From positions 1-64,000 of the IMG/VR virus record IMGVR_UViG_3300018080_000015: a DNA stretch of 64,000 nucleotides. One strand, 5' to 3'. The first letter of the stretch is position 1. Each line of letters opens with the position of its first letter. This stretch comes from a virus. The notes below the pieces were generated by a model. That model searched no databases and had not been told where the DNA came from. It worked only from the letters and a program-made list of their open reading frames with translations. The translations under genes were made by a program, and so were the position numbers. Positions 1-64,000 of this stretch are shown piece after piece.

Positions 1-179
1 CCGTCTTTGTGAATCAGCTTGATCTTGCCGCCACTCACCATTCGGTGGAGTCTACGGTCGTAGTACTTCGTCGGCCTCTCGAACTCAGCGATGAGAGAGC
101 GCACTTGCCCTTCCACCGACGAATCCCACAAAAGCTGCAACCTCGCGGGACGAAAAACGAGCTGTACTTTGGCTTTCAT
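1..179 (-). CDS. N-terminal fragment of a gene running off the window; possibly a UvsW-like superfamily 2 helicase
   Basis: Manual translation from ATG at 179 is open to the window edge: MKAKVQLVFRPARLQLLWDSSVEGQVRSLIAEFERPTKYYDRRLHRMVSGGKIKLIHKD. The GGKIKL segment loosely recalls the WDGKIRL N-terminal motif of UvsW-like helicases. Confidence 0.4.
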   Translation of the reverse strand, partial: MKAKVQLVFRPARLQLLWDSSVEGQVRSLIAEFERPTKYYDRRLHRMVSGGKIKLIHKD

Positions 180-181
180 GC

Positions 182-253
182 TTACTTCTCTGTAGCCTCA
201 TCGGGAGCGCCCCAATGCTCTGTGCCTCGCTCGATTGCATCATATTCGGTCAT
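182..253 (-). CDS. 23-aa small ORF (MTEYDAIERGTEHWGAPDEATEK)
   Basis: GGAGGG RBS 8 nt upstream of the ATG; its stop codon lies 2 nt before the next ATG. Confidence 0.4.
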   Translation of the reverse strand: MTEYDAIERGTEHWGAPDEATEK

Positions 254-295
254 TTCTCTTTCCCTCCCTGTCCTCTGCCTCGTGCTCCGGCTCCC

Positions 296-324
296 TTTGG
301 GAATCCACAAAACCGAGAACGCAG
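296..324 (-). promoter_or_regulatory. conserved upstream motif CTGCGTTCTCG..CCCAAA (leftward copy)
   Basis: Minus strand reads ctgcgttctcggttttgtggattcccaaa; the same core recurs upstream of other genes. Confidence 0.5.
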
Positions 325-385
325 CGTCGACGAGTACCACGAATCAAGTGTCCAATAGAATTCCAGTGTCCCGTAGAAGACCTAC

Positions 386-483
386 CCGCGCGTATGCGCT
401 CGCGCGCGGAGCGGAGCTACTGGCGTAGCTCCTCGGGCGTGCACGCACGCGCCCGTAAGGCGCTAGCGCTCGATTCTGAATCG
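386..483. repeat. array of five tandem GC-rich inverted repeats in the divergent intergenic region
   Basis: ccgcgcg/cgcgcgg (386-409), ggagctac/gtagctcc (413-432), cgggcg/cgcccg (434-455), gcgctagcgc (460-469), cgattc-t-gaatcg (471-483). Confidence 0.65.
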
Positions 484-486
484 GTA

Positions 487-512
487 TGCGTTCTCGCGCA
501 AGGAGCCCAAAA
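487..512 (+). promoter_or_regulatory. conserved upstream motif TGCGTTCTCG..CCCAAAA (rightward copy)
   Basis: tgcgttctcgcgcaaggagcccaaaa lies directly upstream of the RBS of the first + strand gene. Confidence 0.5.
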
Positions 513-526
513 TGAGGGAGGTACAA

Positions 527-853
527 ATGGCTCAGTTCAACAAAGTAGTCGCCGGCTACTACAAAACCGAAATTTTCGACGGTCGAAAGGTCTGCATCAC
601 AAACCCGGCAATCAAAATGTGGGATGGCTGCCGGCTTGGGAACCTCCCGGCTGGTTGGACTGTGTACGACGAGCGAGCGTACATGGATGAAGACAAGCGC
701 GTGCGCAATTGGGCAGGTCGAACACGACTACGAGACAGACCCGGCAAATACATCATCGGCACGTATTCATCACTGCGAGAAGCCGCAAAGGCCGCTCGAC
801 AGTGGATCAACGACGAGGAAGCAAAAGAAATCTGGAGCATGTTTGGAGGGTGA
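527..853 (+). CDS. hypothetical phage protein
   Basis: ORF with a GGAGG RBS before ATG 527; its stop abuts the next start. Confidence 0.75.
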   Translation: MAQFNKVVAGYYKTEIFDGRKVCITNPAIKMWDGCRLGNLPAGWTVYDERAYMDEDKRVRNWAGRTRLRDRPGKYIIGTYSSLREAAKAARQWINDEEAKEIWSMFGG

Positions 854-854
854 G

Positions 855-3740
855 ATGGGAGAGCGTTGGAAGATCTTATGGAGCTCTGATTGGCACGTCC
901 GGTCGAAGTTCAAGTACAGTCCCGAAGAAGAGTGGTGGAGACTCGCCAAAAGCCTAGAATGGCTGATCGCCGCGATTGCGCGAGAGACGCCAGATATCGT
1001 GATTACTGGCGGAGACCTCGTCGACAACGCGCGAACAGTCGACTTCAAGGCGTACTCACTAATCACGAAATTCAGAGAACAGCTCAACGATCTTGGAGAG
1101 CCAAGACACATCGTCCTGTGCGGCAACCACGACATGGCCCAGGTCGGGTACAACGCGATCGACCCGATTGTGTTCACAGACCGAATCACAGAGACGAAGC
1201 TCTACATACCATACAAGAACACTGCACTGCGGATCGGGCTCGTGCCATACATGAAGGAGCCCCCAGAGAAGATGCCGTGGGACGAGCCGGTTCATATCTG
1301 TTTTGCGCACGTGGGGATGAAAGAGCTTCTCGACGGCCAGTTCGGCAAGTTCGAGTTTGATCACTTCAACGCTGACTACGTGGTGAGCGGGCACTACCAT
1401 ATCCCGACGACGTGCTGTCAGAACAACGTGCTCTACCCCGGAGCGCTGCTCCCTCGGCATTTTGTCGACGCAGGCGATCACCCGTTCGGAGCGCACGTCT
1501 TCAATCTCAACGTTGGCCCCATGAAAGACATCTGGGACGAAGACGAATTCACCCGGTACTGGCCTCGTTGGCAGCTTCACCATAGGGTGCTCGAAAACCC
1601 CCAAGCAGGGCGGTTCATCAAGACGACCAATCCGTCGACAGCTGAGCTGAAGAAGTGGGCAAAGCGCCCTGAAGTGTGCCTCTCCATCGAGACGGAAGAC
1701 CCCGAGAAGCTCTCCAAACAGCTCGCGAAGACCAGAGCGTGGGCCGGGAAGATAGTGCCCGTCAGAGACGCTGTGGAGAGCCCGCAGGACGTCGACATCC
1801 AGGTTGGCGACATGGCCTCGGCGATCGGGGAGTACGTCAGGAGTCAGACTTCTGAGCACTGCGAAGAACTCACCGAGCTTGGTGTCCAGTTCTACGGCAC
1901 GGCGGCCGAAGCTTCCACCGCACGTCAACCCTGGTCGCTGAAGAAGCTCCGGATCATCGACTTCCTCAGTGTCAAAGACGAGAGCCTCACGTTCGGCAAC
2001 CGAGTGAGTGTGATCAGTGGCGAGAACCTCGACGAGGGCGGCTCGAATGGAGCTGGCAAATCTACGCTCATCGAAGCTCTGTACTGGTGCCTTTACGGAA
2101 GGCGCCTACGAGGACTGGAGTCCGTCGACGAGGTGATTCGACACGACGAAGACTGGTGCTACGTGCGTGCGAATTTCCACAACGGCGCGACAGAGATGAC
2201 TGTACGTCGGTACCGCAAGAACCCGAAGCGGGGCACTGGAGTCAGTGTTCATCTTGGAGAGAAAGACGTTTCGTTTCCTACAGTCGATGCAACCAACGAA
2301 GAGATCGTGCGGCTCATCGGCATCGACCGAGACCAGTTCCGGTCCACCGTGCTCTTCTCTCGGCGCTCCGCGTTCGCGTCTGAGGAGACGGCCGGGGGTC
2401 GAGCCGAGGGTTTTCTTCGCTTCCTGGGTGTGGGGCTCGAGGGAGCCTTAAAAGCAGCTCGAACAGAGCGCGGCCAAGCTCGAGCAGTGAAAGAGCGACT
2501 GGTCAAGGAGCAACTGCAGTGGGACGGGAAGCGGCAAGGACGACTCGAAGAGCTTGTCAGTCAAATCAGTCAGCTTGACGAAAGCCTCAAGGTGCAGGAC
2601 CAGGAAGAGACGCTTGGGAAGCTACTGCAGGAGAACACTGAGGCAGCTGAAACAATCCTCGAAGCGATGCCGGAATTACCAGGAGATAACCTCGTGGCGG
2701 CGCTCAAGACGAAGCGAACTGGCTTCCTGGATCGGCTGGTCAGGATTCGCGGAGAAGACAAGGCAGCAGAGGCGGAGTACCATCATGCCTCGAAGATGAA
2801 CAAGCACACTGAGCAGTTCCTGAGCGGAGACATTTCTCAGTGCCCAACGTGCCGAACGCGCCTCACAGCCTCACGGGCGGATCGAATCATTCGAGAGTCC
2901 CGTGCGGAGCTCAACGCTGCCGAGGCGCGCTTGGACGCGGCGCACGCAGCGGCCTGTGCGAAGGCGACGAAGTTCCAACGGCTCCTCAAGGGAGTAGAGC
3001 AGCGCCTAGCGGCGGCCACTAAGGCTCGTACAGATCACGCGCACAGCATCCAGAGACTTAAGGATCTGAAGCGCGAAAAGAAGCAGCTACGCAAACAGCT
3101 ACGATCTGTGGAAAAAGACCGGGAGGAACGGAAAGCTCAGCTTCGAGCTCTGCACAAAACTCGCATGAGCCTCAAACGCGCTACGTGGGAGCACGAACAG
3201 GAGCTTGCGGACGCTCGGCATCGGGAGAAGCTGTGCAAGTTCTGGGCAAAGGGCTTCGCTCGCAACGGGCTCCCATCGTACCTACTGATTCGTATGCTCG
3301 AGTACGCCAATGAGCGCCTGGAGCTGTACCTCGACTTGCTCGTAGGCGGAAAGATTCGAGCGCAGTTCGAGGCGATGCCGCGAGGTGTGAATTTCCACAT
3401 CCAGCGCGGCGGCGTGGACATGACCTACGTCGGGCTCTCTGACGGGCAGCAGTCGTGTGTGAATCTCGCCACCCAGTTCGCGCTGCACGACGTGCAACGA
3501 CTGAGCGTTGGCGGAATCAGCCTTCTCGTCTTCGACGAGGCGATCAGTCACATCGACGGTGTGCGAGCTCGAGCAGTGGTGGATCTCATTCGCGCCAAAT
3601 CCGAAGCGATTGACTGTGTCCTCTTCATCACGCACCGCGAGGACATCCTGGAGGACTTCCTCGAGAGCTTCGGGACGCGACACGCGATCACGGCCAGGTA
3701 TTCGGATGGAGTGACGGAGTACGTCCACGGTCGATCGTGA
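855..3740 (+). CDS. fused Mre11/SbcD-like nuclease and Rad50/SbcC-like SMC ATPase (gp47-gp46-like)
   Basis: Phosphoesterase motifs SDWH, GDLVD, GNHD, FAH, SGHYH; then Walker A GSNGAGKST, coiled coil with CPTC zinc hook, signature LSDGQQ, Walker B VFDEA and ITH. GGAGG RBS before ATG 855. Confidence 0.92.
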   Translation: MGERWKILWSSDWHVRSKFKYSPEEEWWRLAKSLEWLIAAIARETPDIVITGGDLVDNARTVDFKAYSLITKFREQLNDLGEPRHIVLCGNHDMAQVGYNAIDPIVFTDRITETKLYIPYKNTALRIGLVPYMKEPPEKMPWDEPVHICFAHVGMKELLDGQFGKFEFDHFNADYVVSGHYHIPTTCCQNNVLYPGALLPRHFVDAGDHPFGAHVFNLNVGPMKDIWDEDEFTRYWPRWQLHHRVLENPQAGRFIKTTNPSTAELKKWAKRPEVCLSIETEDPEKLSKQLAKTRAWAGKIVPVRDAVESPQDVDIQVGDMASAIGEYVRSQTSEHCEELTELGVQFYGTAAEASTARQPWSLKKLRIIDFLSVKDESLTFGNRVSVISGENLDEGGSNGAGKSTLIEALYWCLYGRRLRGLESVDEVIRHDEDWCYVRANFHNGATEMTVRRYRKNPKRGTGVSVHLGEKDVSFPTVDATNEEIVRLIGIDRDQFRSTVLFSRRSAFASEETAGGRAEGFLRFLGVGLEGALKAARTERGQARAVKERLVKEQLQWDGKRQGRLEELVSQISQLDESLKVQDQEETLGKLLQENTEAAETILEAMPELPGDNLVAALKTKRTGFLDRLVRIRGEDKAAEAEYHHASKMNKHTEQFLSGDISQCPTCRTRLTASRADRIIRESRAELNAAEARLDAAHAAACAKATKFQRLLKGVEQRLAAATKARTDHAHSIQRLKDLKREKKQLRKQLRSVEKDREERKAQLRALHKTRMSLKRATWEHEQELADARHREKLCKFWAKGFARNGLPSYLLIRMLEYANERLELYLDLLVGGKIRAQFEAMPRGVNFHIQRGGVDMTYVGLSDGQQSCVNLATQFALHDVQRLSVGGISLLVFDEAISHIDGVRARAVVDLIRAKSEAIDCVLFITHREDILEDFLESFGTRHAITARYSDGVTEYVHGRS

Positions 3741-3771
3741 CCCTGCGTTCCCGTGGTACGGAGGGTTGAAT

Positions 3772-6700
3772 ATGGCGAAGAAGAAAAAACAAGAGACTGA
3801 GAAAGAGTGGTCGCACCCACGAGACTTCACGTACGAACAGGTCATCAAGTCGAAGCTATCGGCTTGTGAGGGCTGTCCGATGTACGAGAAAAACGTGCGG
3901 GTAGCGCCAGAGAACGCCGCGAAGGGTACGCCCGAGGTGTTGATCGTCGGCGAGGCTCCCGGCCTGGGAGACCGCACGCGACCGTTCGCGGGGGCAGCAG
4001 GGAAATTCATTCGAGAGTGCTTCGCGAAGCATGGGATTCTCAATCAGGCCGTGCTCGACAACGTGTGCAAGTGTCGTAACTTCACTGTCGATGCAGACGG
4101 TCGGGCAAGTCTCGCCCCAGCGCATCCGGATGCGCTCAAGCAGTGCGCGAAACAGCTCCTGCGCACCATCAAGCGGTACAAGCCGAAGATCATCATCACG
4201 CTGGGAGACGTGGCGCTCAACTTCTTCATCCAGGGGCGCTCCGTACGCAGTTCCATGGGCAAGTTCTACAAGACGCGCTGGGGTTCGTTGCTTTACCCAA
4301 TCATGCAGCCAGCGGGGATTCTCAGGACCGGCTCTCGGGTCGACTACGACTATCTAATGCTCGTCCTGCGTACGATGTGGAGCCGCTACGACTACACGTA
4401 CGAGCCACCAGCGCTCCCCAAGGCCATCTTCGTGCTTCCGCCGTGGACTGACGACGAAATCGCGGACTACAAAGTGGTATCAGAGCGCTTCGTGGCGTCT
4501 ACGAAGCACACGCTTCCTCAGACCTGGAAAGAGACTAACTACGTCACGTGGAAGCAGGCGCTCAAAATCATCCGCAGCGCAAAGTCAATCGTAGGTGACT
4601 TCGAGACGACTGGGATGGATGCGTGGCGTGAGGACGCTGACATCCTCTCTTTCTCCTTCGCAGTGAACGCGAAGGAGGCCTACGTCTTCCCCGTGTGGCA
4701 GCGGGATCTACGCAGCGGCGTGGACCGCGAGAGGCAGTACAAACTACTTTTCAAGCTCATGCGGCTATGTGAGAGAGCGCCGCTCGGATTCTGGTTTCAC
4801 CACGCCGACTACGACATGTTGTACTTCGCGATCATGTTCCAGAAGCTCACCGGGCAGGAGTGGGTCTGGAAGTGTGAGCCGAAGTGCACCCTCATTCTCC
4901 ACGCAGCCTTGGAGCCCAACTCCTACCACGGTCTTGAAGAGCTCTTGACCAGTGTCGGCTTTGACTCCCACAAGTACTACCTCGCAGCGCACCTGAAGGA
5001 AAAACGCGCGATTGTCGAAGCGGAGCTCGCAGTTGCTCGGTCGGAGAAGAGAAGTGAATACGTCGCCGATTTGAGAGCACTGGTGGCGGATATGAAAGAC
5101 CGCAAGTACGAATATGCGGACTGGTGGATCTTGGCTCGCTACAACTGCATCGACTCAGCACTGGAGTTTCTGTTCCTACGGATCTTCCGGAAGATACTGC
5201 AGACGAAACCGCTGCTGCGCGTGTTCTGGAAGGAACACCTGAGCCACTACGGACTCACGGCGCATCACATGCAGCTCTCCGGGCTAGCACCGAATCCTCC
5301 CGCCATCGAAGAAGCGCGGCTGCTTCAGCAGGAGCGGATCGACCGCGTGGAGCAACAGCTCTACTACAATCCAAATGTGCTTCAGCTTCTCATCGAAGAG
5401 TATGGGTATCCGGTCGACGGAAAGCACACTGCAGACACGGCCGAGATGAGCCAGTTCTTCAAGTTCACATCTACCAAGCAAATGAGCATGCTATTCTTCG
5501 GCAGAGTGGTTGAGAAGAACGAAGAAGGCGAGCGGGTCATGGTGAAGTGTCCGAGCCTGGGTGTGAGCACCAAGATCTCCGCGCGCAGATACCACGGTTA
5601 TGCAACCGACAAGCACGTGTTGGCTTCAATCATCGGAGCGGACTGGGACGAGGTGTGTGCAACCCACAAGTGGGCCGATCGAATCCAGGAAGGAGTCAAC
5701 GAGGAAGGAGAGCCGCAGTACAAATACGAGCTCGGCGGGCGCCAGCTCATGCGTGTGTACCAACGTCTACGTGACAAGGGACTGGCGCCGGGGCGAATTC
5801 TCCCGAAGCTCGCGCCGATGTCCGCCCGCAGTGTGGCGCACGATCTCATCGAGCACCGCAACGCCAACAAGATGCTGAGCACGTACATCAACGGGCTCGA
5901 GAAGCTCGTGTGTCCAGACGGGCTCATCCGGGATGAGATCAAGGTCCACGGTACCGTCACAGGGCGCTGGTCAACGTTCCTACACACACTCCCTCGAGAC
6001 GATCCGACGTTCAAGCGCCAGCTCAAGTCGAGGTTCGGAGATGCGGGGTGCATCGTCGGAGCCGATCAGAGTCAGGTCGAGGCTCGGGTGTTTGGTAGCC
6101 TTTCCGGAGACAGAAAGCTGATTGAAATCTTTCGCGAGGGGCGCGACCTCCACAGTGAAGTGGCGGCCGCCTTCGAAGATGTGGACGTAGACGCGGTAAC
6201 GAAGACCCAGCGTACCGACGGCAAGGTGATTCATTTCTCCACTGTGTACGGGCGTTCGATTCATTCGCTCGCGATGGATCTTGTACAGAAGCGGGGGTAC
6301 CTCTACAAGGATGCCGTGCCCTACGCCGAGCGCTTCTCGCAGTGGTACTTCGGAAACTTCGTGGATCTCACTCGATGGATTGAGCGGCTCATTCGAGACT
6401 GCATGCGGGACGGAGTCACCATCGCCTCGAACCTACAGCGTCGCAAGTACCGCAAGTACGGGGTGCGCCCGCGCAAGATCAACATGGTTCTGCTCTCTCC
6501 GTTCGGGCGGGAGCTTTGCATCCCGGCTATCACGTCGAGGGCTGAGCTCCGTCGGCTCGCCCCCAACTACGTCACACAGAGCGCGGCGGGAGACATCACC
6601 AACATCGTAACCACACGGGTCGACCGTCGGCTGCGTTCGGAGAAGTGTGAGACTCGCGTCGTGCTTGCAATTCACGATGCCATCTACACAGACGGCCCAA

Positions 6701-6888
6701 AGGACGAAGCTCACTTCGTCGCAGAGGTAATCACGGAAGAGATGCTGCGCACCGATGGCTATGAGAGCTGGTTACAGGTGCCTCTTGCCACTGAGATTGA
6801 GATGGGGCCTACACTCGGGGACCTACGTCCTTACTGTATGGTATGCAAAACCACATTCTCCGGAAAACAGTGTCCTAACTGTGAGTAA
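3772..6888 (+). CDS. polA: family A DNA polymerase with N-terminal uracil-DNA-glycosylase-like domain, 3'-5' exonuclease and C-terminal zinc ribbon
   Basis: UDG family-4-like CEGC..VGEAPG..RPFAG..NVCKC; exonuclease GDFETTG and YNCID; polymerase motifs GTVTGRWS, ADQSQVEARV, DLHSEVA, RTDGKVIHFSTVYG, IHDAI. Confidence 0.93.
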   Translation: MAKKKKQETEKEWSHPRDFTYEQVIKSKLSACEGCPMYEKNVRVAPENAAKGTPEVLIVGEAPGLGDRTRPFAGAAGKFIRECFAKHGILNQAVLDNVCKCRNFTVDADGRASLAPAHPDALKQCAKQLLRTIKRYKPKIIITLGDVALNFFIQGRSVRSSMGKFYKTRWGSLLYPIMQPAGILRTGSRVDYDYLMLVLRTMWSRYDYTYEPPALPKAIFVLPPWTDDEIADYKVVSERFVASTKHTLPQTWKETNYVTWKQALKIIRSAKSIVGDFETTGMDAWREDADILSFSFAVNAKEAYVFPVWQRDLRSGVDRERQYKLLFKLMRLCERAPLGFWFHHADYDMLYFAIMFQKLTGQEWVWKCEPKCTLILHAALEPNSYHGLEELLTSVGFDSHKYYLAAHLKEKRAIVEAELAVARSEKRSEYVADLRALVADMKDRKYEYADWWILARYNCIDSALEFLFLRIFRKILQTKPLLRVFWKEHLSHYGLTAHHMQLSGLAPNPPAIEEARLLQQERIDRVEQQLYYNPNVLQLLIEEYGYPVDGKHTADTAEMSQFFKFTSTKQMSMLFFGRVVEKNEEGERVMVKCPSLGVSTKISARRYHGYATDKHVLASIIGADWDEVCATHKWADRIQEGVNEEGEPQYKYELGGRQLMRVYQRLRDKGLAPGRILPKLAPMSARSVAHDLIEHRNANKMLSTYINGLEKLVCPDGLIRDEIKVHGTVTGRWSTFLHTLPRDDPTFKRQLKSRFGDAGCIVGADQSQVEARVFGSLSGDRKLIEIFREGRDLHSEVAAAFEDVDVDAVTKTQRTDGKVIHFSTVYGRSIHSLAMDLVQKRGYLYKDAVPYAERFSQWYFGNFVDLTRWIERLIRDCMRDGVTIASNLQRRKYRKYGVRPRKINMVLLSPFGRELCIPAITSRAELRRLAPNYVTQSAAGDITNIVTTRVDRRLRSEKCETRVVLAIHDAIYTDGPKDEAHFVAEVITEEMLRTDGYESWLQVPLATEIEMGPTLGDLRPYCMVCKTTFSGKQCPNCE

Positions 6889-6892
6889 TACC

Positions 6893-7198
6893 ATGAACGA
6901 CGACATGGCCAGAGAGACCTTGCTCTACCTCGAAGCCCACATCATCGATCACTTTGAGAAACTGATCGCACACGTCCGCGAGATGTCCGAAGAGCAGCGT
7001 CGAGAACCGTACTACGGTCCGATGTGTAGCTCAGAACTACAGAAACAACGGTGGCGTCTGTTTCTACAGGATATGGAGACAACAGTTGTAACAGGACTGC
7101 TCGCCATGCGCGACGGAATGCTCGACGCCAAAGCTCAGACGTACCAGAGACTCGTAGAGCAACGGAAGATCGACAGCGAAGACCCAACAATTCACTGA
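6893..7198 (+). CDS. hypothetical protein
   Basis: ORF fills the gap after the polymerase; start taken at ATG 6893. Confidence 0.65.
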   Translation: MNDDMARETLLYLEAHIIDHFEKLIAHVREMSEEQRREPYYGPMCSSELQKQRWRLFLQDMETTVVTGLLAMRDGMLDAKAQTYQRLVEQRKIDSEDPTIH

Positions 7199-7205
7199 GG
7201 AACAG

Positions 7206-7757
7206 ATGGACAGGCAGACAATCATCAGGCGCTATGCAGACGACCCTCAACGCTGTGCCGCTGAGATGCGTAAGCGGATTCAGGACGACCACATGCTCAG
7301 GGGCCCGTTTGACGAAGACCTCGATTACCGCTGTCCCGGCTACGGAGAGTGGAAGCCGGAGGCAGACGTTTGTCTCGAATGCTCGGTGAATCTCGAGTGC
7401 ATTTGCAAGACGCTAGGCTTTCGACCGAAGGCAGTCTACGTTCCCCGGAAGCAGCGCAAGTCGGCGTTGAAGGATCCGTGTCCCTTCGAGCTTCAAGCGC
7501 ACAGGGACGCCTTCGAAGCTGTCGAGGCTCTCGTGAAAGGTAAGCGTGTTGCTCAGACCATCACCATGTCGAATCCGGACGGAGCTCACGCGCTTCAGGC
7601 GCTCGCCGTCGTCGACGCGCTGCTCCCGGATGGTATGGACGCTCCTGCAGTCGAGTGCTACTGGAACACGGCCGCTGTGAAGCGGCTGAGCGCTCAGCGG
7701 TTCTCGGTCAACCCGAAGGCCTGGCGCGAGGCCCGTGAAGCCGCGCGTCGGCGGTGA
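7206..7757 (+). CDS. hypothetical protein with a C-x12-C-x2-C-x5-C motif
   Basis: GAGG RBS; CPGYGEWKPEADVCLECSVNLEC. Confidence 0.75.
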   Translation: MDRQTIIRRYADDPQRCAAEMRKRIQDDHMLRGPFDEDLDYRCPGYGEWKPEADVCLECSVNLECICKTLGFRPKAVYVPRKQRKSALKDPCPFELQAHRDAFEAVEALVKGKRVAQTITMSNPDGAHALQALAVVDALLPDGMDAPAVECYWNTAAVKRLSAQRFSVNPKAWREAREAARRR

Positions 7758-7865
7758 GGCGACAGAGTCCCGGGACCAAGACCCTGCCGCCTCGCGGAAC
7801 GCTCCGCCAGCCTCAAGAGGTACTCGCGCCACACGTTTTCGTCAAATGTCGCTTTTTCAAGCGGC

Positions 7866-7892
7866 TGCGTTCCCGTTTTGTGTCCCTAAAAA
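7866..7892 (+). promoter_or_regulatory. conserved upstream motif TGCGTTCCCG-TTTT
   Basis: tgcgttcccgttttgtgtccctaaaaa in the intergenic region before the SSB gene. Confidence 0.5.
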
Positions 7893-7917
7893 CACCACAA
7901 CCCAAAGGAGAAGCAGT

Positions 7918-9405
7918 ATGGTAAAAGCGGATCTACTCGCGAAGCTTCTAGCAAAGCAGAAGCTCGAAGAAATCGCCGTCGATCAGGACGTGCTCATCGA
8001 AGAAAACGAGCGCGCAGCTGGTCTCGGTGAATCGATGCGAAAGGGTGTGGGCTGGTGGCGTGCTTTCATCGGGAAGCAGATCATCCAGCTCGCCCCCTAC
8101 GCGTTCATCGACGCAGCTGGAGAGCTCAAGTTCGATTGGTGCGTCGTCTATCACTGTCACCGCGGAAAGATGGGCAACCCGTTCATCTGGGACAACGCAT
8201 CTAAGCTTGTCCGAGAGCTCCGCAAGACTCTTCCCGGCTGGCAGCTCATGTGTCCGCAGGAGACCTACGGTCAGGCCTGTGTCGTGTGCGAGAAGAAGTG
8301 GGAAATTGGACAGTGGTTCGTGGACAACACTACGGAAGGGTGGAAGCACAAAGGCCTACAGGGCGTCGGGCTCTTCCCGGAACCACGCGCGATGAGCCAC
8401 GTGATGATCCGTCAGCACGCGGGTGATTGGCTTCGCACCAAAGAGGGCAAAGCCTGGATCAAGGTCGAGAAGCGCAAGCTCAAGCGCGCCAACGACCCAG
8501 ATAAGTGCCTCAAGCGCTTCAAAGATGGCATCGAAGAGGCAAAGGATCACGCCGAGCTCTGGTCCGATCACGTCGCCGAGAACGGAGACCAGCCGATCAT
8601 GGGCGCCTTCGGCCGAGACCTTTACAAGGAGCTCGCTTCTGTGGCTGGGGACTCCGAGTACGGTGTCGGACAGATCATCTCACCGACGGCGGGACTTCAG
8701 CTCACCATCGAGATCACGATCAACCCGGACAACAGCTACAGAGATACCCGCGTCAAGGTGCACCCGAAGCGCTCTCCGCTCGTGGCAGATAAGAAGGGCA
8801 AGCCCAACAAGAAGGCTATTCGAGAGCTGATCTCTTCCCTCGCCAACCTTCGGCTCTACCGCGACTATCCCTCAGAAGAGGTAGTAGATGCGGTCCACGA
8901 GCGTCTTAAACAGCTCGAGTCTGAGCTTTGTGACAAGGACGAAGACGACAATCGCAAAGAGCGCAGAAAGGCCAAGTCGAAGGCCGCCAAAGGCGAGGAG
9001 TACATCAGCAAGGACGAAGACGAGTTCGACGACGACGACGAGCTGGATGACGACGGAGAAGACTTCGAGGAATCAGACGACATAGAGGTAGACGTCGACG
9101 AGGAAGAAGACGATCTGGAGGACGACGAAGACGACGACGAAGAAGCAGAGGAAGAAATCGACTTCGGCATGATGGGCGATGAGGAGGAAGAAGACGACGA
9201 GCTGGACGACGATGAGATCGTTGAGCGCGTCAAGAAGGCTTCAGAGAAGGTCCGCGAAGAAAAGAAGAAGAAGAAGAAGGGCGGAGTCCAGCCCACCGAC
9301 GAGGAGGACGACGGGGGCAAGCCGATCTGCTTCCAGATGGACGTGTGGGATGAGGACAACGACTACTGCTCAGTGTGCATCCACGAGCCGGAGTGCGCAG
9401 ATTAG
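7918..9405 (+). CDS. gp32-like single-stranded DNA-binding protein with a very long acidic tail
   Basis: AAGGAG RBS; H..CPQETYGQACVVCE recalls the gp32 zinc site; long Asp/Glu tract; located between polymerase and RecA. Confidence 0.65.
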   Translation: MVKADLLAKLLAKQKLEEIAVDQDVLIEENERAAGLGESMRKGVGWWRAFIGKQIIQLAPYAFIDAAGELKFDWCVVYHCHRGKMGNPFIWDNASKLVRELRKTLPGWQLMCPQETYGQACVVCEKKWEIGQWFVDNTTEGWKHKGLQGVGLFPEPRAMSHVMIRQHAGDWLRTKEGKAWIKVEKRKLKRANDPDKCLKRFKDGIEEAKDHAELWSDHVAENGDQPIMGAFGRDLYKELASVAGDSEYGVGQIISPTAGLQLTIEITINPDNSYRDTRVKVHPKRSPLVADKKGKPNKKAIRELISSLANLRLYRDYPSEEVVDAVHERLKQLESELCDKDEDDNRKERRKAKSKAAKGEEYISKDEDEFDDDDELDDDGEDFEESDDIEVDVDEEEDDLEDDEDDDEEAEEEIDFGMMGDEEEEDDELDDDEIVERVKKASEKVREEKKKKKKGGVQPTDEEDDGGKPICFQMDVWDEDNDYCSVCIHEPECAD

Positions 9406-9413
9406 GAGGCCGC

Positions 9414-10640
9414 ATGTCACTTGGTTCGTACTACGAGAAGGCAGCGCCAATCATCGACGAGAGTCGGTGGTTGCGCACTGGCCTTTTTTGTTTTGATCTA
9501 CTTTGTGGGTGGGGACTCCCCAAGAGCTCCGTCGTACAGCTCTACGGACTCACGCAAAGCCGCAAGACCACGGCGGCGATGATTCTGCTGCAAGCGGCTC
9601 AACGGGCCGGCTATGCGTGTTTCTGGTTCGACGTGGAGGGTGGGTTTCTCGACCACGTTGCGATGCTCCTCGGTGTCAGTTTCGACGAGCCGAAATTCGG
9701 AGGCAAAAAAGGAAAGGTCGGAGGCTGGTTCGGTGGCAAGAACAAAAAAACCCAGGTCGTGAAAAAACCAGGTCTGCTGATCGAAGACGGCACGGAGATC
9801 TCCACCATCGAACAGCTCTTCGAAGAAGCCGAGCGGGCGTGCAAGGCTTGCCAGCGCGGAGGCCTGCGGCCGTTCTTCGTGATCGACTCGATGACTCGGC
9901 TTACCACTGACCTCGAAGAGAAGCACAGCTACGACAACGACACGCCGATGACCCAGGCCCGCTCCCTCCGGCGAGGGTACCGGCTCTTCCTGAAACACCT
10001 GAAGGCAGCCGATGGTATCTTCGTGGTGATAGACCACCTGAAGCCGACGGGAACGGCCGGCGCGGGCTCAGCCACCGGGTTCTTCGCATCCACGTGCCTC
10101 GAATTCAAACTGCTGCACGAAGAGCGCGACGGGAAAGAGCCCGTGAGTTTTGAGGCGCTGATCGCATCGACGAAGGCCCGAAATGCTCCAAAGATTGAAG
10201 CCCCACTGAGTTTCCACTACGAGACCGGTGTCGATCTCGCCGCAGACACCTTCTTCGGGCTCGTCGAGCTTGGCATCCTAGAGCTAGCTGGAAGCTGGTA
10301 CAAGCTCCCGAAGCGCTTCCCAGGAAAGGCGCGGAAGTTCCAAGGGAAAGAGAAGTGGGCTGCGTTCTACAATAGACACGTCGCGAAGCACCGCGAGTGG
10401 ATCGAACTGGAGGTGGCCTTGTGTATGCACCGACGCTTCCACAGGCTTTGTGAGAGCGGAGATATCGATCCGTACGAGCACCTGGCCAAGTTTGGTGCGG
10501 ACACGCTCAAGCGGGCCCGGGCACAGGAGAGGCGCATCGAAAAGAAGCTCGGGGTGAAGGTGCAGAAAAAGAGCAGAAAGAAAAAGAAGGTCGACGATGA
10601 GCTCGCTGACCTCTTCAAGGAAAAGGAAAAGGAGAAATGA
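9414..10640 (+). CDS. recA: RecA/UvsX-like recombinase
   Basis: RTG..FDLL..GLP..VVQLYG..SRKTT, WFDVEG, FVIDSM, QAR.L, FFAS and LAGSWY appear in RecA order; AGGAGG RBS. Confidence 0.85.
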   Translation: MSLGSYYEKAAPIIDESRWLRTGLFCFDLLCGWGLPKSSVVQLYGLTQSRKTTAAMILLQAAQRAGYACFWFDVEGGFLDHVAMLLGVSFDEPKFGGKKGKVGGWFGGKNKKTQVVKKPGLLIEDGTEISTIEQLFEEAERACKACQRGGLRPFFVIDSMTRLTTDLEEKHSYDNDTPMTQARSLRRGYRLFLKHLKAADGIFVVIDHLKPTGTAGAGSATGFFASTCLEFKLLHEERDGKEPVSFEALIASTKARNAPKIEAPLSFHYETGVDLAADTFFGLVELGILELAGSWYKLPKRFPGKARKFQGKEKWAAFYNRHVAKHREWIELEVALCMHRRFHRLCESGDIDPYEHLAKFGADTLKRARAQERRIEKKLGVKVQKKSRKKKKVDDELADLFKEKEKEK

Positions 10641-11668
10641 GATTGCTTCTGATCGATGGAAACAATGTAGTCATTAGCTGTCACTTCGCCATGAACGATC
10701 TGCGCAACAGCGAAGACCGTTGGGTTGGCGGACTGGTCGGCTTCATGGCACGTCTGCGGTACATCGTGAAGGAGTACATCGACTACGCCTGCATCGTGAC
10801 GTGGGATAGCACTCGAGCTCCATGGAGACTGGCGCTCTACCCCGAATACAAAGCCGGGCGGCCGGATCTGTCAGACGACGAGCAGGCGGGTATCAAGTGG
10901 CAGCTCCGAGAGGCGCAGCGAATCTGTCGCCTCATGGGCGTTGTGTCCGTACGGCTCCCCGGCACCGAAGCTGACGACATCATCGCCGTGCTCGCTCGAG
11001 CAGCGCGCAAGGCGATCATCTATTCGAGTGACCGGGACTTCTTTCAACTGGTGACCATCTCGAGCGGCGTGCGCGTCCACAGGACCATTCGAGACTCGAT
11101 GGGCAATGACCGCATCGTCGACCCCGTGAACCTCCCAGACGTCGTGGAGAGCTCGCTCAAGGGGGCCTACCGCAGTGCCGGAGAGGTACGGCTCGGTTAC
11201 GGGCTTGCGGGGGACTCCGGAGACAACGTGCCTGGGGTCTACGGCATCGGACACGGCCGCGCTTCACAAATCCTGGAGGTCTACGCGGCAATGTACGGAC
11301 ACAACGCAGTGGCTGTATCGCGGAAGTCTTGGCAACATGAGGGGCTCCGGGCTCTCTGTCGGGACGACCACCGAAAGACGTGGCGCAATGTCGATCACTG
11401 CTGGGACGACTTTCTGCTTTCGCTCTCGCTCACAGACCTGTGGCGGGACGACTTGCTCGAGCCAACTCAGGTCGCAACGATGCTCGATCGCATCAGGAAG
11501 ACGCCCAAGGTCTTCAACGTGCGCGAGACGGTGCAGTGGCTACGATGGGTGGAGTTCCACGAAGAGCTGGAGCACTTCGGCGCGCTCGAATACATCATGA
11601 GGCACAGACGCAAGATCAACGAGCTCGACTCCGAGCTCTTCTACTTTGCACAAGAGAGAGGACTATGA
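10637..11668 (+). CDS. 5'-3' exonuclease / flap endonuclease (T4 RNase H-like)
   Basis: LLIDGNN, WD..R..LYPEYKAGR, EADDII, SSDRDFFQL, GDSGDNVPGVYGIG. Confidence 0.92.
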   Translation: MRLLLIDGNNVVISCHFAMNDLRNSEDRWVGGLVGFMARLRYIVKEYIDYACIVTWDSTRAPWRLALYPEYKAGRPDLSDDEQAGIKWQLREAQRICRLMGVVSVRLPGTEADDIIAVLARAARKAIIYSSDRDFFQLVTISSGVRVHRTIRDSMGNDRIVDPVNLPDVVESSLKGAYRSAGEVRLGYGLAGDSGDNVPGVYGIGHGRASQILEVYAAMYGHNAVAVSRKSWQHEGLRALCRDDHRKTWRNVDHCWDDFLLSLSLTDLWRDDLLEPTQVATMLDRIRKTPKVFNVRETVQWLRWVEFHEELEHFGALEYIMRHRRKINELDSELFYFAQERGL

Positions 11669-12009
11669 AGATTGCAGAACTCGAACTACACGGAAACCTG
11701 GTGCTCGCTGAGCCGATGCCGAAGGAAGAACAGATCGGCGAGCTCTTTATCGTCGAGAACGACAACCCAGACATGCCGACGTGCAAGCTCTACAAGATCT
11801 TGGCGACCGGTCCAGGCCTGCTCAACCGGAACACTGGCGAGCTCGTCAGAGAGTGCGTGGTAAAGCCGGGAGACGTCGTGGTGCTCGGACCGATGCTGCG
11901 GGTCTCGCCGATTCGGCTGCAGGACTGCCGTGAGGGCGCGATCTTTCGAGACGACGAGTACCTCGCGAAACAGATCAGGCAGGTGCAACAGATCAGGCAG
12001 GTGCACTGA
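11665..12009 (+). CDS. groES: GroES/Cpn10-like co-chaperonin
   Basis: LHGNLVLAEP..EEQIGELFI..ILATGPG..VKPGDVVV..RDDEYLA follows the Cpn10 pattern; ATGA overlap with the upstream stop. Confidence 0.8.
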   Translation: MKIAELELHGNLVLAEPMPKEEQIGELFIVENDNPDMPTCKLYKILATGPGLLNRNTGELVRECVVKPGDVVVLGPMLRVSPIRLQDCREGAIFRDDEYLAKQIRQVQQIRQVH

Positions 12010-12650
12010 TGTCTTCGAGCATTCACGTACTCTGTATCGACCCGGGTTTCGCCAACGTCGGGTGGGCGATTCTGCGTGTTTTCTCGAAGCGGGCGGTCGT
12101 CGACGACGTCGGTCTGATCGAGACATCCAAGCTCGAGAAGAAAAAGGGCGTCTTCGCCGCTGCGGATCTCACACGCCGCTCAAAGCACATCGCCAGTGAG
12201 TTGCGGCTCCTAGCCTCGACGATCGATATCCACGACTGCTCGGTCACCCCGGCCGTCTCGGCAATCTGCGTCGAGGCTTTTTCAGCCCTAAGAAGCGCAA
12301 TGGCGACAGCACAGCTGTCTCGCTGTCTGGGGCTGATCGATATGCTCTCTGTCTTCTACAGGCTAAGTCTGATAGAGGTGGACCGCCGAACGTGGCAACA
12401 CGCCCTCATGGGGCACAACAGGAAAGTGACCAAGAGGGATATCGCTCAGGCGGTCGAGGCCAAAATCAAGATTGGACGGCGAGCACAGCAGAGCCTGAAA
12501 GCAATACCGACGGGCACACGAAAGCCCGGGGAACCAGGAAGGAGAGAACACATTTTTGATGCCATGGCGATCGGAATCGCCTGCCTCGAATCGAATGAGC
12601 TCAAGATGGCTCAAGAACTGCTCGCTGTAAGAGATGGAGAACAGTCATGA
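12009..12650 (+). CDS. ruvC: RuvC-like Holliday junction resolvase
   Basis: LCIDPGFANVGWA, ICVEAF, VTKRDI, HIFDAMAI. Confidence 0.88.
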   Translation: MSSSIHVLCIDPGFANVGWAILRVFSKRAVVDDVGLIETSKLEKKKGVFAAADLTRRSKHIASELRLLASTIDIHDCSVTPAVSAICVEAFSALRSAMATAQLSRCLGLIDMLSVFYRLSLIEVDRRTWQHALMGHNRKVTKRDIAQAVEAKIKIGRRAQQSLKAIPTGTRKPGEPGRREHIFDAMAIGIACLESNELKMAQELLAVRDGEQS

Positions 12651-13396
12651 AGACCATTCTGCTGGCTATTGCTCTCGTCTTCGGAGCCCCGGAGACAGAG
12701 CCTGAGCCACACCACTTTCTGCCGGGACTGCAGTTCGTGCTCGTGATGAACGCCAGGGCTGACCTGCCGTACGAGTACGGATGGTACACCTACCGCGCCG
12801 CACTGGAAGAGGACGTCGATCCGCTCGAGCTCGGTGCGGTTCTGATCTCAGAGGAGTCGGGACCCGATGTGGACTTCTCTGTGCAGGGAGCGCTCGCGCG
12901 CTCCTACGAGTATGATGATTGGGATCCTGATTCACTTGGCTCCTCGAAAGAGCGCGGGCTCTTTCAGATCAAACCTCGGTGGGTTTGGAGCATCAACAAG
13001 CATCGGGGGACTGACTACGTCAAGGACGACTTGTTTGACCCGGAGGTCAACGCCAGGGTGGCGGCCTACGTGGTGGCTCGTGCGAAGGAAAGTCACAAGG
13101 AACACTGCATAGGGAGGCGGTTCAATTATCATGAGTCTTTCGTGGCTCACTGGAAGTGCGCCCGAGAAGACCGCGACAACATCGACCCAAAAAATTTCTG
13201 TCGGTTCAAGCAAAAGAAGTATGAAAAATTGCTGATCAGCCTCAGCGCATTTTTCAGCCCTGATTTCAACGCTATCGGCAAGGCACACAACCAGCGCATG
13301 AAAAAGCTCAAAAAACGGCATGAGCGCTGGGTGAACCGCAAGACCCGTCGAGCGCTCCGGAAGCTCCGGAAGCTGCGGAAAAAATCTAAGACGTAA
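12647..13396 (+). CDS. lytic transglycosylase (SLT-like) with N-terminal signal peptide
   Basis: MKTILLAIALVFGA leader; VLISEES (catalytic Glu), RGLFQI, LFDPEVNARVAA; basic C-terminus. Confidence 0.75.
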   Translation: MKTILLAIALVFGAPETEPEPHHFLPGLQFVLVMNARADLPYEYGWYTYRAALEEDVDPLELGAVLISEESGPDVDFSVQGALARSYEYDDWDPDSLGSSKERGLFQIKPRWVWSINKHRGTDYVKDDLFDPEVNARVAAYVVARAKESHKEHCIGRRFNYHESFVAHWKCAREDRDNIDPKNFCRFKQKKYEKLLISLSAFFSPDFNAIGKAHNQRMKKLKKRHERWVNRKTRRALRKLRKLRKKSKT

Positions 13397-13416
13397 GATT
13401 CGATCGAGTTTCCTCC

Positions 13417-13444
13417 TGCGTTCTCGTTTTTGAGGACCCAAAAT
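13417..13444 (+). promoter_or_regulatory. conserved upstream motif TGCGTTCTCG-TTTT..CCCAAAA
   Basis: tgcgttctcgtttttgaggacccaaaat precedes an AGGAGG RBS. Confidence 0.5.
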
Positions 13445-13455
13445 AGGAGGAAACC

Positions 13456-14574
13456 ATGCCGAACGTAGGACCCAGTACAACCGCAACGGAGCGTGGTCTC
13501 GGCCACCACTTTTCGAAGGATCTGCCGTGGGACCGCAAGGTCTACGGAAAGGCAGGCTTTGAGCGCGGAATGTTGGCGGCCGAAGCTCTCGAACAGCTCG
13601 GCGCCAACTTCGAAGTGGCCAAGGTACCGCTCTTCTATCCGCCTGGGGTAATGCCCGAGATCGTCCAGGCGTACAACGACCCCAAGCAAGCCGACGAGCA
13701 GTGGCCTGACGAGCTCGAAGACTTCGACGTGACCTCCACAGGCATCAACGGGGTTGCGATGATTCCGAACACGTTTGGGATAGTCCGACTCAGTTTCGAC
13801 GACAGTCCTGTGCACACTCCGCTCGGCGTCTCTGGAGCCCGGTACACCCCGCTGCAGAATATCGACGCCTTCAGGCCCTTCGACGAGTTTGTCGAGGCGG
13901 GAGAGCTCTACTGGGTGAACGGTGGCATGATCGGGGCCGGAGAAGTCGTCTGGCTGCTCGGCAAGCTCAAGGGGCGCATCCGGCCGAACGGAATCAGGAA
14001 GGAGCTCGTCGACAAGTTTCTCGTCGTGGTCAACGCGCACGACGGCAGCTCGAGCTATCGGGTCATGGCGACGCCCGTCCACGTGTTCTGCTCCAACTGC
14101 ATCCGATGGGCTACAAAGGAAGCTCTCGCTCAGGCCAACATGCGGCACACGGCGTCGATCCACGAGCGGGCTGAGCAGATTCACAAGCTCTTTGTCAGCG
14201 CTCAGAAGGGCTTCGACACCTACCAGCAGTTTCTCAATCGACTGGCGCGCATGCGGGTCAAGCAGAAGCAGCTGATGGCCTTCCTGGACAAGTACATCCC
14301 CGGCAAGGACAAGGTCGACGAGGAGACCCAGGAGAAGGTCAAGGTATGGACGGCGAAGGCCCAGAAGCGCCGTGAGCGGCTCCAAGAGCTCTTCGAGGCG
14401 ACCACAGCGGAGCGGGGCGCCGGGACGGGTGTGGCGCTCCTGAACGCCGCCACGTACGAAACAAACCACCTGCAGAGCATTCACAGCACGACGGCGCGGG
14501 AGACTTCCATCTGGACGGGCACCGGAAGTCGGGACAACGCGAACGCAGTGCGCATTCTTCGGGGGATGGTGTGA
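13456..14574 (+). CDS. DUF932 family phage/plasmid protein
   Basis: LGVSGARYTPLQNIDAF, VVNAHDGSSS, PVHVFCSN, MRHT, LLNAAT. Confidence 0.85.
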   Translation: MPNVGPSTTATERGLGHHFSKDLPWDRKVYGKAGFERGMLAAEALEQLGANFEVAKVPLFYPPGVMPEIVQAYNDPKQADEQWPDELEDFDVTSTGINGVAMIPNTFGIVRLSFDDSPVHTPLGVSGARYTPLQNIDAFRPFDEFVEAGELYWVNGGMIGAGEVVWLLGKLKGRIRPNGIRKELVDKFLVVVNAHDGSSSYRVMATPVHVFCSNCIRWATKEALAQANMRHTASIHERAEQIHKLFVSAQKGFDTYQQFLNRLARMRVKQKQLMAFLDKYIPGKDKVDEETQEKVKVWTAKAQKRRERLQELFEATTAERGAGTGVALLNAATYETNHLQSIHSTTARETSIWTGTGSRDNANAVRILRGMV

Positions 14575-14834
14575 GCATCATCAGACGTAAATTCGATAGC
14601 GTGCGGGAGTTCTTGCACGCGGCTGGACAGTGGTCCGTGTTACGAGCGGACTCGCGCCGCGTCAAACGAGAACTCAGTGTGCTCGAGGGAGAGATGGAGA
14701 AGCTTGGCAAGCAGCTCCGTTGGGCCGCCGACTACGTAGCCTCGCGGGTCGAGGAGAGCTCTCCGCTGTGGACTGAGGGACAGGAGTGGCTCGAGAAGAC
14801 GGAGAGGCTCCTACGGTGGCTGGAGGGCGACTGA
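14571..14834 (+). CDS. hypothetical protein
   Basis: GTGA overlap with the upstream stop; coiled-coil-like sequence. Confidence 0.65.
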   Translation: MSIIRRKFDSVREFLHAAGQWSVLRADSRRVKRELSVLEGEMEKLGKQLRWAADYVASRVEESSPLWTEGQEWLEKTERLLRWLEGD

Positions 14835-14885
14835 TGCCTCGCCTTGGAAGTGTCCGTGGTGCGGAGTCGTGTACCCAGTTGTCGA

Positions 14886-14925
14886 AGAAGTTTCCGCCGC
14901 ACTTTAGAAGTTTCCGCCGCACTTT
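14886..14925 (+). repeat. perfect 20-bp tandem direct repeat AGAAGTTTCCGCCGCACTTT, two copies
   Basis: 14886-14905 is identical to 14906-14925. Confidence 0.9.
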
Positions 14926-14944
14926 TGAGGGAGAAGGACTGAAC

Positions 14945-15340
14945 ATGAACGAAGAAACAACACCGGTTCCAAACCAGGAGCTGCGAGAACTACAATCGGC
15001 GGCGCGGAGCTGGGCGAGGCTTGAGAAGGCTCAAGAGCTGGGACTGCTCAAGGGCCTGTCGGCCACAGCGATCAGAGTCTACCTCTACTACCTCGGAGCG
15101 GAGCGCCAACACGGTCGGTCGTACTGGCGCCAGCCCCTCGATGAGGCCAGGAGCTTTCATGCCACGAAGCTCGATATGGCTGATCGCACTGTGGCCACCG
15201 CGGAGAAGAAGCTCCAGGAGGCAGGACTCATCCGCATCAAACACCATTCGTATTTCGGGCAGCAGAAGAACCGCTCTGGGATCCGTCTCGTTTCCACAGA
15301 CGAGCTCGAACGTACCAACCCATCACGGACTCAAACTTGA
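14945..15340 (+). CDS. winged helix-turn-helix DNA-binding protein
   Basis: LSATAIRVYLY..LDMADRTVATAEKKLQEAGLIRI is a typical wHTH pattern; an alternative in-frame start exists at 14834. Confidence 0.7.
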   Translation: MNEETTPVPNQELRELQSAARSWARLEKAQELGLLKGLSATAIRVYLYYLGAERQHGRSYWRQPLDEARSFHATKLDMADRTVATAEKKLQEAGLIRIKHHSYFGQQKNRSGIRLVSTDELERTNPSRTQT

Positions 15341-15367
15341 GCTATGCCGGTTAACAGGAGGAGATCG

Positions 15368-16033
15368 ATGGATAATAAATACAACGGCCCCGTAGTGTTA
15401 AGGCCAGATCTGATACACGAAGAAACTGGTCGCAGATGTGTTGAGCTGACCGAGGTGACCTCTGAGCTGAAGGCGGCCCTTCGCCACATCTCAGAACAGC
15501 TCCTCGACGGAAACCCGGAGGAGTATGGAGGCATCGACCACATGCACGCTGACCTGGCTCAGTTCGCGCATCTCGCCGCTGAAGGGATGGCGACAGTCAA
15601 GGACAAGAGCCAGATGACAGAGATGGTCCACGGCGAGCTTGCATTGGCAGAGCGCGATCAGGCTCGCAAGGAGCTTGCCGAGTGGAAGCGCCTCCACGCT
15701 CAGCCAATCGCTGACCCACCGGAGGCTACAGACAAGTACGTGGATGTCATGGGTGAGATGACCATATCTTTCACGGTGCAGTTGCCTGTAGAGCTTTGCC
15801 GCGAGCCAATAGCCTGCGACGACCCTGCGATAGAGGCCGCACTACAGGCTGTGTCTGGGCACATCTGCACGTACATCTGGGGCGAGGACAAAAAGCCCGC
15901 TGTGGTCTATTGCGATGTGGGCGAGCAAAATGTGGAGATTGAGAGTGACGACAGAAAGTGCTTAACAGACGAGCCGGTTAACAGTGGATCGTGTAATGAC
16001 AGTGACTTAGCTCCGAAGCGCGAACGGAGTTGA
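15368..16033 (+). CDS. hypothetical protein
   Basis: AGGAGG RBS; last gene of the + arm. Confidence 0.7.
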   Translation: MDNKYNGPVVLRPDLIHEETGRRCVELTEVTSELKAALRHISEQLLDGNPEEYGGIDHMHADLAQFAHLAAEGMATVKDKSQMTEMVHGELALAERDQARKELAEWKRLHAQPIADPPEATDKYVDVMGEMTISFTVQLPVELCREPIACDDPAIEAALQAVSGHICTYIWGEDKKPAVVYCDVGEQNVEIESDDRKCLTDEPVNSGSCNDSDLAPKRERS

Positions 16034-16089
16034 ACGGTGAATAATGCCAAGTGATCTACCTCACCAGGTGCTGCAGGAGGCCTCTTTTA

Positions 16090-16155
16090 CACACCAACCG
16101 ATCCAGAAGACCTCGAGGTTCACCAGATCAATCGATCCGAGGTGTCTATGTTCAG
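16090..16155 (+). repeat. 66-bp inverted repeat, left copy (partner 42631-42696)
   Basis: cacaccaaccgatccagaagacctcgaggttcaccagatcaatcgatccgaggtgtctatgttcag matches the reverse complement of 42631-42696 at 64/66 positions. Confidence 0.95.
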
Positions 16156-16181
16156 GTGATCTACCCCGGTACCGAACTGCC

Positions 16182-17198
16182 TCAGCTCATCGCCGGATTT
16201 CCACTATCAAAGCCAACCACGGCGCCGTCCCCCAGGTGAACGTAGTTCCCAGACGAGAGCAGCGCCTTTGGGCTCACGACGGCCGGTTGGATGATACGGT
16301 AGACCTCTGGGTCGATGGTGCCCTTGATCCCATTTCCAGCTACGACTCCGTAGTTGTCGAGGTCTGCGTTGGCAATCATCACCGCAGGCTGCACCCAGTT
16401 CCACGGATCGCGGTCACACACGAGGAGGGACAGTGTGGTATCAGCCGCGGAGTCGCACCCGGGGAAGTAGTACCGGGTCCCGTCCGAGTCCGTCACCCTG
16501 GTGCCGTCCTGCAGGAAGAACTGAATGATCGCGTCTCCCTGAACGTACGGATCGATACCGTTGGAGTTGGTCTTCCACGCCATCTGAATCTCGCCGCTTG
16601 TGTCGGTCGCGTGGGCGAGCTGATCGATGCCGGTACCGAGAATGTGGAGCGCGTCGATCGTCGTCGCTGAATGAGAGTCCCGCTCGAAGCCGATGATGAC
16701 GTCGTCGCCTCTAACGAAGAAGTGGAAGCGGTGCGAGCCGCCGGACACGACAGACGAGAGATCGTATGACGTAGTGTCGGCCTGGAACAGCTCAAAGAGA
16801 AAAGCGTCGCTTGGGATGTAGCCGGCGAGATCTGGAGTGGCCGCTCCCGGGGTGGCTCCCGGGGGAAAATAGGCCACGTAGATGCAGTGGTCGGCCGAGT
16901 TCGCGTTGATGTTGAAACCCAGGTAGTTGTTCGAGGCGTCGATCATCTTGGTGGCCGCGTTGCAGCCGGCTGCCCACACGAAGGCGAGAATGGCCCCGCC
17001 AGTGTGTTCCATCTCGAAGAAGTAGGCGTCTCGTCCGTCTGCTCCGTCGATGATCTTGGTGCGTGCAGTTTTTGTCGACCAATCCGTGAAGCCCGCGAGG
17101 ACAGCGATCACGTCGTCGACTACACCCTCATAGTCCGCATCTGTGAGTGACTGCGGGAGCCACGCATAGGTGTCATAGACCCAACCTCCGTCTGCCAT
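16182..17198 (-). CDS. putative virion (tail fibre/baseplate-associated) protein
   Basis: Last gene of the tail block; GGAG RBS; acidic, beta-rich composition. Confidence 0.65.
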   Translation of the reverse strand: MADGGWVYDTYAWLPQSLTDADYEGVVDDVIAVLAGFTDWSTKTARTKIIDGADGRDAYFFEMEHTGGAILAFVWAAGCNAATKMIDASNNYLGFNINANSADHCIYVAYFPPGATPGAATPDLAGYIPSDAFLFELFQADTTSYDLSSVVSGGSHRFHFFVRGDDVIIGFERDSHSATTIDALHILGTGIDQLAHATDTSGEIQMAWKTNSNGIDPYVQGDAIIQFFLQDGTRVTDSDGTRYYFPGCDSAADTTLSLLVCDRDPWNWVQPAVMIANADLDNYGVVAGNGIKGTIDPEVYRIIQPAVVSPKALLSSGNYVHLGDGAVVGFDSGNPAMS

Positions 17199-17207
17199 TG
17201 GTCTCTC

Positions 17208-17690
17208 CTATGGGCCGACTTCAGCCATCGACTCGCCGATGACGGTACCGTTGGAGGCCGCATCCATCAGGTCGGGGAAGCTCGGCGGAACAATGGGCGT
17301 GTCGTCGCCCCAGAATATAGTACAGGTCCACGAGATGATGCCTGTGATCGGTGTGTACTCGAACGCGAACACTGGAGGCCTGGGCATGGCGTAGCCCGCG
17401 AGCTCTCCAGCATCGATGGCGGCCTGTACGTCTGCCTGAAGCGTGGTGATGTTCGCGCCCGACAAGTCTTCAGCTGTGAACGTCGGGTAGGTCGATGGCG
17501 CGGGGGTGGTCTCGTCGATCAGAGTGAGTATGAGAAGCTCGACGTAGAGCTCATCGTCGTCCTGGACTGCCACGATGGTCTTGAATGCATCGTAATCAGC
17601 GCCCGGGTCGAGGCCTGCGACCACACCGTCGATCACAGACTGGATCTGCTTCTCGTCGGTCACCTCGGCGAAGTACAGCTGCGAGTTCAC
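17208..17690 (-). CDS. hypothetical tail-module protein
   Basis: Overlaps the upstream stop; GGAGGG RBS. Confidence 0.65.
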   Translation of the reverse strand: MNSQLYFAEVTDEKQIQSVIDGVVAGLDPGADYDAFKTIVAVQDDDELYVELLILTLIDETTPAPSTYPTFTAEDLSGANITTLQADVQAAIDAGELAGYAMPRPPVFAFEYTPITGIISWTCTIFWGDDTPIVPPSFPDLMDAASNGTVIGESMAEVGP

Positions 17691-19102
17691 CGCACCCTCC
17701 GGAGACTGAAGTACCCGAGCCTGTTCGTGTACGACGAAGGCACTGAGCTCTTATCCATCACGCTCACCGCATCTCCTGCCTCCAGTGCGAGGAGTTGATG
17801 GAAGTGGATCGACCGCTGTTCGGTGTCAAGAACGTTGTCTTCTTTACAGCGCTCGCCTTGATCTGTGCCGTTGATCCCGAACGCGAACGTGAAGTCCACT
17901 GTTCCAGCTGCGTTCCCCGAGAACGAAAGATCGCACTCGGCCTGATAGAGCCCGCGCCGTGTTACGGTGTGCGTCCCGGCTCCAGCGTTCGGCGTGATTT
18001 CGTAGTTGGTTGGAGCCGTGACCAGCGTCCAGGGCAGGATGGTCTGGAACGCCGCAATCGGGTTCGAGACGACTGGAGCTGCGCACTCCATCGTCCCGAT
18101 CGCGGGCGTGAGCGGCGAGCGCTCATACTGGGTGATCGTGGGTGGGTCCACGCCGTTGTAGACTGACTTGCCGATCAGAATCTTGGTCTCGTCCGCGTCG
18201 TCGTCGAGCGTCAGTGACGTGGAGAGCTTCGGATACCAATGCCCGCTCGCGGTCTCCAGCTCGAGGTACACATAGTATGTGCCCGTGGGGACAGGAACCT
18301 GCAGCGTGTCGCTGAGCAGGTCCATGTCGGAGGTAACCAGACGGTCTCCGATGCGAGCAGCCCACACAGACGTCTGTGGAATGTCCAGATACAGCGTCCC
18401 AGCGATGTCCTCGTACGTCAGAGGCAGTTTCCAGGTCTGCGAGCCCGTCGGAGTGGGTCGGAGCCAACAGGAGCCGGGAGAGAGCATCGCGAGAAGTTGG
18501 TCTTCGGTGCGTTGATCTCTGAAACGGTTTTGCCGGTAACAGGGTTGATGTTCCCAGTTCACTGCGCCGTCGTCATAGACGCGGACTGCAGCGATTGGGA
18601 TGGAGCCCGCGCGGATCTCGTCGTCCAGGTCAGGAGGAGTCCCGTCGGCGGGCGGAACGTACTGGTTTCCCATGATCGCCCGAAACTCGATGCCGTGGTG
18701 CAGTTCGTTGTAGCTCGGGTTTCCGTTGTCGTCCGTGACTGGATCGTGCTCGACGGTGGTGTAGCGCACGAGCAAGATCACCATGCGACTGAAGCCGAAG
18801 GCGGGAAGTACCGAGCCCAGTAGCGAGCCGTGCGTCGCCTCGTCAATGGGCACGGCCTTGCCCGCGCCTTCGTAGTAGACGGGCTGACCGAGAGACCACC
18901 CACGGAGCTCGCCCACAGTCACGGTGGAGGTGAGGAAGGAGAGCGTGGGCGGATCGATCAGCACTGGGTCGTCGGACTCGTTGTCGAGCATGTCCAGGAC
19001 GAGACGATCAAGCCGGTTCTCAATGGCAAGCCAGATCTTTTCGAAGTCGTCTGCGTTGACGACTCGTCCGAACCAGCCCACGATTTGACGGAAAGTGGAC
19101 AT
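17687..19102 (-). CDS. tail fibre/receptor-binding-like protein with C-terminal C1q/TNF-like domain
   Basis: Follows the baseplate genes; C-terminal HTVTRRGLYQAECDLSF..LALEAGDAVSV..YFSLRRV resembles a C1q jelly-roll. Confidence 0.6.
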   Translation of the reverse strand: MSTFRQIVGWFGRVVNADDFEKIWLAIENRLDRLVLDMLDNESDDPVLIDPPTLSFLTSTVTVGELRGWSLGQPVYYEGAGKAVPIDEATHGSLLGSVLPAFGFSRMVILLVRYTTVEHDPVTDDNGNPSYNELHHGIEFRAIMGNQYVPPADGTPPDLDDEIRAGSIPIAAVRVYDDGAVNWEHQPCYRQNRFRDQRTEDQLLAMLSPGSCWLRPTPTGSQTWKLPLTYEDIAGTLYLDIPQTSVWAARIGDRLVTSDMDLLSDTLQVPVPTGTYYVYLELETASGHWYPKLSTSLTLDDDADETKILIGKSVYNGVDPPTITQYERSPLTPAIGTMECAAPVVSNPIAAFQTILPWTLVTAPTNYEITPNAGAGTHTVTRRGLYQAECDLSFSGNAAGTVDFTFAFGINGTDQGERCKEDNVLDTEQRSIHFHQLLALEAGDAVSVMDKSSVPSSYTNRLGYFSLRRVR

Positions 19103-20601
19103 TACCAGGTCTCGTGCGTTGTAGATCCAATGATGTGAAACGTGATGTCGACTGCGTTGCTATCGATGCCGTACTGTACTCCCATGGTGGCGTCCCAGAA
19201 CTGCATAGAAACATCGTTTCCGCCGATGCCGCTCCACCCTGCTGATCCACCCAGGAAGAGTGCTCCGCCAGAGTCTTCTGCGTAGCCGAACGGCAGCGGT
19301 TCTCCTATGATCGTGGGGAGCAGCACGATCTTAAACTGCGCCCCAACCAACGAGACTGAATCAACTCCCTGAGAGGCTTCCGGATCTAGCGTTACGCCGC
19401 CTATGCCATCTGTCTCGGCCTTTCCACGAGCAATGATCCGTGGTCCGATGGGATCTGGGTTTGTCGAAAGTGGAAAAACAGTCGGCAGTGTTCCTAGAGA
19501 TCCAGTGATCACATAGAAGAGAGCAACATCGCGCACTGAGCTTTCAAAGCCCCCTCCGGCGCTCCCTCCGGGAAGTGTCTTGAAAGCTGTCCACGCTTCG
19601 AGAGGAAAGAGCGGGTCGGGCGGAGTACACGTCACAGCGTGAACAGACACGGTCGGGTCTGCTCCAGAGGCAGGATATGCCATCCGTACGACATAGGCTG
19701 TCGTGGCTAGAGGAAAGTCAATCACAGAAGCGGGGACAGTGACCTTACGGAAACCGCGCCGTCGATATTTTTCTGAGTCTCCCGATGGACCGAGATCGCC
19801 GATGCCCAGTACGATCTCTTCACCGCCCGGGAGCGTAAGGCGCCCTCCAGATCCACCGACGGCCGAAGGCGTACCGGCGACGATACCGGTCTCGTTCAGC
19901 ACAATCGGCTTCATCCGGTGGCCTACGATACGACGTAAGAGCTCGAGCTCCTGAGCGAAGTCGGGTTCGTTGGTGCAGATTTCTCTTTCGACGGCCCAGA
20001 TATCATCCGAACCGAAAGCCGAGTCGCCGTCGTCTCTGTGGCAAACAAGGACCGGCACAGCGCCATCATCGACGATCTCGTCGAAGATGGTCGCCATGGC
20101 AGCACTGGAGAACCAGTCGTCCATAACGGGATCGAAGTCCGCGGTGGAGCAGTAGACGCGCAACACCGTCGTGGAGTTGATGCTGTAGTACTTTACTCCG
20201 TAGATGGTGGTGACGGGATCAGCATCCACCTCGGTGTGTGCCGCAGCAATCACGATGAACTTCCGCTTCCCCGCCCCCGGAGTTGTGTCTCCTGTGGAAG
20301 TGTTCGCAGTCGCGTGTGTGGCCGAAGAGCAGTCAACCGCAACTGGAGCGTCCCAGTCCGTCGAGCGCCCGTTGATATCCAGGGCGGCGTTGGCGTTCAC
20401 GTTCACGACCCAGTTCGAGCCGAGGGTCCACTCAGGCGTCCACAGGGTGCGTGCTTCGCTGGAGACGAAACGCCCTTGGATGCGCTCGATTGCGACCTTG
20501 GCTCCCTGCTGGATGTCGTCGAACTCCTGCTCAACCGGCTTGAGTTTCAGGAAGAAGCGCTTACGAGCGAAGTTACTGTTGTTCTCGTCTACTGTGACCA
20601 T
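19102..20601 (-). CDS. tail fibre/baseplate attachment protein, N-terminus similar to 17687-19102
   Basis: Directly after the gpI-like gene; shares the (D/E)F(E/D)xI and TxVxxDPVT..Y patterns with its neighbour. Confidence 0.6.
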   Translation of the reverse strand: MVTVDENNSNFARKRFFLKLKPVEQEFDDIQQGAKVAIERIQGRFVSSEARTLWTPEWTLGSNWVVNVNANAALDINGRSTDWDAPVAVDCSSATHATANTSTGDTTPGAGKRKFIVIAAAHTEVDADPVTTIYGVKYYSINSTTVLRVYCSTADFDPVMDDWFSSAAMATIFDEIVDDGAVPVLVCHRDDGDSAFGSDDIWAVEREICTNEPDFAQELELLRRIVGHRMKPIVLNETGIVAGTPSAVGGSGGRLTLPGGEEIVLGIGDLGPSGDSEKYRRRGFRKVTVPASVIDFPLATTAYVVRMAYPASGADPTVSVHAVTCTPPDPLFPLEAWTAFKTLPGGSAGGGFESSVRDVALFYVITGSLGTLPTVFPLSTNPDPIGPRIIARGKAETDGIGGVTLDPEASQGVDSVSLVGAQFKIVLLPTIIGEPLPFGYAEDSGGALFLGGSAGWSGIGGNDVSMQFWDATMGVQYGIDSNAVDITFHIIGSTTHETW

Positions 20602-21488
20602 TACTCAGCCTCTGGTGTTCCGTCCGGCAAGATTACTCGAAGCACTGTCTCGGGTACACCGCCGATTCGTGCGCCCCCCACACAGTGTGTCCCAACCTCG
20701 AACCAATCGTCCGCGCCGATCAGTGTGTCAACTCCGACACGAGAGTACCCTATCTTCCATTCTTCCTGCGAGTCTAGTTCGGGGACCGTGTAGACAGGGA
20801 TGTCGATTGCTCTGAGGAGCAGATCGACCACCCACCGCACGACAGTCATGAGCGCATCACCCGGGTCGTACGGTAGCGTGATCCAGACCTCATAAGGGAG
20901 CGTTTCGTTCACGGCGCCGCTATCGAGCGCCTCCAGTCCGATGTAGCCCTCTCCAACGACGAACTCCCCGACCTCTCCCAGTGCACCCTCGATCGCAGTG
21001 AGCGCTCGCTCCGAGAGATCTCCTGCGTTTGGCCAGTAGTCCGGTGGCGGAGTCTTGTAGTTGTGGCAGATGGTCGAGGTATCTCCACCTACCTCGGAGT
21101 CGCCCACGATGAAGCAGTCTTCGTCCTGGAACGGGATGTAGATGTCCACGACGATCCCGGTCGCAGTGTAGATGGCGAGCGGGAGCAGCTCGTAGTTGCC
21201 TTTCCACTCTCTGAACGTGGGCAGCGCCGCAAGGAAGCGGCGTAGATAGGGGACAGACGCACCCTGTGGTAGGGAGAGTCCGCGGTGGTAGGCCTGTAGA
21301 CGAAGCTGATCGTCATCCGCGTCGGAAATGGAAAAGGCCTGCCTGATCGCGTCGACGAAGTCTTCCTCCCAGGTCTCAACCTCAGCTTCGATGCCCTCGC
21401 ACAACTTCTGCAGATTGCCGTAGACGTCCATCTTCCGCCTGTAAGGCGAAAGAAGCTCGAAGAACGACTTTCCGAGGATATTGATCAT
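20601..21488 (-). CDS. baseplate wedge protein (P2 gpI-like)
   Basis: L..LA...G..LRRFL..FREWKG pattern; immediately downstream of the gpJ-like gene. Confidence 0.7.
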   Translation of the reverse strand: MINILGKSFFELLSPYRRKMDVYGNLQKLCEGIEAEVETWEEDFVDAIRQAFSISDADDDQLRLQAYHRGLSLPQGASVPYLRRFLAALPTFREWKGNYELLPLAIYTATGIVVDIYIPFQDEDCFIVGDSEVGGDTSTICHNYKTPPPDYWPNAGDLSERALTAIEGALGEVGEFVVGEGYIGLEALDSGAVNETLPYEVWITLPYDPGDALMTVVRWVVDLLLRAIDIPVYTVPELDSQEEWKIGYSRVGVDTLIGADDWFEVGTHCVGGARIGGVPETVLRVILPDGTPEAE

Positions 21489-22975
21489 CAGGGTGTGGCC
21501 GGGAGAAGGAGGACGTTCGCCGTGATCTTGGGGAGCTGGTACTCGCCGGGTTCGATGAAAAGGGAATCAGCGTCCGGGAGATCCACGTGATCGACACCGT
21601 CGATGAGCTCCAGTGTCGTGATGAGGTTGCTCAGGTTGATGGTGCGGCCCACATCCACGATAAAGTGGGGCTCTTCTCCGGCCACTGAGTCGAGACTGAA
21701 GAAGTTGAGCGCGGCGTTTATCACAGTGGTGTAGAGCGACGAGAGCTCATCGATGTCCAGGCCGGATGCGGCGTAGACGTAGATGCTCAGCGTTTCTTCG
21801 TAGAACTCGATCGGCGCCATCGTGATCTTTGCAGTACCATTGGTCTTGTAGGCCGCCTCGATGTCATCAGCGATGGCCTCGAGCTCTTCGGTTGTTGGTG
21901 CCGCGGAAAGGTCTACCGCTGCGAAGATGGCTACCTCGTTGGGAGCTACATAGGATAACTGGTTGCGTGTGTAAGCCCGAGCTCGAGCTGCACCGAAGAG
22001 CATTGCCGCGTTTTGGTAGTCCTCTCTGGAGACAACACCGCCGTGGATCGCCATTGTCATCGGGGCCTTGACCCTGATGACATCGACGCTCTCGTCGTCG
22101 GTGCCGCGCACAGTCTGTGCGATACTCGTGGCGGTGGCCACCATCGGATAGCCAGTACCATCCACGATGCTATCGACGATCTTGGTGATCGTTCCTGAAC
22201 CGACGTTGCCCGCCGTGCCGCCCCCGTTCAAGGACGTAATTTCGATCTTCGAACCCGCTTCGGGGATGAACCCTCTGAGTCCATCGCCGAATTCCACCCA
22301 GTAGCGGCGCTTGTTCGGTAGAAGCTCAGATGCAACCACGCGGAAGACTTCCGAGGTGGGCAGTGCGAGCGCCCACGTGTTGATGCGCTCCCATGCGACG
22401 CCATCAACGTAGACCTGGATCGTCGAGGTGTCGACGATGGGGCTTACGAGCTCGTAGAGCTGTCCGGCATCTCCGGAAGAAGTGATGATCGATTCGCTCT
22501 TCGTGGTGCCGTGCTGGACCTCAACGTCTAGTGTCGTGACGCCGGCCGCCTTCACAGCGTCGTTCACCGCCTCGAAGATTTGCGGCTTGGAACCGTCAGT
22601 TGGGTCCGTGGAGAAGCGGTGGCCGGCTCGGATGAGAAACGTCTTCTCTGAGGGAGCCGTGATCCGCTCGGTGTAGTGCGCCGCTCGAGCTCCTGGCGGC
22701 ACGTACCCGTAGACGTCGACGGCGTGGTCGAGGACCGACTGCGGCTCAATGGCGGTCGCGATAGAAGCCTCTCCAGCTGCGCGCACCGCCTCGACGTATA
22801 GCGAATCTCCGAGAGTCGCTACACTGTCGACGATGGCAGCGAAAAGCTCTGTGAGCGCCATCTCGAATTCGGAGACGTCCAGTCCGTAGGCGCTCGCAAG
22901 GAAGCCGATGAGCGATTGCTGGATGCTCAGCGCGTCTCTGGACTCGAGCGGGAGTTTGAATCGCTTGGCAATCAT
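21488..22975 (-). CDS. baseplate J-like / gp6-like wedge protein
   Basis: VYVDGVAW, VEFGDGLRGFIP, GGGTAGNVG, GTDDES..IR..AP, VSREDY. Confidence 0.9.
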   Translation of the reverse strand: MIAKRFKLPLESRDALSIQQSLIGFLASAYGLDVSEFEMALTELFAAIVDSVATLGDSLYVEAVRAAGEASIATAIEPQSVLDHAVDVYGYVPPGARAAHYTERITAPSEKTFLIRAGHRFSTDPTDGSKPQIFEAVNDAVKAAGVTTLDVEVQHGTTKSESIITSSGDAGQLYELVSPIVDTSTIQVYVDGVAWERINTWALALPTSEVFRVVASELLPNKRRYWVEFGDGLRGFIPEAGSKIEITSLNGGGTAGNVGSGTITKIVDSIVDGTGYPMVATATSIAQTVRGTDDESVDVIRVKAPMTMAIHGGVVSREDYQNAAMLFGAARARAYTRNQLSYVAPNEVAIFAAVDLSAAPTTEELEAIADDIEAAYKTNGTAKITMAPIEFYEETLSIYVYAASGLDIDELSSLYTTVINAALNFFSLDSVAGEEPHFIVDVGRTINLSNLITTLELIDGVDHVDLPDADSLFIEPGEYQLPKITANVLLLPATP

Positions 22976-22978
22976 CGG

Positions 22979-23386
22979 CTACGTCTGTGGAAGGGTGATT
23001 TGGGTCCCGATCGGCTCTCCTGTGCGCGTGAGCACACCAAGGATGATGACACGAATCGCACGCACTGATGTACCTTGGACCCGGTTGTGAAGTGTACCAG
23101 CTTGCGCCTCGATGAGCGTAAAGCGGACGTGCTTTTCGTTGTTGACGAGCTGTGTCCGGATATCGCTCTCGATTGTAGAGAGCTTTGTACGGTCTGAAGG
23201 CTCGTCGAGGTAGTCCGGAAGGCGAGTGCCTAGCTTTGGTCTGTGGGGCCTCATACGGACGCGCTCGAGGAGGATGGCTCTGATGTTTTGCACCGCCCGA
23301 GTCTTTTCGTCAGGGCACGTGGCGAATGGTCCACGCTTCGACCCGCCCATCGGCTCGCTCAGATGAAAGTCCTTACCCAACACCAA
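22979..23386 (-). CDS. gp25/gpW-like baseplate protein
   Basis: QNIRAILL..R..RPKLGTRL..LDEP..NEKHV. Confidence 0.8.
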   Translation of the reverse strand: MVLGKDFHLSEPMGGSKRGPFATCPDEKTRAVQNIRAILLERVRMRPHRPKLGTRLPDYLDEPSDRTKLSTIESDIRTQLVNNEKHVRFTLIEAQAGTLHNRVQGTSVRAIRVIILGVLTRTGEPIGTQITLPQT

Positions 23387-24197
23387 ACAGCCCCTTTAGT
23401 ATGGCAGCCCCGGCACCGTCCGCGAGGATGGCGCTCCCCGCGATGTAATCTGTCGATTCGGGTCCCCCGGTCGCGGCTTGGATCACTGTAGCTACATCGT
23501 CGAGCGATTGACAATCTTCGACGAGACAGAACGCTCCCTCCAGGTCGATGTCAGCGATCAGAGCGAGCACGTGTTCGATGGTGGCGATGATCTCAGCGTA
23601 GTACTCAATCTTCAAGGCAATGGCGTCGATGAGCTCAGTTATCTCGTCCGGAGGCGAGACCGTGGCCTCGAAGCTTATCGACTGCAGGAGCTCCCGAAGC
23701 GGAGGAAAGACATCCGCCAGGGTGAAGCACTCCGTTGCGGGCTGGGCGAGCATCACTTCCGGCTCGTAGCTCTGTGGCGCATCCAGATAGCCCGTAGTCG
23801 CCTGGTCGAACAGAGTCTGCAGGGACGAGACCGCTGTCATGAGCGGTTCCGGATCCGGAAGGCCGACTGCAATCACAAAGAGAGTACACGGAGGGTTTAT
23901 GCACGAAGCACTGAGCTCGAGAGACGCCTCCACCGTTTCGCTCCAGGCCGGCATGCGCTGGGCTTGATAGACTTGCTTCGGGTAGCAATGCACGACGAGG
24001 ACTTCTGTGCTCAATAGCCCTAGCGGGTCGAAGGACAGCGTTTGCTCGCTCACCGAAGGGAGTAGAGCCCCTAGTACATCCAGGAGCGCAGAGATGGGCG
24101 CGAGTGCAGTCGAGACGGCTTGTGCGGCTGTCTTCACCCCGTCGACGACGGCCTCGAGAGGTCCGAGCCCCAGTTCTACGGGTTCCCACGTTCCCAT
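23373..24197 (-). CDS. hypothetical baseplate-region protein
   Basis: TGATG-coupled start at 24197; lies between the spike and gp25-like genes. Confidence 0.7.
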   Translation of the reverse strand: MGTWEPVELGLGPLEAVVDGVKTAAQAVSTALAPISALLDVLGALLPSVSEQTLSFDPLGLLSTEVLVVHCYPKQVYQAQRMPAWSETVEASLELSASCINPPCTLFVIAVGLPDPEPLMTAVSSLQTLFDQATTGYLDAPQSYEPEVMLAQPATECFTLADVFPPLRELLQSISFEATVSPPDEITELIDAIALKIEYYAEIIATIEHVLALIADIDLEGAFCLVEDCQSLDDVATVIQAATGGPESTDYIAGSAILADGAGAAILKGLFGVG

Positions 24198-25228
24198 CAC
24201 AAGGCCTTCGTTGCAGTCGCTGCGGTGTTTTGGTGCACCACCCAAGGCGGAACGACCGGAGCGCCGAGCCCGGAGAGGATTCCCTGTACAACCGAGGCCC
24301 ACGCGTCGAACTGAGTCCAGTTAGCCTCATTTGCGGCGCCGAGAGCTACCGGATCTACTGCTCCGGCCCCGAGCTTGATCTCAGTGCCAGCGAAGGTGAT
24401 CGACCCTACGCACGTGAGCGTGACTGGAGAGGCGCCCATGGAGATCTGCGAGGCAGCGAGGTTGATCAGCGGGCCTTGAAGGGTGATTCCGGTCAGTGCC
24501 ACCTCGACCTTCGCAAGCTCGATGAGACCAGTCGGGTCCTTCACTGCGAGGGTGATGTTTCCCAGGCCGCCGAGGGTCTCGAGTAGGATGTCTGTGAGAT
24601 ACGTACGGAGCGAAAATCCGCTCATGAACGTAACAGCAGCTTCGCCTGTAGTACTGACCTTCGCGTCCCCGACGATGGCAGTGAGAACGCCGTTCAGCGC
24701 CTTCGTGCGGAGGAGCCCTAGGATCGTCTTGGTGACCCCGCCTTTGATCGTCTTCGTCTCTGACTTGGCTTCGACGGTGCGCGGCCCGTTGGTCGTCTCT
24801 GAGGTGGATGCTGCGGTGCGCTCGAGCTTCCCTCGAGCTTCTTCTGTGATGTCCCGCGCCGTCGTCTTTTTCGCTCCCGAGAGCGTACGAACTTGCTTCC
24901 CGTCGACCGACTTCTCGTCGTCTCCTGCGATGTAGGCGTCGAGATTAGCGTTACGGACAGCTCGGTTGTTTTGGACGACTCCGACGACAGCAGGGTGGTC
25001 GGGGTGTCCGTTGAAAAACATGACACCGACTGTGTTCCCAACTTGAGGGGTTTTATTTTCACCACTCCCCTGTCCTCCGGTATCGTAGAAGATACGTGCC
25101 CACGGCAGATTTGAGACTGGTTCGTCTTCACGCCACACCCCCGGGACGAAGACCCGCACGCGGTTTTCGTGTTCTGGATCATCGTTGTCGCGGACCACAC
25201 CCTCGAAGAGCCCGTGCAGTTTATTCAT
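24197..25228 (-). CDS. baseplate central spike (gp5/gpV OB-fold with beta-helix)
   Basis: GVVRDNDDPEHENRVRVFVP, LPWA, PQVGNTVGVMFFNGHPDHPAVVG. Confidence 0.9.
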   Translation of the reverse strand: MNKLHGLFEGVVRDNDDPEHENRVRVFVPGVWREDEPVSNLPWARIFYDTGGQGSGENKTPQVGNTVGVMFFNGHPDHPAVVGVVQNNRAVRNANLDAYIAGDDEKSVDGKQVRTLSGAKKTTARDITEEARGKLERTAASTSETTNGPRTVEAKSETKTIKGGVTKTILGLLRTKALNGVLTAIVGDAKVSTTGEAAVTFMSGFSLRTYLTDILLETLGGLGNITLAVKDPTGLIELAKVEVALTGITLQGPLINLAASQISMGASPVTLTCVGSITFAGTEIKLGAGAVDPVALGAANEANWTQFDAWASVVQGILSGLGAPVVPPWVVHQNTAATATKAL

Positions 25229-27149
25229 AGCGCACGCTCTCCCCGACGACATGGTAGCCGTCTGCCGTCACGTCGATCACGTCGGTTCCGATCTGTTTGG
25301 GCGGCTTGTACGGGTTGTGTGGGGGCGCTGTCCGGGCTTGTTTCGACGGTAGGTCCACAGTCGGCTTGTTGGGAGGCTTAGTCGACTCAGCACTGCCTGT
25401 GAAAGTCGCGGAGATGTCCCCTCCGGAGCCGCGCACAGAGGTGCTATCTATGAGCCAAGGACCGACGACGTCTTCGTCCATCACACCAACGATCTGTACG
25501 ACATCACGCGGTCTCAGTAGCCGACCGGTTACAGTACCGGAGATCCGACGCTTGGCCCACCGTGAGAAGGTGGCCTGGTTGAAGTTACGCACGGAAAGTG
25601 ACCAAGCATCCTTCAGCGGAGAACCGGCGATGAAGCGCGCTCGAGCGCCCGCTCGTTTCTCTGCGTTGGGATCGATGAGCATCTGCCCTTTGACAGCCTC
25701 CAAAAGGGCCTCGCGCTGGGTGTCCCGAAACGAGATGGCCGATTGGATTTGAGCTTCCTGCTGTACGCTCCCCGGATCGGTCGTTGCTCGAGCGGCGCCG
25801 ATCCGCGCGTCGGCTTCAGCGTTTATGAGACCCGCTGCAACGAGTATGGTACGTCTATCTGCCTCCGGAAGTGCTCCCACACCTTCGGGTAGCTGCAACT
25901 GGGAATGGAGACCGACCCGATCAGCGCGGTTGGCTGCGGTGCGGCCTATCACTCGATCGTCCTGGATGATGTCTCGCTCTCCCCCGTGCAAGATATGACC
26001 GGCCGTGCTCGTGGCAGAGAAGGTCTCATCGAGCACGAACGAGTCGTAGTCCCACTCGATCTCCTGATAGTCCTTCAAGGTCTTACCGTCAGGACCGACA
26101 CCTGACGATTTCGCGGCGAGCCCAGCAACGCGCGTGCGGGCCGAGTCTGTGATGGAGTAGTCGTTGAGAATGGGCGGAGACGTATCCCAGTCAGGTATGA
26201 ACTCCTTTGCGTGGCACGCATAGTAGAGCTGAATGATGGGCGTGGCACCGACTTGTTTGAGAGAGTAGAGCTCAGGCTTCCGTTTGGCCTTGTGTCCGGT
26301 TGCAAGAAGAGTGGATAGGTCTTCAGATTCTGTTGGCTGTGTGGGCTGCAGTGATTCAGCGAGTTGGTTTTGGATTCCAGCGAGGCGATTTTGATTGCGA
26401 AACTTCGCGTCGTAGACGAGCGCCTCAAACTGATCGGGGGAAGCGGTCTCTAGGATTTCGGCCAGTTCTTTCTCGTAGAGCTGACCGGCGAGGAGCGAGC
26501 GCTTCATCGCGTACTTTCGGAGCTGCTCTTCTCTTCCGTTGCTCGACCACTTCATCTTGGGCAGCGACGGAGCGCCAGGCCTCGGCGTCGGTTTGAAGAT
26601 GAGCGTCTTGCCATTGACAACCTGGAAGTCAAAGTCCTCGTCCTGAGCGAGGCCTTCCAGTAGCTCGCCAAGCGACGACGTGCCCGCAGATATCGTCGGG
26701 TACACGATAGCTGACTCGACGACGTCGGCCTCTAGACCGAGTGCTGCAGCAGCTGCAATCGCAACGTCTGAGGCTTTGGCGTTCGTGAACACCTGTTGAA
26801 AGCCCGTCTCCGAGAGCCCAACAGACTTGTCGACGGCTGTGAGCGTGAGTTTGAACATCCCACCCCCAGACGGAGCTCGCGTTCGGTCTTTGATGATGTA
26901 GGTGTCTTCTCTGTAGTCTCCGTCTTCGTAGCCGAAGACCCACGTGATCAGGCTGTTGCGCTTGAGCCTCGGGTCGTTGAAGATCTCGTCACTGTCGATG
27001 CCCTCGAAGGTCACCGAGAGCTGTCCAGGCTTCCCCCGCTTTTCGTTCAGCGAGACGGTCGTAGCGTCCACTCCAAGAATGTCGACTGCTGGAGTGCGCT
27101 GCGGTCCGAGGTAGACCTGGTAGTATCCGGATCCGGGAACGAGAGGCAT
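25221..27149 (-). CDS. baseplate hub protein (gpD/gp27-like)
   Basis: WVFGY, ASDVA..AAALGL, LLEGLAQDEDFDF..LIFKP, LLRPRDVVQIVGV..GPWLIDS; synteny. Confidence 0.8.
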   Translation of the reverse strand: MPLVPGSGYYQVYLGPQRTPAVDILGVDATTVSLNEKRGKPGQLSVTFEGIDSDEIFNDPRLKRNSLITWVFGYEDGDYREDTYIIKDRTRAPSGGGMFKLTLTAVDKSVGLSETGFQQVFTNAKASDVAIAAAAALGLEADVVESAIVYPTISAGTSSLGELLEGLAQDEDFDFQVVNGKTLIFKPTPRPGAPSLPKMKWSSNGREEQLRKYAMKRSLLAGQLYEKELAEILETASPDQFEALVYDAKFRNQNRLAGIQNQLAESLQPTQPTESEDLSTLLATGHKAKRKPELYSLKQVGATPIIQLYYACHAKEFIPDWDTSPPILNDYSITDSARTRVAGLAAKSSGVGPDGKTLKDYQEIEWDYDSFVLDETFSATSTAGHILHGGERDIIQDDRVIGRTAANRADRVGLHSQLQLPEGVGALPEADRRTILVAAGLINAEADARIGAARATTDPGSVQQEAQIQSAISFRDTQREALLEAVKGQMLIDPNAEKRAGARARFIAGSPLKDAWSLSVRNFNQATFSRWAKRRISGTVTGRLLRPRDVVQIVGVMDEDVVGPWLIDSTSVRGSGGDISATFTGSAESTKPPNKPTVDLPSKQARTAPPHNPYKPPKQIGTDVIDVTADGYHVVGESVRYE

Positions 27150-27625
27150 TACGAAACCTGAAAGTCGACAGAGGCCTCTTCAAGAGACCGCTCGTGGCGG
27201 GTGAGAACTACGCGCAGGGCGTCTTGCGCGGTCGGAACCACAGGAGCTGAGAGGCTCACGTCCAAGTCGACTTCTCCTGCGCCCGACAGGTTGATGCGGC
27301 GAGCCCGTCGAATGAGCTCGAAGAGCACGTCATCAGTCAGGTATCGGATCTCGAACTGCTGCGGTAGATAGTACGTGTGGTTCCACTGCGTCGGATTTGG
27401 GATCTTGTTCCACTCGGCGATGAGCCCCCACCGCAGACCGCTGTCTCCGTAGAGACGATGCGAAACCTCCCAGAGCCGCATCGGGAAGGGAAGACGAAAC
27501 TTTCTGAAGAGTGGGGAGAACTCTGGCACGGGATACGGGCGTTGCACTGCAAACGCTGCCTCTCCGCGGCGAACGAACACCGCGCCGTTTGCTAGGTCTG
27601 AGATGCGCGTGAACTTCTGCGGCAT
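27149..27625 (-). CDS. LysM/tail X-like baseplate protein
   Basis: RLWEVSHRLYGDSGLRWGLIAEWNKIPNP. Confidence 0.75.
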   Translation of the reverse strand: MPQKFTRISDLANGAVFVRRGEAAFAVQRPYPVPEFSPLFRKFRLPFPMRLWEVSHRLYGDSGLRWGLIAEWNKIPNPTQWNHTYYLPQQFEIRYLTDDVLFELIRRARRINLSGAGEVDLDVSLSAPVVPTAQDALRVVLTRHERSLEEASVDFQVS

Positions 27626-28362
27626 TACAGCCCCCTATAGGCGTCAGACCACTCGAAGTCAGGCTCGAACTCCTCTCCAGGCTCCGGAGAGAACGGAAGC
27701 TCTCCCAAGTCTTCGAGCTGCAAATCGTCGTTCTCGATCTGATAGTAGGGCTCCAGCTCGTCCCACGCTGGATCCCAATCCGGATCAACGCCCACCGCAG
27801 GGTCGGCCGGAGGAACGGGATCCCAACTGCTGAGAAGGTTCCCTCCGGAGCGCACCGAGAGGGCATCGAGGATATCGGAGCCCTGCGCTTCTACAAAAGA
27901 GAGCGAGACCATTGCAACACGCGGGTGAAGCTCTTCTGTGGTGAAGCTCCCCCACACGACGTTCATGTCGCGGATGATGACAGGGAGCGAGAAGAGGCGC
28001 CCGAGGTTGAGCAACACAGGCGTGATTCGCTTCCGGCCGGTTGCCTCGTGCACGACCCTGGGGCACGACAGAGACGCGATCCAGTTGACTTGGCGCTTCA
28101 CCCAGTCCGTGTTCTTTGTCTTTCGATCGACGGCGTAGAAACTGAGGTCGAAGGAGATGGTGCGGTCGCCACTGGCGTTGGCGCCGATGCGCGGAGTAGA
28201 AAAGCCGGGGATGGGCACTGAGCGGACCACGGCGCTTCTTCGGTCGTTGATCTGCTTCGGCGCGTGCTGCATCTCGAGCGTGTCGCCGGCGTACAGATCC
28301 TTGATGAAACACAAGGAGCGCTGCATGACGTGTTCGCTGAGTCTCTCGTTGTTGATCGGCAT
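27625..28362 (-). CDS. tail tube initiator (gpU/CIS tube-like)
   Basis: IPG..P....GDRTISFDLSF..VIIRDMNV..PRVAMVSLSFVE; follows the tape measure gene. Confidence 0.75.
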   Translation of the reverse strand: MPINNERLSEHVMQRSLCFIKDLYAGDTLEMQHAPKQINDRRSAVVRSVPIPGFSTPRIGANASGDRTISFDLSFYAVDRKTKNTDWVKRQVNWIASLSCPRVVHEATGRKRITPVLLNLGRLFSLPVIIRDMNVVWGSFTTEELHPRVAMVSLSFVEAQGSDILDALSVRSGGNLLSSWDPVPPADPAVGVDPDWDPAWDELEPYYQIENDDLQLEDLGELPFSPEPGEEFEPDFEWSDAYRGL

Positions 28363-28364
28363 CG

Positions 28365-31202
28365 CTACCTCATGCTGTTGTGGCCGCGATCAAGGTTGAG
28401 CTGTCCTGCCAGCGATTCGTGCCCTGAAGAGCCCGGTCCGCCCGAGCCCGGAATCTGCCGGATGAGGTCGTTCCCGTTTTCAGTCAGCCCCAACTGTTTC
28501 ATCATGAGCTCATTGTTCTTCCTCGACTCCCCGAGCAGTTTGCGTAGTTCGTCGGTCGACTCTTTGTTCTGTTCGGCGACGTACTTTGAGAGCTTTTCGT
28601 TGTCCTCTGCTGTGGTTTCAGGGCCTTTACCTATCTCCTGTGCGCGCTTCCATGCTCTTTTGGATCCCCACGCGATTTCACCTCCAGCTTCTTCATCTCC
28701 TCCTGTGATCCAGTTGAGCGCCTTGTAGCCCGGGATCACCGTCTCGAAGAAAGTCTTCGCTGCGGAGCTTCCCATCTCAATCTTATCGGTGAAGCTGTCC
28801 CACCAGGCAAATGCGCTACCGAGAGCCGTCTCGCTGAACCAGTCCCTGATGCTCTTACCGAGTGAATCAATGGATTCCCAGAGAGCGTCTGAGGTTTCCG
28901 AAATGACGGTAAATGCCTCAGCAACTTTGCCTAGCGAGCCTCCGGTGATCCACGTCACCTTTTCGAATAGCCAGGCGAAGGCACGAGCGATCATCGACAC
29001 GCCCTGAGCGAGCTTTATGACGGGATCGAGCAATCGACGAACCACGCTCTCGACGAGAGACATTTCGCTGTCTGACGACCGGAGCATATCGATCATCGGC
29101 CCGAAGTGCGACGTCAGGACGGTCCAGATTGAATCGAGAGCACCCCACGCGTTCTGAAGACCTTCCCAGAAGTCAGAAAAAGCCTTCCCGAGATGTTCGT
29201 ATAGGATGGCTCCCACCTCCATCCCTACCTCGACGACAGCGCCCATGCCTTCTCGGATGATATCGAGCACCGGCTTGATGCGACTGTAGACCTCATTCGC
29301 GACGTTGAGCACCCTGGTGACGAAGCCCATGAACTGGGTCGCCTTCTCGATAATCCAATCGACTCCGGCCTTGGCGACTTCGACGGGGTCTGAAAGGTCT
29401 AGCCCTTCAAACATCCCGCCGAAGATGTTTTTCAGTCCACCGACCTGCATGTCGAAGATGTTTTGTATCGCCTCCAGAAGTGGGCTGAGCATCTTCGAGA
29501 AGGGCTCGATGAGCAGAGGTGCTTTGGTGCCAATGTACTCGAAGAGCTCTGTCGCGCCTTCTTTGATCTTTCCGAACCAGGAGCCGATTTCGATCACGAC
29601 GTCGAGCGTGCCATCTCGCCTGAGCTTGTCCGCAAGCTCAGAATCGATAGAGGCCATTCCATTCGAGAACGACGTGACTACCTGCCAGACGCCTTGTATC
29701 CCTCGCGTGAGCTTTCGTAGCTCTTCGCCGATACCTGAGAGGTTGTTCTCCCACGCGTAGTACAACCCGTATCCAGCCGCTGCGAGGAGACCCACAACGG
29801 CGAGGAGCCCACTGAAGCCTACAATCACGGGCAAGCTCGCGCTCATGATGCTCGGGAGCACCTGCACACCGAGCATGGCGAGGTTTGTCACAAGCCCCAA
29901 CGACTTGCCTGCGCCGAGCGTCAACGCGGATGCAATGGTCGCGATGACGAAGCCGACCTCGACCAGTCTCGGGTGTTCGCGCGTGAGCTCGACGAAACGG
30001 TTCACCAGTTCGGTCGCCCGCAAACTTGCTCGGCCGATCATGGCACCCAGTCGCTCGAAGGAACCCCGCAGCTCTTCAACGAACTTCTTGTCCTCACTCA
30101 TGCGGGTCAGCATGTCGAGGACGCCCGTCTTCTCGTCGTTCATGAGCGCTGGAGTGAGACCGGCGACGAGACCCTCACCGACGAGACCAAGTAGGTTCTG
30201 CTTGATGTCACCGATGTTTTGCATCACCTGGTACCAGTTCTTCTCCGCAGCCTTCCCAGCTCCACCGTAGACGCGGGCGATAATGCCGAAGATGACATCT
30301 GCGCGCTCCTGAGCCGTCTTGGCGGCCTTGAACGCGCGGGTCTCCGCCTCGTTCTGCACCCCATCAAAGAGCGCGCGGAAGTTGCGCATTTGGCCCTGGA
30401 TCGCCATCGGGAAGTGGCGGCCCATGATCATGTGGGGATCCTGCGCACTCTCCGCGAGAAGATCGTTCACCAGCTCCAGACCCGTGATCTGGGTCTTCTG
30501 CATCTTCCCCGCGATGAGAGTCTCGACGTTGTACGTCTTCAGCGCGTCGGCTTGTTGGCGCTTGAACGTCGTGAAGAGATTCATCGCCTGGAGCGTGTCG
30601 AGCGACGTCTTCGCAGACACCTCCATGACTGTGGTCATCGCTTGACCGGCAGCCTCAGTGTCTCCCTTGAATACACGAGACATTGTGGTGCGTTGGCGCT
30701 GGAACTGCTGACCCAGATTCAGGATCCCAGTCAGGGCTCCACGCACGGAGTTCACCATGCGCTGTCCAGCCATCTCGATTCGCCCGGCCACCATCGAGAG
30801 GTTCTGCAGGGATAGAGCGTCCGCGGCTCGCCGTGCGTCGTCCGCGGTGCGATTGGTAGCGTTGGCAACCTGTTCGGAGCCCCTCACGGCCCCATCTACA
30901 GAGGCCGGGTCGTAGAGATGCGGAGCTACGTGAACACCCGCGGCGCCTGTCTTAGGACCTATCGTGGCCCCTCCCGTGAGCGTTCTACCCAGGCCGGGGA
31001 CGATGGGCGCGGCTTTGTTGGCGAGCACCTTTTGGTACTTGCCCATCGTGGCCGAAAGGCGGTTGAAGGCTGCATCTGCGGCCTGAGCTCCGGCTCGCTG
31101 CTGTAGAAGGCCGCGTGTGATCGTCTGAATCGAGCGCGTCGTCTCTTGGGCCTTCTCCAGGACGAAGGCTGCACCCGCTACGAATGTGCTATCCGCTGGC
31201 AT
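28365..31202 (-). CDS. tape measure protein
   Basis: 945 aa, Ala/Gly-rich and helical with a hydrophobic central segment and periodic Trp/Phe; canonical position. Confidence 0.9.
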   Translation of the reverse strand: MPADSTFVAGAAFVLEKAQETTRSIQTITRGLLQQRAGAQAADAAFNRLSATMGKYQKVLANKAAPIVPGLGRTLTGGATIGPKTGAAGVHVAPHLYDPASVDGAVRGSEQVANATNRTADDARRAADALSLQNLSMVAGRIEMAGQRMVNSVRGALTGILNLGQQFQRQRTTMSRVFKGDTEAAGQAMTTVMEVSAKTSLDTLQAMNLFTTFKRQQADALKTYNVETLIAGKMQKTQITGLELVNDLLAESAQDPHMIMGRHFPMAIQGQMRNFRALFDGVQNEAETRAFKAAKTAQERADVIFGIIARVYGGAGKAAEKNWYQVMQNIGDIKQNLLGLVGEGLVAGLTPALMNDEKTGVLDMLTRMSEDKKFVEELRGSFERLGAMIGRASLRATELVNRFVELTREHPRLVEVGFVIATIASALTLGAGKSLGLVTNLAMLGVQVLPSIMSASLPVIVGFSGLLAVVGLLAAAGYGLYYAWENNLSGIGEELRKLTRGIQGVWQVVTSFSNGMASIDSELADKLRRDGTLDVVIEIGSWFGKIKEGATELFEYIGTKAPLLIEPFSKMLSPLLEAIQNIFDMQVGGLKNIFGGMFEGLDLSDPVEVAKAGVDWIIEKATQFMGFVTRVLNVANEVYSRIKPVLDIIREGMGAVVEVGMEVGAILYEHLGKAFSDFWEGLQNAWGALDSIWTVLTSHFGPMIDMLRSSDSEMSLVESVVRRLLDPVIKLAQGVSMIARAFAWLFEKVTWITGGSLGKVAEAFTVISETSDALWESIDSLGKSIRDWFSETALGSAFAWWDSFTDKIEMGSSAAKTFFETVIPGYKALNWITGGDEEAGGEIAWGSKRAWKRAQEIGKGPETTAEDNEKLSKYVAEQNKESTDELRKLLGESRKNNELMMKQLGLTENGNDLIRQIPGSGGPGSSGHESLAGQLNLDRGHNSMR

Positions 31203-31205
31203 ACC

Positions 31206-31406
31206 TCAGAGCTCCGTGCCCTTGTCCCTCTTTCGACCTTCAGCCACTCGTTTGAGTGCCTTGACGATATCTCTACGATAGACGCTGGGCATGGAGAGCA
31301 CAAACTCGGGAGTGAGCCCAAATTCAGATGTGCACCAGAAGACAAACTCCCAGACGTCGACTACATCGCTTGCTTCAGGGGCAAGTAGAAGGTTCCCGCG
31401 AAAGGG
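31206..31406 (-). CDS. tail assembly chaperone -1 frameshift extension (gpGT-like)
   Basis: The -1 frame is open across the chaperone stop and reads ..VWEFVFWCTSEFGLTPEFVLSMPSVYRR..; slippery heptamer C CCT TTC at 31406-31400. Confidence 0.6.
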   Translation of the reverse strand, partial: PFRGNLLLAPEASDVVDVWEFVFWCTSEFGLTPEFVLSMPSVYRRDIVKALKRVAEGRKRDKGTEL

Positions 31407-32284
31407 ATGAGCTGCCTCACTTGACGCTTGCACTTGTCGCACACGACGATCATGTTCTGGTTGATGCCGCCGTTTTGGCCCTCCACCATGTTGAAGACGT
31501 CGACTGTGACCGCCGAGGGCCACTTTTTGATCTCCGCGCGCAAGTAGGCCGACTCCTGCTTGTCCTTGCCCTTCGTGAGGTCGATCTTTCTGGAAGGCCA
31601 GTAAATCCGCCGCACGATGTGCACCAGCAGCTGATACAGAGATTCTTCGTCCTGGTAGGCCTGGTATCGAGCGAGCGCGCGCTGCGCTGAGATACGCAAT
31701 GGCTCACAGAAGATTTGGAAGTCCTGTCCAAACTTCTCACCGCTGTAGACGAGGTCTGGCGGGTAGTCCGAGAGGTGTCCTTCGGGGACGTCGACCCAGT
31801 GCTCGTTCATCCACGCGATGTTGTCGTGTCCCTTCTCTGGCACCTTCCGGAGCTCGGCGTTGATCTCGTGGCACGCACAGTCCGGATTCGAGCACTCGTA
31901 GAGATAGCGCTTGCACTCGCGTAACTCGAGCTCTGGGTTGGTCGTCTCTTTGCACCGACAGGTCCAGGTGAAGGGCATCTTGGAGCCGTACGAGGCAACT
32001 CGGGCGAGGTAGTTGGCGTCCAGTTGCTCGTAGAGAAGCATGTTGTTGACGTCGAAGCCCTTGTGCTCTTCGACTGTGCCGGCGTGCACGTGCCGTTGCG
32101 TAATCCAGCATAGAGCATCTACGAGCTCTTCGGGGCTCTCGCTCTTCTCCGCGCTCAGATATCGAACGGTTGTCTTGTGGTCGAATGGAATGCCGACGAC
32201 GCGCCGCCCCGTGCAGGTGATGCCGGGCATGAGAGGAAGCAGATCGGCCCACTCGTTCGTGGGCACTACGATATTTTTCGCCAT
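31361..32284 (-). CDS. tail assembly chaperone / gp26-like hub assembly protein
   Basis: Between tube and tape measure; ARVASYG..FTWTCRC and VCDKC zinc motifs. Confidence 0.75.
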   Translation of the reverse strand: MAKNIVVPTNEWADLLPLMPGITCTGRRVVGIPFDHKTTVRYLSAEKSESPEELVDALCWITQRHVHAGTVEEHKGFDVNNMLLYEQLDANYLARVASYGSKMPFTWTCRCKETTNPELELRECKRYLYECSNPDCACHEINAELRKVPEKGHDNIAWMNEHWVDVPEGHLSDYPPDLVYSGEKFGQDFQIFCEPLRISAQRALARYQAYQDEESLYQLLVHIVRRIYWPSRKIDLTKGKDKQESAYLRAEIKKWPSAVTVDVFNMVEGQNGGINQNMIVVCDKCKRQVRQLIPFAGTFYLPLKQAM

Positions 32285-32317
32285 GGTTTCTTCCTGGTCC
32301 GCGGGGACAAGATGCCT

Positions 32318-32359
32318 TCAGCAGTGTGCACTCGGAGGTCCCTTCCGAGTGCGTGCTGA
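32318..32359 (-). terminator. strong hairpin after the tail tube gene (terminator or mRNA-stabilising stem)
   Basis: gcactcgga-N7-tccgagtgc, extended by tcagca/tgctga; no clear U-tract. Confidence 0.5.
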
Positions 32360-32401
32360 GTCCCGGTTAAGGCTCTTCACGCGGCTATTGTAACTGAGTG
32401 A

Positions 32402-32875
32402 CTACGCGGGGAGAAGGTAGAACTTCGTGCAGGCGATCGTCAGGTTCTCGATGAGCTTGTCGGCCTTATTCGTGGCGTCGAAAGCCAGCCCTGGAATCTG
32501 TTTGACGAACGCGTCTTCGGCGACGTAGGTGGCCTGGGGCTCGTTCGCACCGTCGAGGCGCTCGAGCGTCAGCGTGCGGAAGTAGTCGGACGGAACTCCG
32601 CCGATGTTGGTCTGCGGATCGTAGGCCTGACGGAACCACTCCCACGCCCACTGATCGGCAGCGTCGCTCATGACGATCTTTTCGAGTTTGAGGTCCCCGC
32701 AGGTGTAACCGCCTGCGGTCTTGTGGTCGAAGCCCTCGCCCCCAGATGCGTGCTTCACCTCTTCGAGGTTCACATCTGCGATCGTGACCTTCTCACACAG
32801 AGCCGTGTCCAGCCCGTTCACGAGGAGCCGGAACCGAAAGCCGAGCGCTGGATTGGGCGTTGACGTTGTTGGCAT
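32402..32875 (-). CDS. tail tube protein (T4 gp19-like)
   Basis: NPALGFRFRL, KTAG..GDLKLEK, WEWF, RTLTLE, FDA..IENLTI. Confidence 0.9.
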   Translation of the reverse strand: MPTTSTPNPALGFRFRLLVNGLDTALCEKVTIADVNLEEVKHASGGEGFDHKTAGGYTCGDLKLEKIVMSDAADQWAWEWFRQAYDPQTNIGGVPSDYFRTLTLERLDGANEPQATYVAEDAFVKQIPGLAFDATNKADKLIENLTIACTKFYLLPA

Positions 32876-32923
32876 TTTCCTCTCCTTCTTTGCGAGGCTC
32901 AGGCTCGCGACTCGGCTTGGCTC

Positions 32924-35152
32924 TTACAGTTCGGTGTAGTTCACACCCGTGGAGTCCACGATCAGCAGGAAGTCGATCAGTTTGACAGCTCCGACGGGCT
33001 TACATCGGAACAGGATGTGAAACTCCCCCGCGTCAACAACATCAGCGGTGTTGATCACGCCATCGGAGATGTTCTTTGCCTCCTGATCGCAGTTGATGAA
33101 GTATCCTTCGCCCTCTCCGCCCTGGAAGGCCCGGCTCGCGGCGTAGCGGTCTGCTACGGTCTTGATTGCCCGGTACCCCTTGCGCCACAGCAGCGTGTCG
33201 ACCGGGTCGTCGAGTAGGTTGTCAAGGAGCGGCTTGACGTCGCGGCGGAACTGACAGAGGCAGCGCCGCACGTTGAGGAACATGGTCTTCTTCTGCTCTC
33301 GCAGGAGCGTGAGGTTTCCTCGAGCCCTGACGATGCCTTCGGCCTCTTCGAACCAGTTGATGCCCTGCTCGTCCATCGCGTCCTTTTCGTCGTCGGTGGA
33401 CTGCACGAGAAGAGACACGGCTCGGGTCTTACCGCGGGCTTTGCCACTGGGAGCGAGCCACGGACCCGGGACGTTGTCGGAGTCGCCGACTACTAGTGCA
33501 TCGTTGGTGGCAAGCACACCCGCCATCGCGCCTGAATTTTCGTAGAAGGCGGTCTCCCCCGACGCTGAGAGCTCATCGACGAACTCGAGCTCGCCCCAGT
33601 GCATGCAGGAGAAGCTCGAGTTGATCTCCGTGCCGCCAGCGTAGGCGCCGGTCTGCTTTCGGAAATCCTGGACGTCGGTCGGGCTCAATCCCGCAGGCAC
33701 GGACTGGTGAGCGACAAGGTCCTTTGCCGTGGCCCAAGTGTCGAAGAGCCGCTGTTGGGTGTTCGCGGTGAGACCAGGCACGAAGGCGTCGATGAAATCG
33801 ATGTTGGAGTTCAGTCCGTAGATGCCGGTCTTGAACGCTTCGACGCCGAGCCGAGTCGTGGCAGTCATGCCGGTCGCACCATCGGCACCGCTCGCAAGAA
33901 CGTAGGAGCCGTTCGCAGGACGGTTGTCGGGCGGTGTGTTGGGGGACGATTCGTCCGTGAAGAGCCAGTGCGCACTCACAAGACCTTCGACGTCAGTGAT
34001 CGCGATGTTGTCGTAGGTCTCCGCGAGGATACCCAGAGACGTGTTCGCGCTGATCACCATCTTGAAGAGGTTTGCGTCGGACACGTCTGAGGCATCCGAG
34101 ATGGTGATCGTCATCCCGTTGGCCCAGGAGCCCTCCTCTCGAGCGGTCACGGTCAGTGTGTCTTGACCGGCCGCGACGTCGCCTCCGTACGTACGCCCGG
34201 GAGCACCGTCGGTCCATCCCCACTGTGTCACGGGCACCGCGTCACCGTTGAATCCGAGGTACACGGCGGCGCCAGTCGCGTCGGTCGTGAGCGTGAGCGT
34301 GGGAGCCGAGTACGTTGGTGTGAGGCCAGCGATTGGATTCGCAACGAGGTAATCGTACAGATCCTCTGCGCTCACGTTCTTGATGTTGGGGAAGGTGTTC
34401 GGCCCTGCGGAAGCCTGCTCCGTGGTGGAGAAACCGAGGGCGGCGTTGGCAGTGCCGCCAACGACCTGGATGTATGAAGCGCTCCCTTGAGAATCGCTGA
34501 TGAGCGTGACCTTCCCCGGGTTCGCCTCGACTGCATTGGCACCAGCCATCCGACCGTCGTTCAGAGCAATGCACACCTCAGCCGCTGTCGCGTTGGCCGG
34601 ATCGACGAAGTCCCCCGCCAGGAGATCGACGTACTGAGTTCCACCCTGATCGACTTTGATCTGTAGCGCATAGCCTGCGACGGAGAAGTCATAAGTTTCT
34701 GCTCCAGATTCTACGGTCGCCGCCACGCCGTTGAAATCGACATCTGTCTCGACGCTGTTGACGTCGACAGTCACCTTGTCGCCGTTGTTGAACGACAGTC
34801 CTGTCTCTGCGGTGGTTTGCACGGCACCCGTGGCAGTCGTGCCGTTGTCTTCGATCGTCTTCGAAGCCGGTACAGACGTGCGGGTATCGAAATCACCGAC
34901 GTCTGTCATGTGCACCGACCGGGAGAAGCGAACGCGACAGCCCGCCTCGATGGCGCGGCGCACGAGCGCGACGGTGTTATCGTCGGCCAGTTCGGTGCCG
35001 ATGCGGTACTTCATCTCGGGGACCGAACTCAGTAGCACATTTCCGCCGAGAGTGCCTTTCATGGCAGGCCCGGCGAAGGCCACAATGGCTCCCTTCGCGA
35101 GTCGGATGGAGCTCTGGTCTACTTCGGTGAAACGGGTTTGCGCGCGTGCCAT
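32924..35152 (-). CDS. contractile tail sheath protein
   Basis: FAGPAMKG, GSWANG, SGAMAG, PWLAPSG..RG, GINW, RGNLTL, LNVRR, KPVGAVKLI. Confidence 0.93.
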   Translation of the reverse strand: MARAQTRFTEVDQSSIRLAKGAIVAFAGPAMKGTLGGNVLLSSVPEMKYRIGTELADDNTVALVRRAIEAGCRVRFSRSVHMTDVGDFDTRTSVPASKTIEDNGTTATGAVQTTAETGLSFNNGDKVTVDVNSVETDVDFNGVAATVESGAETYDFSVAGYALQIKVDQGGTQYVDLLAGDFVDPANATAAEVCIALNDGRMAGANAVEANPGKVTLISDSQGSASYIQVVGGTANAALGFSTTEQASAGPNTFPNIKNVSAEDLYDYLVANPIAGLTPTYSAPTLTLTTDATGAAVYLGFNGDAVPVTQWGWTDGAPGRTYGGDVAAGQDTLTVTAREEGSWANGMTITISDASDVSDANLFKMVISANTSLGILAETYDNIAITDVEGLVSAHWLFTDESSPNTPPDNRPANGSYVLASGADGATGMTATTRLGVEAFKTGIYGLNSNIDFIDAFVPGLTANTQQRLFDTWATAKDLVAHQSVPAGLSPTDVQDFRKQTGAYAGGTEINSSFSCMHWGELEFVDELSASGETAFYENSGAMAGVLATNDALVVGDSDNVPGPWLAPSGKARGKTRAVSLLVQSTDDEKDAMDEQGINWFEEAEGIVRARGNLTLLREQKKTMFLNVRRCLCQFRRDVKPLLDNLLDDPVDTLLWRKGYRAIKTVADRYAASRAFQGGEGEGYFINCDQEAKNISDGVINTADVVDAGEFHILFRCKPVGAVKLIDFLLIVDSTGVNYTEL

Positions 35153-35225
35153 CTGTCAAACTCCTCGTGTCCAGACTCTATCAGGCGGACCCAGTGTACT
35201 GTTTTTTGTTGTCTGAGGCGAGAGC

Positions 35226-35657
35226 TCACGCACGAAACCCGGCAGCGCGAAAGCGTGCGGGGAGCGTGGGTAGTAGTCGCCTGAATGCTGTGTCGATGTG
35301 GGGTCGTGGAGGCATGCGCGCTGTCCCGTATCGCAGCCACCGGTAAATCGTGTCCCAGGGTACGCCCGACGGGCCGTGTGTTCCGCTCGGGGGCAGTCCG
35401 GCGTAGTTGTGTGAGAACTCGCCTCCTGCCTTTCTCCCTTGAAAGCGCCCAAAGTGCTCAACGTACTGGGTGGTATCAACGAGGGTTATCCCCGCCTTCT
35501 TGGACGGAGGCTGTATCTCGTTGGCCATTACCTCTCGCTTGGCCTCCGCGACGACGTCGTCGAGGAACTGGTTCGTCACCTCGAGCAAGCGCTGATATGC
35601 TCTGCCCTCGAGCGACTCGAGCCAAGCCATAGCGGCATCCCAGTCACCAGTGAGCAT
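35226..35657 (-). CDS. neck/tail completion protein (HK97 gp10-like)
   Basis: TLVDT and LRYGTARMPPRPHI. Confidence 0.75.
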   Translation of the reverse strand: MLTGDWDAAMAWLESLEGRAYQRLLEVTNQFLDDVVAEAKREVMANEIQPPSKKAGITLVDTTQYVEHFGRFQGRKAGGEFSHNYAGLPPSGTHGPSGVPWDTIYRWLRYGTARMPPRPHIDTAFRRLLPTLPARFRAAGFRA

Positions 35658-35666
35658 GGGCTCCTC

Positions 35667-36410
35667 TTACGAGAGCTTGTTGTACCCCAGAGACCAACCG
35701 TCGCCGTCCCACTCGACGTTGGCCTCACCGTAATCAGCGTCGATTGCGATGGAGTCGTTGCCGTCGATCTGCCCGCCCTCGACAGCAGACGCGGTGAGCA
35801 CTGCGGAGACCGCAAGATCTCCCGTCCCAACCAGTTCGATCTCGACGTCTTCGTAGGTGAACTCCTCACCGTAGTTGTCGCCTGTGAAGGTGGTGTCCGG
35901 TGCGGTACCGGCAACCGTGATGTCCTCCGCTGCGAGCGCTGCGATGGCGGCGGTCTCAAAGTCGTCGACCTCGTCGTTCAGCGTGGTGCTGGTGCACACG
36001 AGCTCTATATCGACGCCGTTGATCGTCGCTTTCATCTTGTCTCCGACTTCTGGTGTGCCGGAGAAGGTGAGGGTCAGAAGCTGCTTGCGCTGCCCGATGA
36101 TGGAGATGTTGTTGGTGTCAGCGTCGCCCTTCTTGTCCTTGATGCGGTGACGCTGACCTTTCCCGGCACTGGCCGGAAGCTGCACCTCGGTGGCCGCTCC
36201 GACGGCTCTGTTCGCGTAGAAGGTCTCGTCGTAGGCGTTGAGTGCGAAAGCGGCTTCTGCGCCGGCTTCCTCGCGGATGTTGCCGCGCAGGATCGCTCCA
36301 CCCTCTCGATGGTTGTCCGTGTCGAAGAACGGCGCAATGACACTGACGCCTTCCTCGTAGTTCATGTCGGACAGTCCGTCCGTGGTGCCGTGCTTGTTGA
36401 TGACCGTCAT
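35667..36410 (-). CDS. virion decoration/fibre-like protein
   Basis: LPAS..G...IKD..G.A.TNNI...IDG..YG...WDG.GW beta-domain pattern with an internal insertion. Confidence 0.55.
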   Translation of the reverse strand: MTVINKHGTTDGLSDMNYEEGVSVIAPFFDTDNHREGGAILRGNIREEAGAEAAFALNAYDETFYANRAVGAATEVQLPASAGKGQRHRIKDKKGDADTNNISIIGQRKQLLTLTFSGTPEVGDKMKATINGVDIELVCTSTTLNDEVDDFETAAIAALAAEDITVAGTAPDTTFTGDNYGEEFTYEDVEIELVGTGDLAVSAVLTASAVEGGQIDGNDSIAIDADYGEANVEWDGDGWSLGYNKLS

Positions 36411-36559
36411 TGCTGGTTTCCTCCGCTCTTGGTTTTTTCAGGCGCTCTGACCTTCTTTGACCCGATTCGCTCGAACTTTAGAATCGCAGATTCCAAGAGC
36501 TCTCTTTCGGTGCGGGTGTCTTCCGGCTCAGGCTGCGCCGCAGTTGCGCTCATGCTCAT
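36407..36559 (-). CDS. small hypothetical protein
   Basis: Start and stop both overlap neighbouring genes. Confidence 0.45.
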   Translation of the reverse strand: MSMSATAAQPEPEDTRTERELLESAILKFERIGSKKVRAPEKTKSGGNQQ

Positions 36560-36867
36560 ACCTTCAACAGCGCCACTATGATTGAAGCAAGCGCAGCGAT
36601 CAAGGCTACTATGATGCCTCCAGCGACGGCTATTTTCTGTGTTCGTGTTTCTTGTTCTTTCTTCTCCTGCTTCTCTCGCCACATCTTGAGGGAGACGATT
36701 GATGCCTCGGCTGTGCCTACGCGACCCTCAAGCTTCAGCAGTGCAATGGCGACGTCCCGGTGTCCGTCGGCAATCACTTCTATTTCCTGATCGCGTTTTT
36801 CGCACGGGATAGCATCGAGCTTCGTCTCGATCCGAACCAGTCTGGATTTTATGTCCTCTTCGTTCAT
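36556..36867 (-). CDS. small membrane protein (XhlA/holin-like)
   Basis: RLVRIETKLD coil plus one C-terminal hydrophobic helix. Confidence 0.6.
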   Translation of the reverse strand: MNEEDIKSRLVRIETKLDAIPCEKRDQEIEVIADGHRDVAIALLKLEGRVGTAEASIVSLKMWREKQEKKEQETRTQKIAVAGGIIVALIAALASIIVALLKV

Positions 36868-37226
36868 TTTGAGGCTGTACTCTGTAGCTGGATTACAAAC
36901 GGCGAAATCAGCATCCGCCAGTCCTCAGTGGGCGGCTTGATCAGTACGTCTCCAACATAATCTCCGACGGCGATTGTTAGCTCTGCCGCCGTGAACGTGA
37001 TCCGGGCCTTTCCGGGGTCAGTGCCCTGATCCAGCAGCTCGATTCCCGAGCCGACGGTCTTTTCCCATAGAAGCGTGTCGTCGTCCCCAGTACCGTCTCT
37101 GGCTGTGTGCTTGAGATCATAACCGGTCAACACCTGCAGCGCTCCGGCTGGGTCTCGAGCAGTGATGATGTAGTGGCCTTCGACGTTCTGATGGAGCTCA
37201 ACGACGTCGCCGCAGCAATCCGACAT
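36864..37226 (-). CDS. BppU-N-like virion protein
   Basis: D..G....LTG......R...GSGI...GKARITFTAAE..GDYVGDV. Confidence 0.6.
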   Translation of the reverse strand: MSDCCGDVVELHQNVEGHYIITARDPAGALQVLTGYDLKHTARDGTGDDDTLLWEKTVGSGIELLDQGTDPGKARITFTAAELTIAVGDYVGDVLIKPPTEDWRMLISPFVIQLQSTASK

Positions 37227-37227
37227 T

Positions 37228-37539
37228 TCAGTCCTCCCCGCACGGAGTGAGAGCGCCCGAGAATCTTTCAGTCTCAAAAGAGCCGGAGAAGCGCTCGGCG
37301 CTCAGTGCTCCGTCATAGCCCTCTTGCTCTAGTGTAGCGGAGAAGTTTTCAGCTGCACATATGCCGGAATAGGCCTCGCGCGAAAGAGTACCAACCAGGC
37401 ATTCCGGGACCGGATCGAGCGTGTTGATCCACGTCCACAGGAGCTGATCCCGTCGAGATTCCTCCAGCACCAGCCGAGAGCCTGGTGTGGGCTTGCTCAG
37501 CGGAATCAGGTTGGTCTGTACACCCTGATTGATGATCAT
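37228..37539 (-). CDS. hypothetical protein
   Basis: Coupled ORF with short (F/Y)SG repeats at the C-terminus. Confidence 0.6.
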   Translation of the reverse strand: MIINQGVQTNLIPLSKPTPGSRLVLEESRRDQLLWTWINTLDPVPECLVGTLSREAYSGICAAENFSATLEQEGYDGALSAERFSGSFETERFSGALTPCGED

Positions 37540-39728
37540 ACGACTTCAGGCACGGAGAGCCCGGTGGCTCCTACGTAAGTGTCTGGTCCGTTGGTGACGG
37601 TGGCGACCACGATGAGGAGTGTCCCCTCTTCAGGAAGCACGTCTATATGGTCGATGTACACGTCCCAGTACCCTTGCGCGTTCGGCGAGAGCCCGGAGAC
37701 GGAGTGCACCACAGAGCCGTTCAGCAGTACGGAGAGGGCGAGCGTCGCCCCGGGCATCGGAGTGAACTGTCTTTCGAGCTCGACGCGTACAGCTCCGTAC
37801 AGGCCTGCTGGTGCGGACGTTTTATCCACCCAGCTTTGAACCACCTGCTGCAAAGAGCCTTGCCAATCTCCAGAGCCGTGAGCAGCGGAGAGCTCCGTGT
37901 CCACGTCGGTCGGAGTATGACTCGACCGACTGGACACTGCGGTGTCGAGGTAATCCAGGAGCGCAGCTCGGATGCTTGTAAGGCCTTGAGCATCGAGGAC
38001 TGCAGTGATATCAGCGCTCGAGAGATCGTTGAGCGCTGCGACGGCCGCGATGACTGCAGCGACTGCAGCTTGCGTAGTGCTGTGTGCTGCCTGCTGGAGC
38101 GATTCGTCCGCGGGATCTGAGGGGAGTCGCCCGTCAATCGCCGCAGTGTCCGTGAGGATATCGTCGAGCCGGTTTTGTGCCTCACCAGCACTATCCGGAT
38201 CGGTGTGCGTGGTGATGTCCTCGTCCCAGACGGCCGATGCGATTGCAGCCGCCCCGCCAGCACCCTCCCAGCTCCCCGACCCGTGTTCAATCGAGAGCAA
38301 GATGTCCACGTCTGTCTGGCTGTGCGAGCTGCGACTACTGACCGCGGCGTCCAGAAAGTCGAGTAGCGCTGCTCGCACAGCGGTGTATCCCTGAGCTGTC
38401 AGCGCCGCCTGGACGTCGGCTGAGCTCAGGTCGTTCAATGCGTTGATCGCTGCAACAGTCGCAGCATGCAGGGCAGCCAAATCGCTCTGATCGGCCGGAT
38501 CGGCCGGCAGCCTCGAGTCGATCGCATCGGTATCTGCAAGGACATCCTGTAAGTCCCCTCCACCAGCAGGAGAGGCTTGAGATCCAACGACTCCAAGCGC
38601 CCCGCGAATCTGTTCGCGCTCTGCACTCGTCCAGTCCTGTGCACTTGTACCTTCCCATGAACCACCCCCATGCGACGCTGAAAGTTCGGTGTCGACGTCG
38701 GCAGCTGAGTGACTAGAGCGGGAGCTAATCGCCGCGTCGAGAAAATCCAACAGGGCGGCTCGAACCGATGTGTAGCCTTGAGCCGTCATGGCGGACTGCA
38801 CGTCCGCTTGAGACAAATCGTTGAGAGCAGCTATCGCTGCCTGCGTCGCCGCATGGGCCGCCTGCTGCAGAGACTCATCCGCAGGATCCGAAGGCAGCCT
38901 CGTATCGATAGCGTCTGTGTCCGCCAGAATTGCCGCGATATCCGCCCCGTCGAACGGCGTCGAATCTGAGAGGATGGCATCTCGTACGTCCGCAGCAGAA
39001 TGAGAAGACCTGGAGGAGACGGTTGCGTCGAGGTTGTCGATCAGTGCTGCGCGGGCGACCGAGTAGCCTTGAGACGTCATCGCCGCTTGCACGTCCGCCT
39101 GTGAGAGATCGCTGAGCGCGGCAATGTCCGCAACGACAGACGAAATCGCGGCGTCCAAGTTGTCGAGTAGGGCCGCTCGAACAGTTGTGTATCCTTGGGC
39201 AGTAAGCGCGGACTGCACGTCTGCCTGAGAGAGGTTGTTCAAAGCGGCGATATCGGCCTGTGTTTGAGCATGCGCCGCTTGTTGGAGAGACTCGTCAGCA
39301 GGATCGGTCGGAAGACGGCTGTCGATGGCATCCGTATCCGCAAGAACAGCGTCGAGGTCTGCCGGCATGTTCGCCGCCGCGAGCTCATCCAGGTATCCAG
39401 CCCGTGCGGCCGTGTACCCCGCAGCGCTCATCTCTTCGGCTACGGTAGACGCTACAAACAGGTCTGTGGCGCGCATGTGGTCGGGGCTTTCGGTCGTGTG
39501 CCCGCTGTCTGTATAGACGATGTACACCCCCACCACGTAATCCAGTGAGGGCATTGCATAGCCATCGTCGACGTAGAGGCCGTTTGCGACGTGAGACAGA
39601 TCGCGCGTCGTGATGAGCGTGCCACTCGGATTGTAGAGCTCGCACTGCGGGTACATGCCCGTATCTCCGTCTTCGAGCTGGAGAGTAAGCGGAAGGTTGT
39701 CCCCGACTTGAAAGCGCACGTTGGGCAT
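37536..39728 (-). CDS. long helical repeat fibre-like virion protein
   Basis: Repeated DTDAIDxRLPxDPADESLQQAAH..ALNDLSQADVQ.A.T.QGYT.VRAALLD.LDAA.SSRSSH units. Confidence 0.8.
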   Translation of the reverse strand: MPNVRFQVGDNLPLTLQLEDGDTGMYPQCELYNPSGTLITTRDLSHVANGLYVDDGYAMPSLDYVVGVYIVYTDSGHTTESPDHMRATDLFVASTVAEEMSAAGYTAARAGYLDELAAANMPADLDAVLADTDAIDSRLPTDPADESLQQAAHAQTQADIAALNNLSQADVQSALTAQGYTTVRAALLDNLDAAISSVVADIAALSDLSQADVQAAMTSQGYSVARAALIDNLDATVSSRSSHSAADVRDAILSDSTPFDGADIAAILADTDAIDTRLPSDPADESLQQAAHAATQAAIAALNDLSQADVQSAMTAQGYTSVRAALLDFLDAAISSRSSHSAADVDTELSASHGGGSWEGTSAQDWTSAEREQIRGALGVVGSQASPAGGGDLQDVLADTDAIDSRLPADPADQSDLAALHAATVAAINALNDLSSADVQAALTAQGYTAVRAALLDFLDAAVSSRSSHSQTDVDILLSIEHGSGSWEGAGGAAAIASAVWDEDITTHTDPDSAGEAQNRLDDILTDTAAIDGRLPSDPADESLQQAAHSTTQAAVAAVIAAVAALNDLSSADITAVLDAQGLTSIRAALLDYLDTAVSSRSSHTPTDVDTELSAAHGSGDWQGSLQQVVQSWVDKTSAPAGLYGAVRVELERQFTPMPGATLALSVLLNGSVVHSVSGLSPNAQGYWDVYIDHIDVLPEEGTLLIVVATVTNGPDTYVGATGLSVPEVV

Positions 39729-39737
39729 GACTGTCTC

Positions 39738-40124
39738 TTACGGGTCGTAGGTGTCGATCTCCCCAGGCGGGATGAGGCCGACCGAAGAAAGGTACACGTA
39801 CAGGGAAATCTCGATGTCCTCGAAGTAGTTGCTGTCGGGATCGATATCCGCTTTGAGCCACAGCCAGTAGTCCCCCGTCTCGGGAGTGCTATCTGAGAAC
39901 TCAACGTGGATACCCGGCACTCCAGGCACCTCACAGGGGATCCCGTTGAAAAAGGCGCAGTACGCGAACCACGCTTCGAATTTACCCTCTTTGTTGAGGT
40001 AGGCTCTGGCGTGCTCGTGGCTGTGCTTGCACAGCTTCAGATGAGTGAGTGGGATGCCGGGGTCGACGCCTCCCGGCCACTCCGCGTCGATGGGCGTGTC
40101 GAGCTCCCAGATTTTCTGAGACAT
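39738..40124 (-). CDS. hypothetical protein
   Basis: GGAGG/GAGG RBS before ATG 40124; overlaps the 3' end of the GT gene. Confidence 0.65.
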   Translation of the reverse strand: MSQKIWELDTPIDAEWPGGVDPGIPLTHLKLCKHSHEHARAYLNKEGKFEAWFAYCAFFNGIPCEVPGVPGIHVEFSDSTPETGDYWLWLKADIDPDSNYFEDIEISLYVYLSSVGLIPPGEIDTYDP

Positions 40125-41308
40125 GCCTCGTATACCTCCAATGTCTGAGCTGCAGGACTGTCCCAAGAGTAGCGCTTTGCGGTCTCGAGCGCACGATCTA
40201 CTCGACTCTGATCGGGCATCCAAGCTCGCAGGGCAGAAACCAGACCACCGACCGTCGGCTCGATGATAACGGCGTTGGTGTCATTGCAGAAAGAACCGAG
40301 ACCGCCGACGCCCGTTGTGATCAGTGGCACAGAAGCTGCCATCCATTCGAGCGCCACGATACCAAAGGGCTCGTGCAGCGAGGGCACGAGGCCGACCGTA
40401 GCCGATTTCAGTCGCGCCCACTTGGGGAGGCCAAAGTCCTCTTCGCGCGACCAGGTGACGTTGGGGGTTGCCGCAATGAGCCCATCCATGATAGGCACCA
40501 TCTCCTCCAGCGAGGGCGAGATAGCCGCTTGGATGAGGAAGTCCCACTCTGGGAGCTCTTTTGCGGCATCAACGACCAGCTGCAGACCCTTCGAGGGAAC
40601 CAACCTACCGACGAAGGCAGCCAGAGGTCTGTCTGACTCTCGCCGTTCGGGCTTGACGGCCGCGAAAGCCTCCCAGTCCACCCCGTTTGGGATGACGCGA
40701 ATCTTTTCGGGGGGAACCAGAAATGTCTCTTCGAGCATCTTCCGATAGGAAGGGCTTACAGCAATCACCCTGTTGGCTGTGTGGTACGCGTGAAGTTCCG
40801 TCTCGCAGCCCCACTCATAGTTCGGAAGGCTATCCGGGTGCACCGACGTGTGACTGAGATGTGACGTCACAACGAGATGGGCTCGGTGCGCGAGACAGGC
40901 CACCTTGGCGACGGGCAAGAGATGGGTCTCGTGCATGTGAACCAGATCGAAGTGCTCGTGCGCGAAGAAGTGAGCCCAATTGCAGACGAAGTTTTCGAAC
41001 TTCACCACCTCGTGAGCCATGCCCTTGACCAGGTCCATGTTGTGCTCGTTGAGGTTTCGGATGTGAAGCAGCCGATAAGAACCGGTAGGAGCTCCGGCCC
41101 GCCACTCCGGCTCTGATACCTCCCGCGGCACCCCATCTTCGACGATCAACAGTCGCTGGTACTGGTCCTTGCCGATGCCCATCAGCGTGAGGTCGACGTG
41201 CTCGCACAGACGGCTGGCGATGGACAACACGTGTACTCCAAGACCTCCCTGTGGTTCGAAGGGACTCTCAAACAGCAGCATCAAGACTCTAGGGCGTTCG
41301 CCAGACAC
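40037..41308 (-). CDS. GT4 (GT-B) glycosyltransferase
   Basis: GGLGVHV, DLVHMH, VIAVS, VIPNGVD, FVGRLVPSKG, VPSLHEPFGIVALE; GTG start at 41308 with RBS. Confidence 0.93.
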   Translation of the reverse strand: MSGERPRVLMLLFESPFEPQGGLGVHVLSIASRLCEHVDLTLMGIGKDQYQRLLIVEDGVPREVSEPEWRAGAPTGSYRLLHIRNLNEHNMDLVKGMAHEVVKFENFVCNWAHFFAHEHFDLVHMHETHLLPVAKVACLAHRAHLVVTSHLSHTSVHPDSLPNYEWGCETELHAYHTANRVIAVSPSYRKMLEETFLVPPEKIRVIPNGVDWEAFAAVKPERRESDRPLAAFVGRLVPSKGLQLVVDAAKELPEWDFLIQAAISPSLEEMVPIMDGLIAATPNVTWSREEDFGLPKWARLKSATVGLVPSLHEPFGIVALEWMAASVPLITTGVGGLGSFCNDTNAVIIEPTVGGLVSALRAWMPDQSRVDRALETAKRYSWDSPAAQTLEVYEACLRKSGSSTRPSTRSGREASTPASHSLI

Positions 41309-41798
41309 GGTACTCCACCTCCAGATCGACCCGAGCGGTGATGCCAGCACTCGGGTGCGTGTTCTTCATCTCAACCTTCAGGGTGTCCCCATCGATCCAC
41401 GCACGGTTGATGAAGGTCCAGTAGTTCCCCGTTCCGGAGCCGGCCCCAAAGTTGAACGACGACAGCTTCCCATCGTCGGAGTACGACCACCACTGCGTCC
41501 AGAAGTCGTAGCAGGTGTAGGCGATACCGCTGGGGTACCCCGGGATCGTCGTGTACTTGTCGTCGACAGACTGCGCCACGGAATCGGCGTCGCTCCGGGT
41601 TGCCAGGATAGCTGCTCCAATCCGCCGATGGTTCGGGGCAGCGTTGGGGATCCCCAAAAAGACAAGTGCGACGTCGTAGTCGTCTCGGTCGAGCTGAATC
41701 TCTACCGTGTACGTTCCACCAGCTCCCGAACACACTTCGTTGGAAACGCTCGCGCGGCCGCGTCTGAATCCGAACGGTAGGAGCCGGGAGAAGGCCAT
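41289..41798 (-). CDS. hypothetical virion-type protein, paralog B
   Basis: Aligns end to end with 41800-42300. Confidence 0.75.
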   Translation of the reverse strand: MAFSRLLPFGFRRGRASVSNEVCSGAGGTYTVEIQLDRDDYDVALVFLGIPNAAPNHRRIGAAILATRSDADSVAQSVDDKYTTIPGYPSGIAYTCYDFWTQWWSYSDDGKLSSFNFGAGSGTGNYWTFINRAWIDGDTLKVEMKNTHPSAGITARVDLEVEYRVWRTP

Positions 41799-41799
41799 G

Positions 41800-42300
41800 T
41801 CAGCTCCTCCAGACGCGCCATTCGGCCTCGAAGATCAGGTTGGCTGCGACGGTCGCGTGGCTGTTTGAAAAGGTGATCTCCAGGTTGGAGCCGTTGATGC
41901 GGCACGAGTCGATCCTAACTGGCGTGGCCGTGCCGCCCCCGCCGCCCCCGAAGTACCGCTCAGAAAGAAACGCGTCGTCCGAGTAGGAATACCAACTGTG
42001 CCGCCACACGGTGACGGTGTACGGAAGGCCACTGGGGTAGGATGGGATCGTGGTCCAGGCGAGTTTGGTTGCCTGACTCACCGCGTCGTCCGCGTCGTCC
42101 GTGAACAGGATTCCTGCGGTCACTCGTCGACGGCTAGTCAGAGACACTGTGTTCGGGAGGCCGAGAAACAGCATCCCGATGTTGTAGTCGCTACGGTCGA
42201 GCGAGACCTGGATGGTTTTGGTGCCTGCGGCCGGAATACTGTCCGAGATGGACGCGCGCCCACGTTGGAATGACAGTGCTTGGTATTCCGACTTTGCCAT
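41800..42300 (-). CDS. hypothetical virion-type protein, paralog A
   Basis: Shares RGRAS, LDRxDY, FLGxPN, TTIPxYPSG, SYSDD and ExRVWR with paralog B. Confidence 0.75.
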   Translation of the reverse strand: MAKSEYQALSFQRGRASISDSIPAAGTKTIQVSLDRSDYNIGMLFLGLPNTVSLTSRRRVTAGILFTDDADDAVSQATKLAWTTIPSYPSGLPYTVTVWRHSWYSYSDDAFLSERYFGGGGGGTATPVRIDSCRINGSNLEITFSNSHATVAANLIFEAEWRVWRS

Positions 42301-42638
42301 CAGCCATTGATGATGTTGCGGAGCTTGTTTCTGCAGTTCTCGAGGGGATCGAGACAGCGGTGCACGCCCGCCACAAGGGCCTCTTGGATGTCCCCCACGG
42401 CGTCACTGTACTTGTACTTGCCGTGAGTCTTCTTCCTGAAAACCCCCCTGTAACTCCACGTCTCGTTTTCGGCATCCCAGATCGCTCGTACGCCCACGAT
42501 CCCCAGTTTGGTCTTGGACAACACGAGCACATCGTCTGAGCCGCGCTTGGGAAGAGACACGGTCTTCTTCCCAGGCAACTGCCCGCCGAAGACGTTGAGG
42601 ATTGCCGCGGACACTGCGATCTGTTCTGGGCTGAACAT
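42300..42638 (-). CDS. hypothetical protein whose RBS and start codon lie inside the 66-bp repeat
   Basis: GAGG-cgtct-ATGTTCAG lies within the repeat; TGATG coupling to the next gene. Confidence 0.75.
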   Translation of the reverse strand: MFSPEQIAVSAAILNVFGGQLPGKKTVSLPKRGSDDVLVLSKTKLGIVGVRAIWDAENETWSYRGVFRKKTHGKYKYSDAVGDIQEALVAGVHRCLDPLENCRNKLRNIING

Positions 42639-42696
42639 AGACGCCTCGGATCGATTGATCTGGTGAACCTCGAGGTCTTCTGGATCAGTTGGTGTG
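42631..42696 (-). repeat. 66-bp inverted repeat, right copy (partner 16090-16155)
   Basis: Reverse complement is cacaccaactgatccagaagacctcgaggttcaccagatcaatcgatccgaggcgtctatgttcag. Confidence 0.95.
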
Positions 42697-42732
42697 CTCC
42701 GAGCTCGAGCTCGGACAGATCAAACGATCTGC

Positions 42733-43113
42733 TTACGTGTCGGGCTCGGGAGCTGACGGGCAGATCGAAGGATCTCCGATGGCGAGATAATCGAACTGGC
42801 CAACCGCCTCGATGGAGATGATGAGCAACAGGCAATGAACGGGCTCTTCCTTCTCGAGGTCGAGCGCAGTGTAGCGTGTCGTGATCTCCGTCGGGATGCC
42901 AAAGAGCTGAAGCTGTGATGTCGCCTCGATGTCGACTTGGTAGCCAGTCGTCTCGTCGGCGAATCGGGTGTTGAGCTCCACGTCCTGGAACTTCACGAAG
43001 AGCTCCGGATCGAGGTTGGCGTTACCCTGCGGACCACACCCGGCGAGCAACACGATCGCGAGGAACAGCGTGACAATTGCGATGTAGTAGAGAATGTTTG
43101 GCCTCCAGAACAT
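42733..43113 (-). CDS. putative lipoprotein
   Basis: Hydrophobic leader ending in the lipobox LLAGC. Confidence 0.65.
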   Translation of the reverse strand: MFWRPNILYYIAIVTLFLAIVLLAGCGPQGNANLDPELFVKFQDVELNTRFADETTGYQVDIEATSQLQLFGIPTEITTRYTALDLEKEEPVHCLLLIISIEAVGQFDYLAIGDPSICPSAPEPDT

Positions 43114-43122
43114 GTGATCCTC

Positions 43123-43704
43123 CTACGGTCGTTTCGGGATGATGTCCATATCGACATCTGCGCTCGACGCTCGGAAAGCAATCTTTGGGTAGGTACTGGG
43201 AGACGGGTTGCGGATGTAAACGAGCTCGTCTGCGATGAGCACAGCGTCATTCTCGTCGCCGTTGTCACCGACAGCCGAAACGGCCGCGGCATCGCCCGTA
43301 TCCCCACCCGCAAGACCTGTGGTGGTCTCGTTGACGGTCTCCACTTGGAACGGCCCGCCTGAAGTGACCACGATGCGCGTGTGCGTCGCATCGATCGCCT
43401 CCAGGATGAGGCCGACAGCGCTCGAGGTGAGCCCGCGCAGGTAGTTCCCGACTGCGAAGAGCCCGTCATCGCCGGCTATCGCGCCGTGAGTCAGAACCAC
43501 ATCGGTGAAGCACCGAACCTCAGACGGATCCAGTGCAGCGCCGCCGATGCGCACATGGCACTCTTCTGTCGGCCGCACGCGGATGTGCGTCTTGTTCGTA
43601 TCCGGCCAGTCGATCACAAGGCCGTCGGTCTTTGAGATGCCGGTGTGGCGCTGACAGGCCTGCTGGCTTTCGAGCGGCTCAACGATTTCTGCTATTTCGG
43701 CCAC
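43123..43704 (-). CDS. hypothetical virion protein
   Basis: AGGAG RBS; lies in the neck cluster. Confidence 0.65.
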   Translation of the reverse strand: MAEIAEIVEPLESQQACQRHTGISKTDGLVIDWPDTNKTHIRVRPTEECHVRIGGAALDPSEVRCFTDVVLTHGAIAGDDGLFAVGNYLRGLTSSAVGLILEAIDATHTRIVVTSGGPFQVETVNETTTGLAGGDTGDAAAVSAVGDNGDENDAVLIADELVYIRNPSPSTYPKIAFRASSADVDMDIIPKRP

Positions 43705-43713
43705 GACTGACTC

Positions 43714-44391
43714 CTACTCTTCTGTCAGGTCTACGACGTCGAGCACGTCACCGTCCAGGTTCTCAATCTGCGTGCGGATGAGCTTGCAAGTCTTTCCTTC
43801 GTACTGCTGCGAGCTCGCCGGCATGAGACGGGTCTGACCCTGCACCCGGTACACGGTCCGGAAATAGCGGGACTTCACCTCGTCCTGTCTGTCTGACATC
43901 CGACCCGCCCCTTGAAACACAAAGCGTACAGGAAAAGATATGGCTCCGATAGTGCTTCCGAGAGGCGCCGCGTCGATCACAGTGTCGTACACCGGACCGA
44001 AGTATCGGTCGATTTCTACTTCGATCTGCGTGAGCCATGTGTCGTGTGGGCTCCGTATGTCGAGCTGCCACTCGAGGTCGACGGGCCGGGGATAGGGAGC
44101 CTGAATCGCATTCTCGTTTGTTGGCACGTCGAGGTGATCCCAGATGCGAGCTCCGGTCGCGAGCGGGCGCGTCGTAGAGATCTCCGGTCGGTTCATGCGC
44201 TGGACGGCGCAAAAGGGGCGCGTGATTTGAGGCGCATCGAGGAGCTGCAGGTACTCACTCGCTCCGTAGCGCACGACGGTCATGGAGCTGTCTGGGGTGT
44301 AGCCGTTGTAAGTGTCCAGCGAGAACGACTCCTGGTAGACCGGTAGGGTGTCGAGGAGCTCAAACAGCTTGATTTCCGTCGCTAAGATCAT
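43714..44391 (-). CDS. tail terminator-like neck protein
   Basis: PYPRPVDLEWQLDIRS..YFRTVYRV; synteny. Confidence 0.65.
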   Translation of the reverse strand: MILATEIKLFELLDTLPVYQESFSLDTYNGYTPDSSMTVVRYGASEYLQLLDAPQITRPFCAVQRMNRPEISTTRPLATGARIWDHLDVPTNENAIQAPYPRPVDLEWQLDIRSPHDTWLTQIEVEIDRYFGPVYDTVIDAAPLGSTIGAISFPVRFVFQGAGRMSDRQDEVKSRYFRTVYRVQGQTRLMPASSQQYEGKTCKLIRTQIENLDGDVLDVVDLTEE

Positions 44392-44837
44392 TCGGGTACT
44401 TGCGTCCGTCGGGTCAAGTCGAGCCTGGTTGTGAACGTCTCGTGGCCCATCCCAAGCGCTCTGGTGTGTCCAAGGATGGTGTGCGGGACGGAGTCGACGG
44501 TGATCAGATCTCGGTTGGTGATCGAGTTGCTATCAAAGTCGGACGTGAGCACCCAGATAACGCGCGTCGAGCGCTCGTCTACGCCCCACGCTCTCTTTTC
44601 TTCTGGGGTGGGATCCGTGACAACGAGTGCGTCGAGCGGGGTCGCAGTGTCGTGGTTGGGCTTCGCGTCCCCCATCGCTCGGATGACCTCAGCGTTCCCC
44701 AGGTACTTACGAAGCCGCACGTCATAGCCTACTTCACCATCCGCAGCACACTCGCTGTTGATGAGCTTCTTGAAGGCGCACGCTTTCATCTGGTTGTGGA
44801 TGGCGCGCATTCGGTGCGTGATGTAGGGCGCTGGCAT
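44388..44837 (-). CDS. head closure (stopper)-like protein
   Basis: Size and position; ITNRDLITVDS. Confidence 0.6.
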   Translation of the reverse strand: MPAPYITHRMRAIHNQMKACAFKKLINSECAADGEVGYDVRLRKYLGNAEVIRAMGDAKPNHDTATPLDALVVTDPTPEEKRAWGVDERSTRVIWVLTSDFDSNSITNRDLITVDSVPHTILGHTRALGMGHETFTTRLDLTRRTQVPE

Positions 44838-44841
44838 GGCT

Positions 44842-45540
44842 CTATCCTATGTGGATGGATTGACCGCGCCCGCTCTTCGACTCAGCCAGTTCGACCTCAC
44901 GGGTGAACATGGTCTTCAACGTGTCCACCTGGATCGCAACTGACGAGCCTCCGATGGAGACGCTCGGGTGTCGACCCAGTTCTTCGACAATGGCACGGGA
45001 GAGGTACGCCGCAAACAAGTGGCGCAGTGCCTGACGGTACTTCCGCGGGACGGCGTCGAACTGAGCAGCCGTATCGAGCGTCCACATGTCGTGCGTCTTT
45101 AGGTAGAGCGTGCGCCCGGTTTCTGGCGTCGGAAGCACCTGCACCTTGTCGCCTGTGATCATGACCGAATCAATGCGGTAGCGCTCGAGGCGCTTCTGTG
45201 CAACTTCGGCCGCGACTTGCCCGCCGTGCAGGCCTTCGTAGTAGCCAAGCTCGGCGATGGAGTAGTCAGCACCGAGTAGGTTGGAGCCTGTGTGTATGGT
45301 CTGCCCGTCTACGGGACTCCAGTCCGTGACGTGCATGATCCCGGTGTCCGGGAAGTCATAGAGCGTCTGTCCCGCCACGAGTTGGAGCGTATGCTCTCCC
45401 AGCTGCGGATTCAGACGCGAAAAGTGCTCCACCACATCGTCCAGCACAAGGCTTCGGATCTCATCGTCCGTTATCGCAAGGTCGCAGACGCGGCCCACGA
45501 TGACACGGGCGTATTTCAGGAGATCCGAAAGGAACGACAT
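44842..45540 (-). CDS. head-tail adaptor/neck protein
   Basis: LVAGQTLYDFP, VLPTP; position after the major capsid gene. Confidence 0.65.
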   Translation of the reverse strand: MSFLSDLLKYARVIVGRVCDLAITDDEIRSLVLDDVVEHFSRLNPQLGEHTLQLVAGQTLYDFPDTGIMHVTDWSPVDGQTIHTGSNLLGADYSIAELGYYEGLHGGQVAAEVAQKRLERYRIDSVMITGDKVQVLPTPETGRTLYLKTHDMWTLDTAAQFDAVPRKYRQALRHLFAAYLSRAIVEELGRHPSVSIGGSSVAIQVDTLKTMFTREVELAESKSGRGQSIHIG

Positions 45541-45546
45541 AGCGGA

Positions 45547-46137
45547 TTAGATCGAGGAGTGCCCTGGGATGATGATCGTCTTGCCCCTCGGGTCTCCCCG
45601 GAAGGCGATCAGTACGCGAGGGCGCAGCCGACCCCAGTTGGGAAAGAGCTTCTTCGAACAGATGGCGCCGCGAGGAATCTCGTAGGTCATCTGATCCGCA
45701 CCCTCGAGCAGGACACTCTTCGCCCGGTTGTTGATGTTGATCAGGCACTCGTCGCGCTCGACCTTGTATGGCTTCCGACCAGAGAGCTTTTTCACGATCG
45801 GCCACTGAGCGGCAACCTCTTCCTCTGTAGCTCGAGCGAGAGCGCGACGTGCGAGCTCTTTCGACGCAGCCACATCCTCGGCGGCCTTGCGCTTGGCCTT
45901 TTCGACCGCGAGCTGCTTCTTGAGCTTTGCGATCTCTTTCTGGACCGCGGCGGAAGCTTCTTCGTCGGCCTCGGCCTCAGCAGAGGCAGCAGCCTCCTCT
46001 TTGGTCTCGGCTTTCTTCGCCGTGCTGGCCCTGTCCTCGAGAGCGGCCTCGAGTTCGGTGTCTTCTGCCTTGGTCTTCTTGGTCGTTTTCTTCGTCTTCT
46101 TTGACGAAGCCTTCTTTGTGCTGGTCTTCTTCGCCAT
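45547..46137 (-). CDS. hypothetical protein, Lys/Ala/Glu-rich N-terminus
   Basis: AAGGA RBS; directly after the major capsid gene. Confidence 0.7.
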   Translation of the reverse strand: MAKKTSTKKASSKKTKKTTKKTKAEDTELEAALEDRASTAKKAETKEEAAASAEAEADEEASAAVQKEIAKLKKQLAVEKAKRKAAEDVAASKELARRALARATEEEVAAQWPIVKKLSGRKPYKVERDECLININNRAKSVLLEGADQMTYEIPRGAICSKKLFPNWGRLRPRVLIAFRGDPRGKTIIIPGHSSI

Positions 46138-46163
46138 GGTTTTTTCCTTCGGTCCCGTGTTGG

Positions 46164-46198
46164 AAAAACTGAGAGGCAGCGGTCCCGAGCCGCCTCAG
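46164..46198 (-). terminator. rho-independent terminator after the major capsid gene
   Basis: Minus strand: gaggcggc-N8-gctgcctc then tcagttttt. Confidence 0.65.
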
Positions 46199-46202
46199 AC
46201 TG

Positions 46203-47801
46203 CTACGTGGTCACCGCCATCGTGGCGAACTGGGTATCATCAATCATGCGACGGCCAACTCGCGCCTGCGCCGCCTGTCCGCTCTCCAGGTTGAGGGTCT
46301 GGTTCCAGACTCTCGGGGTGATGAAGAACGGCATGAAGATGGTGATCACGTAGTTGCTGCGGAACGGATTGATCGCCGGCCACCCGAAGAAGCCCTGGGT
46401 GTCCGCAAGCCGCGGGCTCTGGTAGACGGTCCACCGGTCGCCGATGGTGCCGAGCAGAACGCGCTGCTGGATCTGCGCCCGAGTGTTGCTCTCGAGTCCA
46501 GCCTGCGCCTGCGGCGCCGCGGTGAACTCCTCGAGCTTCATCAGACGTGTGGTGATGCCCACGCCACCGACGAAGTAGGTCGGCCACTGTCGATGCGTCG
46601 CAAAGAGGCTCTGCGAGGCTTCGATCATCTTGTGGTAGATCTTCTTGTCGTAGAAGTGACGCGCCTGGGACGTGGTGTCGCCGGGGAGGTAGCCGGAGGC
46701 GTCGAAGATCGCCTGGGTGCCACCGGCCTGGTTGAGGACCTGAGTGAGCACTGCGGCGTCGAACGCCTGGTAGAGCTCTTCGGACAGCATAGCCGGGTTC
46801 TCGGCCATCATGTTCAGCCTGTAGTAGGCTGCCGCGTCCTGCTCCGACTTCAGGCTCCAGATGTGCGCGAGGGTCATCTCCTCGCCAGTCACGTCCAGGA
46901 GCTCCATGGTGTACGTGACCTTGTTGGCCGCGTCGCTCTCCTGGCGCACATCGTAGGTGCACTCGATGACTGCACCGTCGGCGGGGGCTACGACGAGCAG
47001 GATCTGGTCCACGCCGCCTGCGCCTGTCCCATCCCCGATGGTGTAGTCGGTGGTGAGCGTCTGCTCCACACCGTCGACGTACACCACGTGGTCGTAGGTC
47101 GGGTGCCGATCCAGATCGAAGTCGGTCTCGATCGCATCACCTTCGCCTACCTGCTCACCGTAGACGCGAGCGCCCGCGAAGTACGGATCGAAGTTGGAGC
47201 CTGCGTACGGATGAATCTCGGTGTCCGCGGTGGCTCCGCCGACGACAGTGGTGTCGTACTTGCGCTTGTAGAAGGGCACCTTGACGTCGGGCTGCGTGAC
47301 CGGAATGACCTGGAACAGGCTGCGGAACAGCATCGCGGGGATGAGCCGACGGGCCTGCGCCAGGGCGACGGTGACAAACGAAGCGATGTTGCTGGTGGAA
47401 GTGTTCTCCATCAGGAACTCGATCGGATGCTGGTTCACGATATGCGGAGCGATGTCAGCGTACTGCCGACGAATCTCGGTCCACACGTTGTCCAGAACGA
47501 TCTCGGCGCCGCGACGCAGCAGAGCGTTCTTTCGGCCTTTGTAGGCCTCCGAGGTGAAGAGTGGAGCCCAGAACTGACGACGGCGCTCGTTCTCGTAGAG
47601 ATACGCAGGCTGGTACTGGATCTCCCGCATCCGCTCGTCGAACTCGGACCCACGATCGACTGTCATGTTCGATAGCACGCTGCGCCCGATCTTTTCGCGG
47701 GTCTTGACGTCTGTGCTCTGCTGCTGGAAGGCGTTGAAGCTGTCTCCTTCGAAGAATGGCTTCAGACCTTCGATGTCCATGAGCAGGTTGTCTGCTGGCA
47801 T
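46203..47801 (-). CDS. major capsid protein (T4 gp23-like)
   Basis: RRLIP..VIPVTQP, LAHIWSLKSEQDAAAYY.L, LSEEL, WTVYQSP, FMPF; follows the protease/scaffold gene. Confidence 0.88.
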   Translation of the reverse strand: MPADNLLMDIEGLKPFFEGDSFNAFQQQSTDVKTREKIGRSVLSNMTVDRGSEFDERMREIQYQPAYLYENERRRQFWAPLFTSEAYKGRKNALLRRGAEIVLDNVWTEIRRQYADIAPHIVNQHPIEFLMENTSTSNIASFVTVALAQARRLIPAMLFRSLFQVIPVTQPDVKVPFYKRKYDTTVVGGATADTEIHPYAGSNFDPYFAGARVYGEQVGEGDAIETDFDLDRHPTYDHVVYVDGVEQTLTTDYTIGDGTGAGGVDQILLVVAPADGAVIECTYDVRQESDAANKVTYTMELLDVTGEEMTLAHIWSLKSEQDAAAYYRLNMMAENPAMLSEELYQAFDAAVLTQVLNQAGGTQAIFDASGYLPGDTTSQARHFYDKKIYHKMIEASQSLFATHRQWPTYFVGGVGITTRLMKLEEFTAAPQAQAGLESNTRAQIQQRVLLGTIGDRWTVYQSPRLADTQGFFGWPAINPFRSNYVITIFMPFFITPRVWNQTLNLESGQAAQARVGRRMIDDTQFATMAVTT

Positions 47802-47875
47802 TTTGAACCTCCCTTTTGGGTCTTTTTCTCCTGGTAGGACAAGCCCCCTATTCGGGGGCAGGTCTGAGTCCGCTC

Positions 47876-50032
47876 TCAGCTGAAGTAGAGATCCTCAGCT
47901 TCAGTGTCGCCGACCTTCTCGGCGAGATCGATGCGCTGCTCTTCCTCAGCCCGCACCGGGTCAGCGACGCGCCCGTTGCCCGCGGCCTTCTCGGGATTCA
48001 GGTTGATATCGCGAGCGCGCTTGGTGATCGCACCGACGAAACCTTCGACGATACTGACCCGCGACTCCATCACTTCGTCGTCGACAGGGACGTTGCTCTC
48101 GGTGATCACGAGAGGGAGCATGATATCAGCGAACTTGCTGTGCTTGCTCGCCTTCAGCTTCTCGATGATGGAGTTGCGCATCTCGTTGAAGTGGTTGACC
48201 GTCTGAAGACGCTCAACCTGCTCGCGCAGTTCCATCACCTCGGGATCGACCTCCACGAAAGCCTCCGGATACTGCTCCTGGAGCGCTTCGATAGACCCAC
48301 CGAGCTCTTCGACCTGAGCGGCGAGCTCGGCCTTCTCGTTGGTGAGAGCCTCGATCTGCTCGGCCTGCTCCTCGACCAGTGTCGCGATGGAAGCAAGCTT
48401 CTCGGTCAGGTCTTCCCCTTCCTCGATAAGACTCGCTTCGACGGCGGCCTCGGTCAGCACCTCGAGCTTGAGTTCGGCGAGCGCCTCGGCGTGCTGCTCG
48501 CGCAGTTCTTTCAGTGTCAGTGGCATGATGTCCTCCCTGTTGGGGATTTGGTCCGAGGACTCTGAAAGAACGGGAGTGTTGTCTACCCCCTCGGACCTGG
48601 TTTCCTTTCTAGGATGAAAGATAGCGCCTTGTACACTCTGCCGTCCAGGGACATCATCCCATCCCTGAAACTGGAACTTCGAGATTACCAGAAACGGCTT
48701 GGGCGGTTGAAGGTTTTCTGGGATTTCGACTGCGCCGCTCGCGCGGAGACGGAGCCGCTCGGTTGCGCGCCGGGCCTGCTCGTCTGGGTGCATCCCGACT
48801 TCGCCGAATTGACTCTTGTAGTAGGTCTCTGCGCGGACCTTACCCCGGGTGCGCGAAGATGTGGGCAGCGCTCCGCCTGCGGCGAGCACGACTGCTGCGT
48901 TTTGCCCCTCGGGCATAGTGTTAAGGATGTCGCGTACGACACCGACCTGCCCTGTGCTCTCGTTGTACGTCACGTCGCGGATGAGCCCGGAGACGTCTGA
49001 CATCGCCGGCTCCTTCGGGATGGACGCCGGAGTCTTTCTCGCGGGATGTCCGCCGAGAGCAAATATCTCTCCACGATTCGCGGCTCTCGCTGCCTCACGC
49101 ACGGCGAGAGGCATGTCGGCAGCCTCATAGACGCGTTGGTTGCGGTTCTTCTTCCCTGCGACCTGAGCTTCCTTGTACGTGATCCGCGCGAGCACGCCAG
49201 GCGGAAGATTCTTGCGCTTCTTTTTCAGCTGAACTTTTCTCTGATGAAAAGGCTCGATGTTGTCAGAAGACGTGTTTTCCGTCGCTTCGACCACGTGACC
49301 GCAGTTAGGACACGTCGTCCCGGAAAACACCGTACCGCATTTCGGGCAGCGAATACTGCGCCGCCGTCCCGCCCCGTGCGGACCTTTTCCGTCCTGAAGC
49401 CCTCCTCCGCGCGGTGTTTTTCCACAAGGTCCGACAGCCTCACACCAAAGCTCGAAGAAAACCTCAAGCTCGGCAGCGGGCACGCCTTCTCCGAGGAGCT
49501 CAACGAAACCATCCCAGGCTTCGGAGCGCGTCTTCTCCCTCATCGACTTGAAGCACTTCATCTGCTTCGCACGCTCAAGAATGCACTGTCGAATCAGAGG
49601 CACTGACTCGCGGTGCTTCGTGGTTGAGCCGAGCCGTCCGAGAGCTGCACGCACGTGATCGCAATCGGGTACCGGGAAGGAGCGCTCTGGGCCACAGAAG
49701 GTTGCGGCCGGGAGAGCTTTGCGGGCCTTCGCAGTGAGAGCGCCCGAGCCGCTCTTCTTTTTGGAGAGCATCTCAGTCCACGACTCGTAGGCCTCGAACT
49801 CTTCCCAGTCGATGTCGTCCGGGTAATCATCCTCACAGCACAGCGGGGTGTCGGGGCCTTCGTGGAGCTGCTCTTCGAAGTCCTCAGCGAACTCGACCGT
49901 GAAGTCGCCGCCGCAGCTCTCCGTGAAGGTGACGTAGCCGTCTTCGTCCTGGTGCTTCTCGAGAATCTCCACCAGCTCCTCGAGAGAGTTGGTGGACTCG
50001 CACAAGACATCAAGATCTAGAACTCTAGGCAT
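47876..50032 (-). CDS. prohead protease/scaffold fusion (gp21-like) with DUF6582-like and zinc-ribbon modules
   Basis: KNRNQRVY, ALGGHP, ILNT.EG, TSSRTRG, WDDV; C-terminal coiled coil; LTAKARKALP..FCGPERSFPVPD..HVRAAL. Confidence 0.82.
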   Translation of the reverse strand: MPRVLDLDVLCESTNSLEELVEILEKHQDEDGYVTFTESCGGDFTVEFAEDFEEQLHEGPDTPLCCEDDYPDDIDWEEFEAYESWTEMLSKKKSGSGALTAKARKALPAATFCGPERSFPVPDCDHVRAALGRLGSTTKHRESVPLIRQCILERAKQMKCFKSMREKTRSEAWDGFVELLGEGVPAAELEVFFELWCEAVGPCGKTPRGGGLQDGKGPHGAGRRRSIRCPKCGTVFSGTTCPNCGHVVEATENTSSDNIEPFHQRKVQLKKKRKNLPPGVLARITYKEAQVAGKKNRNQRVYEAADMPLAVREAARAANRGEIFALGGHPARKTPASIPKEPAMSDVSGLIRDVTYNESTGQVGVVRDILNTMPEGQNAAVVLAAGGALPTSSRTRGKVRAETYYKSQFGEVGMHPDEQARRATERLRLRASGAVEIPENLQPPKPFLVISKFQFQGWDDVPGRQSVQGAIFHPRKETRSEGVDNTPVLSESSDQIPNREDIMPLTLKELREQHAEALAELKLEVLTEAAVEASLIEEGEDLTEKLASIATLVEEQAEQIEALTNEKAELAAQVEELGGSIEALQEQYPEAFVEVDPEVMELREQVERLQTVNHFNEMRNSIIEKLKASKHSKFADIMLPLVITESNVPVDDEVMESRVSIVEGFVGAITKRARDINLNPEKAAGNGRVADPVRAEEEQRIDLAEKVGDTEAEDLYFS

Positions 50033-50042
50033 GATCCTACTC

Positions 50043-50402
50043 CTAGCGGCGGTTTCCTGGCCTACTTCGATCGGCGGCGGAACGTAGCTCTGTCACCTCC
50101 ACGCTCAATCGCTTTCCGTCTTCCAGCCTTCCACTTTTGCCGAGCGCGCTTTTTTTTTTTGCTGCTTTTTCCTGCGCCTTGCGAGCGGCCGGATCGTATC
50201 TGTACTGTCCGGGCTTATCCTTGACGACGTTGGCTCGCTCTCCGGGGGACATGCCGCCCTGTTTATTGAGACGAGATTGCCATTGCTTCTGGCGTTTTTT
50301 TCCGGCGCGTCGCTCTTTTCCTGCTGCTCGCCTCGCGGCTTTCCACCTCCCGCCTGCCTCTTCAATTCGTTCCATGCTCTGAGCAATGGCCTCGATTGAC
50401 AT
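50043..50402 (-). CDS. basic putative internal head protein
   Basis: Lys/Arg-rich; coupled to the upstream gene; contains an A11 run. Confidence 0.6.
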   Translation of the reverse strand: MSIEAIAQSMERIEEAGGRWKAARRAAGKERRAGKKRQKQWQSRLNKQGGMSPGERANVVKDKPGQYRYDPAARKAQEKAAKKKSALGKSGRLEDGKRLSVEVTELRSAADRSRPGNRR

Positions 50403-50900
50403 CTACTTTCCTCCCAGCTTCGCGAGCGTTTGCTTTGCGTTGGCGATTGCCTTCTGGGCCATCTCCTTCTGCCGCTTCATGATCTTTTCCTTCTTTGCGG
50501 CTGTGCGACGAAGAAGCTTGGCTCGAATCAGTGCGATGGGCTTGGCGAAGGCCTCTTCTATCTCCTCTGGATTGTCCTCGATGTACGTGTTGAGCTCGAA
50601 GGCAATCTCAGGGCCGTTCCGCCAACGAGAGACAACCACCCGATCCATCTCGTCCGCAGGACCTAGCTTCAACACCTTGTTGTTCTCGCGTTGAATCGCT
50701 CTGACTACAAGATCGACAAGCGAGTCTGCGAGCCGCTCACGGATGTCGTACTCGCCCTCAGAGAAGATTCGATCGGCGGCTTGTCCGATTGCGGAGAGGC
50801 TCTCGGGAGCTGTGAGCTTCTTTTTCTTGCGCTTCTTTTTCTTCTTCAAAGCTGCGCTGCCCATCCCCGCGCATTCGGTGGTCTCGATGTCCTGTCCCAT
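50403..50900 (-). CDS. hypothetical head-region protein
   Basis: GGAGG RBS; located in the head module. Confidence 0.7.
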   Translation of the reverse strand: MGQDIETTECAGMGSAALKKKKKRKKKKLTAPESLSAIGQAADRIFSEGEYDIRERLADSLVDLVVRAIQRENNKVLKLGPADEMDRVVVSRWRNGPEIAFELNTYIEDNPEEIEEAFAKPIALIRAKLLRRTAAKKEKIMKRQKEMAQKAIANAKQTLAKLGGK

Positions 50901-50959
50901 GTATCACCTCCCCGTGGTTCCGATTCAAGATACTGGTCTTCGTAGCTGTAAAGCAAGGC

Positions 50960-51832
50960 TCACTTGCGCGGGAGCACGATACTGGCGGGAGGAACAACGT
51001 ATCGTTTCCCAGGTCTATGGAGCGGCATTCCACGGGCAGTGAACATCGACCGCAGTGTTCCTGCCCGCTCCGAGTGCACGACGAGAAAACACCGACAGTT
51101 CATCAAACACCGAGTTGACCCGTCTCGAGGTAGAGCTGGAAGGTCGACCTTCCGGTAGGGCGAGCCCGCTTCAAACCACAGACAGTCCTGACAGTGCTCG
51201 GCGGGAGTAGTGTGCCACGATATCCAGGTGTCGTCTCCCATGCCGGAGAGAACCCCGCCGAGGTACATCTGATCGAGCGCGTTGGCGTACATACCGGCTC
51301 GAGTGAAGTCCTTCATCCTGTGCACTCGAGGAGTGATTTCCTGTGCGCCTGCAGCCTGGTCTACCCAACGGCGGAAGTGCATGCGTTGCACGTCGAGGAA
51401 GCCGTGCATGTGGAGCCTGTCATTGGCGTTGAGCGGGCGGTCCTTGAGTGTGCGCACACCAGCTCGGTACGCTCCGTCGGCCGCGGCCCGCACGTACGTG
51501 CCGAACTGCTTGAGCGCCGCTGTGGGCTTCATGCGGCCGGCCCTGACCTTGGCAATCAACGCGAGCACCCCGATGCGGAACGAGTCCTTGTTGACCTGTC
51601 CGGTGCGGGAGCTTTGCGGGAGCGCCAGCGTGCGGGAGCCAGTGGCCTCTAGCAAAAACTCGGGGTCGAAGCCAATGATACAGCCGTACTCGTAGACAAT
51701 CTCGTAGCGCTCGATTTCCTGGATAGTCCAACCGACACGAAGAGCCTCCAGTATTTGAAGGTGTGCATCCACCCTACCCCTCGACCGATCGCACCAGAGC
51801 GCTGACCTCGGGAACCAGCGGGGGATTGACAA
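50960..51832 (-). CDS. minor head protein (MuF-like)
   Basis: AEHCQDC..LP.DGSTRCLMNCRC motif; start uncertain. Confidence 0.65.
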   Translation of the reverse strand: MSIPRWFPRSALWCDRSRGRVDAHLQILEALRVGWTIQEIERYEIVYEYGCIIGFDPEFLLEATGSRTLALPQSSRTGQVNKDSFRIGVLALIAKVRAGRMKPTAALKQFGTYVRAAADGAYRAGVRTLKDRPLNANDRLHMHGFLDVQRMHFRRWVDQAAGAQEITPRVHRMKDFTRAGMYANALDQMYLGGVLSGMGDDTWISWHTTPAEHCQDCLWFEAGSPYRKVDLPALPRDGSTRCLMNCRCFLVVHSERAGTLRSMFTARGMPLHRPGKRYVVPPASIVLPRK

Positions 51833-52100
51833 CGCGCACTTGTTTGTGTCTGGGGTGCTTCAACCAAATTCCGATTGTACGCATGAGCCACACCCAGTTC
51901 CCGGGAGAAGGACCCGGGATCGAGTACCCAGCGCCCTCCTCCTCCTCGAGAATTAGATCTACCGGAAGTCGCATGAGCTGCTTCACGAGTTTTGCCTCGG
52001 GACCCATCACCGAGGCTTTTCCTTTGTCCCAGCGCTCGTACTCGAATGTGACCGTCGTGTTTTGGTTCTGCTTGTTGGTGACAACAACTCGCGCGATCAT
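51774..52100 (-). CDS. hypothetical protein
   Basis: ATGA-coupled to the upstream zincin gene. Confidence 0.65.
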   Translation of the reverse strand: MIARVVVTNKQNQNTTVTFEYERWDKGKASVMGPEAKLVKQLMRLPVDLILEEEEGAGYSIPGPSPGNWVWLMRTIGIWLKHPRHKQVRVVNPPLVPEVSALVRSVEG

Positions 52101-54088
52101 GGTCTATACCCCCACTCACCTGTGGTGACCCCATAGATGAGGACAAAGTGCTCTGGGTCGAAGTCGTAGAGTGACTTCATTCCTTGCGGTGTATCAAAGA
52201 ACTGCATCCCCACAGAAATCACTTCAGAAGACCGATTTCCCTCGTAGAACCGTCCGACATAGGGACGGGCAAAGCCGTCTGGCATGCCGCGGTCTCTGTT
52301 CTTGTGGGTGGTAGCCTCTCGCAGCTGCCAACTGTTTAGCTCTTCAATATCCCAACCCGCCTTGAGAGCGACGCGCGCTATCTTCTGTCCGTATTTGAAG
52401 GTTTCATACTGCTTCGTCTCGGGGTCATAGATTTTGCCCTGCTGAGCACGGCCGAGCACGAAGTGCGTCGCTGCATCGGAGACGCGGCCGTTGCTATGCT
52501 CGAGCCAGTGCCCCATTTCATGGATTACGACATTCCTGCGGTTCGAGACAGTGATGTGGTTTGCCGTATAGGCAAAGGCGCCGCCCCCGTATTCGCTTGT
52601 CCCGCCACTGATAATCAACGGACCCTCGTCGTTACCGTAGGGCTGCTTGCCCCCAGGCATACAATCGCGGTGAACCAGACGTTGGAACTGATCCACCCCG
52701 TCCATGACGGTGTCGCGTTTCCCGGTAACAGCGACTGGGATCGGCAGCTGATTCTTTTCCTTCGTGATTTCCTCTCGGAGCCGAGCGAAGTCGGCTTCTG
52801 TCGGATTTTTCCCAAGACGACGCTGCAGATCCTGGGACATGCGCTGGTGGGTGTCCTTGTACTCTTTTTCCTGCAGCTGGTATTTCAGCGACTCTGGTGT
52901 ATCGATCTGCCGCGCCATGCGCTGCTTCGCCTTCATAACCTCAGCAGCATTGTTGAACTCCCGCTCCTCCGGAGTGGCCTCCCGCCCCCATTTCCGTACC
53001 TTGGCTGCTTCTTTGCTCGCCACCTCTTCCTGGCGCATGATCTCATCGTGCTTTTCGTTCGTGAAAGCCCGGTTGATACCAGCGCGCCCCATGTATTTGA
53101 CGTCTCCGGGTTTGAGGTCTTGAAGCTCGACCTGCATTTGCCGTTCTGCCTCCGTCCCCCGCCTTGAGCCCCCGATTTGGAAGTTCTTGGGATCTGAAAT
53201 CCCCGCGTAAGGCTCCCGAGGTGCGACCCTCTCAGATCGATCTGCCTCCTCTTTCTTGGCACCCTCCCCCTCTTTTTTCTTGGCCTCAGCTTTCTTCTTT
53301 TCTTCCTCGACTTCCCTCTTTTTCTTCGCCTCTTCTTCAGCCTTCCGCTTTTCCTCGGCTTCCCTCTTTTTCTTCGCCTCTTCAGCTCGCTTCTTGGCCT
53401 CCGCTTTTTTCTTCTCGTCAGCCTTCTTTTTGGCCTCTTCCTTCTTCTTCGCTTCGTCGGCCTTTCTCTTTTCTGCTTCGGCCTTCTTCTTGGCCTCTTC
53501 TTTCTTCTTCTTGTCTGCCTCGGCCTTCTTCTTTTTCTCGTCCGCAGCCCTCTTTTTCTTCTCCGCCGCTTCCTTCTTTTTGGCCTCAGTCTTCTTCTTG
53601 GCCTCTTCTTTTTTCCTCGCCGCCTCAGCCTTCTTCTTTGTCCGCTCCTTCGCCGCCTCTTTCTTCTTCGCAGGCTTCTTCTTGGTGGGCTTCTTTTTCG
53701 GCTCGGCTTTCTTCGAGGCCTTCTGAAGGAGCTCGATGCGCGCGGTTACTTTGGCCATGTCGTACCGCAACGCTCCCTGCTTGGTGATCGGCGTGGTACT
53801 CAGCTTTCCCTCAAGCGCCCTCCTCTCACTTTGTGCGGCAGCAAGAGCCCTCTCCTTCCCCTCGGCGCTCTTGGGCACACCTTTTGGAAACAGATCCTTC
53901 TTCACGAAGCCCATCGAAGCCAGTGTCTGACCCTGACCTATTCGACACGTCTTAGCCGGAGAGATGTGCGATGCTCCGCAGGGTATGCCCCCTCCCCTTC
54001 CGCGTCTTGCTTCGTTGATAATCTGCATCGACTCGGCGATTCGGGTGAGCTTGCTACGGGCAAGAATGCTCTTTCTGATGCACTCCAC
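52097..54088 (-). CDS. head-associated protein with long KEA-rich coil and C-terminal zincin-like metallopeptidase
   Basis: PCGASHISPAKTCR motif, KKKAE repeats, VIHEMGHWLE..SEVIS. Confidence 0.75.
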   Translation of the reverse strand: MECIRKSILARSKLTRIAESMQIINEARRGRGGGIPCGASHISPAKTCRIGQGQTLASMGFVKKDLFPKGVPKSAEGKERALAAAQSERRALEGKLSTTPITKQGALRYDMAKVTARIELLQKASKKAEPKKKPTKKKPAKKKEAAKERTKKKAEAARKKEEAKKKTEAKKKEAAEKKKRAADEKKKKAEADKKKKEEAKKKAEAEKRKADEAKKKEEAKKKADEKKKAEAKKRAEEAKKKREAEEKRKAEEEAKKKREVEEEKKKAEAKKKEGEGAKKEEADRSERVAPREPYAGISDPKNFQIGGSRRGTEAERQMQVELQDLKPGDVKYMGRAGINRAFTNEKHDEIMRQEEVASKEAAKVRKWGREATPEEREFNNAAEVMKAKQRMARQIDTPESLKYQLQEKEYKDTHQRMSQDLQRRLGKNPTEADFARLREEITKEKNQLPIPVAVTGKRDTVMDGVDQFQRLVHRDCMPGGKQPYGNDEGPLIISGGTSEYGGGAFAYTANHITVSNRRNVVIHEMGHWLEHSNGRVSDAATHFVLGRAQQGKIYDPETKQYETFKYGQKIARVALKAGWDIEELNSWQLREATTHKNRDRGMPDGFARPYVGRFYEGNRSSEVISVGMQFFDTPQGMKSLYDFDPEHFVLIYGVTTGEWGYRP

Positions 54089-54178
54089 GTTTCCAAATCC
54101 TCTCTATGTCTGCAGATAGACGACCGGTTCCCGGTACTTCAGCGAGCTTCGCTTGAATCGCTCGCAAGGTCACAAGAG

Positions 54179-54421
54179 CTAGGAAGTACTGCGTGGGGTC
54201 GCCTTTACGGGCGAGACTCCCGGCCTCCACGTCGCTGGTACCCATCCGGTGTCTCTCTCGAGGATGACATACGCTGTGGGCTCTCTTTGGGTGCGTGTGT
54301 GAGACAAACTTATTGTGTGAGCGCTCCATCCGTCCTCCGCCGCCGCCATCAGATAGAACTCGAGCTTGTTCCACGGCACCTTTTCCGCCTTGTACTCGTA
54401 CAACATCTTATGTTTCTGCAT
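54179..54421 (-). CDS. small hypothetical protein
   Basis: AGGAG RBS right after the portal stop. Confidence 0.55.
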   Translation of the reverse strand: MQKHKMLYEYKAEKVPWNKLEFYLMAAAEDGWSAHTISLSHTRTQREPTAYVILERDTGWVPATWRPGVSPVKATPRSTS

Positions 54422-54430
54422 GGTCGGCTC

Positions 54431-56215
54431 CTAAACCGATGGGATGTGGGGCACCGTGTTTGGGATCTGGTGGCTGCGAGAGATGTGCCCGAGCATCTCC
54501 TCGACGCAGAACTTGAGCTCGTCAAGATCCGCACGCAGCTCAGTGTCGTTGTCGGCGAGCCCGTAGAGCACCTCGCCCAGTTCCGAAGCGTAGTCGGAGA
54601 GAATCATACCCTCACGGGTACCAGCACGACCGAGCCGGGGCGTGGGCGGGTAGGGAGGCCTGCCGTTGCCCTGATCAGGTTGTGGTGGACCGGGAGGCTG
54701 TTGTCCTGGAGGCGGCCCGAAACGCTGCTGCATCTGCTGGGTGCGCTCCCGCTGCTTGAGCATCATCTCCAGCGTCTCTTTGACCTTATCGTCGTCGTAG
54801 CCGAGCGCTGCCTTCATGATGGCCTCGTCGGGCAGGAACATGACGCCCTTGTACTTCGCGGCCAGGTCTGCGCGGAGCATCTGCATCCGCACATAGGCCT
54901 CGTCATCGTGGTGCGTCAGAGACGGCCATTCGAAGACGAGACGGCGCTCTCGCAGGAAGTCGATGGAGATGCCGTACGAGGCAAGGGCGTAGAAGTAGAT
55001 CTCTGCCATGCCCGTCTCGAAGTAGCCTCGGATGCGGCGACACGCGCGCATGAAGCTGAGCACTTGCTCGTCGATCACGTTCCGAATGTTCGGGCCTGTG
55101 AGACCGAGCCATGCCTCGGGGATGCGAACGCCTGCGAGGAGGTAGCGGTACTTGTGAGCGACATCCTGGATCTGCCCCACGGACGAGTCCCCCGGGATCT
55201 GAGCGATCTCGTTGTTCTTGTCCGTGAAGATGTCCTCCTCCTCCAGTATCGGGTTGCGCCCTTGCCGGGTCTGCCCGTTGTTCGGGTCGATCCAAGAGCG
55301 CTTGGTGAGGAGCTCTTTCTGCTTCTTGATGAAGGTCTCTTTGTCGTCCCCCATCAGCTTTCCGCACTCGAGCCGCCATAGGAGCCGACGGTGCGCCTTT
55401 GTGAGCCTGGCGATGGTGAGGCCTTGCTCGATGAGCTTGATCTCGTTGCACTGGGGCACCATCGAGACGAGCAGGGATTCCCCGTAGCCAGACTGGAGTT
55501 CGGATGCCATGCGGAAGTGTTGGATCTGCCAGGCGTCGAACGTGACCTCTCCGCCCTCTCCGACACCTCTGAGTGCGACGCTGCCATACTCGGGGAGCTG
55601 GCTGTATGGTTTCTCCGGATCGAGCCGACCGTCGGGAAGCTGGTTGCGGAACATGTTGCGCTTCTCGAGGCGCTGCAGCCGCACCATACCCTCGGGCATG
55701 AAGACCTTCTCGATCCAGTCTTCCCCGGCCCAACACATGTCGTAGACGATGTTCCAGGCGAAGCTCGGGAGCTTGAGCCTATCGTCGACCTCCTTGATCT
55801 CCTCCTTCAGCAGTTCGTCGTTGTCGCTGAAGTGGACCGAGTAGGTCTTCTTGTCGCCTTCTCCAGGCACTGGCTCGATGGCGGAACCGCCCGCCACGTA
55901 GTCAGCATAGATCTCGATGGAGCGCTTGACGACCGAAAGCTCGAGACAGCCCTTGAAGGACTGAAGCCGTGCGCGTCGGGTGCGACCGGGAGTGAGCGCC
56001 TCCTCGAGCTCTTGGTACTTCGAGACGAAACCTTGGTCTCGGATGTCCTTGAAGCGCTCCGAAGCTGTGTCGTGGCGGTGCTCGCCCTTCGTCAGCGGCG
56101 TTGGGTCGCCCCCGAAGAAGAGGTTTCGGATGGTGTCCACCAGCGCTTCGGAGAGCTCTTCGCCTTTAGGGATCTCCTCGGAGAGCGCTGTGCGGATTTC
56201 TTCGTTGGTTGGCAT
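54431..56215 (-). CDS. portal protein (T4 gp20-like)
   Basis: IQHFR..YGESLL, IARLTKAHRRL, EEDIF, IPG..IQDV..L.IP..LG; follows the terminase. Confidence 0.9.
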   Translation of the reverse strand: MPTNEEIRTALSEEIPKGEELSEALVDTIRNLFFGGDPTPLTKGEHRHDTASERFKDIRDQGFVSKYQELEEALTPGRTRRARLQSFKGCLELSVVKRSIEIYADYVAGGSAIEPVPGEGDKKTYSVHFSDNDELLKEEIKEVDDRLKLPSFAWNIVYDMCWAGEDWIEKVFMPEGMVRLQRLEKRNMFRNQLPDGRLDPEKPYSQLPEYGSVALRGVGEGGEVTFDAWQIQHFRMASELQSGYGESLLVSMVPQCNEIKLIEQGLTIARLTKAHRRLLWRLECGKLMGDDKETFIKKQKELLTKRSWIDPNNGQTRQGRNPILEEEDIFTDKNNEIAQIPGDSSVGQIQDVAHKYRYLLAGVRIPEAWLGLTGPNIRNVIDEQVLSFMRACRRIRGYFETGMAEIYFYALASYGISIDFLRERRLVFEWPSLTHHDDEAYVRMQMLRADLAAKYKGVMFLPDEAIMKAALGYDDDKVKETLEMMLKQRERTQQMQQRFGPPPGQQPPGPPQPDQGNGRPPYPPTPRLGRAGTREGMILSDYASELGEVLYGLADNDTELRADLDELKFCVEEMLGHISRSHQIPNTVPHIPSV

Positions 56216-56376
56216 CAGCTTTTACCTTGGACCTTGCGAATGCGCTTCACTGACTTGCGGAGCCGTTTCATCTTCGGTTCTCGAGCTGCCCTGTAGTCTG
56301 GGCGCTTCCCAGATGCGAAGGACGTTCTCTCGTATTTCCACGTGCCTACCTCCTGGTGGGACCTAGCTTAGAGCGC

Positions 56377-56727
56377 TCACGGTCTCCGGTCCAGCGTGAG
56401 CCCGCGCAAATCGACGTAGCTCTGGAAGGTGCGGATTGGTGGGCACCGGCTGGCAATGAGCTCGGGCGGTCCGTTGACGAAACAGTGCTTGTGTCTGCCC
56501 TCGAAGTTCTCAAGGAGCTTGAGCGCGAGCTCTTCCTGATTCGACTTCTCGGGCACGGGCCAATCGTAGAAGAGCCAGACCGATTGACCGCAGCCGTGAC
56601 AGCACAGCTCTAGGACGATGAAGCCGAGCCGTTTGACGTCTTCGTCGCAAAGGAAACAGTGGCGATGCACGTGCGGGGAGCGCGCGTTGCACTTCGTCAC
56701 GTAAAATCGCTCTGGCTCGGACATCAC
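56377..56727 (-). CDS. Cys/His-rich hypothetical protein
   Basis: HCFLC and CHGC; overlaps the terminase stop. Confidence 0.6.
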   Translation of the reverse strand: MMSEPERFYVTKCNARSPHVHRHCFLCDEDVKRLGFIVLELCCHGCGQSVWLFYDWPVPEKSNQEELALKLLENFEGRHKHCFVNGPPELIASRCPPIRTFQSYVDLRGLTLDRRP

Positions 56728-58889
56728 AGATTGAAGTTGAAGTCTGCGAAGGGATCGGTGTTGACGTTCTCAGGAGCGCTACCGCCCATGATCTTGAGGA
56801 GCTGGCGTTCGGCCGAGTTGGCGATGTCCAGCTTCTCCATCTCCCCGAGGGTAAACGGCACCGGCTTCCTGATCACGTGAAAATCGCGAGCGATGTGCGC
56901 ATGAACCGCAGCCACGCAGTCTGCCACGTCCTTGGTTCCGAGTGTGCCGTCCGCACGAGTCGCAGTGCAGTTGATCTTGTCGAGCTCGGTGTCGTACTCG
57001 AGCGAGCTGCAGTCCATGAAGAAAGGCTCGTAGGCGTAGAAGCTCGTGCGCCTGTCGATCATTGACTGTCGAAGGTACTCGTACGGTGCTGTGGTGCGCT
57101 CGAGGGAGAGAAGCTCGGCCTCGATGCCCACTGCTTCGAAGGCGTCGATGGAATCGGCCGATTGGAACTGGTCGAAGGAAACCCGCTCGAAGCCAGGATA
57201 CTCGCCGAAGGCGTAGCACGCCCAGATGATATCCCTCAGACGACGGGGCTCGAGCTTGCCCCCGGGCGGAGCGTAGAACCTGCACATCACGTCGATGATG
57301 GTGATCGGGCGCTCTTCGACGAAGAAGATCCAGCCCCCTTCAACCTCTTCGTTCTCTTCCTTTACGATGCGCTGCTTGTAGCCGCCGAAGTGACCGATGG
57401 CGAAAGCAGCCCCGCACTTCGTCCGTGCAAGGTCGCCGTGGACGTAGCGGGTCCTGTGCGGGTTGACCTTGGGGTACTTGGCGAAGTTCTCCGCAGTCTT
57501 GTGGTGGTCGTAGCGGGTCGGGTCGAACAGCTCGCCCTTCGAGTTGAGGAGCTGGGTCGGGAACTTCGAGCGAAGAATCTGGGATGCAGAGATGCCTTGA
57601 GGCTCCGGGAGCTTGAACGGGTGCTCCCTGGGGATGTCTCCGCAATCCTCGAGCCCCACACAGCCCCTGTAGATCGACGTCTCCTCCATGAACGGATTGC
57701 GGGCCAGGATGGACCAGCCCGAGATGTCCTTGATGGCTTTGTGCAGGTTGTCGATGTAGAGGTCTTTGAGCTTGTGTGGAACAGCCTGGATGCGACACCC
57801 GGCCGGCATGCGATCAGCGAGCTTCTTCAGGTCTGCTTTTTCGACTTGGTCGTCGTCCCCAAGCATACGAGACGGGTTCGCAGCGTTGCCAAGGAAGATG
57901 TAGAAGCGCTTGGTCCCGTACTTGTGGTCTGGACGGGACATCTTGGGGAGCCACTGGGGGTAGTCCAAGACGGCGACGCGGGGATTGCCCTTCGAGGTTT
58001 CGATTCTGCGCTCGAGAAAGTCGCCGGGGAACTGCTTCGAGGAGATCATGTAGAGCCGGGCGAGTACGAAGTCCTCTTCAGTGACGTAGCGGGATGCTTG
58101 GCGGCCCGCGAAGGCGTCGAAAAGCACCTTGGCCTGGTCATACTCTCCGGCGAGTTTGGAGTGGCGGGATTGTGCAGCTCCGACCATGAAGTTGAGCTCG
58201 TCGAGACAGCCCCCGATGACGTTCTCGCCCAGGATGGAGCTCTCGCGGGAGTTGCCCGCCATCCAGACGACGTTCTGCTTCGGCCACCAAAGCATGTCCT
58301 TGCCCGTGGGCCTGAACAGCTCGTGGTTTTGGAAGAGAGGTGAGGCCATCAGCGCATCGGTGACGTAGTTCCACATGACGTCGTGGGCACTGCGGCCGTC
58401 GACGGAAAGTGTGGCGAAGACGATGCGGGAGTCTGGAGCGTTGTCGAAGATACTTTGCGGGTTCTTCCGACAGAGCGTGTGATAGAGCTCGTAGGAGATC
58501 CCCATGTGCGCAGCGTAGTTCTTTCCCCACCCAATAGCCCCCGTCAGGATGACCTGCTTGATGAAGGGATTGTTCAGGATACGACAAAGACGGTCGAGCA
58601 GCAGCGGGTGTAGGTTGCGCCCCCGGTGCCCCATGTAGTCGTTGTCGAGAAAGAACTGCCGCGGAGAGACGGGCGGGATGTAGAAGTGCTCAGAGTCGAG
58701 CGCGTTGCGCGTTGGGGTCTTGGCCGCGTTGGTCTTTCTCTGCTTGACGCGCTCTTGGAGCTCTCGGATGAGAATGCCGCGTTGGACTGGCGAGAATCGG
58801 TTGAGGCGCTCGATGATCGGAGGAGGAGATGGGATCTGTTCCCATCCCCCGAGCCCCTCTACCAGATGCTGGCCAATGTCAGCGCCCAT
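56724..58889 (-). CDS. terL: terminase large subunit
   Basis: Walker A TGAIGWGKN, Walker B CLDE, ISS; nuclease HGDLA, SFDQFQS, KDVADCVA. Confidence 0.92.
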   Translation of the reverse strand: MGADIGQHLVEGLGGWEQIPSPPPIIERLNRFSPVQRGILIRELQERVKQRKTNAAKTPTRNALDSEHFYIPPVSPRQFFLDNDYMGHRGRNLHPLLLDRLCRILNNPFIKQVILTGAIGWGKNYAAHMGISYELYHTLCRKNPQSIFDNAPDSRIVFATLSVDGRSAHDVMWNYVTDALMASPLFQNHELFRPTGKDMLWWPKQNVVWMAGNSRESSILGENVIGGCLDELNFMVGAAQSRHSKLAGEYDQAKVLFDAFAGRQASRYVTEEDFVLARLYMISSKQFPGDFLERRIETSKGNPRVAVLDYPQWLPKMSRPDHKYGTKRFYIFLGNAANPSRMLGDDDQVEKADLKKLADRMPAGCRIQAVPHKLKDLYIDNLHKAIKDISGWSILARNPFMEETSIYRGCVGLEDCGDIPREHPFKLPEPQGISASQILRSKFPTQLLNSKGELFDPTRYDHHKTAENFAKYPKVNPHRTRYVHGDLARTKCGAAFAIGHFGGYKQRIVKEENEEVEGGWIFFVEERPITIIDVMCRFYAPPGGKLEPRRLRDIIWACYAFGEYPGFERVSFDQFQSADSIDAFEAVGIEAELLSLERTTAPYEYLRQSMIDRRTSFYAYEPFFMDCSSLEYDTELDKINCTATRADGTLGTKDVADCVAAVHAHIARDFHVIRKPVPFTLGEMEKLDIANSAERQLLKIMGGSAPENVNTDPFADFNFNL

Positions 58890-58894
58890 GCTGC

Positions 58895-59092
58895 TCAGCC
58901 GTGGATATCAAACTCATCGTCGGCCTCTGTAAGGTAAACGCCGCGCGCCGCAAGATCGTTTCGAGCCATGAGCTCAGCGGTGGATCGGTCGTGGCCTTTG
59001 GCCCTGTACGACTCGATGAGCCTGGCGAGCGTGATCGGCTCACCGGTGGAACTTTCGAGCCAGGCCTCAGAACGGGTTTGTTTTGTCGTCAT
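58895..59092 (-). CDS. small hypothetical protein
   Basis: RBS-supported ORF upstream of terL. Confidence 0.5.
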   Translation of the reverse strand: MTTKQTRSEAWLESSTGEPITLARLIESYRAKGHDRSTAELMARNDLAARGVYLTEADDEFDIHG

Positions 59093-59312
59093 GATCGTCC
59101 CTCTCCGGGCAGTGCTCGATGTGATGATCCCACATTTCGAGCTTGAGTTGTCGCCAGCGTCCAAGGACACTGTGACGCCTTTTGTACCGCCAGTCTACAG
59201 GATCATCGCTCGAGCTCCACATCATCCACCAGACGTCGCGGTAGGTGCAGCCCGTGCGAAAGGTATCGTAATCCAACCCGCAGTGAGGGCACCGCTCGGA
59301 CATATCCGCCAT
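59067..59312 (-). CDS. small Cys/Trp-rich hypothetical protein
   Basis: GAGG RBS; CPHC..FRTG..WRYKRRHSVLGRW. Confidence 0.6.
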   Translation of the reverse strand: MADMSERCPHCGLDYDTFRTGCTYRDVWWMMWSSSDDPVDWRYKRRHSVLGRWRQLKLEMWDHHIEHCPERDDHDDKTNPF

Positions 59313-59683
59313 CGTGCACCTCAGAAGTGGCCAGGGGAGGGGAGAGCTCCCCCGGCCTGTGGTGCAAACGCGCCCCCGTAAGCACGTGTGGTCTTGCACC
59401 GAGCTGGTTGTGATCATAGCACCTCGTGCAAACGATTCACCAGAGGCGATAGACGCCCCAAGGTCGACGAGACTCAGACAACGACAACTCCTCCAGATGC
59501 CGCACATAGGCCCATGCGGTAGCTGTGGGATCTGGAAGCACCTGTGAGGCTAGTAGATACTCGAAAACCACCGTCTGCATCTGCCACAGCCGACAACCCC
59601 ATTTCCTAGTTCCTTTACACGTATCCGATCCATAACAGTCTTGGTGTCTCGCGCGCGCGCGAGCGTCGAGCCAAGTCCAGCGT

Positions 59684-60076
59684 TCATGCGGGATCGCTCG
59701 GATCGCCCTTGACGAAGTTAGCGTCATCCAGCATCGCACAAAGCTTCGTTTTGCCCCTCACCCTCAACTCGTTCATGTGCTCACGCTGAATATCCTCGAC
59801 TATCATGGCCACTTCGAACGGGTGGTAGAAGCCCTTGTACCGAACCACCGTGCCGATAGGCTCTGAAAGCTGCTTTCGCGCCTCCGCGAGTGTCCGCTTC
59901 CTAGACCAGTAATGCTTGCCGAAGACGAGAACGTTTCCTGCGTCGTCGTAGACGGTCCAAATGCGCCCGTAGGCCGACATGGTTCTGAACACGTGGACCT
60001 TCATGCTATCGCCTGAGAGGTCCGTGCAGCTTTTCTTCAGGAACTGCGTACGGGCCTGTGGTGCTTTTGTGCCCAT
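59684..60076 (-). CDS. hypothetical protein
   Basis: AGGAGG RBS before ATG 60076. Confidence 0.6.
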   Translation of the reverse strand: MGTKAPQARTQFLKKSCTDLSGDSMKVHVFRTMSAYGRIWTVYDDAGNVLVFGKHYWSRKRTLAEARKQLSEPIGTVVRYKGFYHPFEVAMIVEDIQREHMNELRVRGKTKLCAMLDDANFVKGDPSDPA

Positions 60077-60171
60077 TGCTACCTCCTAGTAGGCTTTACA
60101 CATATCTGATTCCAAGGGAGAATTTCACGTCCCTAAGATTCTCGGGGGAAAAGCTGCACGCAGTCAATGCG

Positions 60172-60426
60172 TTAAAGCTCCTCCCCGAGAGCCTCAGCTG
60201 CGTCTCGGATGAGCCCCATGTGATACCAATCCTCCCGCAGAAACTTGTTGGCATCGTTGTACAGCGACACGATGTTGTCCTGGTTGCTTCGTGGGGCGCC
60301 CATGACATCGCAGAGCTGCCTGAGTCTCCCGGCAGCGAGCGCGAGCTTGTAGAGCTGCTTGCAGTGACACGGAAAGTTCTCAGGCAGGGCTCCTGAGTTG
60401 TGAGGACAATGGGGTAGGTGCTTCAT
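60172..60426 (-). CDS. hypothetical protein
   Basis: AGGA RBS; HCPH..CHC. Confidence 0.6.
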   Translation of the reverse strand: MKHLPHCPHNSGALPENFPCHCKQLYKLALAAGRLRQLCDVMGAPRSNQDNIVSLYNDANKFLREDWYHMGLIRDAAEALGEEL

Positions 60427-60527
60427 TTTTTACGTCCTGGAAATAACGCCGACTTCAAAACGAGGCAAAGACCTGATGGTGCTCGGCGTGGTAGATGACC
60501 TTTGAAGACGAGAACGCGGGAGCTGGC

Positions 60528-61145
60528 TCAATCGCTTTTACGGAGTAGAACAGTTTGCTTCACGTTGTAGCCGTGCTCGAGCCAAACCTTCCACCTCAGC
60601 AACTCCTCTACGGCGGGGGACTTGAAGGGCTCCTTCAGCATGTCGATGGGGCGGAAGCCTCCCGGCTCGCAATCGGTGTTCTCCTTGAGCACCCTGTGTC
60701 GGGAGTCTTCGACGGTGTTCGTCACCAGGATGGCAGAGCTCTCCTCGAAGTAGAGGGTGAGCATGCGGAGGCACTCCCACAGAGGCCAATGCTGAAGCAC
60801 GTCCTTGACGATGATGAGGTCTGCGCGGACGGTGAAGTCCCGGATGTCGGCACAGACGAAAGCGATATTGCGCTTTGCGAAGCGGGCGGAGAGCTTTCTG
60901 ATTAGAGGCTCGACAACGTCCACGCCGAGGTAGTCGACGTTGCCCCAGTCGACGTGCCGGGAGAATGTCCAATCTCCGCAGCCGAGATCCAGGACCGTCT
61001 TGATGCCGCGCTCCGCGATGAGAGCCTCCAGGAGCTCTCTGTAGGGCTTCGTGGCCGTGAGGGTAGAGCCGCAGCCGCTGATGGGGTCGTGGGGCGAGAC
61101 GGCCCATTCTCGCTGCTCGTAGATACGGGTGAATGTCTGCCTCAT
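60528..61145 (-). CDS. class I SAM-dependent methyltransferase
   Basis: F..IY...W..SGCGS, VLDLGCGDW, YLGVDVV, DLIIVKDVLQHW. Confidence 0.9.
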   Translation of the reverse strand: MRQTFTRIYEQREWAVSPHDPISGCGSTLTATKPYRELLEALIAERGIKTVLDLGCGDWTFSRHVDWGNVDYLGVDVVEPLIRKLSARFAKRNIAFVCADIRDFTVRADLIIVKDVLQHWPLWECLRMLTLYFEESSAILVTNTVEDSRHRVLKENTDCEPGGFRPIDMLKEPFKSPAVEELLRWKVWLEHGYNVKQTVLLRKSD

Positions 61146-61339
61146 GGCTTCACCGGGTCTGGGGTAAAGTAGAGTGGGATGTACGGATACAGCCGCAGTC
61201 GATTCTTACATCGGGAGCAGATATCCACAAACCGACCCCCTTCTTCAGAAATACAGACACCAAAGTGCTCGGCGGGATACATCTCGCAGAGCTCGCAGTG
61301 AATGACATCTCCGCACTCGTCCTTCCTGTGCTTGCTCAT
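61142..61339 (-). CDS. small zinc-finger-like protein
   Basis: CELC..CSRC; ATGA overlaps at both ends. Confidence 0.55.
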   Translation of the reverse strand: MSKHRKDECGDVIHCELCEMYPAEHFGVCISEEGGRFVDICSRCKNRLRLYPYIPLYFTPDPVKP

Positions 61340-61560
61340 GTGTCCTCTCGAGGAAATGTCTTCGATAGCTGCTCGAAGAAGCTCCGCGTCTTCTCGTCGT
61401 AGGGGATCAGTGCCCCCGCAAAGTCGCCCGATGACTTGTAGGCGTACTGCCTGTTGCAACGGTGACAGCGGACGAGCAAGCTCTGCCCACTGAGCGCCCG
61501 CTCGAAGACGAGTTGGTGGCCAAAGACGAGACAGATCAGGCGCCGGAAGAGAAGAATCAT
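61336..61560 (-). CDS. small hypothetical protein
   Basis: CLVFGH..CHRC motif; coupled. Confidence 0.6.
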   Translation of the reverse strand: MILLFRRLICLVFGHQLVFERALSGQSLLVRCHRCNRQYAYKSSGDFAGALIPYDEKTRSFFEQLSKTFPREDT

Positions 61561-61709
61561 TCTTCAGGCTCCTCATTCGGATCTGGCATGGGAACAATCC
61601 AAGTGGGCTGGTTGAAGTGCACTGTAGCCTCCTTGAGTAGAGCGGTGCTTGCCCCCTTCAGCTTTTTGATGTTTTCCTCGGTCTTGGAGTCATCCCTCGA
61701 AGTCCTCAT
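61557..61709 (-). CDS. small hypothetical ORF (50 aa)
   Basis: Manual translation MRTSRDDSKTEENIKKLKG..EEPEE; its stop overlaps the next ATG. Confidence 0.35.
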   Translation of the reverse strand: MRTSRDDSKTEENIKKLKGASTALLKEATVHFNQPTWIVPMPDPNEEPEE

Positions 61710-63822
61710 CACTGAAGCGAAGAGCGTGGCAAATGTAGTATTCGCGCTTCTTCGCGAACTGCTTGAAGGGACGCACCTTCACGATCACCCCTTCCATTTT
61801 CGAGCCGTCTGGACCAAAGCCCTTGGCGTTGCCCTCGATGAGCAGGATCCCCTCGCCTTTTTCAAACCGCTGAGTGTGCTTGTTGGGCATAGCATCCCAT
61901 ACGTCCTGCGGAATACCAGACGTGTGCCCGAGAGTCCCGAGGCACAGCGTGATGTGGTTGCCGTCTCGCTTCTTCCCGTTGCCAACCACGACCACATCAC
62001 CAGGCCGAATGCGTTTCCTCACGTACTCAAGTCCAGAATCGTTCGGAAGTTGGTTGATATCGAACACCCGCCGATCTGTGTGCGGCTTCCGGTTCGGGTG
62101 CTCCTTCGTCGGGCCCCAGTTCTTCCCCTCGCCGTCGAGCCAATCTTGAATGCGGGCTGTCGAGGCGAGAGCGAGCTGCCGGATGCGCTTGTTGAGGCGC
62201 CCCCCGAAGCATGCTGCCACGAACGCGCCGCACCAAGCTGACTGGCCGTTGCGCGCGTACCGATCAAGCCAGTGCCAGTACATCCCCAGCTCGTCACGGA
62301 TGAAGCCGTCGATCTCCCCACAGTTCTCGCCCGGAGGTTCGTGAATGCCCTTGCGCCAGAACCCCAGCGCGCAATCGAGCGTCTGCCGAGTATACCTCTC
62401 CGCCTTTGGTACGATGGTGCCCGTGATCTCGACTGGGACCACCATCTCGCTCATCGAGAAGTCCCGCCTCGTGCGCCTGAGCTCATCAACGGACCGCTTC
62501 ACGAGCCGATCCAGTGCTCTCTCGGTAAGTACTTCCGCGAACGCGGGAGCCCCGTCGAAAAAGGCTGCGAGAGCCTCTACTGTCTTCGGCCCGTAAATGC
62601 CATCGATTTCTCCCACGTATTCATTGTACAAGAGACGCTGTATCGCCTTCACCGTGTGACTCTTGTTGCCCCGCACAGCGACGTTTTCGTTATCCAGTTT
62701 TGTCATGGTCCCGCTCCTTCGAAAAACAACCCCGCAGGGCTGCGTGATGGGCATGCCGTCGTCCACCTCCACCGTCGCGATTTCGATCCGTGCCCATTCA
62801 GGCTTTGTTCCGTCGACTCGGATAACGTCGCGAGTGTAGGCGAGAGCGTCTGCGGAGACGCTGGTAGGAGCTCGACCGATAAACTCCTCCATGCTTTGAA
62901 TGAGCTCCCAGCGCTCAAGGTGGTCGTATAGATTTTCATCACAGTAGGCGGTTTCAAGGATCTTGGTCTCCATGTAGTCGTTTCCTACGATCTCGATGGC
63001 CTCATTGATGATCGAGCGCATTCCGCCAGCGCCGCGTGAGTTGGTCAGGCGAATGAGCCCGGCGAGGCTCGTCGCGAACACCCAGTCATACTGCGCCATC
63101 ATCTCGAGCCCAGGAGGCGAATAGCTGGCCAGCCACTCGCGCACACAGAGCTTCACGATATCTGGATGCTGCGCGATCTCCCACCAACCCGAGAGCAGCC
63201 AGTCGTAGCGCTCCTTGTAGGGCTCCTTGCCGCGTTGGATGTGGATGTTGGAGCGAATCCAGTTCTCGTTGACCATCAGGCCTGCAGCCTCTTCGCCCCA
63301 GGCCCACTTGGCGAGCTTGGGAGCCTCTTGCGCAATGGTCGCCAGGAGTTTTGGTGCTGTGTCGCTCCACCAGTGGGCGATGCCGATGGAGAGCTCGTCC
63401 AGCGAGATCCAGGAGTCGGGGCTCCGGGAGAAGGTCACGTCTTTCCAGCCCGAGACGAGCAAGCACAGCCCGGCCTCGAAAGTGCCCGTGCTCGTGGTCT
63501 CCTCCCACGCAGGGCACTTTTGCCTGTAGACGTTGGGGCAGTGGTCGTAGCCCCACATCTCCTCTGGCGGAGGCACGACGTGCTTCGGCGGGAAGGGTGA
63601 TTCGGTCAGACCGGGGCTTGAGCGCATCGCTTGGTAGGTGGCCGGGCCGATCTTGCCGTCGGCGTCTAGGTCGTTCGCCTTCTGCCAGCAGGTAACAGCT
63701 TCGACGGTGTCCGGCCCCCAGTAGCCGTCGAGCTCGACGCCCACGAGTCCCTGGAGCTCCAATGTCTCGTTTTTGTCGTAGCGAGCTTTGTTGTAGTCGA
63801 TGGCTGCTTGGATTGTGCTCAT
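61690..63822 (-). CDS. modular endolysin: PG-binding, lysozyme-like, PG-binding and CHAP-like domains
   Basis: DGYWGPDT..WQ..DGKIGPAT; LSIGIAHW; VKAIQRLL..DGIYGPKT; WCGAFV..HIT..IEGN. Confidence 0.8.
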   Translation of the reverse strand: MSTIQAAIDYNKARYDKNETLELQGLVGVELDGYWGPDTVEAVTCWQKANDLDADGKIGPATYQAMRSSPGLTESPFPPKHVVPPPEEMWGYDHCPNVYRQKCPAWEETTSTGTFEAGLCLLVSGWKDVTFSRSPDSWISLDELSIGIAHWWSDTAPKLLATIAQEAPKLAKWAWGEEAAGLMVNENWIRSNIHIQRGKEPYKERYDWLLSGWWEIAQHPDIVKLCVREWLASYSPPGLEMMAQYDWVFATSLAGLIRLTNSRGAGGMRSIINEAIEIVGNDYMETKILETAYCDENLYDHLERWELIQSMEEFIGRAPTSVSADALAYTRDVIRVDGTKPEWARIEIATVEVDDGMPITQPCGVVFRRSGTMTKLDNENVAVRGNKSHTVKAIQRLLYNEYVGEIDGIYGPKTVEALAAFFDGAPAFAEVLTERALDRLVKRSVDELRRTRRDFSMSEMVVPVEITGTIVPKAERYTRQTLDCALGFWRKGIHEPPGENCGEIDGFIRDELGMYWHWLDRYARNGQSAWCGAFVAACFGGRLNKRIRQLALASTARIQDWLDGEGKNWGPTKEHPNRKPHTDRRVFDINQLPNDSGLEYVRKRIRPGDVVVVGNGKKRDGNHITLCLGTLGHTSGIPQDVWDAMPNKHTQRFEKGEGILLIEGNAKGFGPDGSKMEGVIVKVRPFKQFAKKREYYICHALRFSDEDFEG

Positions 63823-64000
63823 TTCGGTAGTCTCCTTCGGCTAACGCGATCACCTTGCGACCGCCGATGCCGTTACTCTTCTCTGTTTTCTCTTCGCTCA
63901 CGTTGTTTCTCCATTTTCAGGGCTCGTTGGTGTAGATACTCCTCGACCCGGGACAGGGAAGGCTCATCGAAGCGGAGCTGCTCGTTGCTCAGTACGATAT

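What the first reader, a model, noticed from the sequence alone, without database searches (positions are those of the whole stretch)
16090..42696. Tail and glycosyltransferase block (26.5 kb) bracketed by 66-bp inverted repeats that carry the first gene's RBS and start: candidate invertible tail switch
Seen: 16090-16155 and the reverse complement of 42631-42696 match at 64/66 nt. Both copies sit at gene-block boundaries and point inward. Each has internal dyad symmetry (GATC-N6-ACCTCGAGGT-N6-GATC) and ends in GAGG-N5-ATGTTCAG. In the right copy that ATG starts gene 42638 (MFSPEQ..); in the left copy it reads only MFR-stop. Inference: a crossover inside the repeat would flip the GT4 cassette, sheath, tube, tape measure, baseplate and fibres as one block. 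Gene 42638 would stay intact, but the block would move from downstream of the head operon to downstream of the replication operon. That could switch the timing or amount of tail expression, for example decoupling tails from heads. No site-specific recombinase is visible in the window; the phage's own RecA-like protein and RuvC are possible agents. Alternatives are a duplicated promoter producing antisense RNA, or a scar of a past rearrangement.
Basis: partly seen in the sequence, partly recalled or inferred. Interest (0 to 1): 0.85.

Follow-up and report, generated by a model that had tools for sequence, protein, structure and literature searches.

The report
Inverted leader copy brackets phage tail genes
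An uncultured 88-kb phage carries two inverted, near-identical 66-base copies of one gene's start signal, one at each end of its 26.5-kb tail-gene block; the far copy looks like a later insertion, and no dedicated flipping enzyme was found, so a programmed tail switch is possible but unproven.

Summary
Positions 16090-16155 (+) and 42631-42696 (-) match at 64/66. They are the only two copies in the complete 88,186-bp virus record, and both are intergenic.

The right copy is the working leader (SD, ATG and 5 further bases) of a real 112-aa gene. That gene opens the GT4/sheath/tube/baseplate block, directly after the head-neck genes. The left copy lies in the convergent spacer after the replication/recombination arm. 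It sits inside a 95-nt segment flanked by a 10-nt direct repeat, so it looks like a secondary insertion.

A six-frame search of the whole genome found no serine or tyrosine recombinase. A UvsX-like recombinase, a RuvC-like resolvase and an SbcCD-like nuclease are present.

Whether the block flips could not be tested. The only run is held as k=31 contigs that break at the 43-nt identical core.

My reading is an inserted leader copy that serves, at most, as a substrate for occasional homologous-recombination inversion. I do not read it as a programmed switch.

The main rival is an RNA-level one: the trailer of the tail operon is a 66-nt antisense of its own leader. The same genome has short leader-trailer repeats around early genes. 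The scan has not noted this feature on other DNA.

The parts
42631..42696 (-). Right copy (X_R). This is the working leader of the first gene of the tail block. It holds the 10-nt palindrome, 3 GATC sites, SD GAGG, 5 nt, the ATG at 42638, and 5 further coding bases.
   Evidence: gene start supported
16090..16155 (+). Left copy (X_L). It matches X_R at 64/66 and lies in the convergent spacer. Its ATG (16148) reads only M-F-R-stop.
16100..16142 (.). 43-nt core identical in both copies. In run X1 it is a separate 43-nt unitig at depth 15.7, against 6.7-10.2 for the contigs laid on either side of it.
16051..16060 (+). First copy of the 10-nt direct repeat GTGATCTACC.
   Evidence: The motif occurs 3 times in the genome, and two of them flank X_L. 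Only 0.72% of 5000 random 66-nt segments have a flanking repeat of 10 nt or more.
16156..16165 (+). Second copy of the 10-nt direct repeat. It starts at the base right after X_L ends.
16061..16089 (+). 29-nt filler between the first direct repeat and X_L. No source for it elsewhere in the genome beyond chance 10-mers. Rich in 6-nt palindromes.
16034..16181 (.). 148-nt convergent spacer between the last gene of the replication arm (stop at 16033) and the last gene of the tail block (stop at 16182-16184). The scan found no terminator-like or sigma-70-like site on either strand.
42697..42732 (-). 36 nt between the stop of gene 42733-43113 and X_R. It forms two adjacent hairpins; 0 of 200 shuffles fold as well (DNA parameters, z = -4.8). 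Not part of the repeat.
42300..42638 (-). First gene of the block, 112 aa, function unknown. One full-length homologue (P0011, 37% identity) in 1.84 billion representatives.
16182..17198 (-). Last gene of the block, 338 aa. Positive coding score, no family match.
16156..42630 (-). The bracketed 26,475-nt block. All genes are on the minus strand: GT4 40037-41350, sheath 32924-35152, tube 32402-32875, probable tape measure 28365-31202, hub/spike 24197-25252, gp25-like 22979-23386, wedge 21488-22975, and distal ORFs of unknown family.
9375..10640 (+). UvsX-like / RecA-like recombinase. A possible agent of homologous exchange between the copies.
   Evidence: PF00154, 37.7 bits; phrog_97, 1.6e-22
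12009..12650 (+). RuvC-like Holliday-junction resolvase.
   Evidence: phrog_159, 7.2e-17; Pfam match below cut-off
624..3740 (+). SbcD/SbcC (Mre11/Rad50-like) fusion nuclease.

Best explanation
The right copy is the original. It is the translation-initiation leader of the first gene of the neck-to-fibre block.

The left copy is a secondary copy of that leader. It was inserted in inverted orientation, together with 29 nt of unknown origin, into the gene-free convergent spacer where the two transcription arms meet. The insertion duplicated 10 nt of the target.

It is not a Gin/Hin-type switch, because the genome has no site-specific recombinase.

The phage carries a T4-like homologous-recombination set, and the copies share a 43-nt perfect core inside 66 nt. 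The pair should therefore recombine now and then and produce a minority of genomes with the tail block flipped. The assembled head-neck-tail colinear orientation would be the standing, functional one.

Shown: the repeat, its position, the flanking direct repeat, the gene content, the absence of an invertase, and the presence of the recombination genes.

Inferred: the direction of copying, the occurrence and rarity of inversion, and the lack of a programmed role.
For: - The repeat is unique, significant and intergenic.
- X_R starts a real gene. X_L opens only a 3-codon frame.
- The 10-nt direct repeat abuts the end of X_L exactly. Only 0.72% of 5000 random 66-nt segments have such a flanking repeat.
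- Similarity stops sharply at both ends of the 66 nt.
- Zero matches for Resolvase, Phage_integrase or Recombinase at E <= 1 in six frames of the complete record. Controls gave matches in 13, 14 and 6 of 14 genomes.
- UvsX-like, RuvC-like and SbcCD-like genes are present.
- Arbiol et al. 2010 (PMC2839356, Discussion passage read) state that the T4 recombination system needs only patches under 50 bp, citing Singer et al. 1982.
- Coding-sense GC3 skew falls steadily along the minus-strand arm (rho 0.47, p 3e-5, 71 genes). The trend keeps its sign inside the block (rho 0.34, p 0.095, 25 genes). This fits one long-standing orientation.
- X shares no motif with the 17 other late intergenic regions examined. 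It has no Rfam match and no fold better than shuffles.
Against: - No read, contig or relative was seen that shows either inversion or its absence.
- The insertion mechanism is unknown. The 95-nt segment has no terminal inverted repeats, and the filler has no source in the genome.
- 97% identity with sharp edges could reflect selection on the pair rather than youth.
- The arms sit exactly at the 5' and 3' limits of one co-directional gene block. This is what a functional bracket, at DNA or RNA level, would look like.
- The same genome has 10 short leader-trailer inverted pairs around early genes, so bracketing is a habit of this phage.
- The within-block skew trend is not significant.
Confidence: 0.45

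Rival explanations
1. RNA-level clamp. Any minus-strand transcript that reads out of the last tail gene carries, 26 nt after its stop codon, a 66-nt antisense of the leader, SD and AUG of the first gene of the same block. Pairing, in cis across 26.5 kb or in trans between transcripts, would block initiation at gene 42638. It would also create a long double-stranded substrate for a host RNase III. The result would be feedback once the operon has been read to its end, or a processing step that separates head and tail messages.
For: - On the minus-strand RNA the arms pair over 66 nt with one G-U and one C-A. The duplex is -130.7 kcal/mol.
- The scan found no terminator-like site between the last stop codon and the 3' arm, nor anywhere in 15500-16700.
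- The same genome holds 10 pairs of 22-28 nt, 329-2134 nt apart, all between 74.6 and 81.7 kb. In the 7 pairs I inspected, the 5' arm lies just upstream of an SD and the 3' arm a few nt after a stop codon.
- A bacterial precedent exists: 3'-UTR pairing with the SD region of the same mRNA, with RNase III cleavage, in icaR (PMC3868564, abstract read).
Against: - The loop is more than ten times longer than the largest early pair (26.5 kb against at most 2.1 kb).
- Unlike the early pairs, the 5' arm covers the SD and AUG. Cleavage would kill the first gene rather than release it.
- The G-U/A-C split of the two mismatches is the same on either strand, so it says nothing about strand.
- The phage has no RNase III of its own: no match, and one 14-bit sub-threshold match.
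- No RNA run is listed, so co-transcription of both arms is unshown.
- The flanking direct repeat points to a recent insertion.
Confidence: 0.22
2. Adaptive flip-flop. The pair exists to invert the tail block at appreciable frequency by the phage's own homologous recombination. Two stable isomers would result, with tail genes read either after the head genes or after the replication genes.
For: - The geometry keeps every gene intact after a crossover.
- The recombination genes are present.
- Precedents without a named recombinase exist. Anabaena cyanophages carry a ~30-kb region flanked by 400-700-nt inverted repeats, with both isomers shown by PCR and read mapping (10.64898/2026.02.14.705889, abstract and sections 8 and 9 read). 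phiMatilda flips terminal segments across 1.5-kb and 18-kb repeats (10.64898/2026.10.21.760668, passages read).
Against: - The repeat is 6 to 10 times shorter than in those precedents.
- The left copy looks like a recent insertion.
- No benefit of reading tail genes from the replication arm is evident.
- The skew gradient runs smoothly through the block in its present orientation.
- Isomers were not observable.
Confidence: 0.12
3. Duplicated cis-acting DNA site. X would hold a promoter or a binding site (the 30-nt imperfect dyad with GATC ends) for a phage or host regulator. That factor would act at the head-tail boundary and at the convergence point, for example driving antisense transcription into the fibre genes or insulating the block.
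For: - A 10-nt perfect palindrome sits inside a 30-nt dyad.
- GATC is locally dense: 5 and 6 sites per 120 nt against a mean of 0.76.
- Both copies point the same way as the upstream operon's transcription.
Against: - No sigma-70-like site was found in either junction region.
- The dyad and its half-sites occur essentially only in the two copies (2, and 3 with one extra).
- No motif is shared with the 17 other late intergenic regions examined.
- Two coding regions have equally dense GATC clusters.
- A functional site need not include the SD, the ATG and 5 coding bases.
Confidence: 0.13
4. Assembly artefact: one junction is a chimera made at the repeat.
For: In run X1 the k=31 contigs cannot link the flanks across the 43-nt core, so I could not verify the linkage myself.
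Against: - All four flanks and both variant bases exist in the run at similar depth. The core unitig is at depth 15.7 against 6.7-10.2 for the contigs on either side.
- The record closes on itself with a 123-nt overlap. By my recall this is the largest k of a common MEGAHIT setting, and it is longer than the repeat.
- The assembled order head-neck-sheath-tube-baseplate is the usual one for contractile-tailed phages.
Confidence: 0.03

Closest known systems
Recombinase-independent genome isomerism across inverted repeats in tailed phages: Anabaena cyanophages A-1(L), N-1, Elbi, A-Lf14 (Shi et al. 2026 preprint) and Burkholderia phage Matilda
   Same: A segment of tens of kb of a lytic-type tailed phage genome is bracketed by an inverted repeat. 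No dedicated invertase has been identified. Homologous recombination is proposed as the agent.
   Different: In those phages the repeats are 400-700 nt, or 1.5 and 18 kb, are conserved in position among relatives, and both isomers were shown experimentally. Here the repeat is 66 nt (43-nt perfect core), the left copy looks like a fresh insertion, and neither isomers nor relatives could be examined. Supplementary Table 6 of Shi et al. lists further phages and might include shorter repeats; I could not see it.
Site-specific invertible segments of phages: Mu G/Gin, P1 C/Cin, e14 P/Pin (named from recall and from the introduction of Shi et al.)
   Same: Short inverted repeats flank tail genes, and inversion leaves the genes expressible.
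   Different: Those segments are 3-4 kb, swap alternative fibre C-termini, and need a serine invertase encoded next to them. Here the block is 26.5 kb and holds the whole tail module. There are no alternative gene halves and no invertase anywhere in the genome.
PeSL mobile regulatory cassettes of T4-type phages (Arbiol et al. 2010, PMC2839356, abstract and passages read; Comeau et al. 2014, PMC4122927, listing only)
   Same: A short repeated regulatory cassette stands in front of a poorly conserved gene, inside a phage that has a T4-like recombination system. Recombination between the copies rearranges the genome.
   Different: PeSLs are many per genome, mostly in direct orientation, and are made of a sigma-70 promoter plus a terminator stem-loop. 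X has two copies, inverted, with no promoter-like or terminator-like site found. It carries an SD and a start codon instead.
5'-UTR/3'-UTR pairing of icaR mRNA in Staphylococcus aureus (PMC3868564, abstract read), and rRNA leader-trailer helices (recalled)
   Same: A 3' trailer is complementary to the SD region of the same transcription unit. The expected results are blocked initiation and an RNase III substrate.
   Different: icaR pairs a 7-nt motif within a monocistronic mRNA. Here the complementarity is 66 nt across a 26.5-kb polycistronic block, and no RNA evidence exists.

Membership tests
Serine/tyrosine-recombinase invertible segment (Gin/Hin/Cin type) | Inverted crossover sites flank the segment | tested here: met
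   66-nt inverted repeat at both ends of 16156-42630
Serine/tyrosine-recombinase invertible segment (Gin/Hin/Cin type) | A site-specific recombinase is encoded by the element or genome | tested here: not met
   PF00239, PF00589 and PF07508: 0 matches at E <= 1 in six frames of the complete 88,186-bp record. Controls matched in 13, 14 and 6 of 14 genomes.
Serine/tyrosine-recombinase invertible segment (Gin/Hin/Cin type) | Both orientations coexist in a population | not testable with these tools
   The only run is held as k=31 contigs that break at the 43-nt core. The cap on read laying was used.
Homologous-recombination flip-flop isomerism (cyanophage A-1(L) group, phiMatilda) | Long inverted repeats (400 nt or more) flank a large segment | tested here: not met
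   The segment is large (26.5 kb), but the repeat is 66 nt with a 43-nt perfect core.
Homologous-recombination flip-flop isomerism (cyanophage A-1(L) group, phiMatilda) | Repeats are conserved at analogous sites in relatives, and orientation varies among relatives | not testable with these tools
   No relative in viral, metagenome or genome collections.
Homologous-recombination flip-flop isomerism (cyanophage A-1(L) group, phiMatilda) | A recombination system able to use the repeat | tested here: met
   UvsX-like, RuvC-like and SbcCD-like genes are present. That under 50 bp suffices in T4 is taken from a passage in PMC2839356, not tested here.
PeSL-type mobile regulatory cassette | Many dispersed copies per genome | tested here: not met
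   Two copies only
PeSL-type mobile regulatory cassette | Composed of a promoter plus a terminator stem-loop | tested here: not met
   0 promoter-like sites in either junction region. The one terminator-like site found (42606-42618, + strand) lies outside the repeat. The fold of X is no better than shuffles. The scan covers sigma-70-type promoters only.
PeSL-type mobile regulatory cassette | Stands next to poorly conserved (ORFan-like) genes | tested here: met
   Gene 42300-42638 has no homologue in the word-indexed search and one full-length homologue in the exhaustive search.
Leader-trailer RNA pairing (icaR type, rRNA processing helices) | The 5' leader and the 3' trailer of one co-directional unit are complementary on the sense strand | tested here: met
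   66 nt with one G-U and one C-A. The 3' arm starts 26 nt after the last stop codon, and the 5' arm covers the SD and AUG.
Leader-trailer RNA pairing (icaR type, rRNA processing helices) | Both arms are present in RNA, and the duplex forms or is cleaved | not testable with these tools
   No RNA holder is listed. The terminator scan finding nothing only permits read-through; it does not show it.

The most novel reading that the evidence does not exclude
An operon-scale RNA clamp. The 3' trailer of the 26.5-kb tail operon is a 66-nt antisense of the operon's own leader, SD and AUG. Completed transcripts would therefore shut off or cut the start of the operon, in cis or in trans. This would be the largest member of a gene-bracketing helix system that this phage also uses, with 22-28-nt arms, around its early genes.
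Probability: 0.2. Interest if true: 0.8.

Novelty: new variant of a known kind. Interest (0 to 1): 0.45.

Why it matters
If the block flips, this would be the shortest repeat known to me that supports recombinase-free isomerism of a whole tail module. It would show how a small inserted leader copy can rewire the timing of virion genes.

If the pair acts in RNA, it would extend 5'-3' UTR pairing from single genes to a 26-kb operon. It would also tie in with the unusual bracketed early genes of the same phage.

If it does neither, it is a clean snapshot of how a phage regulatory leader gets copied into a safe-harbour spacer and so creates the substrate for a future large inversion.

All three readings can be tested cheaply with junction PCR or long reads and one strand-specific RNA-seq experiment.

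Tried and rejected
Coding explanation. Both copies are crossed in the same frame by long ORFs (208 and 214 aa). Those ORFs share only the 23 residues encoded by the repeat and have negative coding scores. Rejected.

Structured RNA. Folds of either copy, with or without flanks, give z between +0.12 and -1.7 and -0.8 for the repeat as DNA. Rfam gave nothing at gathering score over the window, and nothing at E <= 1 over 15900-16300. Rejected for the repeat itself. The 36-nt flank upstream of X_R does fold well.

Element shared with other phages. A scan of viral contigs with the degenerate dyad gave 3 loci that agree only at the specified bases, which is chance level. blastn of the right junction against 50,697 phage records gave no match.

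Relatives.
- The search for related loci with the first gene, the last gene, the capsid protein and the polymerase found no relative in viral contigs.
- The capsid alignment A1 found only 21-28%-identical loci in viral and metagenome contigs. tblastn of 86 proteins of this genome against L003-L008 gave only the three known capsid matches and one unrelated 35% match, to L008.
- A1 found nothing in genome contigs.
- tblastn against phage records gave 4 records at under 27% identity.

Reads. One run (X1, probably the source sample) is listed, and no RNA holder is listed. Its contigs stop at the repeat core, so they say nothing about linkage or isomers.

Phage-encoded RNase III. None for PF14622. 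There is one 14.3-bit match below the 27-bit cut-off for PF00636, inside ORF 7735-9405. From its translation I take that ORF to be an SSB-like protein. That is my recall, not a test.

Target-site-like repeats around the early-gene arms. 2 of 20 arms have a flanking repeat of 7 nt or more, against 16.8% of random segments, so this is not a shared trait.

RNA.duplexfold over whole intergenic segments gave meaningless long duplexes. I replaced it with short-word BLAST.

GATC clustering is no higher than in two coding regions.

The Protein Atlas gave no usable lead for the 112-aa protein; the best score was 0.75. The three long hits (P0010, P0012, P0013) belong to three unrelated repeat families, and I treat them as spurious.

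Full report
**1. The observation.** The two arms, 16090-16155 on the plus strand and 42631-42696 on the minus strand, match at 64 of 66 positions, with 26,475 nt between them. A self-BLAST of the whole genome gives E = 9e-26; every other inverted pair is 32 nt or shorter. The 30-nt core occurs twice in the window, and 0 of 100 dinucleotide shuffles reach two matches. The window is bases 1-64000 of an 88,186-bp virus record that closes on itself with a 123-nt overlap. The record holds only these two copies. The mismatches are at repeat positions 10 and 54, leaving a 43-nt identical core at 16100-16142.

**2. Gene map.**
- The plus strand up to 16033 holds replication and recombination genes: an SbcD/SbcC fusion, a family A polymerase with a UDG domain, a UvsX-like recombinase, a 5'-3' exonuclease, a RuvC-like resolvase, an SLT-domain protein and a DUF932 protein.
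- From 64 kb down to 42733 the minus strand holds head genes: a T4-like portal, a protease-like protein, a gp23-like capsid protein and an SU10-type adaptor.
- From 42638 down to 16182 the minus strand holds the 112-aa gene, two small ORFs, a GT4 glycosyltransferase, the sheath, the tube, a probable tape measure, the hub/spike, a gp25-like protein, a wedge protein and distal ORFs without a family.
- So the assembled order is head, neck, tail on one strand, convergent with the replication arm.

**3. Both copies are intergenic.**
- Two long ORFs cross the copies in the same frame, but they share only the repeat-encoded residues. Their coding scores are negative and their GC3 is low, while the neighbouring minus-strand genes score positive with GC3 of 0.76-0.78.
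- X_R fills most of the 94-nt spacer after gene 42733-43113. It carries the SD and ATG of gene 42300-42638.
- That gene is real. It has a positive coding score. An exhaustive search of 1.84 billion representatives found one full-length homologue (P0011, 111 aa, 37% identity, E about 1e-6) whose N-terminus aligns within two residues. The word-indexed search found only the gene itself.
- X_L lies in the 148-nt convergent spacer. It starts 56 nt after the stop of the last plus-strand gene and ends 26 nt before the stop of the last tail gene. Its ATG opens only M-F-R-stop.

**4. The left copy looks inserted.**
- A 10-nt direct repeat (GTGATCTACC) lies at 16051-16060 and again at 16156-16165. The second copy begins at the base after X_L ends.
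- The motif occurs three times in the genome. Only 0.72% of 5000 random 66-nt segments have a flanking direct repeat of 10 nt or more within 45 nt.
- The 29 nt between the first repeat and X_L have no source elsewhere in the genome beyond chance 10-mers. Similarity between the two loci stops sharply at both ends of the 66 nt.
- Removing one repeat unit and the 95 nt would leave a compact 43-nt convergent spacer.
- I read X_R as the source and X_L as a copy placed in a spacer that tolerates insertions. The mechanism is unknown: the segment has no terminal inverted repeats, and the genome has no transposase-type recombinase among the families searched.

**5. No invertase, but a recombination kit.** Six-frame searches of the complete record with Resolvase, Phage_integrase and Recombinase gave no match at E <= 1. 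The same searches matched in 13, 14 and 6 of 14 control genomes. This removes the defining enzyme of Gin/Hin/Cin-type switches. The phage does encode a UvsX-like recombinase (phrog_97, 1.6e-22), a RuvC-like resolvase (phrog_159, 7.2e-17) and an SbcCD-like nuclease. A passage in Arbiol et al. 2010 says that the T4 system needs only patches under 50 bp, citing Singer et al. 1982. A 66-nt repeat with a 43-nt perfect core is therefore a plausible, if weak, substrate. This is inference from a related system, not a test.

**6. Does it flip? This could not be tested.**
- One run holds the sequence. It is probably the source sample and is kept as k=31 contigs.
- Laid on 6200-26000, its contigs stop at the repeat. 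One piece ends at 16129. A 43-nt unitig covers 16100-16142 at depth 15.7. A 17-kb piece starts at 16113. The two pieces from the right locus run off as loose ends at 16090 and 16155.
- Because the core is longer than k, parental and recombinant joins use the same words, so nothing can be said about isomers.
- The four flanks and both variant bases are present, and the core unitig is at depth 15.7 against 6.7-10.2 for the contigs on either side. This argues against a missing or chimeric copy.
- The 123-nt end overlap equals, by my recall, the largest k of a common MEGAHIT setting. If so, the assembler resolved the repeat with words longer than 66 nt.

**7. Relatives.**
- The capsid protein has homologues at 57%, 48% and 52% identity on contigs of 82, 27 and 3.5 kb.
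- Scans of viral, metagenome and genome collections gave nothing closer than 21-28% identity.
- tblastn of 86 proteins of this genome against loci L003-L008 gave only the three capsid matches already known and one unrelated 35% match, to L008.
- So conservation of the left copy and the orientation of the block in relatives remain unknown.

**8. Indirect evidence on orientation.** Coding-sense GC3 skew falls along the minus-strand arm, from +0.03 (65-88 kb) through -0.07 (head) to -0.11, -0.13 and -0.17 in the three thirds of the tail block. Over 71 minus-strand genes, rho is 0.47 with p = 3e-5. Inside the block the sign is the same but not significant (rho 0.34, p 0.095, 25 genes). A block that flipped often, or that flipped recently, should flatten or reverse this trend. 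This is weak support for a long-standing present orientation.

**9. What the repeat is not.** It does not fold better than shuffles, and it matches no Rfam family. The scan found no sigma-70-like site near either copy and no terminator-like site within either copy or in the left junction region. Its dyad and half-sites occur essentially only in the two copies. It shares no enriched word with the 17 other late intergenic regions examined. It has no counterpart in phage records or in IMG/VR beyond chance.

**10. The RNA rival.**
My own BLAST finds 10 inverted pairs of 22-28 nt, 329-2134 nt apart, all between 74.6 and 81.7 kb.
- In the 7 pairs I inspected, the 5' arm lies just upstream of an SD and the 3' arm a few nt after a stop codon.
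- The 66-nt pair has the same placement relative to a co-directional unit: leader and trailer. On the minus-strand RNA it would pair with one G-U and one C-A, at -130.7 kcal/mol. The scan found no terminator-like site between the last stop codon and the 3' arm.
- Pairing would bury the SD and AUG of gene 42638, as the icaR 3'-UTR does on a small scale (PMC3868564, abstract).
- Against this reading: the loop is more than ten times longer than any early pair. The 5' arm covers the SD and AUG instead of sparing them. The mismatch pattern is strand-neutral. There are no RNA data. The direct repeat suggests a recent insertion. I give this reading about 0.2.

**11. Comparison with what is known.**
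- Recombinase-free isomerism of ~30-kb regions has been shown for Anabaena cyanophages with 400-700-nt repeats, and for phiMatilda with 1.5-kb and 18-kb repeats. The present case shares the layout but not the repeat length, and isomers are unshown.
- It fails the enzyme test for Gin/Hin-type switches.
- It resembles PeSL cassettes in being a small regulatory unit in front of a poorly conserved gene in a recombination-proficient phage. It differs from them in copy number, orientation and composition.

**12. Verdict.**
- The 'switch' reading is neither excluded nor supported.
- The best-supported reading (0.45) is a secondary, inverted insertion of the tail-block leader at the convergence point. 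Its main consequence would be to offer the phage's own recombination system a short substrate for occasional inversion.
- Rivals: RNA clamp 0.22, cis-acting DNA site 0.13, adaptive flip-flop 0.12, artefact 0.03.
- Junction-spanning reads, the relatives' contigs and one RNA-seq experiment would decide.

Noticed in passing
window 42697-42732 (minus strand): Two adjacent hairpins lie between the stop of the last head/neck gene and X_R: a 6-bp stem with a 4-nt loop, then an 18-nt perfect palindrome. 0 of 200 shuffles fold as well (z = -4.8). A 14-nt stem also links 42716-42729 to 42649-42662, inside X_R. This may be a terminator or processing site at the head-tail boundary.
   Followed up: partly
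genome 74626-81710 (beyond the window): Ten inverted pairs of 22-28 nt, 329-2134 nt apart. In the 7 pairs inspected, each brackets one or a few early genes, with 2-3 imperfections near the middle of the helix. An earlier finding (e1-6111902) had already noted this.
   Followed up: partly
window 46138-46202 (minus strand): A G+C-rich hairpin followed by a T-run lies directly after the stop of the capsid gene, like an intrinsic terminator or attenuator.
   Followed up: no
window 9853, 11075, 13897, 20706: Contigs of run X1 match the window at 95% or better and then continue as unlike sequence at these places. This suggests mosaic relatives of this phage in the same sample.
   Followed up: no
window 15737-16129: Two short contigs of run X1 covering the end of the last replication-arm gene and the left flank of X_L have depth 6.7, against 9.5-10 for their neighbours. 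Contig breaks fall at about 15532, 15766 and 15891. The cause is unknown; it may be strain variants.
   Followed up: no
window 7735-9405 (+): A 556-aa protein with no Pfam or PHROG family above threshold. It has a Cys/His cluster and a long Asp/Glu-rich tail. It looks like a gp32-type single-strand-binding protein, by my recall only. It also gives a sub-threshold 14-bit match to Ribonuclease_3.
   Followed up: partly
whole genome, minus-strand genes 16-88 kb: Coding-sense GC3 skew falls steadily from +0.03 to -0.17 along the direction of transcription (rho 0.47, p 3e-5, 71 genes).
   Followed up: partly
window 42617-42623 and 42725-42731: A 7-nt direct repeat flanks X_R at 7 and 28 nt. This is chance level, since 16.8% of random segments have one. 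It does mirror the layout of the left copy: repeat, about 29 nt, X, repeat.
   Followed up: partly
window 42300-42638 (-): The first gene of the block is nearly an orphan, with one 37%-identical homologue of the same length among 1.84 billion representatives. Together with the GT4 gene, it may belong to a variable insert between the neck and sheath genes.
   Followed up: partly
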